Shown: positions 1 through 64,000 of the stretch, in pieces
Layout of the letters: each line of letters starts with the position of its first letter
How positions within the stretch are numbered: the stretch's first letter is position 1
Source of the DNA: Macrostomum hystrix
Lineage: Eukaryota; Animalia; Platyhelminthes
Reading direction: 5' to 3'
Assembly: GCA_950097015.1 (NCBI GenBank)
Contig: CATNEN010000005.1
Span: 3,534,001-3,598,000, forward strand
Length of the DNA stretch: 64,000 nucleotides
Position numbers and translations under genes: made by a program
Notes under the pieces: generated by a model
What the model was told of the DNA's origin: nothing
The model's input: the letters and a program-made list of their open reading frames with translations, nothing else
The model's database searches: none

Positions 1-592
1 AAGACTCGATATACCAGTTCTCTATTTATTCATTGCGCATCATGATTCTACCGACGAATCAGATGCATGTGTACATGCAAATATACGAGTATATGATCGC
101 TTGTCATATAGAGAAGTCTAGATTTTAGAAGACAGATCACAACAAGTGTAGGGATGCATAATGTACCACAAAATTCAACTAAAAGCATTCTGGAGTAGAT
201 GAATATTTTAGTGCAATCCGAATAAACAAAGGATCGCATCATGCTATCAGCCGCTTGATAAAAAAGCAATACTACAAAAACTTACTAAACCTATAATGGC
301 AGATAAATTACTTGTGGATTGCAACAAAATGTGTTACAGTTGCCATCTAAAAGTCATTACATACGAGTGTTACTTGAATAATAATGTAATTCTTGAAGAG
401 CGTCTCGAATAAACAATATTTTAATTATTATTGCTGTGAAAACTACATAATTACAGGTTCACATGCCGTACGCTGGCTATATGTAGTGAAATGTTTAAAT
501 ATTTTTTATTAGAAGAAAGCAATAAGCACGATGTAGATAAAGAAAGTCCAACTATATAGAGCGAAGCTTTTAAGTTGAAATCGTCGATTACT

Positions 593-3500
593 TTATCTGT
601 CAGCCACAATTTCTGTGTATACTGTAACGTCACTGACGGGTCGTGAGTTCGAGTCTCGGATTTCCGTGCTACCACAGTTTTGCTTCGGCATCATGGAGAA
701 ATAGATGCAGTTGTTGTCGTCCTAAATAGACAATTAAGTGGCAATTTTTAGCGACATAAGATAGATAGAAACTACACCGGTCGAGATAGCTCTTCAGTAG
801 AGTAATTTCTGCCACACCCACGTACACCAACTTTCTAGCCTAACTCATGCTGCAGTACCCATCACAATTTAAATGCATGAGATCAAGCTCGAGGGAATTA
901 AATGTAGTCGGAAGTTCTCAATGACGCTCTAACAACAGGGCCACAAGCTCCCCTGTAGCGCACTGTACTAAATATAAACATGATATGGTACAGATCTATA
1001 ACAGCCTTACATCTGTATTGTTTAAACCTGGTGCATCCGTAGTTGAAAGCTGCTGCAATGGCACCGGCACCTCCTCGGACATCGCTGCTTTCAACACCTG
1101 TACGGGAGGCCCTTGTGTTGAGGTCATCTGCGGGGGTGCAGAGTGGCATTGAGTGAGTTAACGTGTTTGCCTCTCACACCAACTGAGGTCCCTGAGCTCG
1201 ATTCCGCGGTGAGACCACATTCATTTAGGGCGCAGCCGCGCAAAGAAGGCTTTGAGGGCTTGTGGTGCAATTTACGCCCTTGAGGGCCAGCCTCCAAGGC
1301 ACAGTGAAAGTGTACACTGCCTGACGATGAGAAAGTCAGGGCAGATGTACACACTTGGTGAGTGTGTGCCTGCGTACAGTATCTGTGTGCCTGTTTGATC
1401 AGGAGTAAGCGGAATGGGCAAAATTGCCTTCTCGCTGGCTGCGGGTCTAGTGACACCAAATGATGTGCCATTGCCCGCAGCCCTCCTGCAAATATTTTTA
1501 TATTGTTATGAGGTCATCTGCAGTCTATGTACCATGAGTAACGATCGAAACTTAAAATAATAAAACGCTTTGTTTGCAAAGCAAGACTTGCAAAAGTTAC
1601 CTTTCTTCGGTAAATGAAAGTGACGGCTGATATGACAAAAACATTCGCAAACATTAGACCCACGGCCAAGAGGACGAACATCAGAAGATCTTGATTGCGG
1701 TCTATAAATAATCAGGTAATGTTATGAAGTTCAATTCAATAATAAGCTGGTCCTCGATCACTAAACGCATACTCACCGCAATCAGATTTAATACTTGTGC
1801 AAAGGGTTTTCACAGTCACATTTGAGAGCCATGTAACATTCGCTTGAGCAGCAGTGCATTCTAACTTAAGTTGAGCTTCCTTGTTTCCACTGCAGCAGTT
1901 AAGGCACCTCCAATGTGATGTCAGGGACTCACTGAAATCACTGCTCAAGCTTTTATTCGCTGCATCACTGGATGACACATTTAAGTTGTTTCCCATGTTG
2001 TCAAACGCTACGCACTGATGCTCTGATTTCGGATCTGAGGTGGAAGACGTGAAGCTGAATGTCACGTGACCAAATGACTCGGCGCTGCAGCTTGACAGCT
2101 TGTCAACCGCGATTCTCAAATTTTTTGGCGGATCTGTTACGTAACGAACGCGATAAATGCGTTTTATGCAAAAATAAAACTAGGCCTAGTTGAACTAGCT
2201 ATGGATAACTCACACAAAACCCGCAGTCTTCGAGTACTGGATGCTTCAAGACCAGTTCCACCTGAACTGCAGGTGTAGCTCCCCCCATGGTGCAACTCCA
2301 GCTGATGAATTGTGTAAGTTCGGTTTCCACTGTCCAACGTCACATTGAAAGTTGAATGGGTGAGTCTGATTGGCTCTGAGAGAACAACTGGGCAGAGTAC
2401 ATGGCATTGCACGGTCACACTGGAGCCAAGCTCTGCTGCGTTGTTGAATGCGCTCGCTGGATGAAACAGGGCTGCAATTTTGGGGACGGCTTAGTAACGG
2501 ATTTTCTAATTTTAGATATAGGTATGAAATTTTATTCGCTGTATTGTTGTACCTACTTTCCAAAGTAATACTCCGATTAATCCACATGTCGACAAAGCTC
2601 AGGCACTGGCGCACAAATTGAGTTTCGTTTGCAACATTTCTTCTTAAAATAATTATTCTCACCTATAAAATGTACATGAGTAGAATTTTGTCTTGACAGG
2701 TCAAATGGCTGTTGACGAGCAGTCAATATAAATATTTTCTGGAAATTTTCGTTATGCTGCAAAAAGAGTCGTGATTAGACTGATCACAAAAAACTTGCTC
2801 AACTTCATGTTTAAGCTTTTACCCACTAGTAGGGGACTATATTAATAGTCCAGACTTTTACGTAAAGGTCGACAGCTCGAATCTCGGTCCAGGGGAGGCA
2901 GTTAGACTTCTTGCTCAAGCAAGACACGAAATTCATTAGTCAGTTGTAAAACGGGTGCCAGATTCAGCTGGGGTAGAAATTGGGTGGGTTTGAAGGCTTC
3001 CACAGTCCACGGACTGAACGAATTTACTGTGGCTTTTCCACTGGCTGCATTATCCGCATCAGAATTATGAGTGTAAATACAAAATACTTAGTAATTTTTT
3101 AGAAAGAATAGTATTTTCGTTCTGTCAAACTTTTATGATTACCTTATGTCTAGCGCAGTTCACAGTCAAGATTTTCCCAGAAGATACGCTGGTTGGCGTC
3201 CTTCCGCACAGCCTCCAGGTTCCGTTTTCCGCCCCCTGAAAGACGGAGCTGATGTTTCTCAAGTCGCAGTGGTTCGAGCCGAAGTCCAGGTCTTCCGGCG
3301 ACGTCCACACCTCAATGTCTGCTGCTCGAGCGGTCAAATTGTCTCCGTAGGTCGTAAGTTCATATTGACTCAAAGCTTTTAAGTTGAGAAAAAATATCTG
3401 TATTAAAAAAGCAACTTGGGCGTTTTATATGGCAGGATAAAATCACAGGGAAGAGAAGTGCTCACTTCTCCCTCTGATGGACACAGAGCTGATGCTCTCC

Positions 3501-3865
3501 TGCTGTCTCAGTTTTATCACAAACCAGTGGAATCCGGCATCAGCGCTTTGCAGACCTTCCTTGGAGTGAAGAAATGGCCAGTTGCCAACTTCATCAGCTG
3601 AGCGACTCCAGAAGCAAGTGCTCGGTGCAGGTTGATCCAAGCTGGATGACTGCCATGATGCTTCAATGGTGCTCTTTCTGATTGGAAGCATACCACCTGT
3701 TTGAAGCAATTGGGTTAACAAACAATGGAAAGCATTATAGATACATAAATCCAAATTTGGAAAACCTGACCGTGCCAGCTCACATCTGTCTGAGTCCCCT
3801 CGACTCAGAAGAATGGCGAATCCAAGAAAAGCCAGGGTGACACGCAACACAGCCAGATGGTCCAT
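593..3865 (-). CDS. Receptor copy A: signal peptide - F-type-lectin-like domain - Ig - Ig-like - TM - Tyr-motif tail (spliced, apparently intact)
   Basis: Phase-consistent GT-AG exons: 3865-3784 (MDHLAVLRVTLAFLGFAILLSRGDSD), 3696-3466 (SWQSSS..FLHS..HWFVIKL..ISSVSIRGR), 3375-3143 (RAADIEVW..CGRTP..LTVNC), 2662-2557, 2471-2214 (Ig: VTVQC..GGSYTC), 2133-1777 (YPP..Ig-like), 1701-1601 (TM LLMFVLLAVGLMFANVFVISAVTFIYRRK), 1127-1011, 721-593 (CIYFSM..TVYTEIVADR*). The junction between the last two exons is least certain. Confidence 0.75.
1132..1508 (+). mobile_element. tRNA-derived SINE family 1, complete, with 13-bp TSD
   Basis: TSD TGAGGTCATCTGC at 1119-1131 and 1509-1521. A/B-box-like head, hairpin CTGCCTGAC-GATGAGAAA-GTCAGGGCAG, AT-rich tail. 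Confidence 0.85.
2860..3020 (+). mobile_element. SINE family 2 (CORE-like) in intron 3 of copy A
   Basis: GCAAGACAC..CAGTTGTAAAACGGGTGCCAG..CAGCTGGGGTA shared with the element at 34690-34901. Confidence 0.55.
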
Positions 3866-4825
3866 GATTTCTATTCAGTTGCACAAGGCTTTCTCGGTGA
3901 AAACTTTTATAATTCTAGTTTAACTTGTATACACATATTTCTAAATTTGCGTTTCACGTGTCAATTAGGAAATTGTTTGCATGCAGCATTGATTTTACAA
4001 CTCATTTTAGATTTGCTAGATATTTCTGTCGTCAAGATGACTTGCATTTTCCAAAGGCGACAATATGCCATTGACAAGCTAAATTTAGGACGAAACACCA
4101 CAAATGCTTTTCAAAGGCCGCTACATATGCAAATCAAACGTGCATTTTCTGTAAAGAGTTAGAAAGTTTGACTCGACAAGAAGATAAAATAAAATCAGGT
4201 TTGAGTAGGATCCAGGATGTGCTACTTGTTTCGCATCCAGAATATTCTAATAGTGGCCTGTGGGAGGGACAACAGCAATATTCAAATCTGGTGCCGTTCA
4301 GCACCATCGTCGCCAGTCAATTAAGGGCCGTGGTTCTCGCACAGCCTGCTCAGAAGCCCTCTCAAGCTCAATTGCAGTTTCTGTTTCTCCCGTCTCCGCT
4401 TCCTCCAGGGCCAGATATAGCAGGGCAGCTGTGTCCCTTTTACCAGTCCGCCAGCGAAAAGGCGGAACGTTCAGTTTACCTGCCACTGCCCAGTCTCTCC
4501 GAGGCACGGCTAGATCATCTTGGGCCAACGGGCTCTCCGAATTTTGCAGGCCCGACAGCATCCAGCTTCGTGCGCGCACTGGAGGTGGCGAGACCGATGT
4601 GTCCCCTGAGCAATATCACCTCCTCACTGGAGGTCGTCTGGTTGCTCGGAGCTAGAGGAACAGGTTCGTGGTCCTGCTGATGCACCCTGCCGCTAAGTCA
4701 AGTACTCGAAAGTGAAGACGTTTCGTTCATCAGCATGTAAATTTCTGTAACTTTTTTCAGAAATGCGAACATGTTGTGAACACAGATCGGCCTTTTTAGA
4801 TCGATGACCATGAACTTCCTCCTAG

Positions 4826-5100
4826 GGAGGAAGAGTGGCACGACGGTCCAACGCATTTGCTTCTCACAACAAGGTCCCTGGGTTCGATTCCACTGAGGAC
4901 ACAGCCTCAGGCAGAATGTATACCGCATGACGATGAGAAAGTCAGGGCAGATGTGAGAATGTGAGACTGTGCGCCTGCATAAAGTATTTGTGTGTGCTCA
5001 GGAGTCATCGAGATGGTAGAACAGCCTCCTCAATGGCTTCGGGTCTTCTGCCACCAATTGATGAGCCAGTGCCCACAGCCCACCTGAATATATTAGTATT
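4826..5100 (+). mobile_element. SINE family 1 copy
   Basis: GGTTCGATTCC B box, GACGATGAGAAAGTCAGGGCAG core, 3' GGCT..CAGCC stem. Flanks are homologous to those of the copy at 12380. Confidence 0.75.
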
Positions 5101-7250
5101 TTTACAATATTGTGATGGCGAAGCGCAGATCAGATAAATACTTCATGCTGTGAATGTTGCATTCGACTTGGTGGAGACCAAATCCTTGGACTAATAATTT
5201 ATAGGTGAAATGCAGCTAAAGCTGAAATCTCTAAAATTTTACTTTCTGTGGTCGCTTGAATGTTTTTGATTTATTTGTGGTTACTACTCGTATTGTTTAA
5301 ACGATTCGTTTAACGCTGTTGCAAAGGGCGATGCAATTCTATTGAGTAAATAAAGATAGACCAAAACTGTTTCTTTTTCACAGTCTGAGGGCCTTGCCTC
5401 ATCCGCACACCCCATGGATCGTTTACTCGAGTGTGTATAGATACACCATAGGTCATGGGAATGCCAGAAAATTTCTTGAACTTTGGTGGCATTGTTGATG
5501 CTGACACTTATAACCGACGAGTATCTCTTGTCATTCAATCAGGTGTTCGGTCAATTTTTGGCGTCAAGGGCAAATCTATATGACAATGTAAATATTCCTG
5601 AACACGTCTTTTAGATTCTCTTCATCTTTTGTATGAGAACTGTACTGATACATTGCTTAAAAATTTCTTCGACATTGAATATCGTCAGTAAAGTTTTTCT
5701 CTTTATCAATTAGTTTAGCACAAGTTGTCTTGCTAGTGATTTGAACTTTATTGCAGTTCCATTTTTCCTGCGCTGGCTTGCATTTTGATTAGATGTTTGA
5801 GTCAGCTTGCGGAAACCATTTAACTTGTATCAGTTATATGCCGCACGTTAGAAGGTTTTTAAAAAAGAGTTGCTAATTCTTCTTACCCACTCCGATTACC
5901 CTGCAACAAAGAAGTAGTGCTGATTCTTGGTTTAAACTTTTCGAGTCGTCAAGATGATCCTGTCGTCCCTTTTCGTTCTTCTCGCTGTATTTCCATCAGA
6001 TGCAACCGTATATCTGTGTTTCAAGAAATGCACCATTGTTATAACTTCATAAAGAAGGCAAGCAGCGAACGACGGAGACCATCGATGACGACGAACTTGA
6101 TGAAAATTATGAGCCTCCAAGGAAGTCACCGTGTGCCAGCAAAAATGTTCAGTCCGCCGGTGCTCTATCAGGCGGCCGTCCAAGTGATACCCAGCTGCTG
6201 AAAGAGATGCAGAAAGAAAAAGCTCGGCCTTCATTGGATCTCAATCACCGTTATCTGCTGGAACACCGCTAGCAAGGGATTCTGCGGTGCCTACGACCCA
6301 GTTAATTCTACTCGAGATGCACATGCAAACAAGAATTATGAGTCAGATGTCTCAAAAGCTAGACGATGTAATCGAAATATACACCAACTATTAGACACCA
6401 CGAGAAAACGAGAATCGCGAGGACCGGGTAATTTACGACTTCTCTGGTCAACATTTTCGTCTCTCAGAACTTTCGATAGTTCGGACAGTATTTGCTTGGC
6501 CACTAGTTCGTCACTAATTATTTAGTCACAAACAAAGATCAGCGGTTGTCTAATTGGACACTGCATTACTTCAAGTAGAATGGTAAATACATCTAAGATG
6601 ATAATTATAATCTAATTGCTGTTTACAAGATATTTAGTGTAATCCTCATGCTATTTATCTGTCATTGACATGCAATTAAATTGCTAGAAAATATCTTGCC
6701 CAAATTGCAACAAAGTTGTCATTTAGATTAGGCTTCTTGCACTTTAAACAACAACTCACTGGTAATTGGAGTGCAAGAATTGCGAAATTATCGCGTCTCC
6801 AATGACAACTTCTGGTAATTCTGCGCAGTTTTGTTCTTCGAGACGTTCTCGGCTTGTCTTACATATTTATAGGCTGTTCGTGCCTATTTAAATGGATATT
6901 CGAAGCCAAAGTCAAACATCTTCACACAAACCAGTCGTGACTTCCTGTATGCTGGCAAAGAAGACCTTAATTCAAGACACAACAGCTCTGAACTGTGCTC
7001 TGGTTTCAGCTAAACTCATTGCATGTAAGTGTGTGGCTGACAGCGACAGCTTTGACAGCTTTGTCATTCCAAAGAACAATGATTTAGTTAGACTAGTCAA
7101 GCAGTGATGATTCAATGTAGATTTTTAATGAAGGAATTAAAATAACTAGATAAACTTCTTTGCGTACATTTCAACGAGAATTCATTTCACTTGTTAGCGT
7201 TTTCTTTTAGAAAACAAGATCCTGCTTGGACGCGGAACAACAACTGAGGC

Positions 7251-10105
7251 ATGGCTGCAGCCCAGGAATGCATTTTGCTGGCCCTCCTAGCTGGACTGTG
7301 TGCGGCTGACAGCAGTCAATGTGAGTTGCAGTCCATGGACATTCTTGTCCGATTGAGCACCAGTCCGTAGGTTGTCTCCCCTAACATGATTCTAAACTTA
7401 TTTTCGTTTCAGGCACTCTCAACATCACCAAAGATTCCATCGCTGACTCGTGGCAGTCGTCCAGCTTTATTGATCACCATAAAGTTGCGCTGTGCTTTAA
7501 AAACCAGTCCACAGAGACACATTCCCAGCATTTCTACAGATTCTTCCACTCGAAAGTCAGTAAGAATGACTCAGATGCAGGCTATCACTGGTTTGTGATC
7601 AAACTGAAGAGGCCTGAGCTGATCAGCTCTGTGGGTATCAGGGCCAGGTCAGGTGAGCGATTCAGTTAATTTACAATCAAGAGCTACTGAATACCTGCTC
7701 CTAGCGACTCTCTTCAAGCTCTTGTTTGCAGCTCAAAAGTAGAAAATAATTGACATTGCAGAAGCAGATAAAGTTCCCATCGCTAAATTAAACCCCAGAG
7801 CAGCAGACATTGAGATCTGGACTTCTCAAACAGACGTGGATTTTGGACATGAGCACTGCGACTCAAAGAACATCAGCTCTACTTTCATTAGAGGAGAGAG
7901 CTCAGGTATCTGGAAGCTGTGCGGCAGGACGCCCTCAAATGTTTCTGCAGGACAAGAATTGAGCATTCCCTGCGTCAGGCAACAGGTGAGGCCATCAGGT
8001 GACTGATGGTTCATAATTCATGAGCAACCTTGCAGGTTTAATTAGGCGAGTATAATGCAAGCCAATATTCTGTATCAGCAATGCAGCTTAGGGTTTCTCT
8101 GGAGAAATATCCACATATATTTTATTTTAGTAGATTTGCAAACAAAATGACTAAAGATCGAGGCATAAACAGCAAGCAAAAACACAAATGTTGACTGTAA
8201 TTTAGCATGGAGAATGTGGGTCACATGCTTTAGGGACAAATTTCTGTAACCACAAAAAGAGACACATTTTATTCCGCTTCTATTTCACCTAATTTAACAG
8301 TGCTGACATAACCAGAAACTGTATGCGGTTTTCAGGTCCGAATGATTCTGCTGAGAAAATACGTCGCAAACGTTGCTGATGCAGAAAACCAGTGCATGAA
8401 CTTTATTGGTATGTGGATTCATAAATTTGAAATACAAGGTGAGTTTGCCAAACGGCTTTTGTTACTACAACAGTACATCCACCGATACTATATCTCTTAT
8501 CCACCTATATTAAATCCCTACGTATTCTAATGCTCGAAAATGAACATAATTGCTGCCAAGGCAGGATGCTTATAGAATAATCTTTTAAATAATTACTCCC
8601 CAAAAGCAACAGACCAATAATTTAAACTATTTCTTGTTCAATTCTGTCGAGCAAAGAAACTGTGCAAACTGATGTCATCGTCACGGTATGGAGAGAACGC
8701 CTTCTTCTTGTTGGATTTTCTGTTTTAAGTTACATTAGAAGTAGTAAGCTATAGTCTACCTCGCTAACCAAACCCCAGCTAGCACATAGGTAGCATTTTT
8801 GTGTTGAAATTGTGTTGAAATGTGTTGAAATTTGTGCTGAGAATTTTGTAAATCTTGGATAGCAGTTACTAAAAAAACTAAAAATAACAACAGCAAATCT
8901 ATTTTGCGAATCTCTCCGGATAAAAATATAGAAAACATTGAGTCAATCGTTTCTTAAAACGTTTAGCTACAATTGAGCCATCCGATGAAGTTGTGAGAAA
9001 CTCAAACGTCACAGTGAGCTGTCGGGTCCAGGTGTGCCACGAAGCACCTGTCGATCTGCCACCTGTTATTCTGACTCTCGCAAAGTCCAACGGAGATGAA
9101 AACACGATTAGCACCTTTCGCACTTCTGGCAACTCGAGTGCCAGCAGCGTGTCAGAATCCATTCAAAATGTGAACGAAAGTCACGCTGGTAACTACTCAT
9201 GCAGAGTGGATGACGAGGTCCTCAGCTCCCGACTGCTCAAAGTCTACTGTGAGTATACAATGAAGCCCGCAAAAGTGCCATTTCACAAGAGCACACAGCA
9301 ATGTCTGCAGTCTCACAAACTCAACAATACCTGTTCTCAGATCCGCCAAGCAACCTGAGCATCTACCGATCAAATGACACCTGTGCCACTGAGCCATCAT
9401 ATTGGAATTTCATCTTCGAGTCAACGCAGTCAGATCCACGTCCTCTGCACAAATGCTTTCTCAGAGACCACCAAGACAAAATAGCCACAGTAACAATGGC
9501 ATTGAGTGTCACGGAATTGGATGGCAAATTCAGGTCGATTTGGAAATGCGAAAACTGTCTGACTGTGAATGTGACTTGCACAGCACATTGGAATGATGAT
9601 AAACTGTCATGGACCTACAGCACCACAGCGAGTCATTCTTGTCCTTTGACAACGGACTCTACCATTCCGACTGAGGCAGCTGAAGTTGGCTCCAAGAGCA
9701 CGGATAAATATTCTCATGCTGAAACCATTACAATTGCAGAGAGGCAGTCAAGCACTTCCCCAGCAACACCAGTTACCGCAGAACCAGCTGTTAAGAGCTC
9801 TTTTAAACCGGTGCTGTTGGCGATCGCAGTTGGACTCGTTGTTATCGATACTTGGCTCGCAGTCATACTCAGCAAGGTAAATATAATGTTGAGGAATTGA
9901 AATATCAAAAGTGAAACAATCCGTCATTGCTCCAACTGTCTGTTCTATGCAGCGATTCGCCTCGAGATCTCGCGACAGGTCACAGGAGGCAGGGATGGCT
10001 TCGCCACTGGAACGGCTCAGAGAGACGACAACTAATTTGAGTCATGTTCGTGTAGCAGATGGGGCCTTTAACAATGGGAATAATGTGGGACTACCGATTG
10101 AGTAG
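7251..10105 (+). CDS. Receptor copy B: signal peptide - F-type-lectin-like - Ig - Ig-like - S/T/P stalk - TM containing Asp - Tyr-free tail
   Basis: Exons 7251-7320 (MAAAQECILLALLAGLCAADSSQ), 7413-7652, 7762-7985, 8336-8438, 8967-9248 (VTVSC..AGNYSC), 9341-9876 (YPP..TM VLLAIAVGLVVIDTWLAVILSK), 9953-10105. Total 1608 nt, phases consistent, no internal stops. Confidence 0.8.
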
Positions 10106-10744
10106 TGATCAGTTACATGAGCAATGATTACATTCTGTTGCTATGCTGTTCCACTAAAATGGCTCGCCACACTAGACCCACTTTGTGTCTGTAATCTGTC
10201 CTCCTGTATCAATTGAGTAGCGTGAGCCCTGAGCGGATTGTCTGGCGTCATTTTCACAGTAAACAGTAAATTTGTAATACTAGTACAGCCCAGTTTCAAT
10301 AGCGAATTTCACTTTCACTTTTAATTTTTCTATTTCAATTTAGTGAGTTTCAATAAATTGTGTTTTACCAGTGAGCCTGTGCATCGACTTTTCCCACTAA
10401 TTTAAGGACATTCTACGTGCAAAGATTAAGACAGAAATGCTGGGTAATGAAACAGCGCAAAAAGCGTCGGATTCTAGAAAGATCGGGCGTGACTTGTTTA
10501 CATGTTTCCAAGAACCTTCGTCACCCTTCTTTCTGGAACTTTCTTTGGCGCGTATGAATAAACGAGCCCTTCCCCTTATTGGCCAAGAGTGAACTTTCCG
10601 CGCGACTCACGCACTCGACTCACGTGGCTAAAATCTCCGTGTTCCGTGTTAATTCATTTTCACAGCAGAACAATAACCTCGAAATGCCACAATATTAGCG
10701 CTCTAATACAGTCGATTCAATCGGGTCTGGTAATGTTGATACAG

Positions 10745-11840
10745 TTATGGGAAGATGGGAATTGAGCCTGAGGATTTGGGAAGATCGGAATTGATCCTGT
10801 GTATACGGGAAGATGGGAAGTGGACTTAAGGATTTAGGAAGATGGAAATCAAACCTGAGGATATGGGAAGATGGAAATCAAACCTGAGGATATGGGAAGA
10901 TGGAAATCAAACCTGAGGATCTGGGAAGATGGAAATCAAACCTGAGGATCTGGGAAGATGGAAATCAAACCTGAGGATCTGGGAAGATGGAAATCAAACC
11001 TGAGGATCTGGGAAGATGGAAATCAAACATGAGGATTTGAGAAGATGGAAATCAAACATGAGGATATGGGAAGATGGAAATTAAACCTGAGGATATGGGA
11101 AGATGGGAATCAAACCTGAAGATCTGGGAAGATGGAAATCAAACATGAGGATCTGGCAAGATGGAAATTAAACCTGAGGATATGGGACGATGGGAATCAA
11201 ACCTGAGGATCTGGGACAATGGGAATCAAACCTGAGGATCTGGGAAGATGGAAATCAAACATGAGGATTTGAGAAGATGGAAATCAAACATGAGGATTTG
11301 AGAAGTTGGAAATCAAACATGAGGATTTGAGAAGATGGAAATCAAACCTGAGGATCTGGGAAGATGGAAATCAAACCTGAGGATCTGGGACGATGGGAAT
11401 CAAACCTGAAGATCTGGGAAGATGGAAATCAAACATGAGGATCTGGCAAGATGGAAATTAAACCTGAGGATATGGGACGATGGGAATCAAACCTGAGGAT
11501 CTGGGACGATGGGAATCAAACCTGAGGATCTGGGAAGATGGAAATCAAATATGAGGATTTGAGAAGATGGAAATCAAACATGAGGATTTGAGAAGTTGGA
11601 AATCAAACCTGAGGATTTGAGAAGATGGAAATCAAACATGAGGATTTGAGAAGTTGGAAATCAAATATGAGGATTTGAGAAGATGGAAATCAAACATGAG
11701 GATTTGAGAAGTTGGAAATCAAACCTGAGGATTTGAGAAGATGGAAATCAAACCTGAGGATCTGGGACGATGGAAATCAAACATGAGGATTTGAGAAGAT
11801 AGAAATTGAAACTGAGGATCTAGGAGGATGAGAATCGAAC
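10745..11840 (+). repeat. 29-bp minisatellite (GGGAAGATGGAAATCAAACCTGAGGATCT)n
   Basis: Direct inspection. Confidence 0.95.
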
Positions 11841-11859
11841 CTGGGCAGTGTCCTAGCTG

Positions 11860-12235
11860 AAGACCCAGTCAGCCTGTGATTTTCACACCTCAATGTCGGC
11901 TGCTCGAGCGGCCAAATCGTCTCGGAATTTTCTGCTGTCATCTGTACAAAAGGCTTTCACAATTTTCAAAATATTCACAATTAAGGCAGAATAAGTGCTC
12001 ACTTCTCGCCGTGATGGACACAGAGCTGATGCTCTCCTGCTGTCTCAGTTTGATCACAAGCCAGTGGAATCCGGCATCAGCGCTTTGGGTGCTGAATTAG
12101 TGAAGAAATTGCGAGGTGCCAACATGATTAGCTGAGCCACTCTAGAGGCAAGCACGATACGTTGAATGATACATATAGCTAGACGACTGCCACGATGCTT
12201 CGATGCTGCTCTTGCGTATGAAAATATTACCTGTT
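11860..12235 (-). pseudogene. Remnant of A-type lectin exons 2-3
   Basis: Minus strand reads C..IRKSSIEASWQSSSYMYHSTYRACL*SGSANHVGTSQFLH*..DAGFHWLVIKLRQQESISSVSITAR with in-frame TAG/TAA, plus a truncated ARAADIEV exon. Confidence 0.75.
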
Positions 12236-12379
12236 AGAAACAATTTGCTCTAAAGAGTATTGATTGAATTTTGAAACAAGTGCTTGCAGAGGCTAGCAGA
12301 AGATGCCCGCTTTTAAGAAATGTGAACATTTCGTAAACACAAATCGTTCTTTCAGACCGATGTCCATAAACTTCCTCCT

Positions 12380-12685
12380 AAGGAGGGAGAGTGCCAGAGC
12401 GGTCTAACCACGTTTGCCTCTCGCAACAAGGTCCCTGAGTTCGATTCCACTGAGGACGCAGCCTCAGGCGGAGTGTACAGTGCCTGACGATGAGAAAGTC
12501 AGGGCAGATGTGTGAGTGTCTGCCTTCATGAAGTATTTGTATGAGTGTTTGCTCAGGAGTGTGTGCTCAGGAGTGTGTGCTCAGGAGTTAGCGGAATGGT
12601 AGAACTGCCTCCTCAATGGCTGCGCGTCTACTGTCACCAATGGATGTGCCAGTGTCCACAGCCGTCCAAAAATAATTAGTATTGT
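12380..12685 (+). mobile_element. SINE family 1 copy
   Basis: Same head and core as other copies; a few internal GTGTGTGCTCAGGA units. Confidence 0.75.
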
Positions 12686-13839
12686 TGCTACCCTGCAGCT
12701 GCTAGGCTGAAACACGCAATTGTCCGAGGCAGCTCTACCCACAGTGGCGCACGTCAGTATATATTGTGACGGCGAAGCGCAGATCAGATAAATACTTCAT
12801 GCTGTGAATGTTGCATGCGACTTGGTCGAGACCAAACCATTTGACTAATAGTTTATAGTCAGAGTCAATACTTTAAAATATCTAGAATTTTATGAATTGA
12901 AAATATACTTTTGAACCTTTGAACCCCAGATTTTGTTATTCGTCTAAACAATTCGTTTTTTACCTATGCATTTTGCTAGCGATGCGATTTAATTGGGTAG
13001 ATATCGACCACAACTGCTTTGATCGCGTTATCAGGGCTTTGTCTTATCCACACACGCAATAGATTGTTTACTCATTGTTTACGCAAGCGTGTTTTGCGGG
13101 CTTAAAGCACTGAGACTTAACTCTCAAGTACAAACGATTAGAAGATTCTGCATGTTTATTCGAACTGAATCAGCTGCATGCGTAGAAACATTTTGCTCAT
13201 GTCGGAAAATATTTGGAGAGGAGACGCAGGGCACCCGAACTGCAACGAAGATGCATCATGCTAAACCTATGGCATGAGACAGGTAAGCCTATTGTAGGAG
13301 ATAGGTCCAGCAGCAGCATCCATTCACGGACTACTGTTCATTGTGATTGTAAAACCGATAAGTAGTCATTGCGGGCAGTTTGTCTCAGAGGGAGCACACA
13401 CACATTTAGTGCGATTGCAAAGTACTGAATAAGCATAAAGACTTGATACGAAGACTCAGCGCAGAGCTTTCAGGCACACTTGTTTAACAAAAGCCTTCTG
13501 TTTTACCGGCAGAAACTGTCGAAACATATAAACAGGACTCAGTCAAAAACAAAACATTTTCCGGTCTAAAAATAGTATTGGTTTCACGGCAAACGGTATG
13601 ATTAATTAGGAAGGCTAGTTCTGTCACCGCATTCATGAGTACATCATCCAACAGTGACTGAATTCGTGCTGAATATCATATTAATCAAATCTACATTTGA
13701 TAAAATGTTCCAAGAGTAGGCACAGTGAAAGCTGTCAGCACATGCAGTTCATTCCGTGTCGACAGCAAAACCAGTTTCCGAATCATCAGTTCCAGCATGA
13801 TCACCTCCAGCAATGCAGCGCATTCAACACGCATTGGAG

Positions 13840-16371
13840 CTAAGCTTCGATGTAGATGCTCGCTCGAGATGGTCCAGCTGCCGACATCTTGATGGCTTGC
13901 TGGCGCTCAACAATGGCCAGCTGCCTCTGAAACAGTTGAGCACTGATTTTTCGAAGCAACAATTCATAAAAAGTTTGTCAGGTAAAGCTGCTACCTTTGT
14001 TTTCACCAGATAACCGCAAACGCTCAAGAGTGCCGCGGTGAGAACAGCAATGAGCAACCAAGGAAGCCAGATCACTGAGCACACTTGCTTTGGCTGCATG
14101 TCGGATTTCGTTGCAGCTGAAATCACAGAGCAGCGAGCATCAAATTTCATTGTGACTGATTTTCTACAAAAGCTTAAACTCTTCTTACACTTCTGTTTCC
14201 AGTCGATGCTTGCGTGAGTTGAGAACAGCAGTCGAGACTGGCTCGCTTCATCAAACTGATGAGCTGAGCAGTTTGCAGTCAGCCTGTCAACATAGGAGCA
14301 CTTCTCACAGACCCACACAGAGGTCAGTGACTGTGAGCTGGTCATACTCGAGTTTCCAAGTCTTCGCAGAGTGAGCAGTCTGTGACTCGAGTCGGTAGCA
14401 ATGCACTCATGCTCAGGATTAGGCTCTGACACTGACGACTCAAAAGTTATTGCGAATCGAGCTCGAGACCCCACACTGAGACTGTGCACATCAACGGAGA
14501 TCGTCAGATGTCTCGGAGGATCTGCAATGTGCACTTTTATGAGTGAGTGTTGGATAGTTTGATGGGCTCATTGGTAAAAAGCCACTCACGGAGTACTCGC
14601 AGGGTCTGGCTGCTGAGCACCTCATCGCCTAGGCTGCAGATGTAGTTGCCTGCATCAGACAGCTGCACCTGCTCAATCAGGTGAGCTTGCAATCCGGTGG
14701 AGAGTGTCAGAGGGGAGTTTTCGCGAGTCAGTCTGACCATTTTGATCGTCTCATTGTTCTGGATGCAATCGACATGGCATCTGACGGTGACTTGTGAGTT
14801 TTGAATCGCCGAATTCTTTGATATATTCGCTATTGATGAAATTCGGAATTAGGTATGAAAAACATTGTAAACGGTGAGAAGGCCACATGGAGTATTTCAA
14901 ACTCCAACATTTTGTCTGAATCTCCTAAATTATTCAACCATTCGCCATGAAAGTCCATAACCCGGGCTAAAACTTTTAGCTCTATCCGATTAAACAACTT
15001 CCAGAATCACAATACGTCAGCATCGTCGAGATATTTAAGAATTCTCGCCGGGGTGTCTACTATTGTGAGGCTACTATTGTGAGGCTACTATTGTGAGGCT
15101 ACTATTGTGAGGCTACTATTGTGAGGCTACTATTGTGAGGCTACTATTGTGAGGCTACTATTGTGAGGTTACTATTGTGAGGCTACTATTGTGAGGCTAC
15201 TATTGTGAAGCTACTATTGTAAGGCTACTATTGTGAGGCTACTATTGTGAGGCTACTGTTGTTGACTATTTTGCATTGATTGATATTGTTATTTTTTTAC
15301 TTTTGAACCGCTGGAGTTCGCCAAGAGGTTTATACAGAACAATGTCAGTCACTAGTCCATGTCACCTAGGACTTCGACACGCATCGCTGAATATCTCGAC
15401 TATGCTAGCTCGGACGGCTCTAAAAGTTAGTTCATCGTAAAAGATGGAAAACTTCATTCATACGTGATAACTTACTGAATGCAGCAAATCTTCTGAGCCA
15501 CATGTCGACGAAAGCCATCGCTCGTCTAATGGGCTCTGGTTCTGTCGCGACAAATCTCCTTAATAAAACAATGCGGACCTGAAAAGGGTCTCACAATCCG
15601 TACTGATGTGGAACGGACACGAATTTTTACCTTAATTTTTGCATCTGCAATTACCATATGTGTATTGCAGTTTACAGTCAAAGTTTGTCCGGATGAAACT
15701 TTGTTTGGCGTCCTTCCGCACAGCCTCCAGGTTCCGCTTTTCGCCCCCTGAAAGACGGAGCTGATGTTTCTCGAGTCGCAGTGGTCCGAGCCGAAGTCCA
15801 GGTCTTCCGGCGACGTCCACACCTCAATGTCTGCTGCTCGAGCGGTCAAATTGTATCCGTAGGTATCCGAGCGGTCATATTGACTCAAAGCTTTTAAGTT
15901 GAGAAAAAATATCTGTATTAAAAAAGCAACTTGGGCGTTTTATATGGCAGGATAAAATCACAGGGAAGAGAAGTGCTCACTTCTCCCTCTGATGGACACA
16001 GAGCTGATGCTCTCCTGCTGTCTCAGTTTTATCACAAACCAGTGGAATCCGGCATCAGCGCTTTGCAGACCTTCCTTGGAGTGAAGAAATGGCCAGTTGC
16101 CAACTTCATCAGCTGAGCGACTCCAGAAGCAATTGCTCGGTGGTGGATCCAAGCTGGATGACTGCCATGATGCTTCAATGGTGCTCTTTCTGATTGGAAG
16201 CATACCTGTTTGAAGCAATTGGGTTAACAAACAATGGAAAGCATTATAGATACATAAATCCAGTATTGGAAAACCTGACCGTGCCAGCTCACATCTGTCT
16301 GAGTCCCCTCGACTCAGAATGGCGAATCCAAGAAAAGCCAGGGTGACACGCAACACAGCCAGATGGTTCAT
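13840..16371 (-). CDS. Receptor copy A2: lectin exons nearly identical to A; different Ig, TM and short tail ending SIYIEA
   Basis: Exons 16371-16293, 16205-15981, 15890-15655, 15578-15476, 14829-14590 (VTVRC..AGNYIC), 14521-14189, 14116-13995 (TM IWLPWLLIAVLTAALLSVCGYLV), 13926-13840. Total 1425 nt, phase-consistent. Confidence 0.75.
15057..15262 (+). repeat. 14-bp tandem repeat (CTACTATTGTGAGG)n in an A2 intron
   Basis: Direct inspection. Confidence 0.95.
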
Positions 16372-16832
16372 GATTTCTATCAATTGATCAAAGCTTTGTC
16401 GAGCTTTCTTATCGAAATACTTCTAAACTTTAAGATCGCAGTTTATATGTGAATCTGCTGTTGGCATGTTTACTGAATAGTTGTTCCTGTAAATAGTGCA
16501 TTCTTAGAGCTTAATTTAAACTGGGTCCGTTATTCTAAGAGTTATTTGTGTGGGTCTCGGAACTAAAGATAACGAATCATTTTCCGGAAGGAAATTTCCT
16601 GATGCTATTCAGTTGAATTTTATTTGGTAACTGTGTGGAGACAAGTCAGAATACTGTGTAGAATTATTCACTTTTATTTGCAAACAAAAGTTGCATTTTT
16701 TTATAAAGAGTTGGCAAGCTTCACTCGGAAGGTGCACGAATAAGAATTTAAAGAAAGTGATGAACAGTTCAAGGGCAAAATAAAACAGAAACAGATTTCA
16801 GTAGGATCAGAAATCAAGATAAGAGGCTAGCA

Positions 16833-18130
16833 GGAGGGACAACAGCAATATTCAACTCTGGTGCAATTCGACGTATCGTGCTTGCTTCTGGCGTGGCTCA
16901 GGTAATCATGTTGGCACCTCTCGGTGTGCCATGAAGAAAGTTTTATTCTGACTCTCGCAAAGCCCAACGGAAACAAGAACGCAAGCACCATTCGCACTTT
17001 TGGCATCTGGAGTGCCAGCAGCGTGTCAGAATCCATTCAAAATGTGAACTAAAGTCACGCTGGTAACTACTCATGCAGAGTGGGTGACGAGGTCCTCAGC
17101 TCCCGACTGCTCAAAGTCTACTGTGAGTATACAATGAAGCCCACATAAGTGCCATTTCACAAGAGCACACAGCAATGTCTGCAGTCTCACAAACTCAACA
17201 ATCCCCGATCTCAGATCCGCCAAGCAACCTGAGCATCTACTCAAATGACAACTGCGCCACTAAGCCGTCGGAACGGAATTTCACCTTCGAGTCAACGCAG
17301 TCAGATCCACATCCTCTGCATAAATGCTTTCTGAGAGACCACCGAGACGAAAATGCCACAGTAACAATGGCATCGAGTGTCACAGAATCGGACGGCAAAT
17401 TCAGGTCGATTTGGAAATGCGAAAACTGTCTGACTGTGAATGTGACATGCACAGCACATTGGAATGATGATAAACTGTCATGGAGCTACAGCACCACAGA
17501 AAGTCTGTCTTGCCCTATGAACTCAGTCTCTTTCAGTGAGTTGGAGATTATGTCTGCCGTACTTGTCACAGTTTCTATAGTACATAATGATCTAGGCGGA
17601 CTCTGAACTTTGAAATGTTACTGATTCACTTTGTCCCCTCCCAGTTGGGCTTGACTGGAGTCTTGACTTCTTTCAGTGAGTTGGAGATTATGTCTGCAGT
17701 ACTTGTCACAGTTTCTATAGTACATAATGATCTAGGCGGACTCTGAACTTTGAAATGTTACTGATTCACTTTGTCCCCTCCCAGTTGGGCTTGACTGGAG
17801 TCTTGACTTCACATAAAACATGATTTCAGGTGCCCTTCGATGTGCTTATCAGATGCAAGCCTCCATTTGGATTCTGTTGGCAGTCATTTCGGTCCTGACA
17901 TTGCTCCTGATTGTAGTCAGCATCTGTCTGTGGAGAACTCGGGTAATGCACTCCAGGATGCTAGCTGTGCTCACAATTCATGCTCCATTCAGTCTGACAG
18001 CAACTGGTTCGTGTAAATAAAAAACATTCACATTTCAGAGCCGAATAAAAGTGTTGCTCGAAGATCAACAAAATCCAGCAGCACATAGAGGGGCTGCGAA
18101 ATCTCGACAAAGTGTTTACATGACTGAGTG
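16833..18130 (+). pseudogene. Receptor pseudogene D (5' deleted; Ig1-Ig2-TM-tail)
   Basis: A lectin exon-2 fragment (STYRACFWRGSGNHVGTS) is fused to mid-Ig1. In-frame TAA at 17050-17052 where B has GAA. Ig2 exon from ~17214. TM IWILLAVISVLTLLLIVVSICLW. Tail ends SVYMTE*. Confidence 0.65.
17528..17810 (+). repeat. Tandem duplication of ~141 bp that includes a splice donor in pseudogene D
   Basis: Two near-identical units beginning TCTTTCAGTGAGTTGGAG. Confidence 0.85.
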
Positions 18131-18942
18131 AAACTTCTCATGATCATGATTGTGGGACATTGTGCCAACTCTGATCTGTGCATCACAACGAGATGTCTTT
18201 GCTGAAAATGTAAAGAAAAATGGCTTAGCTTTTTATTCAACTATTTCGTTCCTGTAACGCTGCTAAAAGCTTCACTTACAATACAATAGCCAGTTACTTG
18301 TCACTCTCTGCTATGATTGTTGATTGCATGACAACATGACTCTGAGAATTCTGGTAACTATACTCTTTATACAATCCAAGACTTTCGAGTAGAGTAAATT
18401 ACACGAAATAAAAGTTTGTGTTTTACTCTATCAGTGCAGTATCATGAACCTACTATGTTCCCTTCCTTGCGAATAATTAACCATATTATAGTAACAATAA
18501 CTCTATTAATCGCAGGGCTGTAGGCACTGGTACATCATTTGGCGCAGAAGTAATTTTTGCATCATTTGGTGACAGTACACCAACAAAAACAACTTAGAGG
18601 AAAAACTTCTCGAAATAACTCTGAAACGCTGATGGTTAGCGTGAGAGCGAAATAAATTCTCAGACCACCTCGCTTCTGAGTGCAGGCGATATAAATAGTC
18701 ACTTGTAGTCACTTGTCACTCTATGCTATAATTGTTGATTGTATGACAACTTGACTCTTGTAATTCTGGTAACTATACTCTTAATACCATTCAAGAATTT
18801 TGTGTAGAGTAAACAACACATAATTAAAGTGTGTGCTTTACTTCATCAGCTCTGCATCAGGAACTTATTAAGTTCTCTTCCTTGCGAATAATCGACATAG
18901 TAATATAGTAATATTTATAGTTTTAGTTATAACTATAGTAAC

Positions 18943-19005
18943 AAAATAATATTGGAGGGCTGCGGACACTGGTTCATCATTTGGTTAGCCTATTCCCGCA
19001 GCCAG
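18943..19005 (-). mobile_element. SINE family 1 3' fragment
   Basis: Reverse complement reads GCTGGCTGCGGG..CCGCAGCCCTCC-AATATTATT. A similar plus-strand fragment lies at ~20885-20955. Confidence 0.55.
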
Positions 19006-20464
19006 CTGTGACGATGTCATTTATTTTATAGCCGTATTTTGTCGTTATTTATCTATTAATTTTTAGTTTCTATGGGAGTTGCATTTTTGTTTTTCTAGTG
19101 AAGTATATTAATGTGTAATTTCTCCTATTTATCTATATTAAATCTATAACAGTACATATATTATTCATTATTTATGCAGCATTGAAAGTCCGTTGGTCGG
19201 ATACTATATGTAATGTATCTGCGCGCCGTATTTAAAAGCCGATGTGTTTTCTTGCGCCACGTGCTCAGTGCTGAAAGTGGAGCTGCTGAATCGCCAGCAT
19301 CGCCAGAGACTATTAATACCATTTTGCTAGGCAGTCAATTAAATACAATAGTCCATATTCGAGTTGGGGTCGTTATCTTAATAATAGCACGAGAGTCCAT
19401 TGCCGCTACACTATTAAGTCCAGCCTTGGTCTTCCTTACTTCTGCAATCGAGTCCTCGAGTGTTACACAGCGATGCAATTCTGCCAAAAATCAGCAAAGC
19501 TTTCGTGCAGAGACTTTCATCTTCTTTTATCGAGGCGAAATGCAAGTCCGAGAATTAGACAAGATTTATACCTTAAAATATCTACGTTGCTCCGCTGATC
19601 TGAAGTATCAGCAATACTTCAATCTAAATATCACAATGCCATCGACTTTTAATAGACAAGATTTATACCCGAAAATAATTAGCCTGCCTGATCTGAATTC
19701 TTAGCGAAAAACAGACAAGACAATATTTAAAACCAGCTAAGCTGCATCTTGATTTAAAAAAGATTTCTGTTGCTAGACATAGTGTTACAGAATGCGTTGT
19801 TCAGCTGCAACCGCCCATTGGGATTCTACTTGGGTTTGTTTCTGTTCTGATTTCTCATTGTCGGCAGCATCCTGCTAGTTAGAGCTCAGGTATTCCAATC
19901 AAAGATGCTTCATTGATGCCGCCATGAGGGACTACTAAATCAGAATGACCCACGACCATCAAATTGTGAAAGGTAGTTAAAATGTAGTTGCAAACCGATT
20001 TTAAAGTCCGTGTTTGTGCTGCGACATGCTGCATTCATTTGCAGGACTCATTGTTGCGACCTGATAATTCGCCGAAAATTCCAGAGTCGGCTGAGGAGTC
20101 ACGAAAGTCGACAAAATCGAACGAGGCCCGAGAGTCCGAGATTGCAACGCAGTGTGTACGTTACCGAGTGAAATTGTGCTGTGCTCTGAGGACCTGAGCT
20201 GAGAGGCAATGGACAGAGAAACTGGCAAAGTCTCAAGATTTCTAATTAGCATAAAAAATAAAAATAAAAATAATTGACACTAGACCCAAGGGCCAGTGCA
20301 GGTGTTGTGTGTCAAGCACACTAGCAGGTGGGGACTGCACACCTAATGTACACCCCGGCTCTCTCGGACACCGGTTGACAAATAAAATAGAATTTATTTT
20401 TTCCAAACATATCGGCAGCATCCAAACCCCACAGAATTGCCGCACAGAGCTGATATATTCCACG

Positions 20465-20632
20465 CCAGCCGTAATTATTATTACACGACGACATGTCGGT
20501 AATCATTTGCAGCTGAGTAGACTGTGTGCACATCTTGCCAAAGGCTGCACGAATAGTTCTAGACTAGGTCGGGAGTCGAACCCAGGACCATCTGACCCGG
20601 AGTCCGACACCTTACTGACTGAGCTATCCGCC
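20465..20632 (-). mobile_element. tRNA-derived CORE-like SINE
   Basis: Reverse strand GGGCGGATAGCTCAG..GGTTCGACTCCC followed by CCTTTGGCAAGATG..CAGCTGCAAATG. Confidence 0.6.
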
Positions 20633-21049
20633 CCTGAGATGAGACACGGTGGAGATTAGACACAAAAGTGCCTTACGGGCTTTAAACACTCAGACTTCAC
20701 ACTCAAGTATAAACGATTAAAAGATTCTGCATGTTTATTCGAACTGAATCAGCTGCTTGCGTAGAAGCATTTTTTTCTTGTCAAAAAAGAAAAAAAATTG
20801 TATCACGTTAAAACAGCCATTCTTTGGGATTGTGCCTCGATTAAAGGCGGATGTTTTTATACGAATGTTTTGCGGATATTTTGCTGAATTGCCTCGCTGG
20901 CTGCGGGCATTGGCTAACCAAAAAAACATGCCCAGAGCCCTCCTGCAAGTATTAATGTCTTGTGTACCGGGCGGCTGCTGTGGTCGGACTGTCCATTAAT
21001 ACCCAGAAGATAATGGTGCTGACCGTGCCAACTGACTTTCGAGCTGAGA

Positions 21050-21500
21050 TTTGCTGCCGTGACGCGAGTGGAACAGCGACGCTGCTGCCCCGCTGCGAAG
21101 ACTTCACCTAACCTCGGCAGTCCGGTGCTACGAGTAAATATCGTTGACGACATGACCCGGTGCAGGGCGCTTGCCGCCTTCGGTGTCCACTACTCGCCGA
21201 CCACCCCCCACCAATATCAGCAATTAATGTGGAGCCCAGCTCTGCCAGCCAAGCTTGCGCCTAAAGCTTGCCGGCCACGTCGTTCTTGAAGAACAGCGCT
21301 ATCCTGAGCCACTGCAGGATGTACTGTTGCTTTCCCTGAAGGGGCCGCAGCGGCGTGGCCAGGCGAGATCGCAACATTTTGTCGACCTGCTATTGAATGT
21401 CGCAGGCATTTCTGACTCGCGATTCTGCGCAGGTCTGCGAAGATCGCAGGCGGCATCCAGGGAAACGGAGGCAATTTGCGCGTAATGCCGCGACGTCGGT
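21050..21500 (+). mobile_element. Degenerate 3' fragment of an RTE-like LINE
   Basis: Frameshifted RT-thumb-like LPRCEDFT(x)LGS, followed by RLKLAGHVV..EP..VLLL..G..RRG..FVDLL, resembling RTE-type C-termini. Confidence 0.5.
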
Positions 21501-23275
21501 CCCCGCGTGAATGGAGTGTCCTTTGATCGACCTCCCCGTTGCGACCTGCCCCAATTGCTGTGCTGGGTCTCATTGCGTGGTTTGCACCTACTCATGAAAC
21601 GATGTCCGCCTGTCTCTAAACCAAATTTTCAGGGATGCTGCTGCTAAGACCAATAAGAAGTGAATTCGCGTGCATTTCACAATACTTATACAAGAAACTG
21701 TTAACAGGGTAGAACTGTATTAGGAAGGTAATACCATGTCTTCTCCGAAAAAGTAATGTTTCTGCGGATTTTACACAGAAAATCTTTAAACATTAAAAAA
21801 TATGATTGCGTTTAAAATAAGAATGGCAGAATTTAAAACTGCGGCAGAGAAAAATTGAGTGAAATTGAAAGCATAATAAAACGATGAGCAGTCAGCAGGA
21901 AAAGTAAGTAATTCAAGAAAAATTACCATAAAAATTATGCCTAGAAAATTCCTTTTGCATTAATAAATCAATTTAGGCTTTAAGTGCGATAGATTATTGC
22001 AGCTTAATAGTGGCTTAAAAGCATTTGTGTCAATTTTTTCATTTCTTTTTGGTATAATTTCACAGCACGACCTAAATTTACATTCGTTAATTTGTTTTCA
22101 AATATACGTAAAGTAGTTTTTTCTTTGTTTTGTATTTGTTTTATGAATAAGTGGAACGCTATTAAAGTGTAGACAAACGTCAACGAACGATTGAAATGTA
22201 GTTCTAAATTTAATAAATCAATTATCCATGTTGTTAACGAATCGTTGATGTATACATATGAACTGTTATTTTTTAGAAATAAAAACTAAAATAAAAATAG
22301 ACAAATTTTTGCATCCGGCTTAAGAGCTGCAAGAGTTTTAATTGCGCTCCTGTTTTGTGACCTTTGATTTGATTTAAAAAAACACGAGTCTGTTGCGAGT
22401 TCGTCACTAGTTATTTGGTCCTCACTGACGCTGTTTCGTTGTAGAGGCTCTCATTTTCAAGCATGTTGCCTCGTCTTTAGAAAAGACTTTTTAGCTCGTT
22501 CTTGACGTTTCTTTATTGATGAATTTATATACTGGCAGATAAAACAATGATCAGCGGTTGGCAAATTGGTCACTGCACTACTTCAAGTAGGATGGTAATT
22601 GCATGCATCAAACATGATAATTATAATCAAATTCCTGTTTACAAGATATTTAGTGTAATCCTCATGCTATTTATCTGTCATTGACATGCAATTAAATTTC
22701 TAGAAAAATTTTTAAAGATCTTGCTGAAATTGCAACAAAGGTGTCATTTAGATTAGGCTTCTTGCACTTTAAACAACAACTCACTCGTAATTGGAGTGCA
22801 AGAATTGCGAAATTATTGCGTCTCCAATGACAACTTCTGGTAATTCTGCGCAGTTTTGTTCTTCGAGACGCTCTCGGCTTGTCTTACATATTTATAGGCT
22901 GTTCGTGCCTATTTAAATGGATAGTCGAAGCCAAAGTCAAACATCTTCACACAAACCAGTCGTGACTTCCTGTATGCTGGCAAAGCGGACCTTAATTCAA
23001 GACACAACAGCTCTGAAATGTGCTCTGGTTTCAGCTAAACTCATTGCATGTAAGTGTGTGGCTGACAGCGACAGCTTTGACAGCTTTGTCATTCCAAAGA
23101 ACAATTATTTGGTCAGACTAGTCAAGCAGTGATGATTCAATGTAGATTTTTAATGAAGGAATTAAAATAACTAGATAAACTTCTTTGCGTACATTTCAAC
23201 GAGAATTCATTTCACTTGTTAGCGTTTTCTTTTATAAAACAAGATCCTGCTTGGACGCGGAACAACAACTGAGGC

Positions 23276-25866
23276 ATGGCTGCAGCCCAGGAATGCATTT
23301 TGCTGGCCCTCCTAGCTGGACTGTGTGCGGCTGACAGCAGTCAATGTGAGTTGCAGTCCATGGACATTCTTGTCCGATTGAGCACCAGTCCGTCGGTTGT
23401 CTCCCCTAACATGATTCTAAACTTATTTTCGTTTCAGGCACTCTCAACATCACCAAAGATTCCATCGCTGACTCGTGGCAGTCGTCAAGCCATTTCGATA
23501 ACAATCGGATACCACTGTGCTTTAAAAACCAGTCCACAGAGACACATTCCGTATATTTCTACAGATTCTTCCACTCCAAAGCCAGTAAGAATGACTCAGA
23601 TGCAGGCTATCACTGGTTTGTGATCAAACTGAAGAGGCCTGAGCTGATCAGCTCTGTGGGCATCAGGGCCAGGTCAGGTGAGCGATTCAGTTAATTTACA
23701 ATCAAAAGCTACTGAATACCTGCTCCTAACGATTCTCTTCAAGCTCTTGTTTGCAGCTCACAAGTAGAAACTAATTGACATTGCAGAAGCAGATGAAGTT
23801 CCCATCGCTGAAATAAACCCCAGAGCAGCAGACATTGAGATCTGGACTTCTCAAACAGACGTCGATTTTGGACATGAGCACTGCGACTCAAAGAACATCA
23901 GCTCTACTTTCATTAGAGGAGAGAGCTCAGGTATCTGGAAGCTGTGCGGCAGGACGCCATCAAATGTTTCTGCGGGACAAGAATTGAGCGTGCCCTGCGT
24001 CAGGCAACAGGTGAGGCGATCAGGTGACTGATGGTTCATAATTCATGAGCAATATAATATTTTAGGTTGAAGCCTAGTCGTTTAATTTATTCCGCTTCTA
24101 TTTCACCCAATTTAAACAGTGATGACATAACCAGAAACTGTATGCGGTTTTCAGGTCCGAATGATTCTGCTGAGAAAATACGTAGAAAACGTTTCTGATG
24201 CAGAAAACCAGTGCATGAACTTTATTGGTATGTGGATTCAAAAATTTGAAATGCAAGGTGAGTTTGCCAAACGGCTTTTGTTACTACAACAGTACATTCA
24301 CCAATACTATATCTCTTATCCACCTATATTAAATCTCTATGTATTCTAATGCTCGAATAAGAACATAATTGCTGTCAAGGCAGCAGGATGCTTTTATAAC
24401 AATCTTTCAATTAAGATTCCCCAAAAGCAACAGACCGATAATTTCAACTATTTCTTGTTCAACGCTGTCGAGCAAAGAAACTGTGCAAACTGTGCTATTG
24501 TCACTGTATGGAGAGAACGCCTTCTTCTTGTTGGATTTTGAGTCCTACGAGTTACAATTTAAAGTAGTCTACCTTGCTAACCAACTCCAACTAGCACATA
24601 GGTAGCATTTTTGTGTTGAAATTCCTAAATGTTGGATAGCAGTTTATACTGTCAATAACTAAAAATAGCAAAAGCAAATCTATTTTGTGCATCTCAACTG
24701 AAAAATGTAACAAATCTTGAGTCATTCGTTCCTTAAAAATATTAGTTACGATTGAGCCATCCGATGAAGTTGTGAGAAACTCAAACGTCACAGTGAGCTG
24801 TTTGGCCGCAGTGTGCCATGACGAAAATTTTTTTCTGACTCTCGCAAAGCCCAACGGAAACAAGAACGCAAGCACCTTTCGTACTTCTGGCAACTCGAGT
24901 GCCAGCAGCGTGTCAGAATCCATTCAAAATGTGAACGAAAGTCACGCTGGCAACTACTCATGCAGAGTGGATGACGAGGTCCTCAGCTCCCGACTGCTCA
25001 AAGTCTACTGTGAGTATACAATGAAGCCCACATAAGTGCCATTTCACAAGAGCACACAGCAATGTCTGCCGTCTCACAAACTCAACAATCCCTGTTCTCA
25101 GATCCGCCAAGCAACCTGAGCATCTACCGATCAAATGACACCTGTGCCACTGAGCCATCATATTGGAATTTCATCTTCGAGTCAACGCAGTCAGATCCAC
25201 GTCCTCTGCACAAATGCTTTCTGAGAGACCACCGAGACGAAAATGCCACAGTAACAATGGCATCGAGTGTCAAGAAATTGGACGGCAAATTCAGGTCGAT
25301 TTGGAAATGCGAAAACTGTCTGACTGTGAATGTGACTTGCACAGCACATTGGAATGATGATAAACTCTCATGGAGCTACAGCACCACAGGGAGTCATTCT
25401 TGTCCTTTGACAACGGACTCTACCATTCCGACTGAGGCACCTCAAGTTGGCTCCAAGAGCACGGATAAATATTCTCATGCTGAAACCATTACAATTGCAG
25501 AGAGGCAGTCAAGCACTTCCCCAGCTACACCAGTTAGCGCAGAACCAGCTGCTAAGAGCTCTTTTAAACCGGTGCTGTTGGCGATTGCAGTAGGACTCGT
25601 TGTTATCGATACTTGGCTCGCAGTCATACTCAGCAAGGTAAATATAATGTTGAGGAATTGAAATATCAAAAGTGAAACAATCCGTCATTGCTCCAACTGT
25701 CTGTTCTATGCAGCGATTCGCCTCGAGATCTCGCGACAGGTCACAGGAGGCAGGGATGGCTTCGCCACTGGAACGGCTCAGAGAGACGACAACTAATTTG
25801 AGTCAAGTTCGTGTAGCAGATGGGGCCTTTAACAATGGGAATAATGTGGGACTACCGATTGAGTAG
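23276..25866 (+). CDS. Receptor copy B2 (recent paralog of B; TM Asp, Tyr-free tail)
   Basis: Exons 23276-23345, 23438-23677, 23787-24010, 24155-24257, 24746-25009, 25102-25637, 25714-25866. Total 1590 nt, open. Same exon structure as B. Confidence 0.8.
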
Positions 25867-26499
25867 TGAGTTACATGAGCAATGATTACCTTCTGTTGCT
25901 ATGCTGTTCCACTAAAATGGCTCGCCACAATAGACCCACTTTGTGTCTGTAATCTGTCCTCCTGTATCAATTGAGTAGCGTGAGCCCTGAGCGGATTGTC
26001 TGGCGTCATTTTCACAGTAAACAGTAAATTTGTAAGAATAGTGCAGCCCAGTTTCAATAGCGAATTTCACTTTCACTTTTAATTTTTCTATTTCAATTTA
26101 GTGAGTTTCAATAAATTGTGTTTTACCAGTGAGCCTGTGCATCGACTTTTCCCACTAATTTAAGGACATTCTACGTGCAAAGATTAAGACAGAAATGCCG
26201 GGTAATGAAACAGCGCAAAAAGCGTCGGATTCTAGAAAGATCGGGCGTGACTTGTTTACATGTTTCCAAGAACCTTCGTCACCCTTCTTTCTGGAACTTT
26301 CTTTGGCGCGTATGAATAAACGAGCCTTCCCCTTATTGGCCAAGAGTGAACTTTCAGTGCGACTCACGCACTCGGCCTTGTGGCTAAAATCTCCGTGTTC
26401 CGTGATATTCATTTTCACAGCAGAACAATAACCTCGAAATGCCACAATATTAGCGCTCTATACAGTCGATTCAATCGGGTCTGGTAATGTTGATACAGT

Positions 26500-27420
26500 T
26501 ATGGGAAGATGGGAATTGAGCCTGAGGATTTGGGAAGATCGGAATTGATCCTGTGTATACGGGAAGATGGGAAGTGGACTTAAGGATCTAGGAAGATGGA
26601 AATCAAACCTGAGGATATGGGAAGATGGAAATCAAACCTGAGGATATGGGAAGATGGAAATCAAACCTGAGGATCTGGGAATATGGAAATCAAACCTGAG
26701 GATCTGGGAAGATGGAAATCAAACCTGAGGATCTGGGAAGATGGAAATCAAACCTGAGGATCTGAGACGATGAAAATCAAACCTGAGGATCTGGGAAGAT
26801 GGAAATCAAACCTGAGGATCTGGGAAGATGGAAATCAAACCTGAGGATCTGAGACGATGAAAATCAAACCTGAGGACCTGGGAAGATGGAAATCAAACCT
26901 GAGGATCTGGGACGATGGGAATCAAACCTGAGGATCTGGGACGATGGAAATCAAACCTGAGGATCTGGGACGATGGAAATCAAACCTGAGGATCTGGGAC
27001 GATGGAAATCAAACCTGAGGATCTGGGACGATGGAAATCAAACCTGAGGATCTGGGACGATGGAAATCAAACCTGAGGATCTGGGACGATGGGAATCAAA
27101 CCTGAAGATCTGGGAAGATGGAAATCAAACATGAGGATCTGGCAAGATGGAAATTAAACCTGAGGATATGGGACGATGGGAATCAAACCTGAGGATCTGG
27201 GACGATGGGAATCAAACCTGAGGATCTGGGAAGATGGAAATCAAACATGAGGATTTGAGAAGATGGAAATCAAACATGAGGATTTGAGAAGTTGGAAATC
27301 AAACATGAGGATTTGAGAAGATGGAAATCAAACCTGAGGATCTGGGACGATGGAAATCAAACATGAGGATTTGAGAAGATAGAAATTGAAACTGAGGATC
27401 TAGGTAAATGAGAATCGAAC
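26500..27420 (+). repeat. 29-bp minisatellite, duplicate copy
   Basis: Same unit as 10745-11840; shorter array. Confidence 0.95.
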
Positions 27421-27439
27421 CTGGGCAGTGTCCTAGCTG

Positions 27440-27835
27440 AAGACCCAGTCAGCCTGTGATTTCCACACCTCAATGTCGGCTGCTCGAGCGGCCAAATCGT
27501 CTCCGAATTTTCTGCTGTCATCTGTACAAAAGGCTTTCACAATTTTCAAAATATTCACAATTAAGGCAGAATAAGTGCTCACTTCTCGCCGTGATGGACA
27601 CAGAGCTGATGCTCTCCTGCTGTCTCAGTTTGATCACAAGCCAGTGGAATCCGGCATCAGCGCTTTGGGTGCCTTGAATTAGTGAAGAAATTGCGAGGTG
27701 CCAACATGATTAGCTGAGCCACTCTAGAGGCAAGCACGATACGTTGAATGATACATATAGCTGGACGACTGCCACGATGCTTCGATGCTGCTCTTGCGTA
27801 TGAAAATATTACCTGTTAGAAACAATTTGCTCTAA
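27440..27835 (-). pseudogene. Duplicate of the 11860-12235 lectin remnant
   Basis: Near-identical to 11860-12235; lies within the segmental duplication. Confidence 0.75.
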
Positions 27836-27960
27836 AGAGTATTGATTGAATTTTGAAACAAGTGCTTGCAGAAGCTAGCAGAAGATGCCCGCTTTTAAGA
27901 CATGTGAACATTGCGTAAACACGATTCGTTCTTTCAGACCGATGATAATGAGCTTCCTCC

Positions 27961-28365
27961 TAAGGAGGGAGAGTGCCAGAGCGGTCTAACCACGTTTGCC
28001 TCTCGCAACAAGGTCCCTGAGTTCGATTCCACTGAGGACGCAGCCTCAGGCGGAGTGTACAGTGCCTGACGATGAGAAAGTCAGATCAGATGTGAGTGTG
28101 TGCTCAGGAGTGTGTGCTCAGGAGTGTGTGCTCAGGAGTGTGTGCTCAGGAGTGTGTGCTCAGGAGTGTGTGCTCAGGAGTGTGTGCTCAGGAGTGTGTG
28201 CTCAGGAGTGTGTGCTCAGGAGTGTTTGCTCAGGAGTGTGTGCTCAGGAGTGTGTGCTCAGGAGTTAGCGGAATGGTAGAACTGCCTCCTCAATGGCTGC
28301 GCGTCTACTGTCACCAATGCATGTGCCAGTGCCCACAGCCGTCCAAAAATAATTAGTATTGTTGC
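27961..28365 (+). mobile_element. SINE family 1 copy with expanded internal 14-mer
   Basis: Duplicate of the 12380 copy. GTGTGTGCTCAGGA is expanded over ~28095-28265. Confidence 0.75.
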
Positions 28366-30267
28366 TACCCTGCAGCGGCTAGGCTGAAACACGCAATTGT
28401 CCGAGGCAGCTCTACCCACAGTGGCGCACGTCAGTATATATTGTGACGGCGAAGCGCAGATCAGATAAATACTTCATGCTGTGAATGTTGCATGCGACTT
28501 GGTCGAGACCAAACCATTTGACTAATAGTTTATAGTCATAGTCAATAGTTTAAAATATCTAGAATTTTATGAATTGAAAATATACTTTTGAACCTTTGAA
28601 CCCCAGATTTTGTTTACGGTTATTCGTCTAAACAATTCGTTTTTTACCTATGCATTTTGCTAGCGATGCGATTTAATTGGGTAGATATCGACCACGACTG
28701 CTTTGATCGCGTTATCAGGGCTTTGTCTTATCCACACACGCAATAGATTGTTTACTCATTGTTTACGCAAGCGTGTTTTGCGGGCTTAAAGCACTGAGAC
28801 TTAACTCTCAAGTACAAACGATTAGAAGATTCTGCATGTTTATTCGAACTGAATCAGCTGCATGCGTAGAAACATTTTGGACAGGAGACGCAGGGCACCC
28901 GAACTGCAACGAATATGCATCATGCTAAACCTATGGCATGAGACAGGTAAGCCTATTGTAGGAGATAGGTCCAGCAGCAGCATCCATTCACGGACTACTG
29001 TTCATTGTGATTGTAAAACCGATAAGTAGTCATTGCGGGCAGTTTGTCTCAGAGGGAGCACAAACCAAATTTAGTGCGATTGCAAAGTACTGAATAAGCA
29101 TAAAGACTTGATACGAAGACTCAGCGCAGAGCTTTCAGGCACACTTGTTTAACAAAAGCCTTCTGTTTTACCGGCAGAAACTGTCGAAACATATAAACAG
29201 GACTCAGTCAAAAACAAAACATTTTCCGGTCTAAAAATAGTATTGGTTTCACGGCAAACGGTATGATTAATTAGGAAGGCTAGTTCTGTCACCGCATTCA
29301 TGAGTACATCATCCAACAGTGACTGAATTCGTGCTGAATATCATATTAATCAAATCTGCCATGGATAAAATGTTCCAAGAGTAGGCACAGTGAAAGCTGT
29401 CAGCACATGCAGTTCATTCCGTGTCGATAGCAAAATCAGTTTCCGAATCATCAGTTCCAGCATGATCACCTCCAGCAATGCAGCGCATTCAACACGCATT
29501 GGAGCTAAGCTTCGATGTAGATGCTCGCTCGAGATGGTCGAGCTGCCGACATCTTGATGGCTTGCTGGCGCTCAACAATGGCCAGCTGCCTCTGAAACAG
29601 TTGAGCACTGATTTATCAAAGCCAGATTTCATAAAAAGTTTGTCAGGTAAAGCTGCTACCTTTGTTTTCACCAGATAACCGCAAACGCTCAAGAGTGCCG
29701 CGGTGAGAACAGCAATGAGCAACCAAGGAAGCCAGATCACTGAGCACACTTGCCTTGGCTGCATGTCGGATTTCGTTGCAGCTGAAATCACAGAGCAGCG
29801 AGCATCAAATTTCATTGCGACTGATTTTCTACAAAAGCTTAAACTCTTCTTACACTTCTGTTTCCAGTCGATGCTTATTTTGTATGGATTGATATTGTTA
29901 TTGATGTCATCTCCGTAGGACTTTGCGAGAGTCAGAATTGGCAGATTGACAGGTGCTTCATGGCACACCAAAAGTTTCCTCAATACCGCGACAGTCGCAA
30001 CACTTTTCCAAGTTACTTTGATATACTCGGTATCGAATGAAAAATAGTGTGGAATAATACTCACCTGGTGCTTTATTGAAAAATATTTATTTATAGATTT
30101 GACTCTATATGCCAATTAGCTTAACACATGTTTGCCTTTTACTTAGCAAAATTTTAATGGCAAATCGTTGAGGAAACTCACCTTCTATCACAAGTTTTCG
30201 AATCCACATGCCAATAAAGTTCATGCACTGGTTTCGTACATCAGTAACGTTTGCGACGTATTTTCTC

Positions 30268-30370
30268 GGGTGGGGGAGCCTTCGCGACCCCGAGCGCGCC
30301 TGGCGCGCTTCCCAATGCTGCCGCCTTCACGTGGCGGGACCGTTCGGACTCACCCCCGGCGAAGTGCAGC
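30268..30370 (+). ncRNA. Candidate HDV-like self-cleaving ribozyme at the LINE 5' end
   Basis: P3/L3 GCC-TTCACGT-GGC, J1.1/4 GT, P4 TCGG..CCGG, J4/2 CGAA, P2 GCTGC/GCAGC. The P1 5' strand is not clearly resolved. Confidence 0.5.
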
Positions 30371-33300
30371 GCTCACCCTGGACATCGTCTGGGGACAGGA
30401 CACCTCGGACACTGGCGACGTGGAGACCAACCCTGGGCCACCAACGTCGTACTCATGCGGTGGCTGCAGCACTAACGTCCACAGCTTTCGCATTTTACAA
30501 CTTAACGCGTCGCCTGTGTTCAGGAGACGAATTCGACGGCGTCCGGGTCCCTCCCAAGACTGCCGGGCTGGCAAATTGCCGCCCGCAGGGACCGTCGAGC
30601 CAATCGCGCTGGCGAGCCGGCAGAGACGCCGCACGGCGGAGTCTGCTTCCTGATCAAAGAAGGTATCGACTTCTCCGAGCTCCAGATGCCACCCCCCAAG
30701 GCTGTCAACTCGGCCACGGAAGCCTCCGCGGTCACTATTCACGACCCGCGTATCAGCCGCCCACTCTCGATCATTAACCTCTACATCCCACCGGTCCGTG
30801 CAGGAGACGGACGGGTCAGCGACTTCGAACCAGACTGGCTCCCATCCGGCCCCGACACCGTTATCCTCGGCGACATTAACGCACACCACGGGATGTGGGA
30901 CGAGAGCTGCGAGACCGACGACGCCCTGGGGACCGAGTTCGAAAACTGGGCCACGACGTTCGACTACGTCGCGCTTAACGATGGCTCCTTCACCAGATTC
31001 AGCCCCAGAGGCCTGACCAGCGCCCCGGACGTGACCTTCGTCCCGGCCAACTGGCAAGACCGGATGACCTGGAAGACGGAGGCACACATCGGATCCGACC
31101 ATCTCCCTATTGTTATCGAGATTCGAAACAGCTCCAAGAGGCCCCCAAAGCGGAAACGGGTGACCCGCTTCGCCTACCATAAGGCAGACTGGACCCTATT
31201 CCGCGAGCTCATTTCCGAAGAACTCAAGCACTGGCAACACCGCCCACCACGCTCGGTCGCTGGTGCAACCGATAAACTGAACCACGCCATCCGTTCAGCG
31301 CTCGAGGAGCGATTCCGCAGGGCTAGCGCCGAGCCCCAGTAGCATGGTGGTGCCCTGAGGCCGAAGCCGCGTGCACCGCCAGACGTCAGGCCCTCGAAGC
31401 TCTCCGCACGGATCCTGACGACGAGCTCGCCGCGGCGTATCAAGCCGCGGGTGCTTTCGCCACCGCGTCCATCCGTAGGGCCAAGGAGGCACTCTGGCAA
31501 GAATTCATATCCGACAACCACAATAAACTGGACTCGGCCGCGATCTGGAGAATAATCCGAGTTCTCGACGGGCGGACACCGGCGGCCAGACCATCCGCAG
31601 CCATCAAGGACTCGGCCAACCGCTGCGCCACCACGAACTCACAAAAGGCCAACCTTTTCTGTAGAGAGTACGCAACGGTCGCGCAACTTCCTAAAGTCAA
31701 AGTGCGGGACCACAAAGTCAAACTTGAGGCCAGGAGAGCCCTTGATAAGCCCTGTGCGTGCAACGGACAACGCCTGGGAATGTGTGCTGACTTCGACCTA
31801 GAGGCGCTCACCCGAGCCCTCCGCGCCATCCCGAGCCGGTCCGCCCCAGGGCTAGACGGGAAATCCAACTTGATGCTGAAGAATCTGCCGCCAAAGGGGA
31901 TCGAGCTCCTCCTCTTCACCATCAACCTTTCTTGGCGTAGCGGCCAGTGTTGCGCTGCCTGGAAAATCGGCGACATCAGGCCGATACACCAGCCGGGGAA
32001 AAGCCCGGATGCGACCTCCAGCTACGGCCCCATCTGCCTCCTTTCCTGCACGGCGAAAGTCGCGGAACGTCTGGTTAACGAACGCCTCACGCAATACCTG
32101 GAGTCCGAGAACCTCATCCACCCGGCCCAGGCCGGCTTCCGCCGCGGTCGCTCTACTGAAGAGCAGATTGCCGCGGCATCCCAGTACGTCTTCGACGGCT
32201 TCCAGAAGAAAAAACCAGCAAACCGTACAGCGATGCTGTTTGGGGACTTCTCGCATGCCTACGAGCGCATGTGGCGACAGGCCCTCATCGCTAAGTTAAG
32301 CCGTAAGAAAGTCCCGACCTGCACGCGCCGCTGGATTCACTCGTATATTTCCGATCGACGTGCCATTGTGACCTGGGACGGCAACCAGAGCCCCCAACGC
32401 CTCTTCCCTGAGGGCCTCCCCCAAGGCTCCGTCATCGCCCCGACTCTGTGGACGGTGTTCGTCGATGACCTGTTGGAGGATGCCTCAGAGGACATCTTCT
32501 CTCTGGCGTACGCCGACGATATACGACCTTTGGCGCACAAGGCATGAATTTGAAGACCTATGAAGCAAGACTGCAAAGCGCGGCGAACTGGCTCGTCGAG
32601 TGGTGCACGACTGGGAAAGTTGACCTGAACAAATCCAAAACGGTCGTCACCTACTTCTCCCTCGACCCACGTGAGACAAACGGCAAGGCGAGACCGAATA
32701 TCAGACTCGGAGACATGCCAGCCCCATTCGAGGAACACCCCAAGATGCTGGGCGTGTACCTCGATTCACAGCTCACGTTCCGCCACCATGCGGCGGTCCA
32801 AAAGCGCAACCTGCAGAAGCGGACAGGCGCCCTGAGGTGCCTTGCTGGTCGAGACTGGGGCGCGACCCGAGATCTCTCAGACAGCTCTACCGCACCTACG
32901 CGGAAGCGGCGGTCCTACACGGCGCCTCCTCTTGGATGAGCTTTGCGTCCGACGCCTGAGTCCGGCGAAGTTGAGACCCAGCACCTCGCCGCAGCGCGCG
33001 TTATCTCGGGGTGCTGCCGATCCACCCCGACTGCCGCGCTCCTCAAAGAGGCCGGGCTGGCTCCACTCAACACCTCGGCGACTGCCGCTGCGGCTACGCT
33101 GGAGAAAACCCGGCGAGCAAGACAACAGACACCGCTCAGAACGCTGGCCGAACTCGACGTTCAACCGAGAATCCGCGCTCACGGCAACCACGGCGATTTC
33201 AGACGCAACTGGAGGACGGAGGCCAACGGATTGATCGCCCACGCGGGCCTCGCGGGATCCAAGCGCGAACCTGACAACGTGCCACCGCCTCCCCTATCGC

Positions 33301-34286
33301 CTAACGACAGACAGGAGCCACTTCGCAGCGGAACTCGTCAAACCTACCAACCGGGAGGATCCCCCGCACGTCAGACGCCAAGCCGCACTGGAGACGCTGA
33401 ACCGGCTTCCGGAACCCGCCTTGGCACTCTGGACCGACGGCTCGGCCTCCGGAGGCACCAATAGAGGCGGATACGGTGCGGCCCTATTCATCCGCGGAGC
33501 CGCGCCAGTCTACCTGACTGCTCCAGCGGGCGCTTTCAGCTCTTCTTTTAGGGCGGAGGAGTGTGCCCTCCGCATTGGTCTCCTCGCAGCCCTGGAGCGC
33601 GTCTCATCGCCCGGTACGGCAGAACTGCGTTGCGCGCCACTGATTCGCAGGCCCTCATCCGATCGCTCGAACAAGGCCCGCACTCTCACCTGTCCCCCTG
33701 CTGCCGGGACATCTGGCGCCTCCTCATCAAAGTCCCCGCGGACCACCACGTGACTATCCAATGGGTCCCAGGACACTGTGACCTGAGGCGCAACGATCTG
33801 GCGGACAACCTCGCAAAAGACGCCGCTAGACTCCCACAAGACCAAGCGGAAATCGACCTAAACAGTGCCAAGTCCGCGATCCGCCGCATACTGGCCGCCG
33901 AGGCTCGCGATGCCTACGAAGTGGACCCGCACTGCCGGACGCACCGCGCTGCCTTCCGCGACGACCACAGATCCGAGGCGACTCTCAGCAGACGCGAGCT
34001 GATCACGCTAGCGCAACTTCGCACGGGCCACTCGCCTCTGCTGGCCCAGTACCGCCACCGGATTGACCAAGAACAGCCCGCGTCCTGCGGGCACTGCGGA
34101 CACCAGGAGGAGGACCTGAAGCATGTGATGCTGGAATGCCCAGCTCACGCCCAGACCCGCAACCGCGTCCTCGGCCCTAACCCGACGCTGGCCATCCTCT
34201 CCGACGACGGCCCCCGTGTCCTGTCCTATCTCCAGGCGATAGGGTCGCTGACCCGACCCCCGGACCTGCCCGGCCAGGAACGTCTA
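30268..34286 (+). mobile_element. Non-LTR retrotransposon, Ingi/I-group type, apparently full-length but frameshifted
   Basis: 12-bp TSD ACGTATTTTCTC at 30256-30267 and 34287-34298. APE motifs RILQLNA, INLYIPP, ILGDINAHH, GSDHLPI. RT motifs APGLDG, QAGFRRGRST, GLPQGSVIAPTLW, AYADD. RNase H motifs WTDGS, TDSQA, WVPGH..NDLADNLAK. C-terminal CGHC..HVMLEC knuckle. Confidence 0.92.
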
Positions 34287-34689
34287 ACGTATTTTCTCAG
34301 CAGAATCATTCGGACCTGAAAGCCGCACAAATTTCTGGTTATCTCATCACTATTTAGATTTGGGTGAACTGCTAGACAAATTTCAACAGATGCAAAAGAA
34401 TCTTGTCCCTAAAGTGTGACTCACATTCTCGGCTCAATTAAAATCGACCTGGGCGCTTTCTTAGCTTTTATTAACCTCAAAATTTAGTCTGTGTCAAGGC
34501 AATTGACTGAAAAAACGTGGATTTTTTCTCGGAGAAACAATCAGGTAACCATAGTGTATTTTTTACATGCAATTCACTGAGCTGTCAACCGCTTGCTTAT
34601 GAGTAACAGTTGGCTGATTACACCTGCTTAATTGGACCAGATGTGCTGCCGACAGCACAGCCGCAGCTGTTGCGCGGCGCATCTAAAGG

Positions 34690-34901
34690 CTGCGTACAGT
34701 CCATGGACTAGGGCACGCCACACCCACCTTCAATTACCCCAGCTGATTCTGGTACACATTTAACAGCTGGATGAACTGAAGCAATGCAGAGGTAAGTGTC
34801 TTGCTAAACAACTCAAATTGTTCCAATGAAGTCAGGAATAGAACACCCAGAAACTCGCTTCAAGGTGTGGGTTTGACGCTTTAACGACTAAGCTTCAACC
34901 C
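34690..34901 (-). mobile_element. SINE family 2 copy in intron 3 of pseudogene C
   Basis: tRNA-like head plus TTTAGCAAGACACTT..CAGCTGTTAAATGTGTACC on the minus strand. Confidence 0.6.
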
Positions 34902-35876
34902 AAAATTTTATATTGCTCATAAATTATGTACCAGCAGTCACCTGATCGCCTCACCTGTCGCCTGACGCAGGGCACGCTCAAGTATTGTCCTGCAGAAACG
35001 CTTGAGGGCGTCCTGCCGCACAGCTTCCAGATACCTGAGCTCTGTCCTCTAATGAAAGTAGAGCTGATGTTCTTTGAGTCGCAGTGCTCATGTCCAAAAT
35101 CAATGTCTGTTTGAGAAGTCCAGATCTCAATGTCTGCTGCTCTGGGGTTTATACCCTGCGAAAACTAGACATTGTTTCTCTCTCACAAGAATGTTTACAT
35201 AGAAGACGATTTCATAATACTATAAAAGTTTACATATTTAATGTCACTGGAAAGAAACATTTGCGAAAGACAAACTAAACTGCATTTAAATTCAGAGCAT
35301 AGTAATTTAATTTAAACAAAACTTTATCGATTGATTATCTTTCCTTGTTCTGTTTATGGCAAATATACGTATTCATAATCATAGATCAATTACGATCAAA
35401 AAAATAATATTGCAAAGATCGATAAATCCGCTTTCAAGAAAAGTTAACGAAATCAATGTATCTGAATCCAACAATGAGCTACGTTGAAAATTCCCACTAC
35501 TTTTTAGACACCCCTTGTTTATCTGTTTTAAAAGAGATTTGTGCAGAAGCGAACGGTTAGACTAAGTTATGCATAAAACTGATGGACAATAAAATAGTTA
35601 GTTTCTGTGTTAACCGAGGTCAGTTTTCTAGTAAACTGTATTTTTATGGCCCGACACTAGACGTTTCTTGCATCGCAAAACAAAATTAACTAAACATTCT
35701 AGCAAAGTACGAGTATATCATATACTGTAATTTATGTACTTCACGTTTATGCCCAACAATCAAACCCTGGCACTGAGGGTGCAAAACAGCTAAATTAAGC
35801 AAGCAATGCGATTGAAAGACAGAACAGCAGAGCAAATGTATTAAAAAGGCTTCGTCGCTACTGTAAGTAGTCGCAG

Positions 35877-37620
35877 CTAAAACTGTCCCTTAGCCCAGTC
35901 GGTTAGGTAAGCGCAGCCAATAGGCGATATATCCCCACCAATTCGACAGTCGCCAGACACAGGACAGGAGACGCAGGGCACCCGAACTGCGCCAAAGTCA
36001 CCACCAGAACTGGACGGCAGCTGAGACTTGGCCAACCTGTACAGACTAGATCCGCTAGCTAGTCCGCTTTTAGTCTCAACTAGGCCTTCTAAAATTAGCG
36101 CCCGTAGTACGCGCCTAATATCATCCAGGCTCAGCGACACGGTGCTAACACGCGATTGGCCAATAAATTGCTGCACCTCCTCCAGGGTGGTCCAAGCTGT
36201 GGCTGAGTTGGCGCCGGAAGCGTTTGACATTTCCGCCTTCCTGCGCAGATACAGGGTGCATTGCTGGCACAGCACGTCAACGAATTCCTGGTCGAAGCCG
36301 TCGCCAGAGAAGAATGTTCCAGCCTGGAGTGAAGCATCTGGCTCCAGATCGAATAGCATGAAGATCTTCTTCTTGGCGTGGCCTGAGACAATTATTTTGG
36401 GAGTAGCGAAAGTTGAGCCAGATTAACACCCACTGAAACAGCTGCTGCTACAAGGCGCTAACAAAGACTGTTCAGTCCATGCTCATTCTAGTACCCAATT
36501 CACAGCTGGGTGAACTGAACCACTGGGAAATAAAGTTTCTTGCTTGAATAAAAACTAGAATACAATTTTCCTGGGCTACAAACAATTAAACACTACATAC
36601 ACTCGACAACAGAGAAATGGCCCTCTAAACACTAATATATTCACCTACTCAATTAATAATAATAAGCATTCTTGCAGGGCCTATGTGCAATGGAAACAGT
36701 TGAAAACAGCAACCAGCGAAGAGGCAATTCAGTATATTCAGTTGACCTGTGAGCACACACACTGGGTGAGTACATCTGTTCTAACTTTCTTTTCTTTAGT
36801 CAGACAGTGTACAGTCTAGCTGTGTCTTGGGGGTTAGCCCCGCGTTTTTATGTGAGCTCACTCCAAAATCGAACTCATGGTACACCGAGAACTAACCGAC
36901 AGGCCGAACAGTTTTGATCAGCTTCTTAGCCTCCAGGCCATTGAGACATTTTCCAATCTCTCGCTGAGGCAGAGCGCTGCGACTTTGCAATTGCTGCACT
37001 GAAGCACCTTTGTTGCCAAAGGCCCGCAGCTGTTCGTAGACCATCATCTCCTTGGTGTCCAGGCCTTCAAGACGGCGATCAACGCTGGTGTCTCTAAGAC
37101 GCCACAGCAGCTCGCGATTTGCAGTTTGCAGCAATTCAAGGCGACCCGACTGAGTCAGCTGGTTAATGGACTGGATAATGCGATCCATTGGCAAATCGGA
37201 GAGGTGAGTGCGAAGCGCTGCCTGATTAACACCGCTAGGAAATTGGCCCACCAGGCTTATAATTCTGTGATGAGAATTGAAAGTGAAGTGCGGATTACGC
37301 GATGCTTAAAGATGCAAGTAAGCCTTTGGTAAGCCTATGGGATGAGACAGGTAACATATTGGATGAGACAGGTAAATCCAGTAGACAATGATAAATCAGT
37401 GATAACAGGTAAAACTGGTAAATTTACTGGGTGAGACAGGCAAATGTAAAGGATTATTATAATAAATCTTGGAGATAAAAGGGAGCAATAGGTGTATTTG
37501 AAAAGTACAGTTAATAGCTTGCAATAAACATTTGTGAATAACTTGTAATTTGAATACTTGCCTTGTCTGAATATCATCAGGATCTGGCTTTATAGAGCCT
37601 ATAGCTGAGGTGGAACTCAT
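35877..37620 (-). CDS. POLR3F: RNA polymerase III subunit RPC6 (RPC34/C39)
   Basis: Exons 37620-37562, 37264-36897, 36382-35877. MSST..DDIQTRIISLVGQFPSG..VYEQLRAFGNKG..LEAKKLIKTV..KKKIFMLFDLEPD..FDQEFVDVLCQQC, and C-terminal Fe-S motif PCVSCPVSGDC..ISPIGCAYLTDW. Confidence 0.93.
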
Positions 37621-38884
37621 CTTAAAAATGTTTTATTTGTATACAAATGGAGTCTTGGTCGAATTTATGGAACAGATATGAAAACTGAAAGCAGTAAAAC
37701 ATGGATTTAGAAAATTTATGTAAAACCTTTAGCTTTGCGCTATACTTGAAATTTGTATATACAAGAAAATCTTTGGTTGAAAAAAATTATAAACATTATA
37801 AGCATACTGACTTGATCAAATTTATAGCAGCCAATTATGAATAGAAAACTATTGTTTTTAGTTAGTGGCATATTACTTTTTTAATATTAATTATTGCTAT
37901 ATGGCTGCAAGCAGTGGCATATCATTTAGTGACACTAAACCTTCAACCCATGAGTTGTAGGTCATATAAATTTATATTTAAAATATAAATTTTTATACTT
38001 GCCTTGTCTGAGTTATATAAGTATAAATTTATATTATATTATACTCATTTATATAAAATTATCATATATAAAACTTTAAATTAAAATAAAGCTTACTTTA
38101 TAAAACTAACTCTAGATATATATTTCTATATCAGTACAGAAAAAAACATAATAAATATGACTGATAGTACTCAACCAGATATAATAGGGATAATATAAGC
38201 TAATCATGGACAGGCTTATATCTATAAATAGTTAAGATCAAAGAAAATAAATTTATAATCTAATACTGTACACATTTTCTATACAATAGTACACATTTTT
38301 GGAACAGGCTGTGCTAGAGGTTTATTTAGGTGAGTCTTAAACAGTGTGTCATTTTTACTACCCAAACCAACACAAGGTTGCCTATTGCTGCGGTGTTTGA
38401 CACTAGCAGCACTAGTTCCTACATAGTAATATCTAAGTTGCAGAGATTATAAGCTCAGCTAGTTGTAGGTGCCCTAGTGCTAGGTTGTCTCACAATAATA
38501 GTCACTGTTTAAAACATTAATGCTGAAATTGGGCCTCCGATTATTTTAGTTTCTTAGAAATGTTCCCGCGAATTTAGTATATTTGTTTTAATGCACCGTT
38601 TGTTTGGCTAATTTTGTTAAAATGCACCGAATTTGTTTTTATGTACTGAATGCACTGAAATATAAAAGTTATAATGAAGTGAAGAAAGGATTGAAAAACA
38701 GTATAAATACATGAGCAAAATAAAGAGAAGAACTAACTTGGACAACCTTGGTTGGGAAAAGAGTTCAGATTGAGAAAGTTTGAATCTTGAAGTGTTTGTG
38801 TTGAAGTTATTTGAGAAAGAGACATTGCGAAGAGAAGTAAATAGAGTGAAGAAAAGCTGTAAATCTAGATCCATTGGTAAAGCC

Positions 38885-39020
38885 TAAAGACCAACTGAAG
38901 ATTGAATTAAAGATGGACTGAAGATTGAATTAAAGATGGACTGAAGATTCAATTTAAGATGGACTGAAGATTGAATTAAAAGACGGACTGAAGATTGAAT
39001 TAACAGACAGACTAAAGATG
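38885..39020 (+). repeat. 23-bp tandem repeat (AAAGATGGACTGAAGATTGAATT)n
   Basis: Direct inspection. Confidence 0.85.
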
Positions 39021-40703
39021 GATAAAAAGTGATAAAGACTGATAAAGACAGATAAAGATTGATAAAAGAGTACATGCGCAACACCTGGCCAACCTAGCCA
39101 GGTGGAACGAGGGCCAAGCTAGGTAAGTTGCAAAAACCAATTGACCAAGTGCAAAAAAATAAAAGGGGGACCAAGCGACAAAAAAAGAAGGCGTGAAGAA
39201 AAGGAAAAAGGGGAGAGAAAAAGAGAGCAAATGAGAGCAAACTAAGTTGTAAATAGAGCAATGAAACCAACTAAGTCACAAATGAGAGCAAACTAAGTTG
39301 TAAATAGAGCAAAAACTGAGTCGCATGGCTGGCTAAGATTTGGGAGGTTGGGCATGTATGCTTATAGAAATAATACAACAAGGTTATAAGTAAAAGTAAA
39401 ATAGAAGTTGGCCATATTATAACGCTACCAGAATAGATACAAAAACGCTACCAATTTGAATTAAGGAAGTACATAAAGCAAATAAAGTAAAGATATTCAT
39501 AAGATTGACATAAAGACAGTACTTGAGTAAAGAGTATAAGCACTACAACAACTTTGGTAACAGCAGTAGGATTGGTATTATTGGAATTTTGAGTTTAATA
39601 AGAAATAAGAAAGAGGCCTACAACAATGCTAAGAAAAATAATGCAACATTTAAAATTAGGAGTTTGCCACATTTCTGTCTATCTGAACAGAAAATATGAA
39701 GTGAAAAATATTTATTTATGGTACTTTAAAATGTCTATTAGCAAAACTTAAAGCTCTGTCTGAGCCTTTGAAAGCTCTGAGCCAATAACAGCTAGCTCAG
39801 CTCTAAGGAAGCCAATGGAAATGGCTAAGGCTAAGTTTATGGGTGGTGCTGGTGTAATGCCTTAGCTAAAGCCTAAAGTGCACCTTTCTCAATCTTTCTC
39901 AATTCTAAAGTGCAGCTGTTTTTTAAAAAATTAGTTATGACAGTAATTGGTTGGGGTTCTAAAAGTCGGAAGTGGCATCATTGAAATAAATTTAATGTAG
40001 TTTCGTGTATTCATTTGAAATGTTAATTTTTATGCCATGGTAAGGGGCCGGGCCTGTTAAATGAGAATGACAATACTAAGTAACCAGTTTGCCCTCCTTT
40101 GAAGCTCTCCATATGCACTCGTATTGAATAAAAAGACAAATACATTGCAGATACAGGCGCAGTACCCCGGCCGGCCATGCCGATAATTAGGGGCCTAGGG
40201 CCTACTCCTGTATTCAAAATATTACTTCATTGATTAATTATTGCAATTCCGAGTCATGTGATGAGAATAGCCATAGGATAGTTAGAATACAAGGCATAAT
40301 ACAAGGTACAATATTTACAAAATTGCTAATTCTTTAAAGTTGGACAAATATTTCTGCATTGGCTATTAAGGTTAGCCACCGGTGCGCGTGGCAGGGTCGT
40401 AATTTTATTTTTAAAAAACTAATAATTGATAAACAGTATAACAAGATTTGTCTAACTTTAATAACTCCTATCAAAAATATATTCTTTTTTAATGTAATTT
40501 TAGAAGTAAAAAAGACATAAAATGAGACTTACGTGTGTCACTTGCATAAGAGTCCATAATTTGTATTTTGGCGCTTTTTTAGTTTTGATATGTATTGTAG
40601 ATTTTTCACTTATTAATATAATATTATTTCAAAATTTCAATATACATTTCAATAAAACTTGCAACACTGACGAATTCGATACCCAATTCAGAAAAGCATA
40701 TCA

Positions 40704-41856
40704 ATGACCAGCAACGTTACCGACAATGCCTGGCGCCAATCGGAGGACTACTTTAGCAGGGTTGAGATTCAGCTTCAGCAGAGACACGAAGAAATGTAAG
40801 AACTCTAGATTTAAGCATTACCCTTGTATGGACATGGGGCCATGTTTAATTGCTAAGCAGGACATGTAAAAATATCGAAGCTGTTTAAATTTGTGTTCTC
40901 ATTTGTACTCAAGACTTGCTCGCAGGGCAGCACTGATGTCGGGAAGGGAGGCGTTCTATGACACATCTTCGGGTTTACCTGAAGTATTCATCGGCAGCGA
41001 CGTTCAGGCACGAAAGCGAAATGAGGCTCTATTTGATGTAAGACACTCTGGAATTTTTTGGGATAGCCTACTAAATTTGTCTCATCAGAAGACGCTTTCT
41101 GTGCTGTAAATTGTTTACAATTTCAGACCCTAAAATCTATTCGACAAGATATGCAGCAGACAATACAAGATGGAGAAGAAAATCTAAGGCACTTGAGGGT
41201 ATGAGCTAAAAAATATAGAAAAACAAGCATTGATAAATTTATTTACCAGAATTGATAAAAAATCTAACATAAAAACGCAGAGAGTCTATCTGCAGAGTGT
41301 GCAAGACACGATGCCGAAATGGATTGATCAGCTTCGAGAATTCAAACTGCGTCAGATACAGAAAATTGGCGAAGAGCGTTGGAAGTGAGTCGTGTGATGT
41401 GTACTGATCTACTCTGGTTTATGAAATTAAATACTATTCATCGACCAAATCAAATACTGAAACAGTGCCGACGAAGATTATCAAGCCATCGACGAGATCA
41501 TTCTGTACCGACCCAGCAGTCAACGGATACCAAATCTGTCTGTTGGTTCAGCTTTATCTGCCGCCGCCGCCGCCGCCTCCGACGTCATCCGCGAGCACGA
41601 TCACCTCGGCGACTTCGAGGAGGGGACTCAGCCTCGCCGCTCTCGTCCCCAGCAGCAGCTCGCAGCCTCCGTGCCAGATTTGAGCGCGTCGCATCGATCG
41701 TCGGCTTCTGCGCCGCCGGCCGTCGATGAAGGACGTCGCGGCAGCGCCAGGCGCGGCCTGGGAGCATTCTTAAGCAGCTCGTGGTCGAATCTGAGAGCTA
41801 GAATGTCTCGCGGTGGAAATAGGAACCGGCAGCAGCAGCAGCAAAGGCGCCATTGA
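40704..41856 (+). CDS. Hypothetical coiled-coil protein (5 exons)
   Basis: Phase-consistent GT-AG exons give MTSNVTDNAWRQSEDYFSRVEIQLQQRHEEM..TLKSIRQDMQQTIQDGEENLRHLRRVYLQ..polyA..QQQQQRRH*. I did not recognise the family. Confidence 0.6.
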
Positions 41857-42491
41857 TATTCGACTAAATATAATTTTTAGCGAAATCAATAAAGAAACAA
41901 TATGCACGTGCGCAGGTCGTACTTGGACTGTGATACGCTCCTACGAGTATTAACAATACAATTGAAGCTACGAAACAAGTAGGAAAAAAATCCCAGGATA
42001 AAATTAGTTGACCATTCATTACTAAATATTGTATATTTTATCTTGTTAAAACGGTGTAACTATAATTTAATTTTATCTTCTGCATGCTACTGTTTTTCCA
42101 TCCCATTTTTTAAATGGAGTCGTTCAGCGTTGTTATCAACATCAAATAAACAAAAAAATTAGCACCCAATCGGCGTGCGCATTTCAATAATAACAATAAT
42201 AATAATTTTGTTTTAAAACTTTTTAATTTCAGTCGATTAGTTTTCTAAATTAGTGACGATCTAACAGTGAGAAGCTTGAGCAGTAGATTAAGAACCCAAT
42301 GGAGGAAATTTTAGGGAGAGAAGCTTCAGTCGCTTTAGATCCCGATTGGGAAAATCTAGGGAGAGAAACTTCATCAAATTAAAATCCCAGTTAGGGAAAT
42401 TCTAAGAGAGAAAAGATTCTGCCACTTTACTTCCAAGTTAGGAAAATTGTAGGGATATAAGCTTCAGTCGATTTAAATCCCAAGTTAAACT

Positions 42492-44369
42492 TCAACTTCT
42501 AGGTTTAGCCAATTCGAATCCGCCAGTGGCCGCTAGTTCGATTCCCGTACAATAGGTGGCCTGCCGACACAGGAACAGACAGGCGGCGCCAATTTCTTCG
42601 ATAGTACCCAGCCGTTTGAATATACTAGCCGAGGCATACTCAGCTAGTTCCTCGTCGATGCTTCTGGCTGAAGCCATGCCACCAGAGTTGGCCAATAGTA
42701 GCGGGGTTAGAATTGCTCCCGGGCAGATTGAGTTCACTCGAACGCCGTTGACAGCTTCGTCAATAGCTAGAGCGCGCGTGAAACCGCTCATAGCCGATTT
42801 GGTCATGACGTAGGTCACGGCGTGGTGCTGGCCTGTTTTGGCTACAATGCTTGAGATGTTGACGATGGCGCCTTTAGATAAACGAATAGTTGGCAAGCAC
42901 AGCTTGGCCATGATGAACGCGCTGTACACGTTTAGCTCCATAAGGCGGCGCAGATCTTCTAATGAGAAATTGTCTATTGGCGCGTGATCCGGGTGCCAGC
43001 CGACATTGTTGACCAGGTAGTCTAGGCGACCGCGGCCGAATTCAAGGGCGCGCTTCACTGCTGCCTGAATATCAGCGCGCTTTTTCATGTTAGATACGGA
43101 TGCTGACCTGTTAGACACTGATGCTAACCACTGATGCTGACTTGTTAGACACTGATGCTGACCTGTTAGACACTGATGCTTCCCTGTTAGACACTGATGC
43201 TGACCTGTTAGACACTGATGCTACCCTGTTAGACACTGATGCTACCCTGTTAGATACTGATGCTGACCTGTTAGACACTGGTGCTAACCACCGATGCTGA
43301 CCTGTTAGACACTGATGCTAACCAGTTTGACACTGATGCTAACCTGTTAGACACTGATGCTAACCTGTTAGACACTGATGCTAACCAGTTTGACACTGAT
43401 GTTAACCTGTTAGACACTGATGCTGACCTGTTAGACACTGATGCTGACTTGTTAGACACTGATACTAACTTGTTAGACACTGATGCTAATCTGTTAGACA
43501 GCTTAACAGGATCCTTCCGAAACATACCTCAAGATCAGTTTCTTTCGTGCAGTCAGTTTCAATGAAGAGCGCTCTGCCGGGCCCAGTCGCATTCAGTTCC
43601 GCTTCCAGTTGCTTTCCTTCGGCTGCTGCATTTTATTACAATTTAAGTTCAGAGTAAAAATACTGCTACTATTAGTAGCCTGGTTGGAACTTTTGCTAAA
43701 CATCCTCATCAGTTTTTGTTGTCACACTATCACAGTTGAGAGTCACAGTGGATAGAGAGTGACGGTATAGAGTGACGGTGGAGAGTGACAGTGGATAGAG
43801 AGTGTCAGTGGATAGAGAGTGACAGTGGATAGAGAGTGACAGTGGAGAGTGACGGTGGAGAGTGACAGTGGAGAGTGACAGTGGATAGAGTGACGGTGGA
43901 GAGTGACAGTGGATAGAGAGTGACAGTGGAGAGTGACAGTGGATAGAGTGACGGTGGAGAGTGACAGTGGATAGAGAGTGACAGTGGATAGAGAGTGACA
44001 GTGGATAGAGTGACAGTGGAGAGTGAAAGTGGATAGAGTGACAGTGGATAGAGAGTGACAGTGGAGAATGACAGTGGATAGAGTGACAGTGGATAGAGTG
44101 ACGGTGGAGAGTGACAGTGGATAGAGTGACAGTGGATAGAGTGACGGTGGAGAGTGACAGTGGATAGAGTGACAGTGTCAGCGATTTACAAGTTATGACA
44201 AGTGACAAGTAGTCTCAAGCAAATAATGCTGAATACCCTGATTGGAACAGAAAGCGACCCAGATTCTGTCTCCGACCAGTGCCGCAACGCAACCTCGACC
44301 AATGCCGGCTGAGCCACCCGTTACCATGGCGACGCGATAGTCGGCAGAGGCGGAGTCTTCAGCGGCCAT
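42492..44369 (-). CDS. HSD17B14: Short-chain dehydrogenase/reductase, HSD17B14-like
   Basis: Exons 44369-44237 (VTGGSAGIGRG Rossmann motif), 43625-43528, 43064-42492 (GRLDYLVNNVGWHP, NISS, YVMTK catalytic motif, GVRVNSICPG, YCTGIELAATGGFEL). Confidence 0.8.
43095..43500 (+). repeat. 21-bp minisatellite (GTTAGACACTGATGCTGACCT)n in SDR intron 2
   Basis: Direct inspection. Confidence 0.9.
43738..44180 (+). repeat. GAGAGTGACAGTGGA(TA) minisatellite in SDR intron 1
   Basis: Direct inspection. Confidence 0.9.
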
Positions 44370-45114
44370 ATTAATTCTTAGAAACGGTTTCTTAGAAAGA
44401 TATTTGTTTCAGAATGAACAGCCTTTAGTTTAGTTTATAATCTGCTTCTATATAACTGCATGGCTTATCAAATTCTGGTTGTTGTTTTCAATGGAAATTT
44501 ATCAAGGCTTAGAATATGAGACGCCGAATTGTTTATTATCAAAGTCCATGTGACTGGTTTACCACGCCTGTGAATATCTAAAGCTATATTATCTTTCTGT
44601 CTGTTTGTTAATGCTGTATCGCTGTGTAGCACTGAACGTCAAAATTTCACGCGGCTAACGTATCCAAAACTTTCAGGGCAGAGTCATGCGACTTCTCCGA
44701 GTATAGTGTTAGAATATCGTGAGTGTAGACGCAATTTCTAGACTTCCCTGCATGGTCAAACTAATATATATATTTGAGATCGATTTTAAGCGAAAAAATA
44801 GTGGCTAATGGGACTTAATATTGCAGTGTTAACATTATACTACGATTATATAGGTTGCTCAATATATTTTTCTGTTGTAATTATTTTCATTTGCTCTTAA
44901 GCAAAAAGTACAGATTCTATTTTCAGTTGTTTCTAATTAAATGATTTTGAATACAATTTTTTGTTTTCTATTTAGTTTCTATTCTCTTTGCACTACTTTT
45001 AAGTAGCCTGAAACGCCTATGTGTATTTTTTAACTCTGAGGACCGTGAAATTATTTATAGTAGAAATAGTGACAGTTGCGAGAGACTGTAAAGAGAGTGA
45101 CCATAGACCGAGTG

Positions 45115-46100
45115 AAACTAGAGAGTGACACTGGAGAGTGGAAGTGAGAGAGTGACAGTAGAGATTGAGAGAGTGACAGTAGAGATTGAGAGAGTGACAG
45201 TAGAGAGTGACAGTAGAGAGTGACAGTAGAGAGTGACAGTAGAGAGTAAGAGTAGAGAGTGACAGTAGAGAGTGACAGTAGAGAGTGAGAGTAGAGAGTG
45301 AGAGTAGAGAGTGACAGTAGAGAGTGACAGTAGAGAGTGACGGTAGAGAGTGACAGTAGAGAGTTACAGTAGAGAGTAACAGTAGAGAGTGACAGTGGAG
45401 AGTGACAGTAAAGAGTGACAGTAGAGAGTGACAGTAGAGAGTGACAGTAGAGAGTGACAGTAGAGAGTGGTAGTAGGGAGTGACAGTAGAGAGTGACAGT
45501 AGAGGGTGACAGTGGAGAGTGACAGTAGAGAGTGACAGTAGAGAGTGACAGTAGAGAGTGGTAGTAGGGAGTGACAGTAGAGAGTGACAGTAGAGAGTGA
45601 CAGTAGAGAGTGACAGTAGAGAGTGACAGTAGAGGGTGACAGTAGAGAGTGACAGTAGAGGGTGGTAGTAGGGAGTGACAGTAGAGAGTGACAGTAGAGG
45701 GTGACAGTGGAGAGTGACAGTAGAGAGTGACAGTAGAGAGTGACAGTAGAGAGTGACAGTAGAGAGTGGTAGTAGGGAGTGACAGTAGAGAGTGACAGTA
45801 GAGAGTGACAGTAGAGAGTGACAGTAGAGAGTGACAGTAGAGAGTGGTAGTAGGGAGTGACAGTAGAGAGTGACAGTTGAGGGTGACAGTGGAGATTGAC
45901 AGTAGAGAGTGACAGTAGAGAGTGACAGTTGAGGGTGACAGTAGAGAGTGGTAGTAGGGAGTGACAGTAGAGAGTGACAGTTGAGGGTGACAGTGGAGAG
46001 TGACAGTAGAGAGTGACAGTAGAGAGTGACAGTAGAGGGTGACAGTGGAGAGTGACAGTAGAGAGTGACAGTAGAGGGTGACAGTAGAGAGTGGTAGTAG
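45115..46100 (+). repeat. 13-bp minisatellite (GAGAGTGACAGTA)n
   Basis: Direct inspection. Confidence 0.95.
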
Positions 46101-46894
46101 GTAGTGGCATTGCCCCTGACCTATCCAAAGTATGCAAGTATTATACACTAATATATATTTTAAGAACGATGTACATATTTGTCCCAACACTAAAATGCAG
46201 TCAGTTTATCAATCTTGTTAGCCAGTTTAACAATCTTGTTAGCCATTGTGGGCAACAAAACAGGCCTTGGAAACAGGCAAATACTTCATAACGCCACAGT
46301 CTGTAATTAACTCTTTCTTTGGCGTTCAAGCGTGCAAAATACTCGCGCAATTGTTAAGTGTTTTGAACCATTTCGCAGTCTTGAACAGAAAACTGAGCAG
46401 TTCTGTGGACTCAAAAATGGGGGTTTTGTGAGGATAAAAACTTATCTAGCCATATAATTAGTAGATTCGTGTCTATATTAGCCCACATAATACAGGCCCA
46501 GTTGGTGTGTCCAAATGAAATTTTATTCGCTTGATTAAGTCAGTGTCTTTCTTCTAACCTTTGCCCGCACCTGTGTACAATGTCCATATAGCATCGTCGT
46601 GGTTTGTTGGCCTGTTGCTAACCGAATTTAGTTGAAGCAATTCTGACAGCGACTTTAAATAGATGGCGACCAATTCATCGATTGCATGAATGGAAGGTGC
46701 TAAAACCGTGATTTGTGAGCTTCGTTCAGGGTCAAGCTGAGCAATTAGCCAGCGTTCTGGCTTGTCTAAAACTTGTCAATTCATTAGAAATCTACGGCAG
46801 ATACAACTTATTATTTACATCGCCAAGAAGATTTATTGTTTCAAATCTGGCTTGACGCTAAAACTCTCTCCCCTGAGCCTATCTCACTCTCACA

Positions 46895-47110
46895 TTGAGT
46901 TGTCACTCTCTCCTATGAGTTGTCACTCTCTCCTTCGAGTTGTCACTCTCTCCTTCGAGTTGTCTCTCTCTCCTTCGAGTTGTCACTCTCTCCAATGATT
47001 TGTCACTCTCTCCCATGATTTGTCACTCTCTCCAATGAGTTGTCAAACTCTCCCATGATTTGTCACTCTCTCCTTCGAGTTGTCACCCTCTCCTTCGAGT
47101 TGTCACTCTT
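46895..47110 (+). repeat. 20-bp minisatellite (GAGTTGTCACTCTCTCCTTC)n
   Basis: Direct inspection. Confidence 0.9.
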
Positions 47111-47679
47111 TCGCAGGGTTTTCTGCGTTTGTCATGAGGCTTAGATTTGCAGTATTTAAAAGTTCTGTCACTAAAAGGGGTTTGGCTATAAATTATTTGC
47201 CTTTTTGAGCAAAAAAATGTGACAGTGACATGAGAATCACACAAACTTCTATTATTTTGTTTACGAGTAAAAAAACTGTTGCTTTTTCTGCTAATGCTTT
47301 TTGGTAGATCTACACTTCACTTTGAGCAATCTGTCATATATTTGTGTAACGTTTGAACGTTTAGATCAATTTCGCATTTTTTCGATACACTTTTTATCTA
47401 AGAGTCTAATTTGTCCAATCAATTTCCACTTACATTTGGTCTTTCTTTCATTGAGGAGAAAAACCGATTGCTTTGATTGTAATATCGAGTCTTTCAATTA
47501 CGGAAAAAAACTAACCTATGTTGTGTATAGTCAACTCAGGCCCTTGACCTAACTACGTATATTTTCCTGCCTTTTGTTTAGCCATTTCGTGCCAAGAATG
47601 TGAAACGATTGCAACTCTCTTTAGCCAGATTAATAAGTCCTTTAATGGCCGGAAAATCTAAGCATACAAATTTCATCAT

Positions 47680-50600
47680 TTATCCCAATCCGTCTCTTCC
47701 CAATCGCATTTCTTCCCCATCCCGTCTCTTCCCAATCCCGTCTCTTCCCCATCCCGTCTCTTCCCAATCCCGTCTCTTCCCCATCCGTCTCTTCCCAATC
47801 CCGTCTCTTCCCAATCCCGTCTCTTCCCAATCCCGTCTCTTCCCAATCCCGTCTCTTCCCAATCCCGTCTCTTCCCCATCCCGTCTCTTCCCCATCCCGT
47901 CTCTTCCCAATCCCGTCTCTTCCCCATCCGTCTCTTCCCAATCCCGTCTCTTCCCAATCCCGTCTCTTCCCAATCCCGTCTCTTCCCAATCCCGTCTCTT
48001 CCCAATCCCGTCTCTTCCCAATCCCGTCTCTTCCCAATCCCGTCTCTTCCCCATCCCGTCTCTTCCCAATCCCGTCTCTTCCCCATCCCGTCTCTTCCCA
48101 ATCCCGTCTCTTCCCCATCCGTCTCTTCCCAATCCCGTCTCTTCCCAATCCCGTCTCTTCCCAATCCCGTCTCTTCCCAATCCCGTCTCTTCCCAATCCC
48201 GTCTCTTCCCCATCCCGTCTCTTCCCCATCCCGTCTCTTCCCAATCCCATCTCTTCCCCATCCCGTCTCTTCCCCATCCCGTCTCTTCCCAATCCCGTCT
48301 CTTCCCCATCCGTCTCTTCCCAATCCCGTCTCTTCCCAATCCCGTCTCTTCCCCATCCCGTCTCTTCCCCATCCCGTCTCTTCCCAATCCCGTCTCTTCC
48401 CAATCCCGTCTCTTCCCAATCCCGTCTCTTCCCAATCCCGTCTCTTCCCAATCCCGTCTCTTCCCAATCCCATCTCTTCCCAATCCCGTCTCTTCCCAAT
48501 CGCATTTCTTCCCAATTCCATCTCTTCCCAATCCCGTCTCTTCCCAATCCCGTCTCTTCCCAATCCCGTCTCTTCCCAATCCCGTCTCTTCCCAATCCCG
48601 TCTCTTCCCCATCCCGTCTCTTCCCCATCCCGTCTCTTCCCAATCCCATCTCTTCCCCATCCCGTCTCTTCCCCATCCCGTCTCTTCCCAATCCCGTCTC
48701 TTCCCCATCCGTCTCTTCCCAATCCCGTCTCTTCCCAATCCCGTCTCTTCCCCATCCCGTCTCTTCCCCATCCCGTCTCTTCCCAATCCCGTCTCTTCCC
48801 AATCCCGTCTCTTCCCAATCCCGTCTCTTCCCAATCCCGTCTCTTCCCAATCCCGTCTCTTCCCAATCCCATCTCTTCCCAATCCCGTCTCTTCCCAATC
48901 GCATTTCTTCCCAATTCCATCTCTTCCCAATCCCGTCTCTTCCCAATCCCGTCTCTTCCCAATCCCGTCTCTTCCCAATCGCATTTCTTCCCAATCCCAT
49001 CTCTTCCCAATCCCGTCTATTCCCAATCCCGTCTCTTCCCAATCCCGTCTCTTCCCAATCCCGTCTCTTCCCAATCGCATTTCTTCCCAATCCCATCTCT
49101 TCCCAATCCCGTCTATTCCCAATCCCGTCTCTTCCCAATCCCGTCTCTTCCCAATCCCGTCTCTTCCCAATCCCGTCTCTTCCCAATCCCGTCTCTTCCC
49201 AATCGCATTTCTTCCCAATCCCATCTCTTCCCAATCCCGTCTATTCCCAATCCCGTCTCTTCCCAATCCCGTCTCTTCCCAATCCCGTCTCTTCCCAATC
49301 CCGTCTCTTCCCAATCCCGTCTCTTCCCAATCGCATTTCTTCCCAATCCCATCTCTTCCCAATCCCGTCTATTCCCAATCCCGTCTCTTCCCAATCCCGT
49401 CTCTTCCCAATCCCGTCTCTTCCCAATCCCATCTCTTCCCAATCCCATTTCTTCCCAATCCTATCTCTTCTCAATGATCCTTCTCTTTCCAATCCCGTCT
49501 CTTCCCAATCGCATTTCTTCCCAATTCCATGTCTTCCCAATCCCGTCTCTTCCCAATCCCGTCTCTTCCCAATCGCATTTCTTCCCAATTCCATCTCTTC
49601 CCAATCCCGTCTCTTCCCAATCCCGTCTCTTCCCAATCCCGTCTCTTCCCAATCCCGTCTCTTCCCAATCCCGTCTCTTCCCCATCCCGTCTCTTCCCCA
49701 TCCCGTCTCTTCCCAATCCCATCTCTTCCCCATCCCGTCTCTTCCCCATCCCGTCTCTTCCCAATCCCGTCTCTTCCCCATCCGTCTCTTCCCAATCCCG
49801 TCTCTTCCCAATCCCGTCTCTTCCCCATCCCGTCTCTTCCCCATCCCGTCTCTTCCCAATCCCGTCTCTTCCCAATCCCGTCTCTTCCCAATCCCGTCTC
49901 TTCCCAATCCCGTCTCTTCCCAATCCCGTCTCTTCCCAATCCCATCTCTTCCCAATCCCGTCTCTTCCCAATCGCATTTCTTCCCAATTCCATCTCTTCC
50001 CAATCCCGTCTCTTCCCAATCCCGTCTCTTCCCAATCCCGTCTCTTCCCAATCGCATTTCTTCCCAATCCCATCTCTTCCCAATCCCGTCTATTCCCAAT
50101 CCCGTCTCTTCCCAATCCCGTCTCTTCCCAATCCCGTCTCTTCCCAATCGCATTTCTTCCCAATCCCATCTCTTCCCAATCCCGTCTATTCCCAATCCCG
50201 TCTCTTCCCAATCCCGTCTCTTCCCAATCCCGTCTCTTCCCAATCCCGTCTCTTCCCAATCCCGTCTCTTCCCAATCGCATTTCTTCCCAATCCCATCTC
50301 TTCCCAATCCCGTCTATTCCCAATCCCGTCTCTTCCCAATCCCGTCTCTTCCCAATCCCGTCTCTTCCCAATCCCGTCTCTTCCCAATCCCGTCTCTTCC
50401 CAATCGCATTTCTTCCCAATCCCATCTCTTCCCAATCCCGTCTATTCCCAATCCCGTCTCTTCCCAATCCCGTCTCTTCCCAATCCCGTCTCTTCCCAAT
50501 CCCATCTCTTCCCAATCCCATTTCTTCCCAATCCTATCTCTTCTCAATGATCCTTCTCTTTCCAATCCCGTCTCTTCCCAATCGCATTTCTTCCCAATTC

Positions 50601-51010
50601 CATGTCTTCCCAATCCCGTCTCTTCCCAATCCCGTCTCTTCCCAATCGCATTTCTTCCCAATTCCATGTCTTCCCAATCCCGTCTCTTCCCAATCCTATC
50701 TCTTCTCAATGATCCTTCTCTTCCCAATCCCGTCTCTTCCCAATCGCATTTCTTCCCAATTCCATGTCTTCCCAATCCCGTCTCTTCCCAATCGCATTTC
50801 TTCCCAATTCCATGTCTTCCCAATCCCGTCTCTTCCCAATCCCCCATCTCTTCTCAATGATCCGTCTCTTCCCAATCCCGTCTCTTCCCAATCGCATTTC
50901 TTCCCAATTCCATGTCTTCCCAATCCCGTCTCTTCCCAATCCCGTCTCTTCCCAATCCCGTCTCTTCCCAATCCCATCTCTTCTCAATCATCCTTCTCTT
51001 CCCAATCCCA
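47680..51010 (+). repeat. ~3.3-kb 16-bp minisatellite (CCCAATCCCGTCTCTT)n
   Basis: Direct inspection. It is the source of the spurious long ORFs. An orphan stretch lies at ~52250-52300. Confidence 0.97.
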
Positions 51011-51619
51011 TGTATTCCCAATCATGTATCCTTCGAATTCTGTCTTTGCCTCAGTTTTTAACTATCATATTTTAATTTTGTATCCACACAATGTCTTATG
51101 GCACAATGTTTAAGTCCAATTTGATGTAGCATTGTTTTTTACTAATTCCAATTAACAACGATTTTGTTTGAAACCGTGATTTGCTTTTTCTTCTAATGAA
51201 AAAAAGTCTTGAATTGTCAACTTACAGACCTGTGTCCGATGTTTAATTCCCAAATCCATTTATAAAGTTGAGTCATTTTTTGCATTTCTAAAACTTCGAA
51301 TAGCTATTCGTCAAAGCTTTATAGCTTCGGGGCTTGCTGAACACCCCCCAACAACAAGATTAATCAGAATGCTTGCAATAAGTTCTAGTTGCTAGGGCCC
51401 ACTTAATTATGCAGTTTTTCAGACCTTCAATCCATTTAGCATGGTTGTGAGCTCTCTAAAAGTTAAGTGGGTTCTCGCGGATGCAGACAAATTATGCAAC
51501 CATGTCAAGACATAAATGCTGCTAATCCGACTAGTCAAAACTGGTTCACGCAACACCTCGCGGCTACTCGAAGTCAGAGGAGAAACAAGGTCTTTATTAG
51601 GTAGAGATTTGATGGTTTC

Positions 51620-52190
51620 AACGTGGATTTGTGGGCGTCACCGTGGATTTGTGGGCGTCACCGTGGATTTGTGGGTGTCACCGTGGATTTGTGGGTGTAA
51701 CCGTGGATTTGTGGGCGTCACCGTGGATTTGTGGGCGTCACCGTGGATTTGTGGGTGTCATCGTGGATTTTTGGGCGTCACCGTGGATTTGTGGGTGTCA
51801 CCGTGGACTTTTGGGTGTCACCGTGGATTTGTGGGTGTCACCGTGGATTTGTGGGTGTCACCGTAGATTTGTGGGTGTAACCGTGGATTTGTGGGCGTCA
51901 CCGTGGATTTGTGGGCGTCACCGTGGATTTGTGGGTGTCATCGTGGATTTGTGGGTGTCACCGTGGACTTTTGGGTGTCACCGTGGATTTGTGGGTGTCA
52001 CCGTGGATTTGTGGGTTTTTCGAGGATTTGAGGATGTCACCATGGATTTGTGGGTTTTACGAGGATTTGTGGGCGTCACCGTGGATTTGTGGGTGTCACC
52101 GTGGATTTCTGGGTGTCATCGTGGATTTGTGGGTGTCACCGTGGATTTGTGGGTTTTACGTGGATTTGTGGGTGTCACCGTGGATTTGTG
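51620..52190 (+). repeat. 20-bp minisatellite (CACCGTGGATTTGTGGGTGT)n
   Basis: Direct inspection. Confidence 0.95.
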
Positions 52191-53089
52191 GAACATCAGT
52201 TTTCGTTAAAACGTTAGTTTTTGTCAAATCTCAGAAATTAATCGTTTAGTTTCCCAATCCCGTCTCTTCCCAATCTTGTCTCTTCCCAATCCCATCTCTT
52301 CTGGATTTGTAGACGGTAAATAAAACCAGCAGGGTCTGCCTCCTACTTAAAAACAGGTTGTTGTAGGTAAACATAGCGAGACAGGGTTCTGTTTGCTGTT
52401 CAATTTCGCACACGAAAAGCGAGTTGTTAAGTGAAATTGTTTGCTAAAAATCTTTAAAACAATTTAAGCCGCGTTTCGTTTTTAGAAAACTAATTTGCTA
52501 GTTAAAGAGCCTGAGTATGATTAAACCTGTTGTATAGAATGTTATCCTATGACACAGTGTCTATTTACTAAATATCTGTGCTCAAACATGTGAGGTGATG
52601 ATTGAAAAACGGGACCTGTATACTAATAATGAACTGGTATATTGCGTAACTTAAAATTCTGCTAATTACTTTGTCAATCAATTTGCGTATTAGATATGAG
52701 AACACTTATAGAATTATGATTCATAATCATTTTGCAGTAGCCGCAAACCATACTGACCTGACGTTTGACACTGCAGCAGAATGTCTAAACAAATACATTT
52801 CTTCACCCGCGATGTGTGTCATCAAGCAGTCCAAACTGAAATTTCGCACCTAAATTGAAAACAAATTATGCTTCCATTTTTTAAACAATCACTTTAGTTA
52901 AGTTTGAAATATAGGTGACAGAAATTGCGATAGAACACAATACGATGAAACACATAAACCTTTTAATAGCAGCAGTTTCATACAATGTATTGAGTTATAA
53001 CTTCCACTGATCGTTGCATCATACTTTGATAACCCAACTCCAGTAATTATTATTAATTCACTGCTTACACATACTCTCACTTCCTTCAG

Positions 53090-54675
53090 ATGTCACTCTC
53101 TTCCTTGAGATTTCACTCTCTTCCCTGAGTTTTCACTCTCTTACTTGAGATTTCACTCTACTCCCTGAGATTTCACTCTCTTCCTTGAGATTTCACTCTC
53201 TTCCTTGAGATTTCACTCTCTTCCCTGAGTTTTCACTCTCCTACTTGAGATTTCACTCTACTCCCTGAGATTTCACTCTCTTCCTTGAGATTTCACTCTC
53301 TTCCTTGAGATTTCACTCTCTTCCTTGAGATTTCACTCTCTTCCCTGAGTTTTCACTCTCTTCCTTGAGATTTCACTCTCTCCCATGAGTTGTCACTACT
53401 CTCTTCCTTGAGATTTCACTCTCTTCCTTGAGATTTCACTCTCTTCCTTGAGATTTCACTCTCTTCCTTGAGATTTCACTCTCTTCCTTGAGATTTCACT
53501 CTCTTCCTTGAGATTTCACTCTCTTCCTTGAGATTTCACTCTCTTCCCTGAGTTTTCACTCTCTTACTTGAGATTTCACTCTACTCCCTGAGATTTCACT
53601 CTCTTCCTTGAGATTTCACTCTCTTCCTTGAGATTTCACTCTCTTCCTTGAGATTTCACTCTCTTCCCTGAGTTTTCACTCTCTTCCTTGAGATTTCACT
53701 CTCTCCCATGAGTTGTCACTACTCTCTTCCTTGAGATTTCACTCTCTTCCTTGAGATTTCACTCTCTTCCTTGAGATTTCACTCTCTTCCTTGAGATTTC
53801 ACTCTCTTCCTTGAGATTTCACTCTCTTCCCTGAGTTTTCACTCTCTTACTTGAGATTTCACTCTACTCCCTGAGATTTCACTCTCTTCCTTGAGATTTC
53901 ACTCTCTTCCTTGAGATTTCACTCTCTTCCTTGAGATTTCACTCTCTTCCCTGAGTTTTCACTCTCTTCCTTGAGATTTCACTCTCTCCCATGAGTTGTC
54001 ACTACTCTCTTCCTTGAGATTTCACTCTCTTCCTTGAGATTTCACTCTCTTCCTTGAGATTTCACTCTCTTCCTTGAGATTTCACTCTCTTCCTTGAGAT
54101 TTCACTCTCTTCCTTGAGATTTCACTCTCTTCCTTGAGATTTCACTCTCTTCCTTGAGATTTCACTCTCTTCCTTGAGTTGTCGCTCTCTTCCCTGAGTT
54201 GTCACTCTCTTCCCTGAGTTGTCACTACTCTCTTCCTTGAGATTTCACTCTCTTTCCTGAGTTGTCACTCTCTCCTTCGAGTTGTCACTCTCTCCTTCGA
54301 GTTGTCACTCTCTCCTTAGAGTTGTCACTTACTCCTTCAAGTTGTCACTCTCTCCCTCAAGTTGTCACTCTCTCCCTCAAGTTGTCACTCTCTCCCTTAA
54401 GTTGTCACTCACTCCCTCAAGTTGTCACTCTCTCCCTCAAGTTGTCACTCTCTCCCTCAAGTTGTCACTCTCTCCCTCAAGTTGTCACTCTCTCCCTCAA
54501 GTTGTCACTCACTCCCTCAAGTTTTCACTCACTCCCTCAAGTTATCACTCACTCCCTCAAGTTGTCACTCTCTCCCTCAAGTTGTCACTCACTCCCTCAA
54601 GTTGTCACTCACTCCCTCAAGTTGTCACTCACTCCCTCAAGTTGTCACTCACTCCCTCAAGTTGTCACTCTCTCC
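53090..54675 (+). repeat. Compound 20-bp minisatellite (GAGATTTCACTCTCTTCCTT)n grading into (AAGTTGTCACTCTCTCCCTC)n
   Basis: Direct inspection; the unit switches near 54250. Confidence 0.95.
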
Positions 54676-55343
54676 TAAAAATGAAAATGTTAAGTCGAGA
54701 TGAAAACACATGAAACAGCAGCTCGAAGCAATGTTGAGTCCATTGTTTATAGATCTAGCATGGGTGGATTGCGTAATATTTTGACAATCCAGCTATAACT
54801 CGCTTCCGTAATACAATGTGTTATTCATACATCATTATAGGCATGTGTGCAGTATATAGTTGAGATGTGTGCCATAATTCTAGATTAAATACATATTTTA
54901 CTTTCAAACTCATAATCGCTCTCACACTCAAATTTTCTAGTCTTCAATATGAAAGCATTGTCAGCCTTGAACAAATTTTCGCTCGATTGCGTCAATGAAT
55001 TTGTTTTGAAATAGTTTAATCCCTCATAATTATTTTTCACCATTCGCCTGAAGCAGGGATTCATACAATGGGAAAGTCTTTGTATTGTTTGGGAGAATCA
55101 TTTTAGCAGGTAATCAAACGGGATAAGAATCCCTTAGCTGTCTGCATGGATTAGACTAAATCTTTATTCTAAAAAGTGTCTTTGTTTTTGTTTAATCTTT
55201 GTGCCACTAATCTCAGCTTTTTCTCTCTTCTCAATACATGTTTAGAGATCTGGAAGAATCTAGGAGATTCGAACAAAGGACCTCTAAGCCAGATATCGGA
55301 AGCCAAAGCTAAAATGCTCACTTTTGTAGTCACTACAAAGACT

Positions 55344-55697
55344 ATATTGGCAGAGCGGTTAACGCGTTTGCCTCTCGCACCACGGTCCTGAGCTCGATTC
55401 CGCGGCGAGGCCGCATTCATTTGGGGCGCAGCGGTGGAGGCTTGGTGGCTTGTCGTGCAATTTACGCCCTCAAGGGCCAACCGCCAAGTCACAGTGACAG
55501 TGCACACTGCCGGACGATGAGAAAGTCAGGCCAGATGTACACACCTGTGTGAGCGTGTGCCTGCGTACAGTATCTGTGTGCGTGTGTGCTCAGGAGTCTG
55601 CGAAATGGGCAGAATTGCCTCCTCGCTGGCTGCGGGTCTAGTGTCACCAAAATGTGTGCCATTGCCCGCAGCCCTCCTGCAATTATTATTATTATTA
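55344..55697 (+). mobile_element. SINE family 1 copy with (ATT)n tail
   Basis: TGGCAGAGCGG A box and B-box-like GAGCTCGATTCC. Body aligns to 1132-1508. Confidence 0.8.
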
Positions 55698-55721
55698 TAA
55701 ACTAAATAGAAATTTCCTAAT

Positions 55722-56035
55722 TTCTTAAACTCGGAATTTCATAAACTCCGAATTTCATAAACTCCGAATTTCATAAACTCCGAATTTCATAAACTCCGAA
55801 TTTCATAAACTCCGAATTTCATAAACTCGGAATTTTATAAACTCCGAATTTCATAAACTCCGAATTTTAAAAACTCCGAATTTCATAAACTCCGAATTTC
55901 ATAAACTCCGAATTTCATAAACTCCGAATTTCATAAACTCCGAATTTCATAAACTCCGAATTTCATAAACTCCGAATTTCATAAACTCCGAATTTCATAA
56001 ACTCCGAATTTCATAAACTCCGAATTTCATAAACT
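55722..56035 (+). repeat. 16-bp repeat (ATAAACTCCGAATTTC)n
   Basis: Direct inspection. Confidence 0.95.
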
Positions 56036-56559
56036 CATTATTCAAAATAAGGTGACTCAAGAAAGTGGTTTAAACATGAAATTCTGTAAACCAATGTCTA
56101 ACGGTATGAAAAGAATCATTCAAGAACAACAGACAAAGAATCTGGGAACTGATTTGTTATCGCGACGACAATAAAATCTTATACATCTAAGAATGAAAGC
56201 GAACCGACTGAAATACCTGATCTACAAGTGTCTATTGTTCGCAAGTAATTGTTCTCTCCGTATTATAGCGAACATGTTTTGATTGTTCATTCAAGCGAAA
56301 CGAATGGTATTCATTTGAGCATAGGAGAGCACAACAGCAGTGAGTCTCATTTGTGTTGCGTGTGTGTGTTTGTGGCTAGGCCCTATGATATCCAGGATTT
56401 TAAGTGATTCCAGTTAACTGATTTTACTATTTTACTCTAACACCTCTCTCTATACACAATGCCTATTTTTCTTAAAAAAACGGACCAAATTGTGTTACCA
56501 AGCTAGTTTGAACAGGTGCAGCTGTGTAGATCTAAAATATGCTGCTACCCTTATTATAT

Positions 56560-57288
56560 TCTAGGAATCTAGGATTCTAGGAATCTAGGATTCTAGGAAT
56601 CTAGGATTCTAGGAATCTAGGATTCTAGGAATCTAGGATTCTAGGAATCTAGGATTCTAGGAATCTAGGATTCTAGGAATCTAGGATTCTAGGAATCTAG
56701 GATTCTAGGAATCTAGGATTCTAGGAATCTAGGATTCTAGGAATCTAGGATTCTAGGAATCTAGGATTCTAGGAATCTAGGATTCTAGGAATCTAGGATT
56801 CTAGGAATCTAGGATTCTAGGAATCTAGGATTCTAGGAATCTAGGATTCTAGGAATCTAGGATTCTAGGAATCTAGGATTCTAGGAATCTAGGATTCTAG
56901 GAATCTAGGATTCTAGGAATCTAGGATTCTAGGAATCTAGGATTCTAGGAATCTAGGATTCTAGGAATCTAGGATTCTAGGAATCTAGGATTCTAGGAAT
57001 CTAGGATTCTAGGAATCTAGGATTCTAGGAATCTAGGATTCTAGGAATCTAGGATTCTAGGAATCTAGGATTCTAGGAATCTAGGATTCTGGGAATCTAG
57101 GAATCTAGGAATCTAGGAATCTAGGATTCTAGGAATCTAGGAATCTAGGATTCTTAGAATCTAGGAATCTAGGATTCTAGGAATATAGGATTCTAGGGAT
57201 CTAGGATTCTGGGAATCTAGGAATCTAGGATTCTTAGAATCTAGGATTCTAAGAATCTAGGATTCTAAGAATCTAGGATTCTAGGAAT
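56560..57288 (+). repeat. 16-bp repeat (CTAGGAATCTAGGATT)n
   Basis: Direct inspection; homogeneous 5' part, degenerate 3' end. Confidence 0.97.
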
Positions 57289-57912
57289 TATGAGTTAAAA
57301 CTAGAAATTACCGAATAGTTATTTTCTGCCTGTCATCTTTGTTACTGAAAAGATAAAATAAATGACTTAGACTAAGTCTTTGTTATTAGAGAGACACATG
57401 AACGCACAGAAACATTTTCTAGTTAGAGTTTAATGGGGTATAAAATACATTTACTTAAAATCGACAGTTAAAAAAATTGACACTTGAATGACAAGCAGCA
57501 GTTATTCTAAAAGTGCATTTCGCTTCAATTTTGACAGGTTAAGAAAAATGAAGTGTCAACGCGGACGATGGTATTATTTGACTGACAGCATATTTAGAAT
57601 TGATATATCGGACAAGGTGATGAGAACATTATTGGCCATTGTTGCACTGTCATTTGAAAATTGTTTAGTGATAGATTTTGTCCAAAACTAAGGTCTGTCT
57701 GTCTGTCTGTCTGGAACTTATCTGAGAATTTTTCTGCTCTTATTAAAGTAGCGAATAGTCCGTAAGATCTTTGTTCCATTGTAAAGTTAAATACACATTC
57801 AGGTGACGAAAGAATGAGCAAAACTCACGCCAAATCCACTCTGTGCCACAAAAATAAGCATTATTGAATGCATGATAGACAGGAAGCAAAGACCTTTTGA
57901 AAGTATACTAAA

Positions 57913-58330
57913 ATCTGACAGTACCTAATTGATAATCTGACAGTACCTAATTGATAATCTGACAGTACCTAATTGATAATCTGACAGTACCTAATTGATA
58001 GTCTGACAGTACCTAATTGATAATCTGACAGTACCTAATTGATAATCTGACAGTACCTAATTGATAATCTGACAGTACCTAATTGATAGTCTGACAGTAC
58101 CTAATTGATAATCTGACAGTACCTAATTGATAATCTGACAGTACCTAATTGATAATCTGACAGTACCTAATTGATAATCTGACAGTACCTAATTGATAAT
58201 CTGACAGTACCTAATTGATAATCTGACAGTACCTAATTGATAATCTGACAGTACCTAATTGATAATCTGACAGTACCTAATTGATCATCTGACAGTACCT
58301 AATTGATAGTCTGACAGTACCTAATTGATA
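57913..58330 (+). repeat. 22-bp repeat (TCTGACAGTACCTAATTGATAA)n
   Basis: Direct inspection. Confidence 0.95.
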
Positions 58331-58964
58331 CCAGATCGCGTGACGTCAAATTGTGGAACAAAAGTCCTGAAGTCATGTAATAGACAGAACATATTTTATA
58401 GTCTTGGTTGTTACTCGAAAACCGGTACGTACTGATAAATCAAATGAATCGTGTTAAGCAGGCAATCGTGTATCATATAGCTAACTGAAGGAAGTTTAAT
58501 TTTACCCTTAGGGCTTAGTTCTTTAAAGTAGATTTTCGATTTCATGATATCTCAATTTAGTGTGCATTGGGCGACTCAAGCTATGATTGATAATGATCAG
58601 AAGGATATTTGTAGTTCCATTTTTTCGCTAAACTTCCATATAGGATTTCGTGCTCAACAATATTTCATGTTGGGAACAGAAAAAAATGTGTTTAAAAAAT
58701 GCATCAACATGTGGTTAGTCTTTCAATACCGTATAGTTAATTGCCGAATTCTAAAATGATTATTAACTAATCTAGATTTCCGCTTTCACTTTAACTTCAG
58801 ATTTCCGTGCCTACTTGCTATTAGAGTGTGAGTTGTATGAAAAATCTGATATCATTATCTTGCTAGTCCATAGTCTATAGGTACGAATTAGGACAATAGA
58901 TATAATGCCTGTCTATTGTTAGATTGTTGGCCATTTTGAAGGATAGATTTGAGGCGAAGCTTAG

Positions 58965-59782
58965 ACAGAAAGGAAGCGGATAGCGTAGGTAGGGAGCGGA
59001 AAGCGTAGGTAGGGAACGGAAAGGTAGGGAGCGGAGCGGATAGCGTAGGTTGGGAGCGGAGAGCAAGGTTAGGGAGTGGATAGCGTAGGTTGGGAGCGGA
59101 GAGCAAGGTTAGGGAGCGGATAGCGTAGGTTGGGAGCGGAGAGCAAGGTTAGGGAGCGGATAGCGTAGGTTGGGAGCGGAGAGCAAGGTTAGGGAGCGGA
59201 TAGCGTAGGTTGGGAGCGGAGAGCAAGGTTAGGGAGCGGATAGCGTAGGTAGGGAGCGGATAGCGTAGGTAGGGAGCGGATAGCGTAGGTAGGGAGCGGA
59301 GAGCAAGGTTAGGGAGCGGATAGCGTAGGTAGGGAGCGGATAGCGTAGGTTGGGAGCGGAGAGCAAGGTTAGGGAGTGGATAGCGTAGGTAGGGAGCGGA
59401 TAGCGTAGGTAGGGAGCGGATAGCGTAGGTTGGGAGCGGAGAGCAAGGTTAGGGAGCGGATAGCGTAGGTAGGGAGCGGATAGCGTAGGTTGGGAGCGGA
59501 GAGCAAGGTTAGGGAGCGGATAGCGTATGTGGGGAGTGGATAGCGTAGGTAGGGAGCGGATAGCGTAGGTAGGGAGCGGATAGCGTAGTTAGGGAGTGGA
59601 TAGCGTAGTTAGGGAGCGGATAGCGTAGGTAGGGAGCGGATAGCGTAGGTAGGGAGCGGAGAGCAAGGTTAGGGAGCGGATAGCGTAGGTAGGGAGAGGA
59701 TAGCGTAGGTTGGGAGCGGAGAGCAAGGTTAGGGAGCGGATAGCGTAGGTGCGGAGCGGATAGCGTAGGTCGGGAGCGGATG
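58965..59782 (+). repeat. 20-bp repeat with two alternating variants (GGGAGCGGATAGCGTAGGTA / GGGAGCGGAGAGCAAGGTTA)
   Basis: Direct inspection. Confidence 0.95.
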
Positions 59783-60504
59783 AAAGTTAATGGTAGAATG
59801 GTAGAATGGTAGAATGGTGGAATGGTAGAGAGCGGAGTTGAGTAAATTATTAATAGATTATAATATCATTAGTCCCAATGTATTCCTATTGTTCAATGAA
59901 AGACATTATTTAGTTTAAAAAACTATTCAAGCGCTAATTGCCGTTAACCGTAGATTGTTCATATTTTTAGTAGCAAAAAATAATCCATATTTAATTACTG
60001 GCACAGAATTCGTCACATTTGACTGATTGTGTTGCATCATCGTATCATGATCGAAATCATTTGAAATGTGGTCATTATGCTAGCTATGGGAGAAAACAGT
60101 TTTCACTTTTCCATTGTGACTTTTTATGCAAAAGCAGCAATAAACAATCTCAGCCAAATTTCAATGCCCAATAAAAAATTAATTTATTGAAAACTGAAAG
60201 TATATAAAAAGCTGAGTAAATTAGTTGAAAATTGCTCTTTTTTGTTGATTTTGATTTAGTGCTATTCGTTGAGCAATGATTTTTGCCGTCAAACTTTATA
60301 GCTACGATCAGTAATTATTCATTGTTGCTAAGGCTGTTGTTCAGTACTATTAGCAAAAGCATGGAGAAAGCAAATTGTGAAAATAATATTCACTGACCGA
60401 TGATGTATTCATTTCGTGAGATATGTGCTTTGATTTGACAACTTTTTCATTAGGGGAATAAGTTGTTTTGGGAAGAAATCGAATGAAACTTAAAGGTCTG
60501 GCAA

Positions 60505-61382
60505 TGGGGAAGAGAGGAGAAGAATCAGGTAAAGATACAAAGAATGGGGGGAGATAGCGGAAGATAGAGGAAGATTTGGGAAGAGAGGGGAAGAATGGGG
60601 AAAAGAGGGGAAGAATAGGGAAGAGAGGGGTAGATATGGGAGGCGAGGGAAAGAATGGGGAAAAGAGGGGAAGAATAGGGAAGAGAGGGGAAGAATGGGG
60701 GAAGAATGGGGGGAAGAGTAGGGAAGAGAGGGGAAGAATGGGAGAAGAATTGGGGGAAGAGTAGGGAAGAGAGGGGAAGAATGGGGGAAGAATGGGGGAA
60801 GAGTAGGGAAGAGAGGGGAAGAATGGGGGGAGAATGGGGGGAAGAGTAGGGAAGAGAGGGGAAGAATGGGGGGAGAATGGGGGGAAGAGTAGGGAAGAGA
60901 GGGGAAGAATGGGGGAAGAATGGGGGGAAGAGTAGGGAAGAGAGGGGAAGAATGGGAGAAGAATTGGGGGAAGAGTAGGGAAGAGAGGGGAAGAATGGGG
61001 GAAGAATGGGGGAAGAGTAGGGAAGAGAGGGGAAGAATGGGAGAAGAATTGGGGGAAGAGTAGGGAAGAGAGGGGAAGAATGGGGGAAGAATGGGGGAAG
61101 AGTAGGGAAGAGAGGGGAAGAATGGGGGGAGAATGGGGGGAAGAGTAGGGAAGAGAGGGGAAGAATGGGGGAAGAATGGGGGGAAGAGTAGGGAAGAGAG
61201 GGGAAGAATGGGGGAAGAATGGGGGGAAGAGTAGGGAAGAGAGGGGAAGAATGGGGGAAGAATGGGGGAAGAGTAGGGAAGAGAGGGGAAGAATGGGGGG
61301 AAGAGTAGGGAAGAGAGGGGAAGAATGGGGGAAGATTGGGGGGAAGAGTAGGGAAGAGAGGGTTAGAATAGGGAAGGAAGAA
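60505..61382 (+). repeat. Polypurine G-rich repeat (GGGAAGAGAGGGGAAGAATGGGGGAAGAGTA-like)
   Basis: Almost entirely A/G on the plus strand. Confidence 0.95.
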
Positions 61383-61639
61383 AGGCATTTTCTCTGACAT
61401 ACAATTTCTTAGAAATTTAAACTACTGATAAGTATAATTATTAAGTCAACCGGTGTCAATAAGACAGAAATCTAGCTTAGCAGTTTAGACGCGGCATGAC
61501 AGGCTCAAATGGTGATGAGTTCTTGAATTGCGAAAATTTTGTCAAGATACTCTTAAAATCAGCTGCTAATATCTTTGCCAAGAATCCGATGCAAGTATTT
61601 TAATCTCATTGTGATTTAAAATACGCGACTTTGACTAAT

Positions 61640-61930
61640 AAGAGCCAATGGGACTTTCAGAAATCTGTTAAGCCTACAGACTATCGGCCTATCTGTTGAT
61701 AATGATTATCAACAAGTTGAAGAGGGTGTTAAAAAGCCACGTTGAGTCTAGGCTGCTGCCTTCTCATCGCCTGTCCCCCGCCCAAACTCAAATTAGCAAT
61801 GAGCAGTTGACTAGCCAATGAGAATGGACCACACCAACCAGCTTCACTCTCATTGGCTGCTAGCGTGGCCGGCATCTACAACCTCATCCCGATCGCATTT
61901 TCAATAGCACCGCTTTATCATATATAAGTG
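61640..61930 (+). promoter_or_regulatory. Putative TFAP2 core promoter
   Basis: CCAAT boxes at ~61645 and ~61815, an inverted ATTGG at ~61853, and TATA-like TATATAAG at ~61920, ~100 bp before the putative ATG. Confidence 0.45.
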
Positions 61931-62029
61931 CTAGCACAATATATGGCCCCAAGGCTGTTAAAATCTGTTTCAAGTTTAACTGAACCAAAAGTCTAGACTA
62001 ATTTGTACGAGATTTTGTAAAAACAAAGA

Positions 62030-62403
62030 ATGCCAGTGCTAGATCATCACCAAAGGCTAGAAAGCTATCACGATTTCACCTGTTCGGTAAGATTAACAAT
62101 CATTTTTCTTTTTTTTTATTATACATTCTATACTTAATAGGGCTGTAGCCTCTAGTGTATAGAGCGTCGGACTCACGACTTGGAGGTCGGGTGTTCGATT
62201 CCAAATCTTACTGGAGCAAAATTTGTGTCCTTTAGCAAGATATTATGTTTCTAAATAACTTTTGTGATTTTAACAAACGGCAATTGCTAATTGAACTAAT
62301 TATTACATTGATATGTCAACTTTCGTAGGATCGTCGTCAAGACCTTCAACCGACTATGGCAGTTGCAGCAGCCGCCGATGCAACAACGCCCTCGCCGACG
62401 CAT

Positions 62404-62434
<31 letters not shown>

Positions 62435-62959
62435 CAGAATTTCAGCCTCCGTATTTTCCTCCACCGTATGCGCCAGTGCATCATCATTATCAGCAACATC
62501 AGCATATGCCAGCTAGTCATCAGGTGAGTCTCTATCCTGTACACGATTATAAATTCAATAGTAGAAACTGTAAAAAAACAATATAATGTTTTTCAACTAA
62601 TCCGTTTTCCTAAAAAACTCGCACATTTTTCACAGTTTGACTTTCACGATCATTGGCAAACCTTTGCAACAGCTGCAGCGTCTAGCTATCATCATCAGTA
62701 TCAGTATCAGCAGCAGCAGCAGCAGCAGCTTGGTGTTAGTGCCTATCACAATCAACTACCTCAGCAGCAGTACCAGCAGCATCAAGCTCTACAAAGTCAG
62801 CAGCAGCAGCAGCAGCAGCAGCAGCTTGAGCACCCCACAATGCCCTATTCGGGTCATGTACTACAGGGCATGGAATTCTCGAGGGTCAGTCATCACCAGA
62901 GCGCCCTATTAATGAAGCGCTACCATCAGCAATCACCTTTGCATGCGGCCACTTTGAAG
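62030..62959 (+). CDS. TFAP2: Transcription factor AP-2 family, 5' exons (partial; continues beyond the window)
   Basis: Exon 62329-62523 starts DRRQD and contains EFQPPYFPPPY, the AP-2 N-terminal PY signature. Putative exon 1 at 62030-62086; Q-rich exon at 62636-62959. The DNA-binding domain is not in the window. Confidence 0.8.
62150..62245 (+). mobile_element. Truncated SINE family 2 head in TFAP2 intron 1
   Basis: GGGCTGTAGCC..GTTCGATTCC..CCTTTAGCAAGAT. No acceptor-stem closure. Confidence 0.55.
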
Positions 62960-62994
62960 GTAGGAAAACTGATTTCTATTCTATTTATTTTTCG

Positions 62995-64000
62995 ACAGTC
63001 TCAGAATCTCATATCAAACTTCTCATGGCAGTGTCAGAATCTCATATCAAACTTCTCATGGCAGTGTCAGAATCTCATATCAAACTTCTCATGGCAGTCT
63101 CAGAATCTCATATCAAACTTCTCATGGCAGTGTCAGAATCTCATATCAAACTTCTCATGGCAGTGTCAGAATCTCATATCAAACTTCTCATGGCAGTCTC
63201 AGAATCTCATATCAAACTTCTCATGGCAGTGTCAGAATCTCATATCAAACTTCTCATGGCAGTGTCAGAATCTCATATCAAACTTCTCATGGCAGTGTCA
63301 GAATCTCATATCAAACTTCTCATGGCAGTGTCAGAATCTCATATCAAACTTCTCATGGCAGTCTCAGAATCTCATATCAAACTTCTCATGGCAGTCTCAG
63401 AATCTCATATCAAACTTCTCATGGCAGTGTCAGAATCTCATATCAAACTTCTCATGGCAGTGTCAGAATCTCATATCAAACTTCTCATGGCAGTGTCAGA
63501 ATCTCATATCAAACTTCTCATGGCAGTGTCAGAATCTCATATCAAACTTCTCATGGCAGTGTCAGAATCTCATATCAAACTTCTCATGGCAGTGTCAGAA
63601 TCTCATATCAAACTTCTCATGGCAGTGTCAGAATCTCATATCAAACTTCTCATGGCAGTGTCAGAATCTCATATCAAACTTCTCATGGCAGTGTCAGAAT
63701 CTCATATCAAACTTCTCATGGCAGTGTCAGAATCTCATATCAAACTTCTCATGGCAGTCTCAGAATCTCATATCAAACTTCTCATGGCAGTGTCAGAATC
63801 TCATCAAACTTCTCATGGCAGTGTCAGAATCTCATATCAAACTTCTCATGGCAGTGTCAGAATCTCATCAAACTTCTCATGGCAGTGTCAGAATCTCATA
63901 TCAAACTTCTCATGGCAGTGTCAGAATATCATATCAAACTTCTCATGGCAGTCTCAGAATCTCATATCAAACTTCTCATGGCAGTGTCAGAATCTCATAT
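62995..64000 (+). repeat. 33-bp minisatellite (TCAGAATCTCATATCAAACTTCTCATGGCAGTG)n in a TFAP2 intron; runs off the window
   Basis: Direct inspection. Confidence 0.97.

Follow-up and report, generated by a model that had tools for sequence, protein, structure and literature searches.

Organization and transcription of the receptor cluster

The window, by which we mean the whole 64,000-nucleotide stretch of Macrostomum hystrix DNA analysed here, contains eight related loci in mixed orientation between positions 593 and 35164, which were recovered by tblastn of the gene A exon peptides against the window with E-values of 1e-5 to 1e-46, far beyond chance. Intact copies number four (A, B, C, and E), as do fragments (D, F, P1, and P2), which agrees with the at least eight loci, four intact and four pseudogenes in mixed orientation, reported in a preliminary description of this DNA; the tandem cluster with pseudogenes claimed there is also supported by the tblastn loci and by the stops in P1 and P2. 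The loci, and a transposable element within one of them, are as follows:

593-3865, minus strand: intact gene A of 537 aa, with transcripts (RNA contigs and tblastn)
7251-9876, plus strand: gene B, intact through the TM exon, 485 aa (canonical GT/AG model)
11823-12231, minus strand: P1, pseudogene fragment with lectin exons 2 and 3 and in-frame stops (tblastn)
13840-16371, minus strand: gene C, intact to the TM exon, 446 aa, with a candidate last exon
16924-17606, plus strand: D, fragment with a partial B-like Ig exon and an Ig-like exon
23276-25637, plus strand: gene E, duplicate of B, intact to the TM exon, 479 aa
27415-27813, minus strand: P2, pseudogene fragment with stops, duplicate of P1 (self-blastn and tblastn)
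29489-30266, minus strand: 3' part of F, a chimeric pseudogene (self-blastn and tblastn)
30170-34400, plus strand: decayed non-LTR retrotransposon within intron 3 of F (Pfam)
34955-35164, minus strand: B-like lectin exon 3 of pseudogene F (self-blastn and tblastn)

An exon search of 16924-17606 found neither lectin exons nor a TM exon in D. In the 3' part of F, a B-like exon 4 and a truncated Ig remnant are joined to the end of a C-like exon 6 and a TM exon, and no exon 1 or 2 of F was found upstream of 34955-35164. The retrotransposon has endonuclease, RT, and RNase H domains, each in its own frame (Pfam Exo_endo_phos_2, 2e-17; RVT_1, 6e-28; RNase_H, 3e-6), and a GC content of 58-62%. LINE and SINE-like repeats are found in introns of the cluster.

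Spliced RNA contigs confirmed all nine exons of gene A. The contigs came from two studies, with four runs in all, and two of them, 1211 and 1613 nt long, showed a GT..AG joint at every gene A intron. The exons are:

3865-3784, minus strand: exon 1, signal peptide
3696-3466, 3375-3143, and 2662-2557, minus strand: lectin-like head exons
2471-2214, minus strand: Ig exon
2133-1777, minus strand: Ig-like exon
1701-1601, minus strand: TM exon
1127-1011 and 721-593, minus strand: tail exons, with the stop codon at 593-595

In these transcripts the lectin exons are spliced onto the Ig, TM, and tail exons, so the layout first read from the genomic sequence (signal peptide, three lectin-like exons, Ig, Ig-like, TM, and tail) holds in gene A RNA. 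The last exon (593-721, minus strand) encodes NCIYFSM and DVTVYTEIVADR, whose two tyrosines are separated by 28 residues, and DVTVYTEIVADR matches the consensus of an ITIM (VxYxxI) as well as that of an ITSM (TxYxxI). As a sequence motif, VTVYTEI in this RNA-confirmed exon is a putative ITIM, and the ITIM tail that had been proposed is found in gene A as ITIM/ITSM-like tyrosine motifs.

The fact that fragments make up half of the loci, and the intronic LINE and SINE-like repeats, would suit a locus of decaying copies or annotation noise with no functional family behind it. We consider this very improbable, and the spliced RNA contigs contradict it: gene A is expressed with an open frame of 537 codons, the exons of B, C, and E stay open and are flanked by canonical splice sites, pN/pS is below 1, and motifs are conserved across species.

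The Ig stalk and the lectin-like head

In three genes the Ig exon scores above its Pfam cut-off (C, Ig_2 at 32.1 bits with a cut-off of 27; B and E, ig at 23.9 and 22.2 bits with a cut-off of 21.8), and is sub-threshold in gene A (E 0.016), so the Ig domain of the preliminary description is a true one. The domain encoded by exon 6 was modeled as an all-beta sandwich (pLDDT 79), whose best matches were C-type Ig domains, those of TCR constant regions and beta-2-microglobulin, at only E ~1e-3 and TM-scores of 0.45-0.57.

The string SWQSS..HS..HWFVIKL..ISSV.I..R..RAADIE.W..C..C..VR.I, previously quoted as the signature of the head, occurs in A and C, and B, E, and F conserve it. When the proposed check with HMMER and lectin or F5/8-C models was made, the head stayed under Pfam thresholds: no family member reached the gathering score of a Pfam lectin or discoidin model or a SMART-type threshold, and the best sub-threshold scores were E 0.026 for PF22633 and E 0.0027 for PF00754. 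More sensitive comparisons pointed to F-type lectins. When a profile of the family alignment (A4) was searched against 177,635 PDB sequences, the five best matches were all F-type lectins (1k12, 3cqo, 3le0, 4gwi, and 2j1r; E 0.024-0.9). The AlphaFold model of the head, made for the M. lignano homologue P0015:22-218 with the window exons included in the alignment and not for the window's own spliced product, had a pLDDT of 87.6 and a pTM of 0.88. Foldseek against PDB placed 1k12 and 3cqo second and third for this model (E ~5e-6), and VIA-align placed 1k12 first (Z 12.8 over 143 residues, 21% identity) and 3cqo next (Z 12.7), with the remaining galactose-binding-like folds at Z <= 11.7; the margin over CBM32 and galactose-oxidase domains is only about 1 Z unit. 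Among Swiss-Prot models, 8 of the top 15 matches were eel fucolectins. A language-model search of the head led to PF22633 and PF00754 clusters, and F5_F8_type_C gave sub-threshold matches in 7 of 30 alignment members. The model and profile data thus support a predicted F-type-lectin-like jelly roll whose closest fold and profile relatives are the fucolectins of eel (Anguilla anguilla, 1K12) and striped bass (FBP32, 3CQO), as had been suggested from the order of its strands.

The head shares with F-type lectins the QSS strand, both arginines of the binding triad (equivalents of fucolectin Arg79 and Arg86), an aromatic segment (FFHS in place of FYHG, aligned with Phe45-Tyr46-His47), one disulfide cysteine (Cys108), and a most variable loop at the CDR1 position. 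It differs in the motifs that define sugar and cation binding, which in F-type lectins are HX24RXDX4(R/K) for fucose and h2DGx for the cation (PMC5712786). Although both Arg positions align, the fucose motif is not kept in the family alignment: Q, N, or S stands at the His52 position, the loop between the two arginines has 9 to 17 residues compared to 6 in the F-type lectin motif, and A and C have R-T-L in place of RxD, with no acidic residue following the first Arg. For the calcium motif, no member of the alignment has a DG between the CDR1-equivalent loop and FFHS. With neither the canonical fucose motif nor the calcium motif retained, sugar binding by the head is putative.

These losses bear on whether the head might be a jelly-roll scaffold only, with a protein or lipid ligand and no sugar, like the discoidin domains of DDR, neuropilin, and factor V C2, which bind protein or lipid. 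Consistent with such a ligand are the missing His52 and calcium motif, the much longer Arg-Arg loop, the higher number of sub-threshold matches to F5_F8_type_C than to PF22633 (7 members compared to 2), and the DDR and neuropilin clusters in the language-model search. However, fucolectins and not discoidin domains are the closest solved structures by both profile and Z-score, and both sugar-pocket arginines and the aromatic pair are retained; we consider a purely non-sugar ligand somewhat unlikely.

Predicted tails and exchange of heads between paralogues

In B, C, and E, the exons are open and the splice sites canonical up to the TM exon, and the last exons are predictions only:

7251-7320, 7413-7652, 7762-7985, 8336-8438, 8967-9248, and 9341-9876, plus strand: gene B exons (GT/AG model)
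9953-10105, plus strand: gene B candidate last exon, 50 aa without tyrosine, then a stop (phase-0 acceptor scan)
23276-23345, 23438-23677, 23787-24010, 24155-24257, 24746-25009, and 25102-25637, plus strand: gene E exons (splice model)
16371-16293, 16205-15981, 15890-15655, and 15578-15476, minus strand: gene C exons 1 to 4 (splice model)
14829-14590, 14521-14189, and 14116-13995, minus strand: gene C later exons (splice model)
13926-13840, minus strand: gene C candidate last exon, ending ...RASIYIEA* (splice-site prediction)

The TM segment of gene B, VLLAIAVGLVVIDTWLAVIL, includes an Asp, as does the middle of the TM segment of E, and a gtaaat donor closes the gene B TM exon. The candidate C tail terminates in a tyrosine motif, SIYIEA, that resembles the GVYID and GIYIL ends of M. 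lignano proteins.

Self-blastn revealed a segmental duplication of 6530-14211 and 22542-29876 (91-95% identity), which accounts for the pairs B/E, P1/P2, and C-3'/F. It also identified a head segment of about 760 bp common to A and C:

3138-3896 matching 15650-16401, minus strand: A/C common head segment

This segment spans the 5' end, exons 1 to 3, and introns 1 and 2 at 89-100% identity and includes a perfect 258-bp run (3617-3360 and 16132-15875), whereas exons 4 to 7 of A and C are only ~50% identical. The duplicates B and E diverge locally at one site:

7461-7487 in B and 23486-23512 in E, plus strand: hypervariable patch in the loop right after SWQSSS

In this patch 13 of 27 bases differ, compared to a 4.3% background difference (binomial p ~2e-11, or ~3e-8 corrected for position), and all seven changed loop codons are nonsynonymous. 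The loop corresponds to the CDR1 loop of eel agglutinin, by published fucolectin CDR definitions (PMC5712786). Taken overall, B and E show a pN/pS of 0.43-0.58, which speaks against general positive selection, and the patch could alternatively derive from micro-conversion by an unseen donor. The cluster evolves by segmental duplication and by transfer of a head segment of 760 bp from one paralogue to another that is otherwise unrelated, with local hypervariability in one head loop, chimeric pseudogenes, and LINE insertion as further modes.

The preliminary description had called these genes candidate paired receptors with opposing tails, a reading that is partly supported. Like heads on different tails are indeed found, as the near-identical putative ligand-binding domains of A and C; the opposition of the tails is putative, since the B/E and C tails are predicted and the TM residue of B/E is Asp. 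A true paired system would consist of an inhibitory A (ITIM/ITSM) and activating B and E (charged TM, short tail, and adaptor) with heads and ligands in common, and gene conversion would homogenize the heads, as it does in KIR, LILR, and Siglec-5/-14. The A/C head on different bodies and tails, the mid-TM Asp and tyrosine-free best candidate last exon of B/E, and the pseudogenes and chimeras within the cluster would fit such a system. We nevertheless consider it unlikely, because the genes that share a head are A and C rather than A and B/E (A and B heads are 47-56% identical), a tyrosine motif closes the predicted C tail too, which is not evidently activating, and the candidate B/E and C tails come from splice-site prediction. 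In addition, vertebrate activating partners carry Lys or Arg in the TM segment, opposite in charge to the acidic B/E residue, and we know of no adaptor for B/E. It is similarly doubtful that Macrostomum independently evolved a Siglec/KIR-like system, in which fucolectin heads with a CDR1-like loop would be shuffled by conversion over inhibitory and adaptor-coupled tails; if true, this would be a polymorphic lectin-based locus for self/non-self or partner recognition in a flatworm.

Proposed function and comparison with known receptor families

We favor, with a probability of roughly 0.6, the reading that these loci belong to a Macrostomum multigene family, in a larger cluster, of type-I receptors with a lectin-like head that probably binds glycan and a tyrosine signaling tail. 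Each receptor would pass the membrane once and comprise a signal peptide, an F-type-lectin-like N-terminal head, a canonical Ig domain, an Ig-like beta-sandwich, a TM helix, and a cytoplasmic tail. The head may bind an extracellular ligand, most likely a glycan, via the loop face around the fucolectin sugar pocket, where altered loops would shift its specificity. Once a ligand is bound, the tail tyrosines in CxYxS[MV] and TxYx[E/D]IV, 26 to 28 residues apart, would become phosphorylated and would then recruit SH2-domain proteins; given the ITIM/ITSM-like form of the tail, we propose an SHP-type phosphatase and therefore an inhibitory or modulatory signal. B/E-type tails, with Asp in the TM segment, and C-type tails, with the SIYIEA end, may route similar heads to other outputs.

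Clustering, pseudogenes, recombination, and a hypervariable predicted binding face typify, at the genome level, loci of immunity, allorecognition, or mate recognition, and we infer an immune or self/non-self role. The fast-evolving head could instead act in sperm-egg, sperm-recipient, or mating-partner recognition under hermaphrodite sexual conflict, a reading, partly by analogy, that we consider improbable. The confinement of the family to one genus, the local hypervariability in a binding-face loop, and the analogy with oyster F-type lectins, which serve as gamete-recognition bindins (PMC5712786), point toward it; ITIM/ITSM-type tails, however, are commoner in immune or modulatory receptors. 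The present evidence does not separate the immune from the reproductive reading.

Fucolectins are secreted, whereas in Macrostomum the domain stands at the front of a membrane receptor that also has Ig domains. The partner domains of F-type lectins listed in reviews are CTLD, pentraxin, CCP, FA58C, and TM, and the Ig domains and tyrosine-motif tails found here are not among them (PMC5712786 and PMC12221842), so this family extends the known partners of the fold. Siglecs and other vertebrate paired or ITIM receptors (KIR, LILR, and Siglec-5/-14) resemble it in that a type-I receptor joins a lectin head to an Ig stalk and ITIM/ITSM-like tails, and in that the genes form clustered multigene families with pseudogenes, in which heads are swapped between differently tailed paralogues. 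In contrast, the Siglec head is a V-set Ig domain and the Macrostomum head a predicted jelly roll of unrelated sequence, and vertebrate pairs couple a basic-TM activating partner to an ITAM adaptor, while B and E have a TM Asp and predicted tails. The gastropod VIgL proteins (FREP, CREP, and GREP) are likewise lophotrochozoan, diversified, and multigene and combine IgSF with a lectin domain. They are secreted, however, with the IgSF region N-terminal and the lectin (fibrinogen, C-type, or galectin) C-terminal and with no TM segment or tyrosine-motif tail; membership in VIgL was rejected because the Macrostomum receptors have the reverse order, lectin first, and a TM helix. Hydractinia Alr proteins, likened here by description and not by sequence, are clustered, polymorphic, Ig-like type-I receptors with many pseudogenes and tyrosine-motif tails, but they belong to another phylum and lack a lectin head. 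The nearest clusters in the language-model search were DDR, neuropilin, and MEGF-like proteins of molluscs whose N-terminal domain is PF22633. These are membrane proteins with a galactose-binding-like domain at the head, followed by a kinase, CUB/MAM, or EGF repeats rather than the Ig and ITIM arrangement.

To our knowledge, few families of recognition receptors with inhibitory-type tails exist beyond vertebrates, and literature searches found none reported in flatworms. A literature search likewise found no published description of a lectin, Ig, Ig-like, TM, and tail family, in keeping with the earlier statement that no described family has a lectin-Ig-Ig-ITIM architecture. The flatworm family combines a lectin-type head, an Ig stalk, and ITIM/ITSM-like tails.

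The family has so far been seen in the genus Macrostomum alone, and its named homologues come only from M. lignano, all as unnamed proteins. The tail motif TxYx[E/D]IV is common to the two genomes, being kept in gene A and in three M. lignano subfamilies, where the C-terminal versions are DCTVYLEIVADAN (P0015/P0002), TEYLDIV (P0017), and TEYTEIV (P0014). M. lignano offers RNAi, transgenesis, and transparent tissues, which makes the role of the family directly testable, and its genome has at least three tandem copies within 12 kb.

Receptor gene models and transcripts

Searching the window by tblastn with gene A exon peptides, we found eight related loci between positions 593 and 35164, in both orientations, and this agrees with the four intact genes and four pseudogenes counted in the preliminary description. 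Exons are open in genes A, B, C and E; in gene A, exon 1 encodes the signal peptide, exons 2 to 4 a lectin-like head, exon 5 an Ig domain, exon 6 an Ig-like domain and exon 7 the transmembrane (TM) helix, followed by the tail.

Receptor loci (window positions, strand, content)
593-3865 (-): gene A, intact
7251-9876 (+): gene B, intact
11823-12231 (-): P1, fragment of exons 2-3, with stops
13840-16371 (-): gene C, intact
16924-17606 (+): D, a partial Ig exon and the Ig-like exon only
23276-25637 (+): gene E, intact
27415-27813 (-): P2, fragment of exons 2-3, with stops
29489-30266 and 34955-35164 (-): F, a chimera without exons 1-2, in which a B-like head remnant is joined to a C-like end of exon 6 and TM exon

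Contigs from four public runs were placed on positions 400-4100, around gene A. Two runs of unrecorded type yielded contigs of 1211 and 1613 nt and were taken to be RNA because these contigs are spliced. These contigs, together with those from two further RNA runs, cover all eight gene A introns, each with GT..AG ends, and they connect the lectin part of the transcript with its Ig, TM and tail parts, bearing out the exon layout that had been proposed from sequence. The gene A coding sequence of 1614 nt encodes 537 aa, in the order signal peptide, three-exon head, Ig exon, second beta-domain exon, TM exon (LLMFVLLAVGLMFANVFVISAVTF) and two tail exons. We also observed that intron 1 (3697-3783) is 87 nt long, in frame and stop-free; it is spliced out in one contig (X9 rec 19) and apparently retained in another (X6 rec 12), which spans 3472-3837 with just 31 gap letters.

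The models of genes B, E and C were built from homology and splice-site phase, and as far as the TM exon they encode 485, 479 and 446 aa, respectively, with all exons open and all junctions canonical. In each, the TM exon ends at a phase-0 donor. The candidate last exons are predictions only: a tyrosine-free exon of 50 aa in B and E, and one of 28 aa ending in SIYIEA in C.

Fold of the head domain and its relation to F-type lectins

Single head exons had no Pfam match, and no family member gave a head match at any Pfam cut-off; the head fold was seen only by profile and structural searches. Weak F5_F8_type_C matches occur in 7 of the 30 members of the family alignment, and PF22633 matches in 2 of the 30. 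When the family profile was compared with all PDB sequences, the five best matches were F-type lectins (1k12, 3cqo, 3le0, 4gwi and 2j1r; E 0.024 to 0.9), and a language-model search independently indicated PF22633/PF00754 clusters. The sequence that was folded is residues 22-218 of the Macrostomum lignano homologue P0015, and the window exons are among the rows of the same 30-row alignment. The AlphaFold model is confident (pLDDT 87.6, pTM 0.88). Foldseek against PDB ranked 1k12 second and 3cqo third, and VIA-align placed 1k12 first (Z 12.8) and 3cqo next (Z 12.7), with 143 aligned residues at 21% and 18% identity, while the remaining galactose-binding-like domains all scored 11.7 or less. Among reviewed UniProt models, eel fucolectins make up 8 of the top 15 matches. 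Among the AlphaFold DB clusters, close similarity was restricted to a further M. lignano member (TM 0.82), and next came F5/8C- and FTP-annotated proteins with TM scores of about 0.5. Thus, as modeled on this homologue, the head fold is well supported, with F-type lectins as the nearest known kin.

The earlier reading of the head as an F-type lectin stands for fold and kinship but not for the motifs that define the canonical family (PMC5712786). In the alignment with F-type lectins, both arginines (Arg79 and Arg86) and Cys108 have equivalents, and the FFHS of the family aligns with F45-Y46-H47, the aromatic pair and histidine. In contrast, Q, N or S occupies the His52 position, the loop between the arginines has 9 to 17 residues compared to 6 in canonical F-type lectins, the acidic residue of RxD is missing in A and C, and the calcium motif is absent from the family alignment. 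Judged by these aligned residues, the head falls short of the motifs that define the canonical family, and sugar binding by it is therefore plausible but unproven.

Ig domains, tyrosine tails and relatives in Macrostomum lignano

The Ig exon clears the curated cut-offs in three genes, B, E and C (in C, Ig_2 at 32.1 bits). The exon 6 domain was modeled as an eight-strand beta-sandwich (pLDDT 79) whose best matches, though weak, are Ig constant-type domains. The gene A tail ends with NCIYFSM, 28 aa and then DVTVYTEIVADR, and the tails of the M. lignano homologues P0015 and P0002 end with ECSYLSV, 26 aa and then DCTVYLEIVADAN. Two further homologues carry TEYLDIV (P0017) or VVYAQV and TEYTEIV (P0014), so a TxYx[E/D]IV motif near the C terminus, which fits both the ITIM and the ITSM consensus, is conserved across subfamilies and species. 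Lying 26 to 28 residues apart, the tyrosine of this motif and the one upstream would be well placed for a tandem-SH2 protein, an argument that draws on the established recruitment of SHP-1/2. The predicted SIYIEA of gene C resembles the GVYID or GIYIL ends of other M. lignano members.

Among 1.84 billion representative proteins, the exon 2 profile had 14 matches: 12 M. lignano hypothetical proteins, one protein from a short metagenome contig and one fish protein. The last (P0012, E 6.5e-5), the sole named match outside flatworms, is a cystatin-repeat protein and was rejected as a false positive. A whole-protein profile again found M. lignano only, among 5.8 billion proteins. These results make a macrostomid flatworm other than M. 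lignano the most likely source of the window. The M. lignano proteins are about 40 to 45% identical to the window genes in the head, have the same architecture and also occur in tandem. No Pfam domain is on record for any of them, and their UniRef names (Sushi, CUB, Fibrinogen C-terminal, MATH, Mab-21 and Coatomer) were set aside for zero Pfam support. At one M. lignano locus (NIVC01002544.1), at least three family copies and a fragment lie within about 19 kb. Copies without annotation at 2083-2196, 14066-15935 and 18703-21291, two of which have several Ig-like repeats, adjoin the annotated P0015 gene, so the M. lignano annotation under-counts the family.

F-type lectin reviews give CTLD, pentraxin, CCP, FA58C and TM as partner domains, and neither Ig domains nor ITIM tails are among them (PMC5712786, PMC12221842). 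Literature searches on flatworm ITIM/IgSF receptors, Macrostomum lectins and the M. lignano gene names turned up no paper describing the family. The suggestion that the lectin-Ig-Ig-ITIM architecture is undescribed is upheld by these literature searches, the protein searches having added the M. lignano relatives.

Divergence among the copies and surroundings of the cluster

By self-comparison, a 760-bp segment is common to 3138-3896 in gene A and 15650-16401 in gene C. Exons 1-2 show 95 to 97% identity, exon 3 shows 89% and intron 2 is the same throughout (100%), and a stretch of 258 bp matches perfectly, while exons 4-7 are just ~50% identical; the pattern is that of a recent head transfer between otherwise unrelated genes. 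The few head differences fall within two loops, one following SWQSS and one between the two arginines. Between the duplicates B and E, overall divergence is 4.3% and pN/pS is 0.43 to 0.58. At 7461-7487, 13 of 27 bases differ (p about 2e-11) and all seven changed codons are nonsynonymous. The patch encodes the loop just after the QSS strand, which corresponds in location to CDR1 of eel agglutinin; around the sugar-binding rim, CDR1 is the loop that protrudes and varies most (PMC5712786). Comparison with the remaining copies of the window revealed no conversion donor for this patch.

Variation was also found in the gene A transcripts. Contig X6 rec 12, otherwise gene A's allele, differs completely over 19 nt where exons 2 and 3 meet (3362-3472), 6 nt at the end of exon 2 and 13 nt at the start of exon 3. 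This segment belongs to the loop that separates the two conserved arginines and suggests allelic hypervariability there. Away from this junction, the contig has 0 to 6 mismatches per exon.

Our findings are consistent with surface receptors that sense ligands, belong to a diversifying family and would signal via tail tyrosines; they are compatible with an immune, an allorecognition or a reproductive role alike. The proposal of paired receptors with opposing tails is not established, because heads are common to A and C rather than to A and B/E, the predicted tail of C likewise bears a tyrosine motif, the TM charge is acidic (an Asp midway along the helix in B and E), and the B/E and C tails are predictions from splice sites rather than from RNA.

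The window as a whole is eukaryotic sequence with a GC content of ~42% and short introns. Self-comparison identified a segmental duplication in which 6530-14211 matches 22542-29876 at 91 to 95% identity. Inside both copies lies a 29-bp minisatellite (10748-11843 and 26502-27423; 32 to 38 copies, 89% matches), which separates the B/E genes from the P1/P2 fragments. A 140-bp tandem duplication (17529-17810, two copies, 99% identical) spans the end of the fragment D Ig-like exon. An exon for the C-terminal part of Rpc34, an RNA polymerase III subunit (35877-36359, minus strand; Pfam E 4e-25), bounds the receptor cluster on that side. Between 43000 and 64000 we observed a succession of minisatellites, unrelated and strongly strand-skewed, and no receptor copies.

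Repeats in and beyond the cluster
30170-34400: decayed non-LTR retrotransposon inside F intron 3; GC-rich (58-62%); endonuclease, RT and RNase H split over several frames
47683-51023: minisatellite, 16-bp unit, 208 copies
62996-64000: minisatellite, 33-bp unit, 30 copies

No tRNA genes were found in the window. A SINE-like dispersed repeat occurs at 1157-1501 (gene A intron 7), 4894-5102, 12472-12686 and 55358-55692. Its word depth in RNA contigs climbs into the thousands, compared to about 10 on gene A exons, and many of the contigs over it continue into unrelated sequence, so this repeat is abundant in the genome or transcriptome.

Follow-up and report, generated by a model that had tools for sequence, protein, structure and literature searches.

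Gene structure of copy A

The window, a stretch of 64,000 nucleotides from Macrostomum hystrix, carries on its minus strand a gene of nine exons and 537 codons, here called copy A, in which every exon is open and the intron phases are all compatible. Its product is predicted to be a type I membrane receptor whose extracellular part comprises a lectin-like head, an Ig-like domain and a second domain, followed by a transmembrane helix and a cytoplasmic tail of 81 residues. Exon 1 (3784 to 3865) starts with the ATG at 3865, encodes a hydrophobic leader that serves as the predicted signal peptide, and ends in phase 1 at a gtgagc donor at 3783. The head is spread over exon 2 (3466 to 3696, phase 1 to 1), which has homologues at over 45 sites across the genome, exon 3 (3143 to 3375, phase 1 to 0) and exon 4 (2557 to 2662, phase 0 to 1). 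The last of these was located by comparison with a paralog, C, and its inclusion reconciles the phases of exon 3 and the Ig exon, which do not fit each other directly. For the head, the M. lignano relatives match the F5/8 type C profile (PF00754) at 17.3 and 16.7 bits, under the cut-off of 28.2 (E 0.005 to 0.008), and the exons of copy A, each searched singly, gave no match to it. Exon 5 (2214 to 2471, phase 1 to 1) encodes the Ig-like domain, whose Pfam matches all lie under the curated cut-offs (Ig_2 20.5 bits for 27, Ig_3 20.7 for 30 and V-set 18.3 for 26, with E-values of 6e-4 to 3e-3). Exon 6 (1777 to 2133, phase 1 to 1) would form the second extracellular domain; it has no family match, and a word search of proteins with the open frame around it found nothing.

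The membrane border is set by exon 7 (1601 to 1701, phase 1 to 0), where about 24 hydrophobic residues are followed by the basic stop-transfer sequence YRRK. Exon 8 (1011 to 1127, phase 0 to 0) is the first cytoplasmic exon: it has 39 codons, no tyrosine and a gtaagg donor at 1010, and its homologues in paralog C and M. lignano have the same phase at their ends. Intron 8 (722 to 1010) is 289 nt long and includes a shorter gt...ag sequence of 43 nt at 1010-968, across which an additional motif, NTD|YSAL, had been proposed. This proposal is not supported. Splicing there would indeed yield NTD|YSAL, followed after 12 codons by a stop that would truncate the protein ahead of the conserved tail. 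The motif fits neither the ITIM nor the ITSM consensus and has no counterpart in any paralog, the short intron has no equivalent in paralog C (where the intron is of 78 nt) or in M. lignano, and 43 nt is below all the other introns modelled here (59 to 480 nt). Such a splice form may still occur as a minor isoform.

The terminal exon

Exon 9 (593 to 721, minus strand) follows a ...tctatttag| acceptor at 723-722 and consists of 42 open codons (721-596) and a TAA at 595-593. Its translation begins with DDNNCIYFSM and its final residues are DVTVYTEIVADR, as the earlier note had read it. The proximal motif CIYFSM lies at 692 to 709 and the distal motif TVYTEI, again as noted before, at 608 to 625; their tyrosines, Tyr7 and Tyr35, are 28 residues apart and are the only ones past the membrane border. 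The exon is missing from the list of open reading frames because an in-frame stop stands directly upstream and there is no in-frame ATG, the second of which had already been given as the reason. The exon joins, in phase, to the exons of the transmembrane helix and the first cytoplasmic segment. An AATAAA polyadenylation-type signal (505 to 510, minus strand) starts 83 nt past the stop codon, a placement consistent with a terminal exon.

A single ITSM-like pattern is on its own only mildly unusual. It arises in 2.3% of shuffles of the copy A tail, which leaves some room for a random match in a non-coding stretch or a wrong frame; in the open six-frame translation of the window its frequency is about 0.5% for every 42 residues. 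What raises the motif above chance is its conservation across homologous tails. A tail profile search of the genome found 26 copies, i.e., copy A and 25 other receptor genes, and M. lignano has two homologous last exons, one of them in an RNA-derived gene model. On contig C5, all nine tail copies lie at the 3' end of lectin-head genes on the same strand; the copies on C8, C38 and C39 lie inside or next to clusters of lectin exons, and several copies have same-strand lectin exons 2 to 6 kb upstream. Paralog C has the exon order of copy A, with a phase-0 junction over its 78-nt intron. In another paralog (C5:4307768-4307463), the equivalents of exons 8 and 9 form one open exon, which makes the tail continuous in frame with the preceding exon. 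The M. lignano protein BOX15_Mlig012084g1 (P0005) has the C terminus ECSYLSV...CTVYLEIVADAN, encoded by a separate last exon with a phase-0 junction. The M. lignano annotation rests on RNA-seq and transcriptome assemblies (PMC5730564).

Selection on the exon can be followed in pairs of tails. Between copy A and paralog C, pS is 0.71 and pN 0.26 (omega 0.15); a second pair has an omega of 0.31, and a third differs by two synonymous and no non-synonymous changes. All indels in the tail exon are multiples of 3, and the two other frames contain stops in paralog C. Identity between A and C stands at z = 6.9 over shuffles in the exon and at the random level in the intron and 3' flank, so conservation is limited to the exon. 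Against 28 homologous tails in two species with these constraints, a chance match is refuted, and we give it practically no credence. Taken together, the comparisons indicate that 721-593 is a genuine last coding exon, in this frame and under selection. A profile of four tails searched against 1.84 billion representative proteins found nothing outside Macrostomum: it gave three matches in total, of which two (one a bacterial repeat protein, the other a sushi-repeat protein) were rejected as spurious and the third is a 2669-aa protein with 13 short matches. A word search with the 42-residue tail gave no candidates either, as expected given the lengths that this search covers. By these searches, the receptor family is large and Macrostomum-specific.

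A SINE at exon 8 of copy A

A SINE with a tRNA-like head (1132 to 1508, plus strand) is inserted in the original exon 8, between target-site duplications of 13 nt at 1521-1509 and 1131-1119, each with gcag|ATGACCTCA. Further copies of the element lie within the window (e.g., 55358-55692, at 85.5%). The duplication spans the acceptor and the first 9 bases of exon 8, leaving two acceptors. From the upstream one (AG 1519-1518) the transcript would read MTS-stop and the tail would be lost after three codons; only the downstream one (AG 1129-1128) retains the tail. The same SINE is found in a duplicate of the gene, A', 28.5 kb upstream, which, counting introns, is about 99% identical to copy A over the 3' half of the gene and 97.4% identical over the whole 3.8 kb. 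A' has lost the exon 1 donor through a 22-nt deletion, and a V/E difference at 621 distinguishes the two copies.

These observations raise the possibility that the tail is no longer made in copy A and A', and that the exon is a recently orphaned relic of a module that functions elsewhere in the family. The original acceptor would then lead mainly, through ATG ACC TCA TAA, to a receptor lacking the tail or to transcript decay. The position of the acceptor and 9 exon bases within the duplication, the native 83-nt intron kept by the upstream acceptor and the presence of the SINE in both A and A' all speak for this, as does the finding that both changes which separate A from A' within exons 8 and 9 are non-synonymous. 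Two differences are too few to demonstrate relaxed selection, and the near-identity of A and A', introns included, means that selection since the insertion is not measurable. Moreover, the downstream acceptor has a tract richer in pyrimidines and restores the exact original exon, and exons 8 and 9 remain open in both copies. We regard the loss of the tail from these two copies as a serious, if minority, possibility. Weak similarity of the tail exon to a tRNA-like element (E 0.15) had separately suggested that it is itself an exonised tRNA-derived SINE. This was rejected: ARAGORN finds no tRNA, and what the exon shares with either SINE of the gene amounts to chance words of 7 to 9 nt.

Classes of tail motifs

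We scored the motifs in 28 tails, 26 from M. hystrix and two from M. lignano. The proximal motif follows the pattern E/N/S-C-x-Y-x-x-V/M/L/F, in which the Cys, the Tyr and the hydrophobic residue at +3 are present in all 28 (Val in 17, Met in 6, Leu in 4 and Phe in 1). The distal motif, T-x-Y/F-x-E-I-V-A-D/V, has Ile in all 28 tails, Thr in 27 and Glu at +2 in 24, with Tyr in 22 tails and Phe in 6. The T-x-Y-x-E-I-V-A block lies four to eight residues from the C terminus. The two tyrosine positions are 24 to 33 residues apart in every tail, across a variable spacer of 20 to 30 residues. The conservation in paralogs that the earlier note had asked about is thus found in 28 homologous tails of two species.

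The tail had been described as a tandem of ITIM- and ITSM-like motifs, of which the distal half stands and the proximal half does not. With the ITSM defined as TxYxxV/I (PMC8211107), the consensus is matched by TVYTEI and by 21 of the 28 tails. No other part of the tail is as well conserved as the distal motif, which also lies where such a motif would act, in a predicted cytoplasmic tail (signal peptide, ectodomain, transmembrane helix with YRRK, and exons 8 and 9 in phase). Its conservation goes past the ITSM consensus, to positions +4 to +6 (V-A-D/V), with the Asp at +6 replaced by Val in 11 tails. The ITIM is defined as I/V/L(/S)-x-Y-x-x-I/V/L (PMC12582321), and none of the 28 proximal motifs fits it because of the invariant Cys at -2 and, in copy A, the Met at +3. 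The proposed resemblance in spacing to vertebrate tandem motifs is borne out, since 24 to 33 residues falls within the range of ITIM/ITSM pairs; this spacing in all tails excludes an ITAM (two YxxL/I, 6 to 12 residues apart). The proximal site is of YxxM type in copy A and in six of the 28 tails overall, including YFSM in copy A, YLSM in paralog C and YSVM in another paralog, which recalls the YxxM of CD28/CTLA-4/ICOS-type receptors, ligands of the PI3K p85 SH2 domains. With Met at +3 in only those six tails, the feature of the family as a whole is Yxx-hydrophobic, not YxxM.

Could the tyrosines serve trafficking instead? The YxxPhi pattern is matched by the proximal motif in all 28 tails and by the distal one in all 22 that bear Tyr (YFSM and YTEI in copy A), so both motifs could be sorting signals read by clathrin adaptor mu subunits for endocytosis or lysosomal delivery rather than in phosphotyrosine signalling. 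A Y-x-E/T-I motif near the C terminus is reminiscent of signals in lysosomal membrane proteins, and there are many vertebrate receptors in which YxxPhi and SH2 motifs overlap, both of which count for this reading. Mu subunits read the Tyr and the residue at +3, leaving the Cys and Thr at -2, the Glu at +2 and the V-A at +4/+5 unexplained; the distal motif is also about 75 residues from the membrane, and Phe variants would lose mu binding as well as phosphorylation. Sorting as the function of both motifs thus seems unlikely.

The six Phe-type tails bear on a further alternative. They keep Thr at -2, Ile at +3 and the following residues and are under purifying selection (the pair with omega 0.31), so part of the constraint is independent of phosphotyrosine. 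The distal T-x-Y/F-x-E-I-V-A-D could then be a peptide ligand that works without phosphorylation, or a processing site, in which the Tyr is merely a tolerated aromatic; the Tyr/Phe swap with its flanks retained and the conservation up to +6 agree with this, and the endings I-V-A-D and I-E-H-D bear some likeness to caspase-type sites. The Asp at +6 is Val in those 11 tails, however, and removing 2 to 9 residues would serve no evident purpose. The Tyr is kept in 22 of the 28 tails, in both species and in all major clusters. We therefore find either form of this explanation highly doubtful. A pairing of Phe-type tails with a charged transmembrane residue was also considered and dropped: it is seen in one gene pair only (Arg in the helix), and the other Phe-type genes examined lack the link.

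Discussion

The recurrence of the motifs in a second species and in no fewer than 26 related genes suggests that the conserved two-tyrosine tail is probably a signalling docking site. We give even chances to the reading as a whole, in which the bipartite module of this last exon acts in phosphotyrosine/SH2 docking; its putative parts are that the tyrosines are phosphorylated, which partner binds them and which sign the signal has. Upon engagement of the receptor, a Src-type kinase would phosphorylate the tail tyrosines. The distal TxYxEI, an exact ITSM-type sequence, could then dock an SH2-domain protein, and the proximal site (YxxM in copy A) could provide a second contact or bind a different SH2 partner. 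The leading candidate for the distal site would be one of two SHP-2-like phosphatases. The genome does have the SHP2 ortholog that the earlier note had mentioned, and in two forms: genes of SH2-SH2-PTP architecture at C11:6341046-6347651 and C1:10615034-10616578 match human SHP-2 end to end (E 2e-107 and 7e-60). The genome also has a Syk-like tandem-SH2 gene and 77 SH2 matches altogether.

Several receptor systems offer points of comparison. Like the predicted copy A product, PD-1, BTLA, PECAM-1 and the CD33-related Siglecs are type I proteins whose ectodomain is Ig-like and whose cytoplasmic part bears two tyrosines, and vertebrate inhibitory receptors also have a distal T-x-Y-x-x-I close to the C terminus. 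Vertebrate distal motifs of the TEYSEI/TEYATI type are very like the TEYTEI and TVYTEI of Macrostomum. As in Siglecs, an Ig-like domain would be coupled to a head of sugar-binding type; this head is tentatively F5/8-type-C-like in Macrostomum and a V-set lectin in Siglecs. There is no sequence homology between the vertebrate ITIM/ITSM receptors and the Macrostomum receptor. The proximal C-x-Y-x-x-V/M/L/F is never an ITIM, in contrast to vertebrates, the distal motif is conserved to E+2, V+4 and A+5, unlike the vertebrate ITSM, and SHP-2 binding is a candidate property here. In PD-1, SHP-2 needs both sites (PMC8211107). The SLAM family, whose ITSMs bind SAP and EAT-2, shares the T-x-Y-x-x-V/I consensus with the distal motif; SLAM receptors have two to four ITSMs without a CxYxxPhi motif, unlike the Macrostomum tail. 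The Thr at -2 is important in SLAM ITSMs, which parallels the near-invariant Thr of Macrostomum, and a site of this kind could tolerate an unphosphorylated Tyr or a Phe.

Invertebrate chordates provide precedents. The FcoR receptors of Botryllus have "core" motifs and ITIMs in their tails (PMC12582321), and the amphioxus BbLcLRR is an immune-type receptor with tyrosine motifs (PMC8211107). As in Macrostomum, these are lineage-specific multigene families with YxxI/L/V-type tails, in genomes that encode Src, Syk and SHP homologues. They differ in being deuterostome receptors with unrelated ectodomains, some of them assayed for phosphorylation and phosphatase recruitment. In the papers searched that mention both ITIM and flatworm, we found no receptor of this kind described in a flatworm.

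To our knowledge, almost nothing is known of how flatworms recognise microbes, partners and non-self. The two-tyrosine module identifies a receptor family that is large and duplicates rapidly, and it makes candidate partners of SHP-2, Syk-like and Src-type proteins, in a genus where transgenesis is already possible (M. lignano). We consider, tentatively and as an improbable reading at present, that this lectin-head family of at least 26 tail-bearing genes could be the flatworm equivalent, evolved independently, of the paired immune receptors of vertebrates, in which Tyr-type tails recruit SHP-2 and inhibit. If so, the Phe-type, tail-less and charged-transmembrane copies, with near-identical heads, would be the non-inhibitory or activating partners, and a Siglec/KIR-like logic would have arisen in a lophotrochozoan from unrelated components. 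If the motif does signal via SHP-2, the PD-1/Siglec type of tyrosine switch would reach the Platyhelminthes, in a family unrelated in sequence to the vertebrate receptors.

The tail exon and the gene that it closes

Read exon by exon on the minus strand, copy A, the receptor gene at the start of the window, has 1611 coding bases (537 codons) in nine exons with phases that fit throughout. Exon 1 (3865-3784) carries the start codon and signal peptide, exons 2 (3696-3466), 3 (3375-3143) and 4 (2662-2557) the three parts of the extracellular lectin head, exon 5 (2471-2214) an Ig-like domain, exon 6 (2133-1777) a second extracellular domain, exon 7 (1701-1601) a TM helix followed by YRRK, exon 8 (1127-1011) the first cytoplasmic part, and exon 9 (721-596) the tail. 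Exon 4 was recognised only via paralog comparison, and its inclusion removed an apparent phase clash. Each search took a single exon or a natural open frame as its query. Ig-family matches for exon 5 fall under the Pfam cut-offs, and the head gives weak F5/8-type-C scores (17.3 and 16.7 bits vs a cut-off of 28.2) in the full-length M. lignano relatives only.

The tail exon follows the acceptor …tctatttag (AG at 723-722) and has 42 open codons before TAA at 595-593; an AATAAA (510-505) starts 83 nt 3' of this stop codon. The peptide starts DDNNCIYFSM and finishes DVTVYTEIVADR, with the proximal motif CIYFSM at 709-692, the distal motif TVYTEI at 625-608 and 28 residues from Tyr to Tyr, just as the earlier note had described. 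It does not appear in the ORF list, as was also claimed, because there is an in-frame stop directly upstream and no ATG. The 81-residue cytoplasmic tail has no tyrosines besides these two and one at the membrane border. A further proposed motif, NTD|YSAL across a 43-nt intron (1010-968), was not supported: a stop closes its frame 12 codons further, nothing equivalent exists in paralog C (a diverged family member) or in M. lignano, and it conforms to neither consensus, ITIM or ITSM. This candidate intron is shorter than all others seen in this analysis.

Evidence that the exon is real

Judged from sequence, the tail exon is real, on five independent lines: genome copies, paralog C, a fused paralog, selection and a second species. 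In the 220-Mb genome (42 contigs), the copy A tail finds a 98% duplicate at C5:3505410, reading TEYTEI, and diverged copies at C5:4.24-4.31 Mb, while a nine-tail profile finds 26 tail copies on contigs C5, C8, C38 and C39. All nine on C5 lie downstream of lectin-head exons on the same strand; those on C8, C38 and C39 are inside or adjoining lectin-exon clusters, several with same-strand lectin exons listed 2-6 kb upstream. A phase-0 acceptor opens every copy inspected. A SINE origin of the exon was suspected and not borne out by a tRNA search and comparison with the gene's SINEs.

Exon order in paralog C (C5:4281288-4279001) matches that of copy A: exon 8 closes with …NSD|gtaag, and the tail, which starts GAC GGC like that of copy A, lies beyond a 78-nt intron. 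In the paralog at C5:4307768-4307463 the equivalents of exons 8 and 9 are fused into one open exon, and the two parts therefore share one reading frame. The possibility that the exon is read in another frame was not upheld, with stops in both other frames of paralog C. Exon identity between copy A and paralog C is 0.69 (z = 6.9 over shuffles); the flanks (78 nt upstream, 120 nt downstream) are no more alike than expected at random. The two tails differ with pS 0.71 and pN 0.26 (omega 0.15); a second tail pair gives omega 0.31, a third has two synonymous and zero non-synonymous differences, and indels among the compared tails are multiples of three without exception. Downstream of paralog C by 1.2 kb (L006:5780-6060, C5:4277779-4278059), the exon 8 end, intron and tail exon occur again; this duplicated tail has an omega of about 0.8 vs the original, reads TFYQVIMAD, and probably represents either a pseudo-exon in decay or an alternative 3' end.

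With the 349-codon natural open frame from a distant paralog as query, M. lignano proteins were retrieved, among them two, P0004 and P0005 (BOX15_Mlig012084g1), whose C-termini read ECSYLSV…CTVYLEIVADAN; a gene neighbouring P0005 carries DCSYLTV…CTEFLKIVADGD. The P0005 tail on NIVC01002544.1 is a separate last exon with a phase 0 junction (…AVRK|TLRP…), and its locus is matched directly by the copy A tail (E 3e-5). That assembly's GenBank gene models derive from RNA-seq and transcriptome assemblies, on whose transcripts the ORFs were called (PMC5730564), and the homologous tail junction is therefore RNA-supported in M. lignano.

The motifs across the family

Both motifs recur in paralogs, in a tally of 28 tails (26 distinct). 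The proximal motif has Cys at -2 and Tyr at the aromatic position in 28/28, Glu at -3 in 19/28, a variable +2, and Val (17), Met (6), Leu (4) or Phe (1) at +3. In the distal motif -2 is Thr in 27/28, the aromatic residue Tyr in 22 and Phe in six, +2 Glu in 24/28, +3 Ile in all, +4 Val and +5 Ala in 21 each, and +6 Asp in 15 or Val in 11. The two aromatic residues are 24-33 apart, and most tails have 6 to 14 residues beyond the distal Tyr.

At the level of sequence, TVYTEI of copy A fits the ITSM consensus TxYxxV/I (PMC8211107), which 21/28 tails carry. The proximal motif does not fit that of an ITIM: the consensus I/L/V-x-Y-x-x-I/L/V (PMC12582321) occurs in 0/28, because of the invariant Cys. 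An ITAM identity was ruled out by spacing. The proximal motif of copy A is YxxM, and since Met is a family minority at +3, the general feature is Yxx-hydrophobic. Both motifs could be YxxPhi sorting signals, a reading that we hold to be unlikely. The ITSM pattern arises in 2.3% of copy A tail shuffles and in ~0.5% of 42-residue stretches of the window's open six-frame translation; the case rests on conservation rather than on the single match. A chance match is excluded.

Several subgroups depart from the common form. Six C38 tails (16162269, 22225617, 22250116, 22430337, 22454937, 27197967; L046-L050, L056) have lost the stop after ...IEIVAVGD and read through for 14-33 extra codons; their C8 relatives terminate directly after GD. 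The identical tandem genes L020 and L021 (C5:4244848-4247685, 4252876-4255683) have an Arg within the TM helix and Phe for the distal Tyr (TVFLLIEHD), and the pair at C5 4258902 and 4269425 has a Phe-type tail and a TM helix without a charged residue. Five residues N-terminal to the distal Tyr, all nine tails of alignment A2 carry a Ser, which may be a phosphorylation site; in M. hystrix C5 paralogs S-R-P precedes it, giving an R-x-x-S pattern.

Mobile elements and the fate of the tail in copy A

A plus-strand SINE with a tRNA-like head (1508-1132; further copies in the window) lies within the original exon 8, flanked by a 13-nt target duplication, gcag|ATGACCTCA, at 1521-1509 and 1131-1119. 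The upstream acceptor keeps the native 83-nt intron and reads ATG ACC TCA TAA, which predicts a tailless product; the downstream one has the more pyrimidine-rich tract and restores exon 8 exactly. The sequence of copy A would be compatible with either outcome. Loss of the tail in copy A through the SINE is a lesser but serious possibility, and it is compatible with a working module elsewhere in the family. The near-identical upstream duplicate A' (L007, C5:3505410-3508651) shares this SINE. Over 3.8 kb, exons and introns together, the two copies have 97.4% identity, rising to about 99% in the 3' half, so selection since the insertion is not measurable; exons 8-9 hold only two exonic differences, both non-synonymous (Ser/Leu at 1120, Val/Glu at 621). 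Exon 1 is intact in copy A, and A' lacks 22 nt including its donor (vs window 3774-3795), with further 3-nt gaps in exons 1-2.

Other repeats are present. A SINE-like element with an antisense tRNA-type T-arm (2780-3020; partial copy at 34693-34769) enlarges the exon 3-4 intron. A satellite of 16-nt (occasionally 15-nt) units fills 47600-50500 with ~180 copies; its strand composition is extreme, the GC skew being -0.80 in 48001-50000. The block at 30200-34300 (58-63% GC vs ~43% elsewhere), with plus-strand endonuclease-, reverse-transcriptase- (YADD) and RNase-H-like open frames, is a non-LTR retrotransposon.

Possible partners and function

Among known systems, the closest are the ITIM+ITSM tails of PD-1, BTLA, PECAM-1 and CD33-related Siglecs, which are alike in short motif and receptor layout; receptors of Botryllus and amphioxus also carry tyrosine motifs (PMC12582321, PMC8211107). 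None of these is homologous to the Macrostomum receptors. Among seven papers found to mention ITIM together with flatworm, none reports a flatworm-encoded receptor of such type. The tail profile gave three matches among 1.84 billion representatives, of which the two inspected were spurious, and word searches with the tail and the exon 6 frame gave none.

The genome has 77 SH2 and 98 tyrosine-phosphatase matches, combined as SH2-SH2-PTP at two loci. The 549-codon open frame at C1:10615034-10616578 aligns to human SHP-2 residues 12-535 (E 2e-107), and C11:6341046-6347651 matches SHP-2 in its tandem SH2 region (E 7e-60); the FL(L/A/I/V)R arginines are kept in the SH2 domains of both. A Syk/ZAP-70-like tandem SH2 gene is also present. 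The kind of partner proposed by the earlier note therefore exists, as a candidate. The C11 gene (L028, C11:6339000-6348999), rated the better orthologue, has ~4 kb of short proline/tyrosine-coding tandem repeats between its SH2 and phosphatase exons, with spurious open frames of 1185-1352 codons.

Two observations speak against a purely phosphotyrosine reading: the flanks of the six Phe-bearing tails are still under purifying selection, and conservation extends to +6 of the distal motif. That the block serves as a peptide ligand independent of phosphorylation, or as a processing site, is quite improbable. The reading that we favour, at evenly balanced odds, is that the copy A tail is a phosphotyrosine docking module; its chief SH2 ligand would be the distal TxYxEI site, and the proximal site would be a second or alternative contact. 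A SHP-2-like phosphatase would be the leading candidate partner of the distal site; that this is the specific partner, and that the receptor's sign is inhibitory, we propose only tentatively.

Follow-up and report, generated by a model that had tools for sequence, protein, structure and literature searches.

An aspartate within the membrane span of two lectin-headed Ig receptors of Macrostomum hystrix as a candidate assembly site

Two duplicate genes of the flatworm Macrostomum hystrix, B and B2, encode predicted receptors in which an aspartate followed by a threonine (Asp13-Thr14) is placed inside the transmembrane segment, next to a short cytoplasmic tail. We tentatively suggest that Asp13-Thr14 is a polar site of intramembrane assembly in a heteromeric complex, a reasonable hypothesis that the sequence permits and the family context mildly favors. 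Expression of B, its splicing according to the model, a function of the Asp and the existence of a partner are inferred. Both genes lie in a window of 64,000 nucleotides, the whole stretch of DNA that was analysed (contig CATNEN010000005.1 of assembly GCA_950097015.1, positions 3,534,001 to 3,598,000 of the forward strand), and all coordinates are those of the window.

Gene B, its duplicate and their receptor family

Gene B consists of six intact exons on the plus strand (7251-10105), and a frame check showed that the exons, once joined, form an open frame of 497 codons. The parts of B and the corresponding parts of B2 are listed below, with a slash at each exon border.

7251-7320, plus strand: B exon 1, with the start codon, coding for the signal peptide MAAAQECILLALLAGLCAADSSQ; donor AAT/GTGAGT
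7413-7652, plus strand: B exon 2, N-terminal half of the lectin-like head, with the motif SWQSSS and then a hypervariable loop
7762-7985, plus strand: B exon 3, C-terminal half of the lectin-like head
8978-9248, plus strand: B exon 4, Ig domain with the motif GNYSCRV (Pfam Ig_2, 1.7e-6; ig, 2.3e-5)
9341-9663, plus strand: B exon 5, first part, a second beta-sandwich (Ig-like) domain common to the family, from alignment and AlphaFold2
9664-9810, plus strand: B exon 5, middle, Ser/Thr/Pro-rich stalk, predicted to be disordered
9811-9876, plus strand: B exon 5, end, transmembrane segment VLLAIAVGLVVIDTWLAVILS and a Lys; donor AAG/GTAAAT
9847-9849, plus strand: Asp13 codon GAT, residue 438 of the 497-residue B model, with Thr14 next
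9877-9952, plus strand: B intron 5, 76 nt, GT..AG (AAG/GTAAAT ... TATGCAG/CGA)
9953-10105, plus strand: B exon 6, 50-residue tail free of Tyr, starting RFASRSRDR; coding to 10102, TAG at 10103-10105
10352-10357, plus strand: AATAAA, 247 nt past the B stop, probable polyadenylation signal; the B2 equivalent is at 26110
23276-25866, plus strand: B2, intact duplicate of 491 residues in six exons, with splice sites identical to those of B
25572-25637, plus strand: B2 transmembrane segment, peptide identical to that of B; Asp codon GAT at 25608-25610, tail at 25714-25866

Exon 5 as a whole spans 9341-9876. The donors at the B exon borders are GTGAG or GTAAA and the acceptors end in CAG, except for the TTGAG of exon 4, whose acceptor AATTGAG/C is the weakest splice site in the model. 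B2 is carried by a segmental duplication of 6530-14211 to 22542-29876, and the sequence indicates that this duplication, which gave rise to the pair, is recent. Judged by the order of their predicted parts (signal peptide, lectin-like head, Ig domain, second beta-sandwich, mucin-like stalk, transmembrane segment and tail), both are type I membrane receptors, and the receptor chain of B has one hydrophobic span only.

The window also holds other copies of the same family, as follows.

About 3870 to 596, minus strand: A, family copy with an uncharged transmembrane segment and a last exon with tyrosine motifs
1622-1684, minus strand: A transmembrane segment LMFVLLAVGLMFANVFVISAV, no charged residue, one Asn at mid depth, about 15 residues in
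596-721, minus strand: A last exon, with the tyrosine motifs CIYFSM and TVYTEI
About 16400 to 13800, minus strand: A2, transmembrane segment VIWLPWLLIAVLTAALLSVCG, uncharged and with no polar residue
16915-17927, plus strand: C, pseudogene with an in-frame stop and without head exons, whose Ig and second-domain exons resemble those of B; transmembrane segment uncharged and with no polar residue

A further chimeric copy on the minus strand, also with an uncharged transmembrane segment, is interrupted by a decayed LINE, and the lectin fragments in the cluster carry stops. The exon plan of B and its head, Ig and second-domain exons are homologous to those of A and A2. In tblastn searches of the window, exon 2 of B had 46-47% identity to its counterparts in A and A2 and exon 3 had 55-63%, and the matches of these two exons to A/A2 had E values of 1e-13 to 1e-25, which establishes homology of the lectin heads. 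On this sequence evidence, B and B2 are members of a Macrostomum family of lectin-headed Ig receptors, and a search of the literature returned no published description of that family. When the B exons were taken singly, Pfam found the Ig domain alone and gave no match for the half-domain head exons; sequence and profile searches of the PDB with exons 2, 3 and 5 separately gave matches at chance level only, and Rfam had no match across the whole window. To the eye, the motifs SWQSSS, FHSK, HWFVIKL, GIRARS and AADIEIW in the B head resemble the consensus of F-type lectins (the fucolectin fold).

The tail with tyrosine motifs, a trait of the family, is missing from both B and B2. Among the receptor-family transmembrane segments of the window a charge occurs in B/B2 alone, and a tail without Tyr was likewise seen only there. 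Charged, Tyr-free B/B2 beside an uncharged A with Tyr motifs is, as judged from sequence, the pattern of paired receptors. However, B and A are not a tight activating/inhibitory pair, because their heads are only about 50% identical (46-63% for B against A/A2). We also considered C as the inhibitory twin of B and rejected it for its in-frame stop and missing head exons.

The transmembrane aspartate in B and B2

The peptide of 9811-9876 is VLLAIAVGLVVIDTWLAVILSK, in which residue 13 is the Asp encoded by GAT at 9847-9849. The hydrophobic run (9811-9873) is 21 residues long with a Kyte-Doolittle mean of 2.5 and is bounded by KP and by KRFASRSRDR; these flanks fit the positive-inside rule for a protein with a signal peptide and its N-terminus outside the cell. 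Because only 12 residues of the run remain above Asp13 and 8 below it, no membrane span can be drawn that excludes it. Thus, provided that the 9811-9873 segment is the anchor, Asp13 cannot lie outside the bilayer. With Wimley-White octanol values, the best 19-mer scored about -7 kcal/mol with a charged Asp and about -10 kcal/mol with a neutral one, and all 19-mer windows below -2 kcal/mol contained Asp13.

We also modelled exon 5 of B alone with AlphaFold2, using an alignment of four paralogues from the window. The model has seven strands (pLDDT 53-79), a disordered stalk and a single continuous helix at residues 157-176 with the Asp at 169; the pLDDT of the helix is only 51-58 and the mean of the whole model is 56. 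In the helix, Asp13-Thr14 is just below the middle, eight residues from the cytoplasmic end. Read as a helix, the peptide appears to place Asp13 on a face that follows a heptad spacing and carries small residues (Ala6, Val10, Asp13, Ala17 and Leu20), and the sequence of another face has a small-xxx-small motif formed by Ala4 and Gly8. The initial annotation had placed the Asp inside the transmembrane segment and described a 50-residue tail with no tyrosine. The former is borne out by hydropathy, the octanol windows and the AlphaFold2 helix (at low confidence), and the latter agrees with the sequences of both B and B2.

The Asp had also been called conserved in B2. B2 indeed has the same peptide and the same GAT codon, but as evidence of conservation this is nearly worthless, since the silent-site divergence of B and B2 around the transmembrane segment is about 1.5%. 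Intron 5 has no differences in 76 positions, exon 6 has one in 153 (one in the 150 coding positions of the tail), and the 3' flank has 6 in 392. The 22 transmembrane codons have two synonymous and no non-synonymous changes, for which the chance under neutrality is about 0.07. Around the transmembrane segment the two copies hardly differ, even in the intron, and the shared Asp is taken as inherited; it does not demonstrate selection. The divergence of the two genes is a mosaic (exons 2 and 4 differ by 8.7%, exons 3 and 5 by 3.5-3.6%), and the sequences of the transmembrane and tail region would reflect either a very recent duplication or homogenization by gene conversion. In the head exons, pN/pS outside the hypervariable loop is 0.36-0.39, which indicates purifying selection since the duplication, so that B and B2 are not drifting freely. 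The hypervariable loop itself reads FIDHHKVA in one copy and HFDNNRIP in the other.

Comparison with known receptors and a possible assembly site

In TCR-CD3, DAP12 and FcαRI, assembly follows the KDD/RDD rule, in which the receptor is basic and the adaptor acidic. The initial annotation regarded B and B2 as a putative activating/adaptor-coupled class and took the reversed polarity of B to suggest a partner with a basic transmembrane residue or dimerization through the membrane span. The expectation of a basic partner is too narrow: CD16A, FcεRIα and CD64 likewise lack a basic residue in the transmembrane segment (PMC13107469, a 2026 review, sections 2.2.2 and 2.2.3). In the lower half of this segment, CD16A and FcεRIα carry the motif FxxDT, by which they bind ζζ or γγ, and CD64 uses the variant FxxNT (PMC13107469). 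The Asp and Thr of the Fc receptors hydrogen-bond to Thr and Tyr of the Y(small)xxxT motif of the adaptor with no salt bridge, and cryo-EM structures of FcεRI (PDB 8YWA) show that its α chain likewise uses an FxxDT-type contact (PMC13107469).

Like CD16A and FcεRIα, B is a type I protein of the Ig superfamily with no basic transmembrane residue, with Asp-Thr in the cytoplasmic half of the membrane span, and with a short tail that has no signalling tyrosines. Unlike them, B has Val instead of Phe three residues before the Asp (V-V-I-D-T), has a lectin-like head on its ectodomain, and has no sequence homology to either. By analogy, B may work like the FxxDT receptors, yet it is outside their family. 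B also resembles the activating receptors KIR2DS, NKG2C, SIRPβ, TREM and the activating Siglecs, which use DAP12, FcRγ or CD3ζ, in its charged transmembrane segment and short, motif-free tail, and its cluster resembles those of vertebrate paired receptors in having paralogues with uncharged transmembrane segments and ITIM/ITSM-like tails. However, the transmembrane segment of B is acidic, with no Lys or Arg; its head is 46-63% identical to those of its neighbors while true pairs are near-identical; and the families are not homologous. With the adaptors DAP12, CD3 and FcRγ (DxxxT), B shares a transmembrane Asp with a Thr nearby, but the Thr of B is at +1 and not at +4 (where B has Ala), and B has an ectodomain of 425 residues (signal peptide included) and a tail with no ITAM.

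We propose that B would use Asp13-Thr14 as a polar contact with a partner in the membrane. Since no tyrosine is present in the tail of B itself, this second protein would most likely be a separate subunit for signalling or chaperoning. A basic transmembrane residue would not be required of this partner, given the precedent of Tyr/Thr hydrogen bonds in the Fc receptors. RxR motifs are known to retain unassembled channel and receptor subunits in the ER, and the start of the B tail carries two overlapping RxR motifs (RSRDR). Their position directly after the membrane would suit a subunit that is kept in the ER until assembly; we regard this as consistent with the proposal and not as evidence for it. 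Polar transmembrane residues couple assembly to ER quality control and to the retention of unassembled subunits (PMC13107469, section 4.1).

We searched for both a partner and relatives of B. When all six frames of the window were scanned for ITAM-like motifs, the only matches lay in AT-rich junk open reading frames, none of them credible, and a six-frame hydrophobicity scan of the window did not reveal any small protein whose membrane span carries a basic residue. Of the initial annotation, the transmembrane Asp and the Tyr-free tail are supported in silico, but the window holds no ITAM-like or basic-transmembrane partner. A word search with exon 5 of B among proteins of 98-311 residues found no relative, and a search of 1.84 billion representative proteins of any length found no genuine B-type relative. 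Two matches to exon 5, a Sushi-repeat protein and a CUB-like repeat protein, were rejected as chance or low-complexity matches. We know of no ζ- or γ-like adaptor in flatworms. ITAMs are usually read by a Syk-family kinase. Such a kinase is present in flatworms, namely SmTK4 of Schistosoma (PMC2820527).

Taken together, the assembly-site reading is supported by the location of the Asp within the membrane on all available measures, by intact B and B2 with conserved canonical splice sites and the low pN/pS of their heads, by the exclusively synonymous changes in the transmembrane codons, by the confinement of the charge and the Tyr-free tail to B/B2 in the window, and by the link of polar residues to ER quality control (PMC13107469) and the flatworm Syk-family kinase (PMC2820527). 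On the other side are the failure to find a partner in the window or a B-type relative among the representative proteins, the near-identity of B and B2 around the transmembrane segment, the Val in place of the Phe of FxxDT, the modest identity of the B and A heads, and the low confidence of the AlphaFold2 helix.

A bolder extension is that this free-living flatworm has a modular system resembling the NK and Fc receptors of vertebrates, in which B and B2, as acidic and Tyr-free members of a lectin-Ig family that diversifies fast, would join a separate signalling subunit in the membrane, beside paralogues with ITSM-like, inhibitory-type tails. We consider this quite doubtful. If true, paired immunoreceptors coupled to an adaptor would have been invented independently in a protostome. 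The outsourcing of signalling to a partner via polar intramembrane contacts counts as a hallmark of the immune receptors of vertebrates. An example from a protostome, with head loops diversifying between near-identical copies, would be a tractable model for the origin of modular systems and could also reveal what the lectin-Ig family does. RNAi and transgenesis exist for Macrostomum. The finding, which concerns one residue in two young duplicates, is a lead that is cheap to test and not a result.

Alternative explanations

Almost equally likely as the assembly site is an Asp without any specific role. It would then be a recent single-base substitution, tolerated or mildly harmful, that arose in the ancestor of the young pair. 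B and B2 would be tail-poor receptors that work as decoys, in adhesion or as ligand sinks, or they would be decaying like several of their neighbors. The GAT codon is one base from GTT, GCT or GGT, and with a silent divergence of about 1.5% and an identical intron 5, there is no sign that selection has retained the Asp. The cluster is rich in decayed copies (the stop in C, the stops in the lectin fragments, the chimera split by the LINE), and neither relatives nor a partner were found in the searches made. However, six open exons and all splice sites have been kept in both B and B2, the head pN/pS is about 0.4, and both changes in the transmembrane codons are synonymous. A carboxylate in mid-membrane is costly and rarely neutral, which counts against this explanation, as does the pairing of the Asp with a Thr on a face of small residues.

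Another explanation is that the Asp makes B associate with itself or with another member of the family, either in a homodimer that could be held by hydrogen bonds between protonated Asp residues or through an Asp-Asn bond with an A-like paralogue that has tyrosine motifs. Asp, Asn, Glu and Gln drive oligomerization of model transmembrane helices, and this counts in its favor. The Ala4-Gly8 motif offers a second helix face for such contacts, and the Asn of A lies at a depth similar to that of the Asp. This argument is nevertheless drawn purely from sequence: the Asn of A may be incidental, and the transmembrane segments of A2 and C have no polar residue. We consider this explanation unlikely. 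In its within-family version, B would borrow or modulate the tail of the A-type paralogue.

An error in the 3' part of the gene model or silence of the genes (other exons, a skipped transmembrane segment giving a secreted form, or no transcripts) would fit the fact that exon 5 matches no protein in the collections searched. This explanation is improbable in view of the good intron 5 donor and acceptor (AAG/GTAAAT and TATGCAG/C), identical in B2, the lack of an alternative GTRAG donor in the transmembrane stretch, the AATAAA after the stop in both copies, and the nature of the downstream sequence, in which only a 29-bp satellite is found. On sequence grounds, there was no sign of splicing that drops the Asp or adds exons with Tyr motifs. 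Between the B stop and the satellite, no Tyr-motif exon was visible and no open frame had a credible tyrosine motif. Within the transmembrane coding stretch of B, no donor in a GTRAG context was found besides the real one. Since its sites are canonical and have no such rival, Asp13 should survive splicing. If intron 5 is read through, translation stops after seven codons (VNIMLRN).

Divergence of the duplicated receptor genes B and B2

The lectin-headed Ig receptor gene B and its duplicate B2 lie within a segmental duplication that comprises the following features:

6530-14211 and 22542-29876: the two copies of the duplication (~7.5 kb), containing B and B2
10746-11843 and 26500-27423: 29-bp satellite
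12001-12219 and 27581-27801, minus strand: degenerate piece of a lectin exon, interrupted by stops
3' part of A2, another member of the receptor family, on the minus strand

The two copies diverge in a mosaic manner (0-10%) across the duplication, a pattern suggestive of gene conversion. Exon 2, which encodes part of the lectin-like head, differs by 8.7% between B and B2, more than the adjoining introns (1-5%). In the loop directly C-terminal of SWQSSS, seven of the eight residues differ (FIDHHKVA in B, window 7466-7489, versus HFDNNRIP in B2, 23491-23514), while the sequence on either side of the loop is identical.

Transmembrane and tail residues

The tail of B starts with RFASRSRDRS (window 9953-9982, plus strand), and B2 is identical there. 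In this stretch two RxR motifs of the kind involved in ER retention overlap each other, and the sequence also matches the RxRxxS consensus of basophilic kinases. The transmembrane segment of the tyrosine-motif receptor A (window 1622-1684, minus strand) contains an Asn that lies about as deep as the transmembrane Asp of B, and as judged from these residues, Asp-Asn pairing of B-type with A-type chains is conceivable.

Other family copies and the rest of the window

The window also holds the following features:

16915-17927, plus strand: copy C, whose Ig and second-domain exons resemble those of B (71-83% identical)
29501-35152, minus strand: chimeric family copy
~30.2-34.4 kb, plus strand: decayed non-LTR retrotransposon, GC-rich (58-62%), splitting the chimeric copy
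35880-36359, minus strand: exon for the C-terminal part of RNA polymerase III subunit Rpc34 (Pfam 4e-25)
47625 to ~50600: 16-bp unit repeated ~180 times in a long tandem array

Copy C is interrupted by an in-frame stop near 17050 and lacks head exons, and its transmembrane segment, which is uncharged, occupies an exon of its own; C is likely to be a pseudogene or a fragment. In the chimeric copy, exon 3 is B-like (89% identical), and a single ORF joins a B-like Ig fragment to an A2-like stalk and transmembrane segment. The retrotransposon has Exo_endo_phos_2 (2e-17), RVT_1 (6e-28) and RNase_H (3e-6) domains. The Rpc34 gene is an ordinary housekeeping gene adjoining the receptor cluster, and the 16-bp repeat array has an extreme strand asymmetry, with a GC skew of -0.8 across 48-50 kb.
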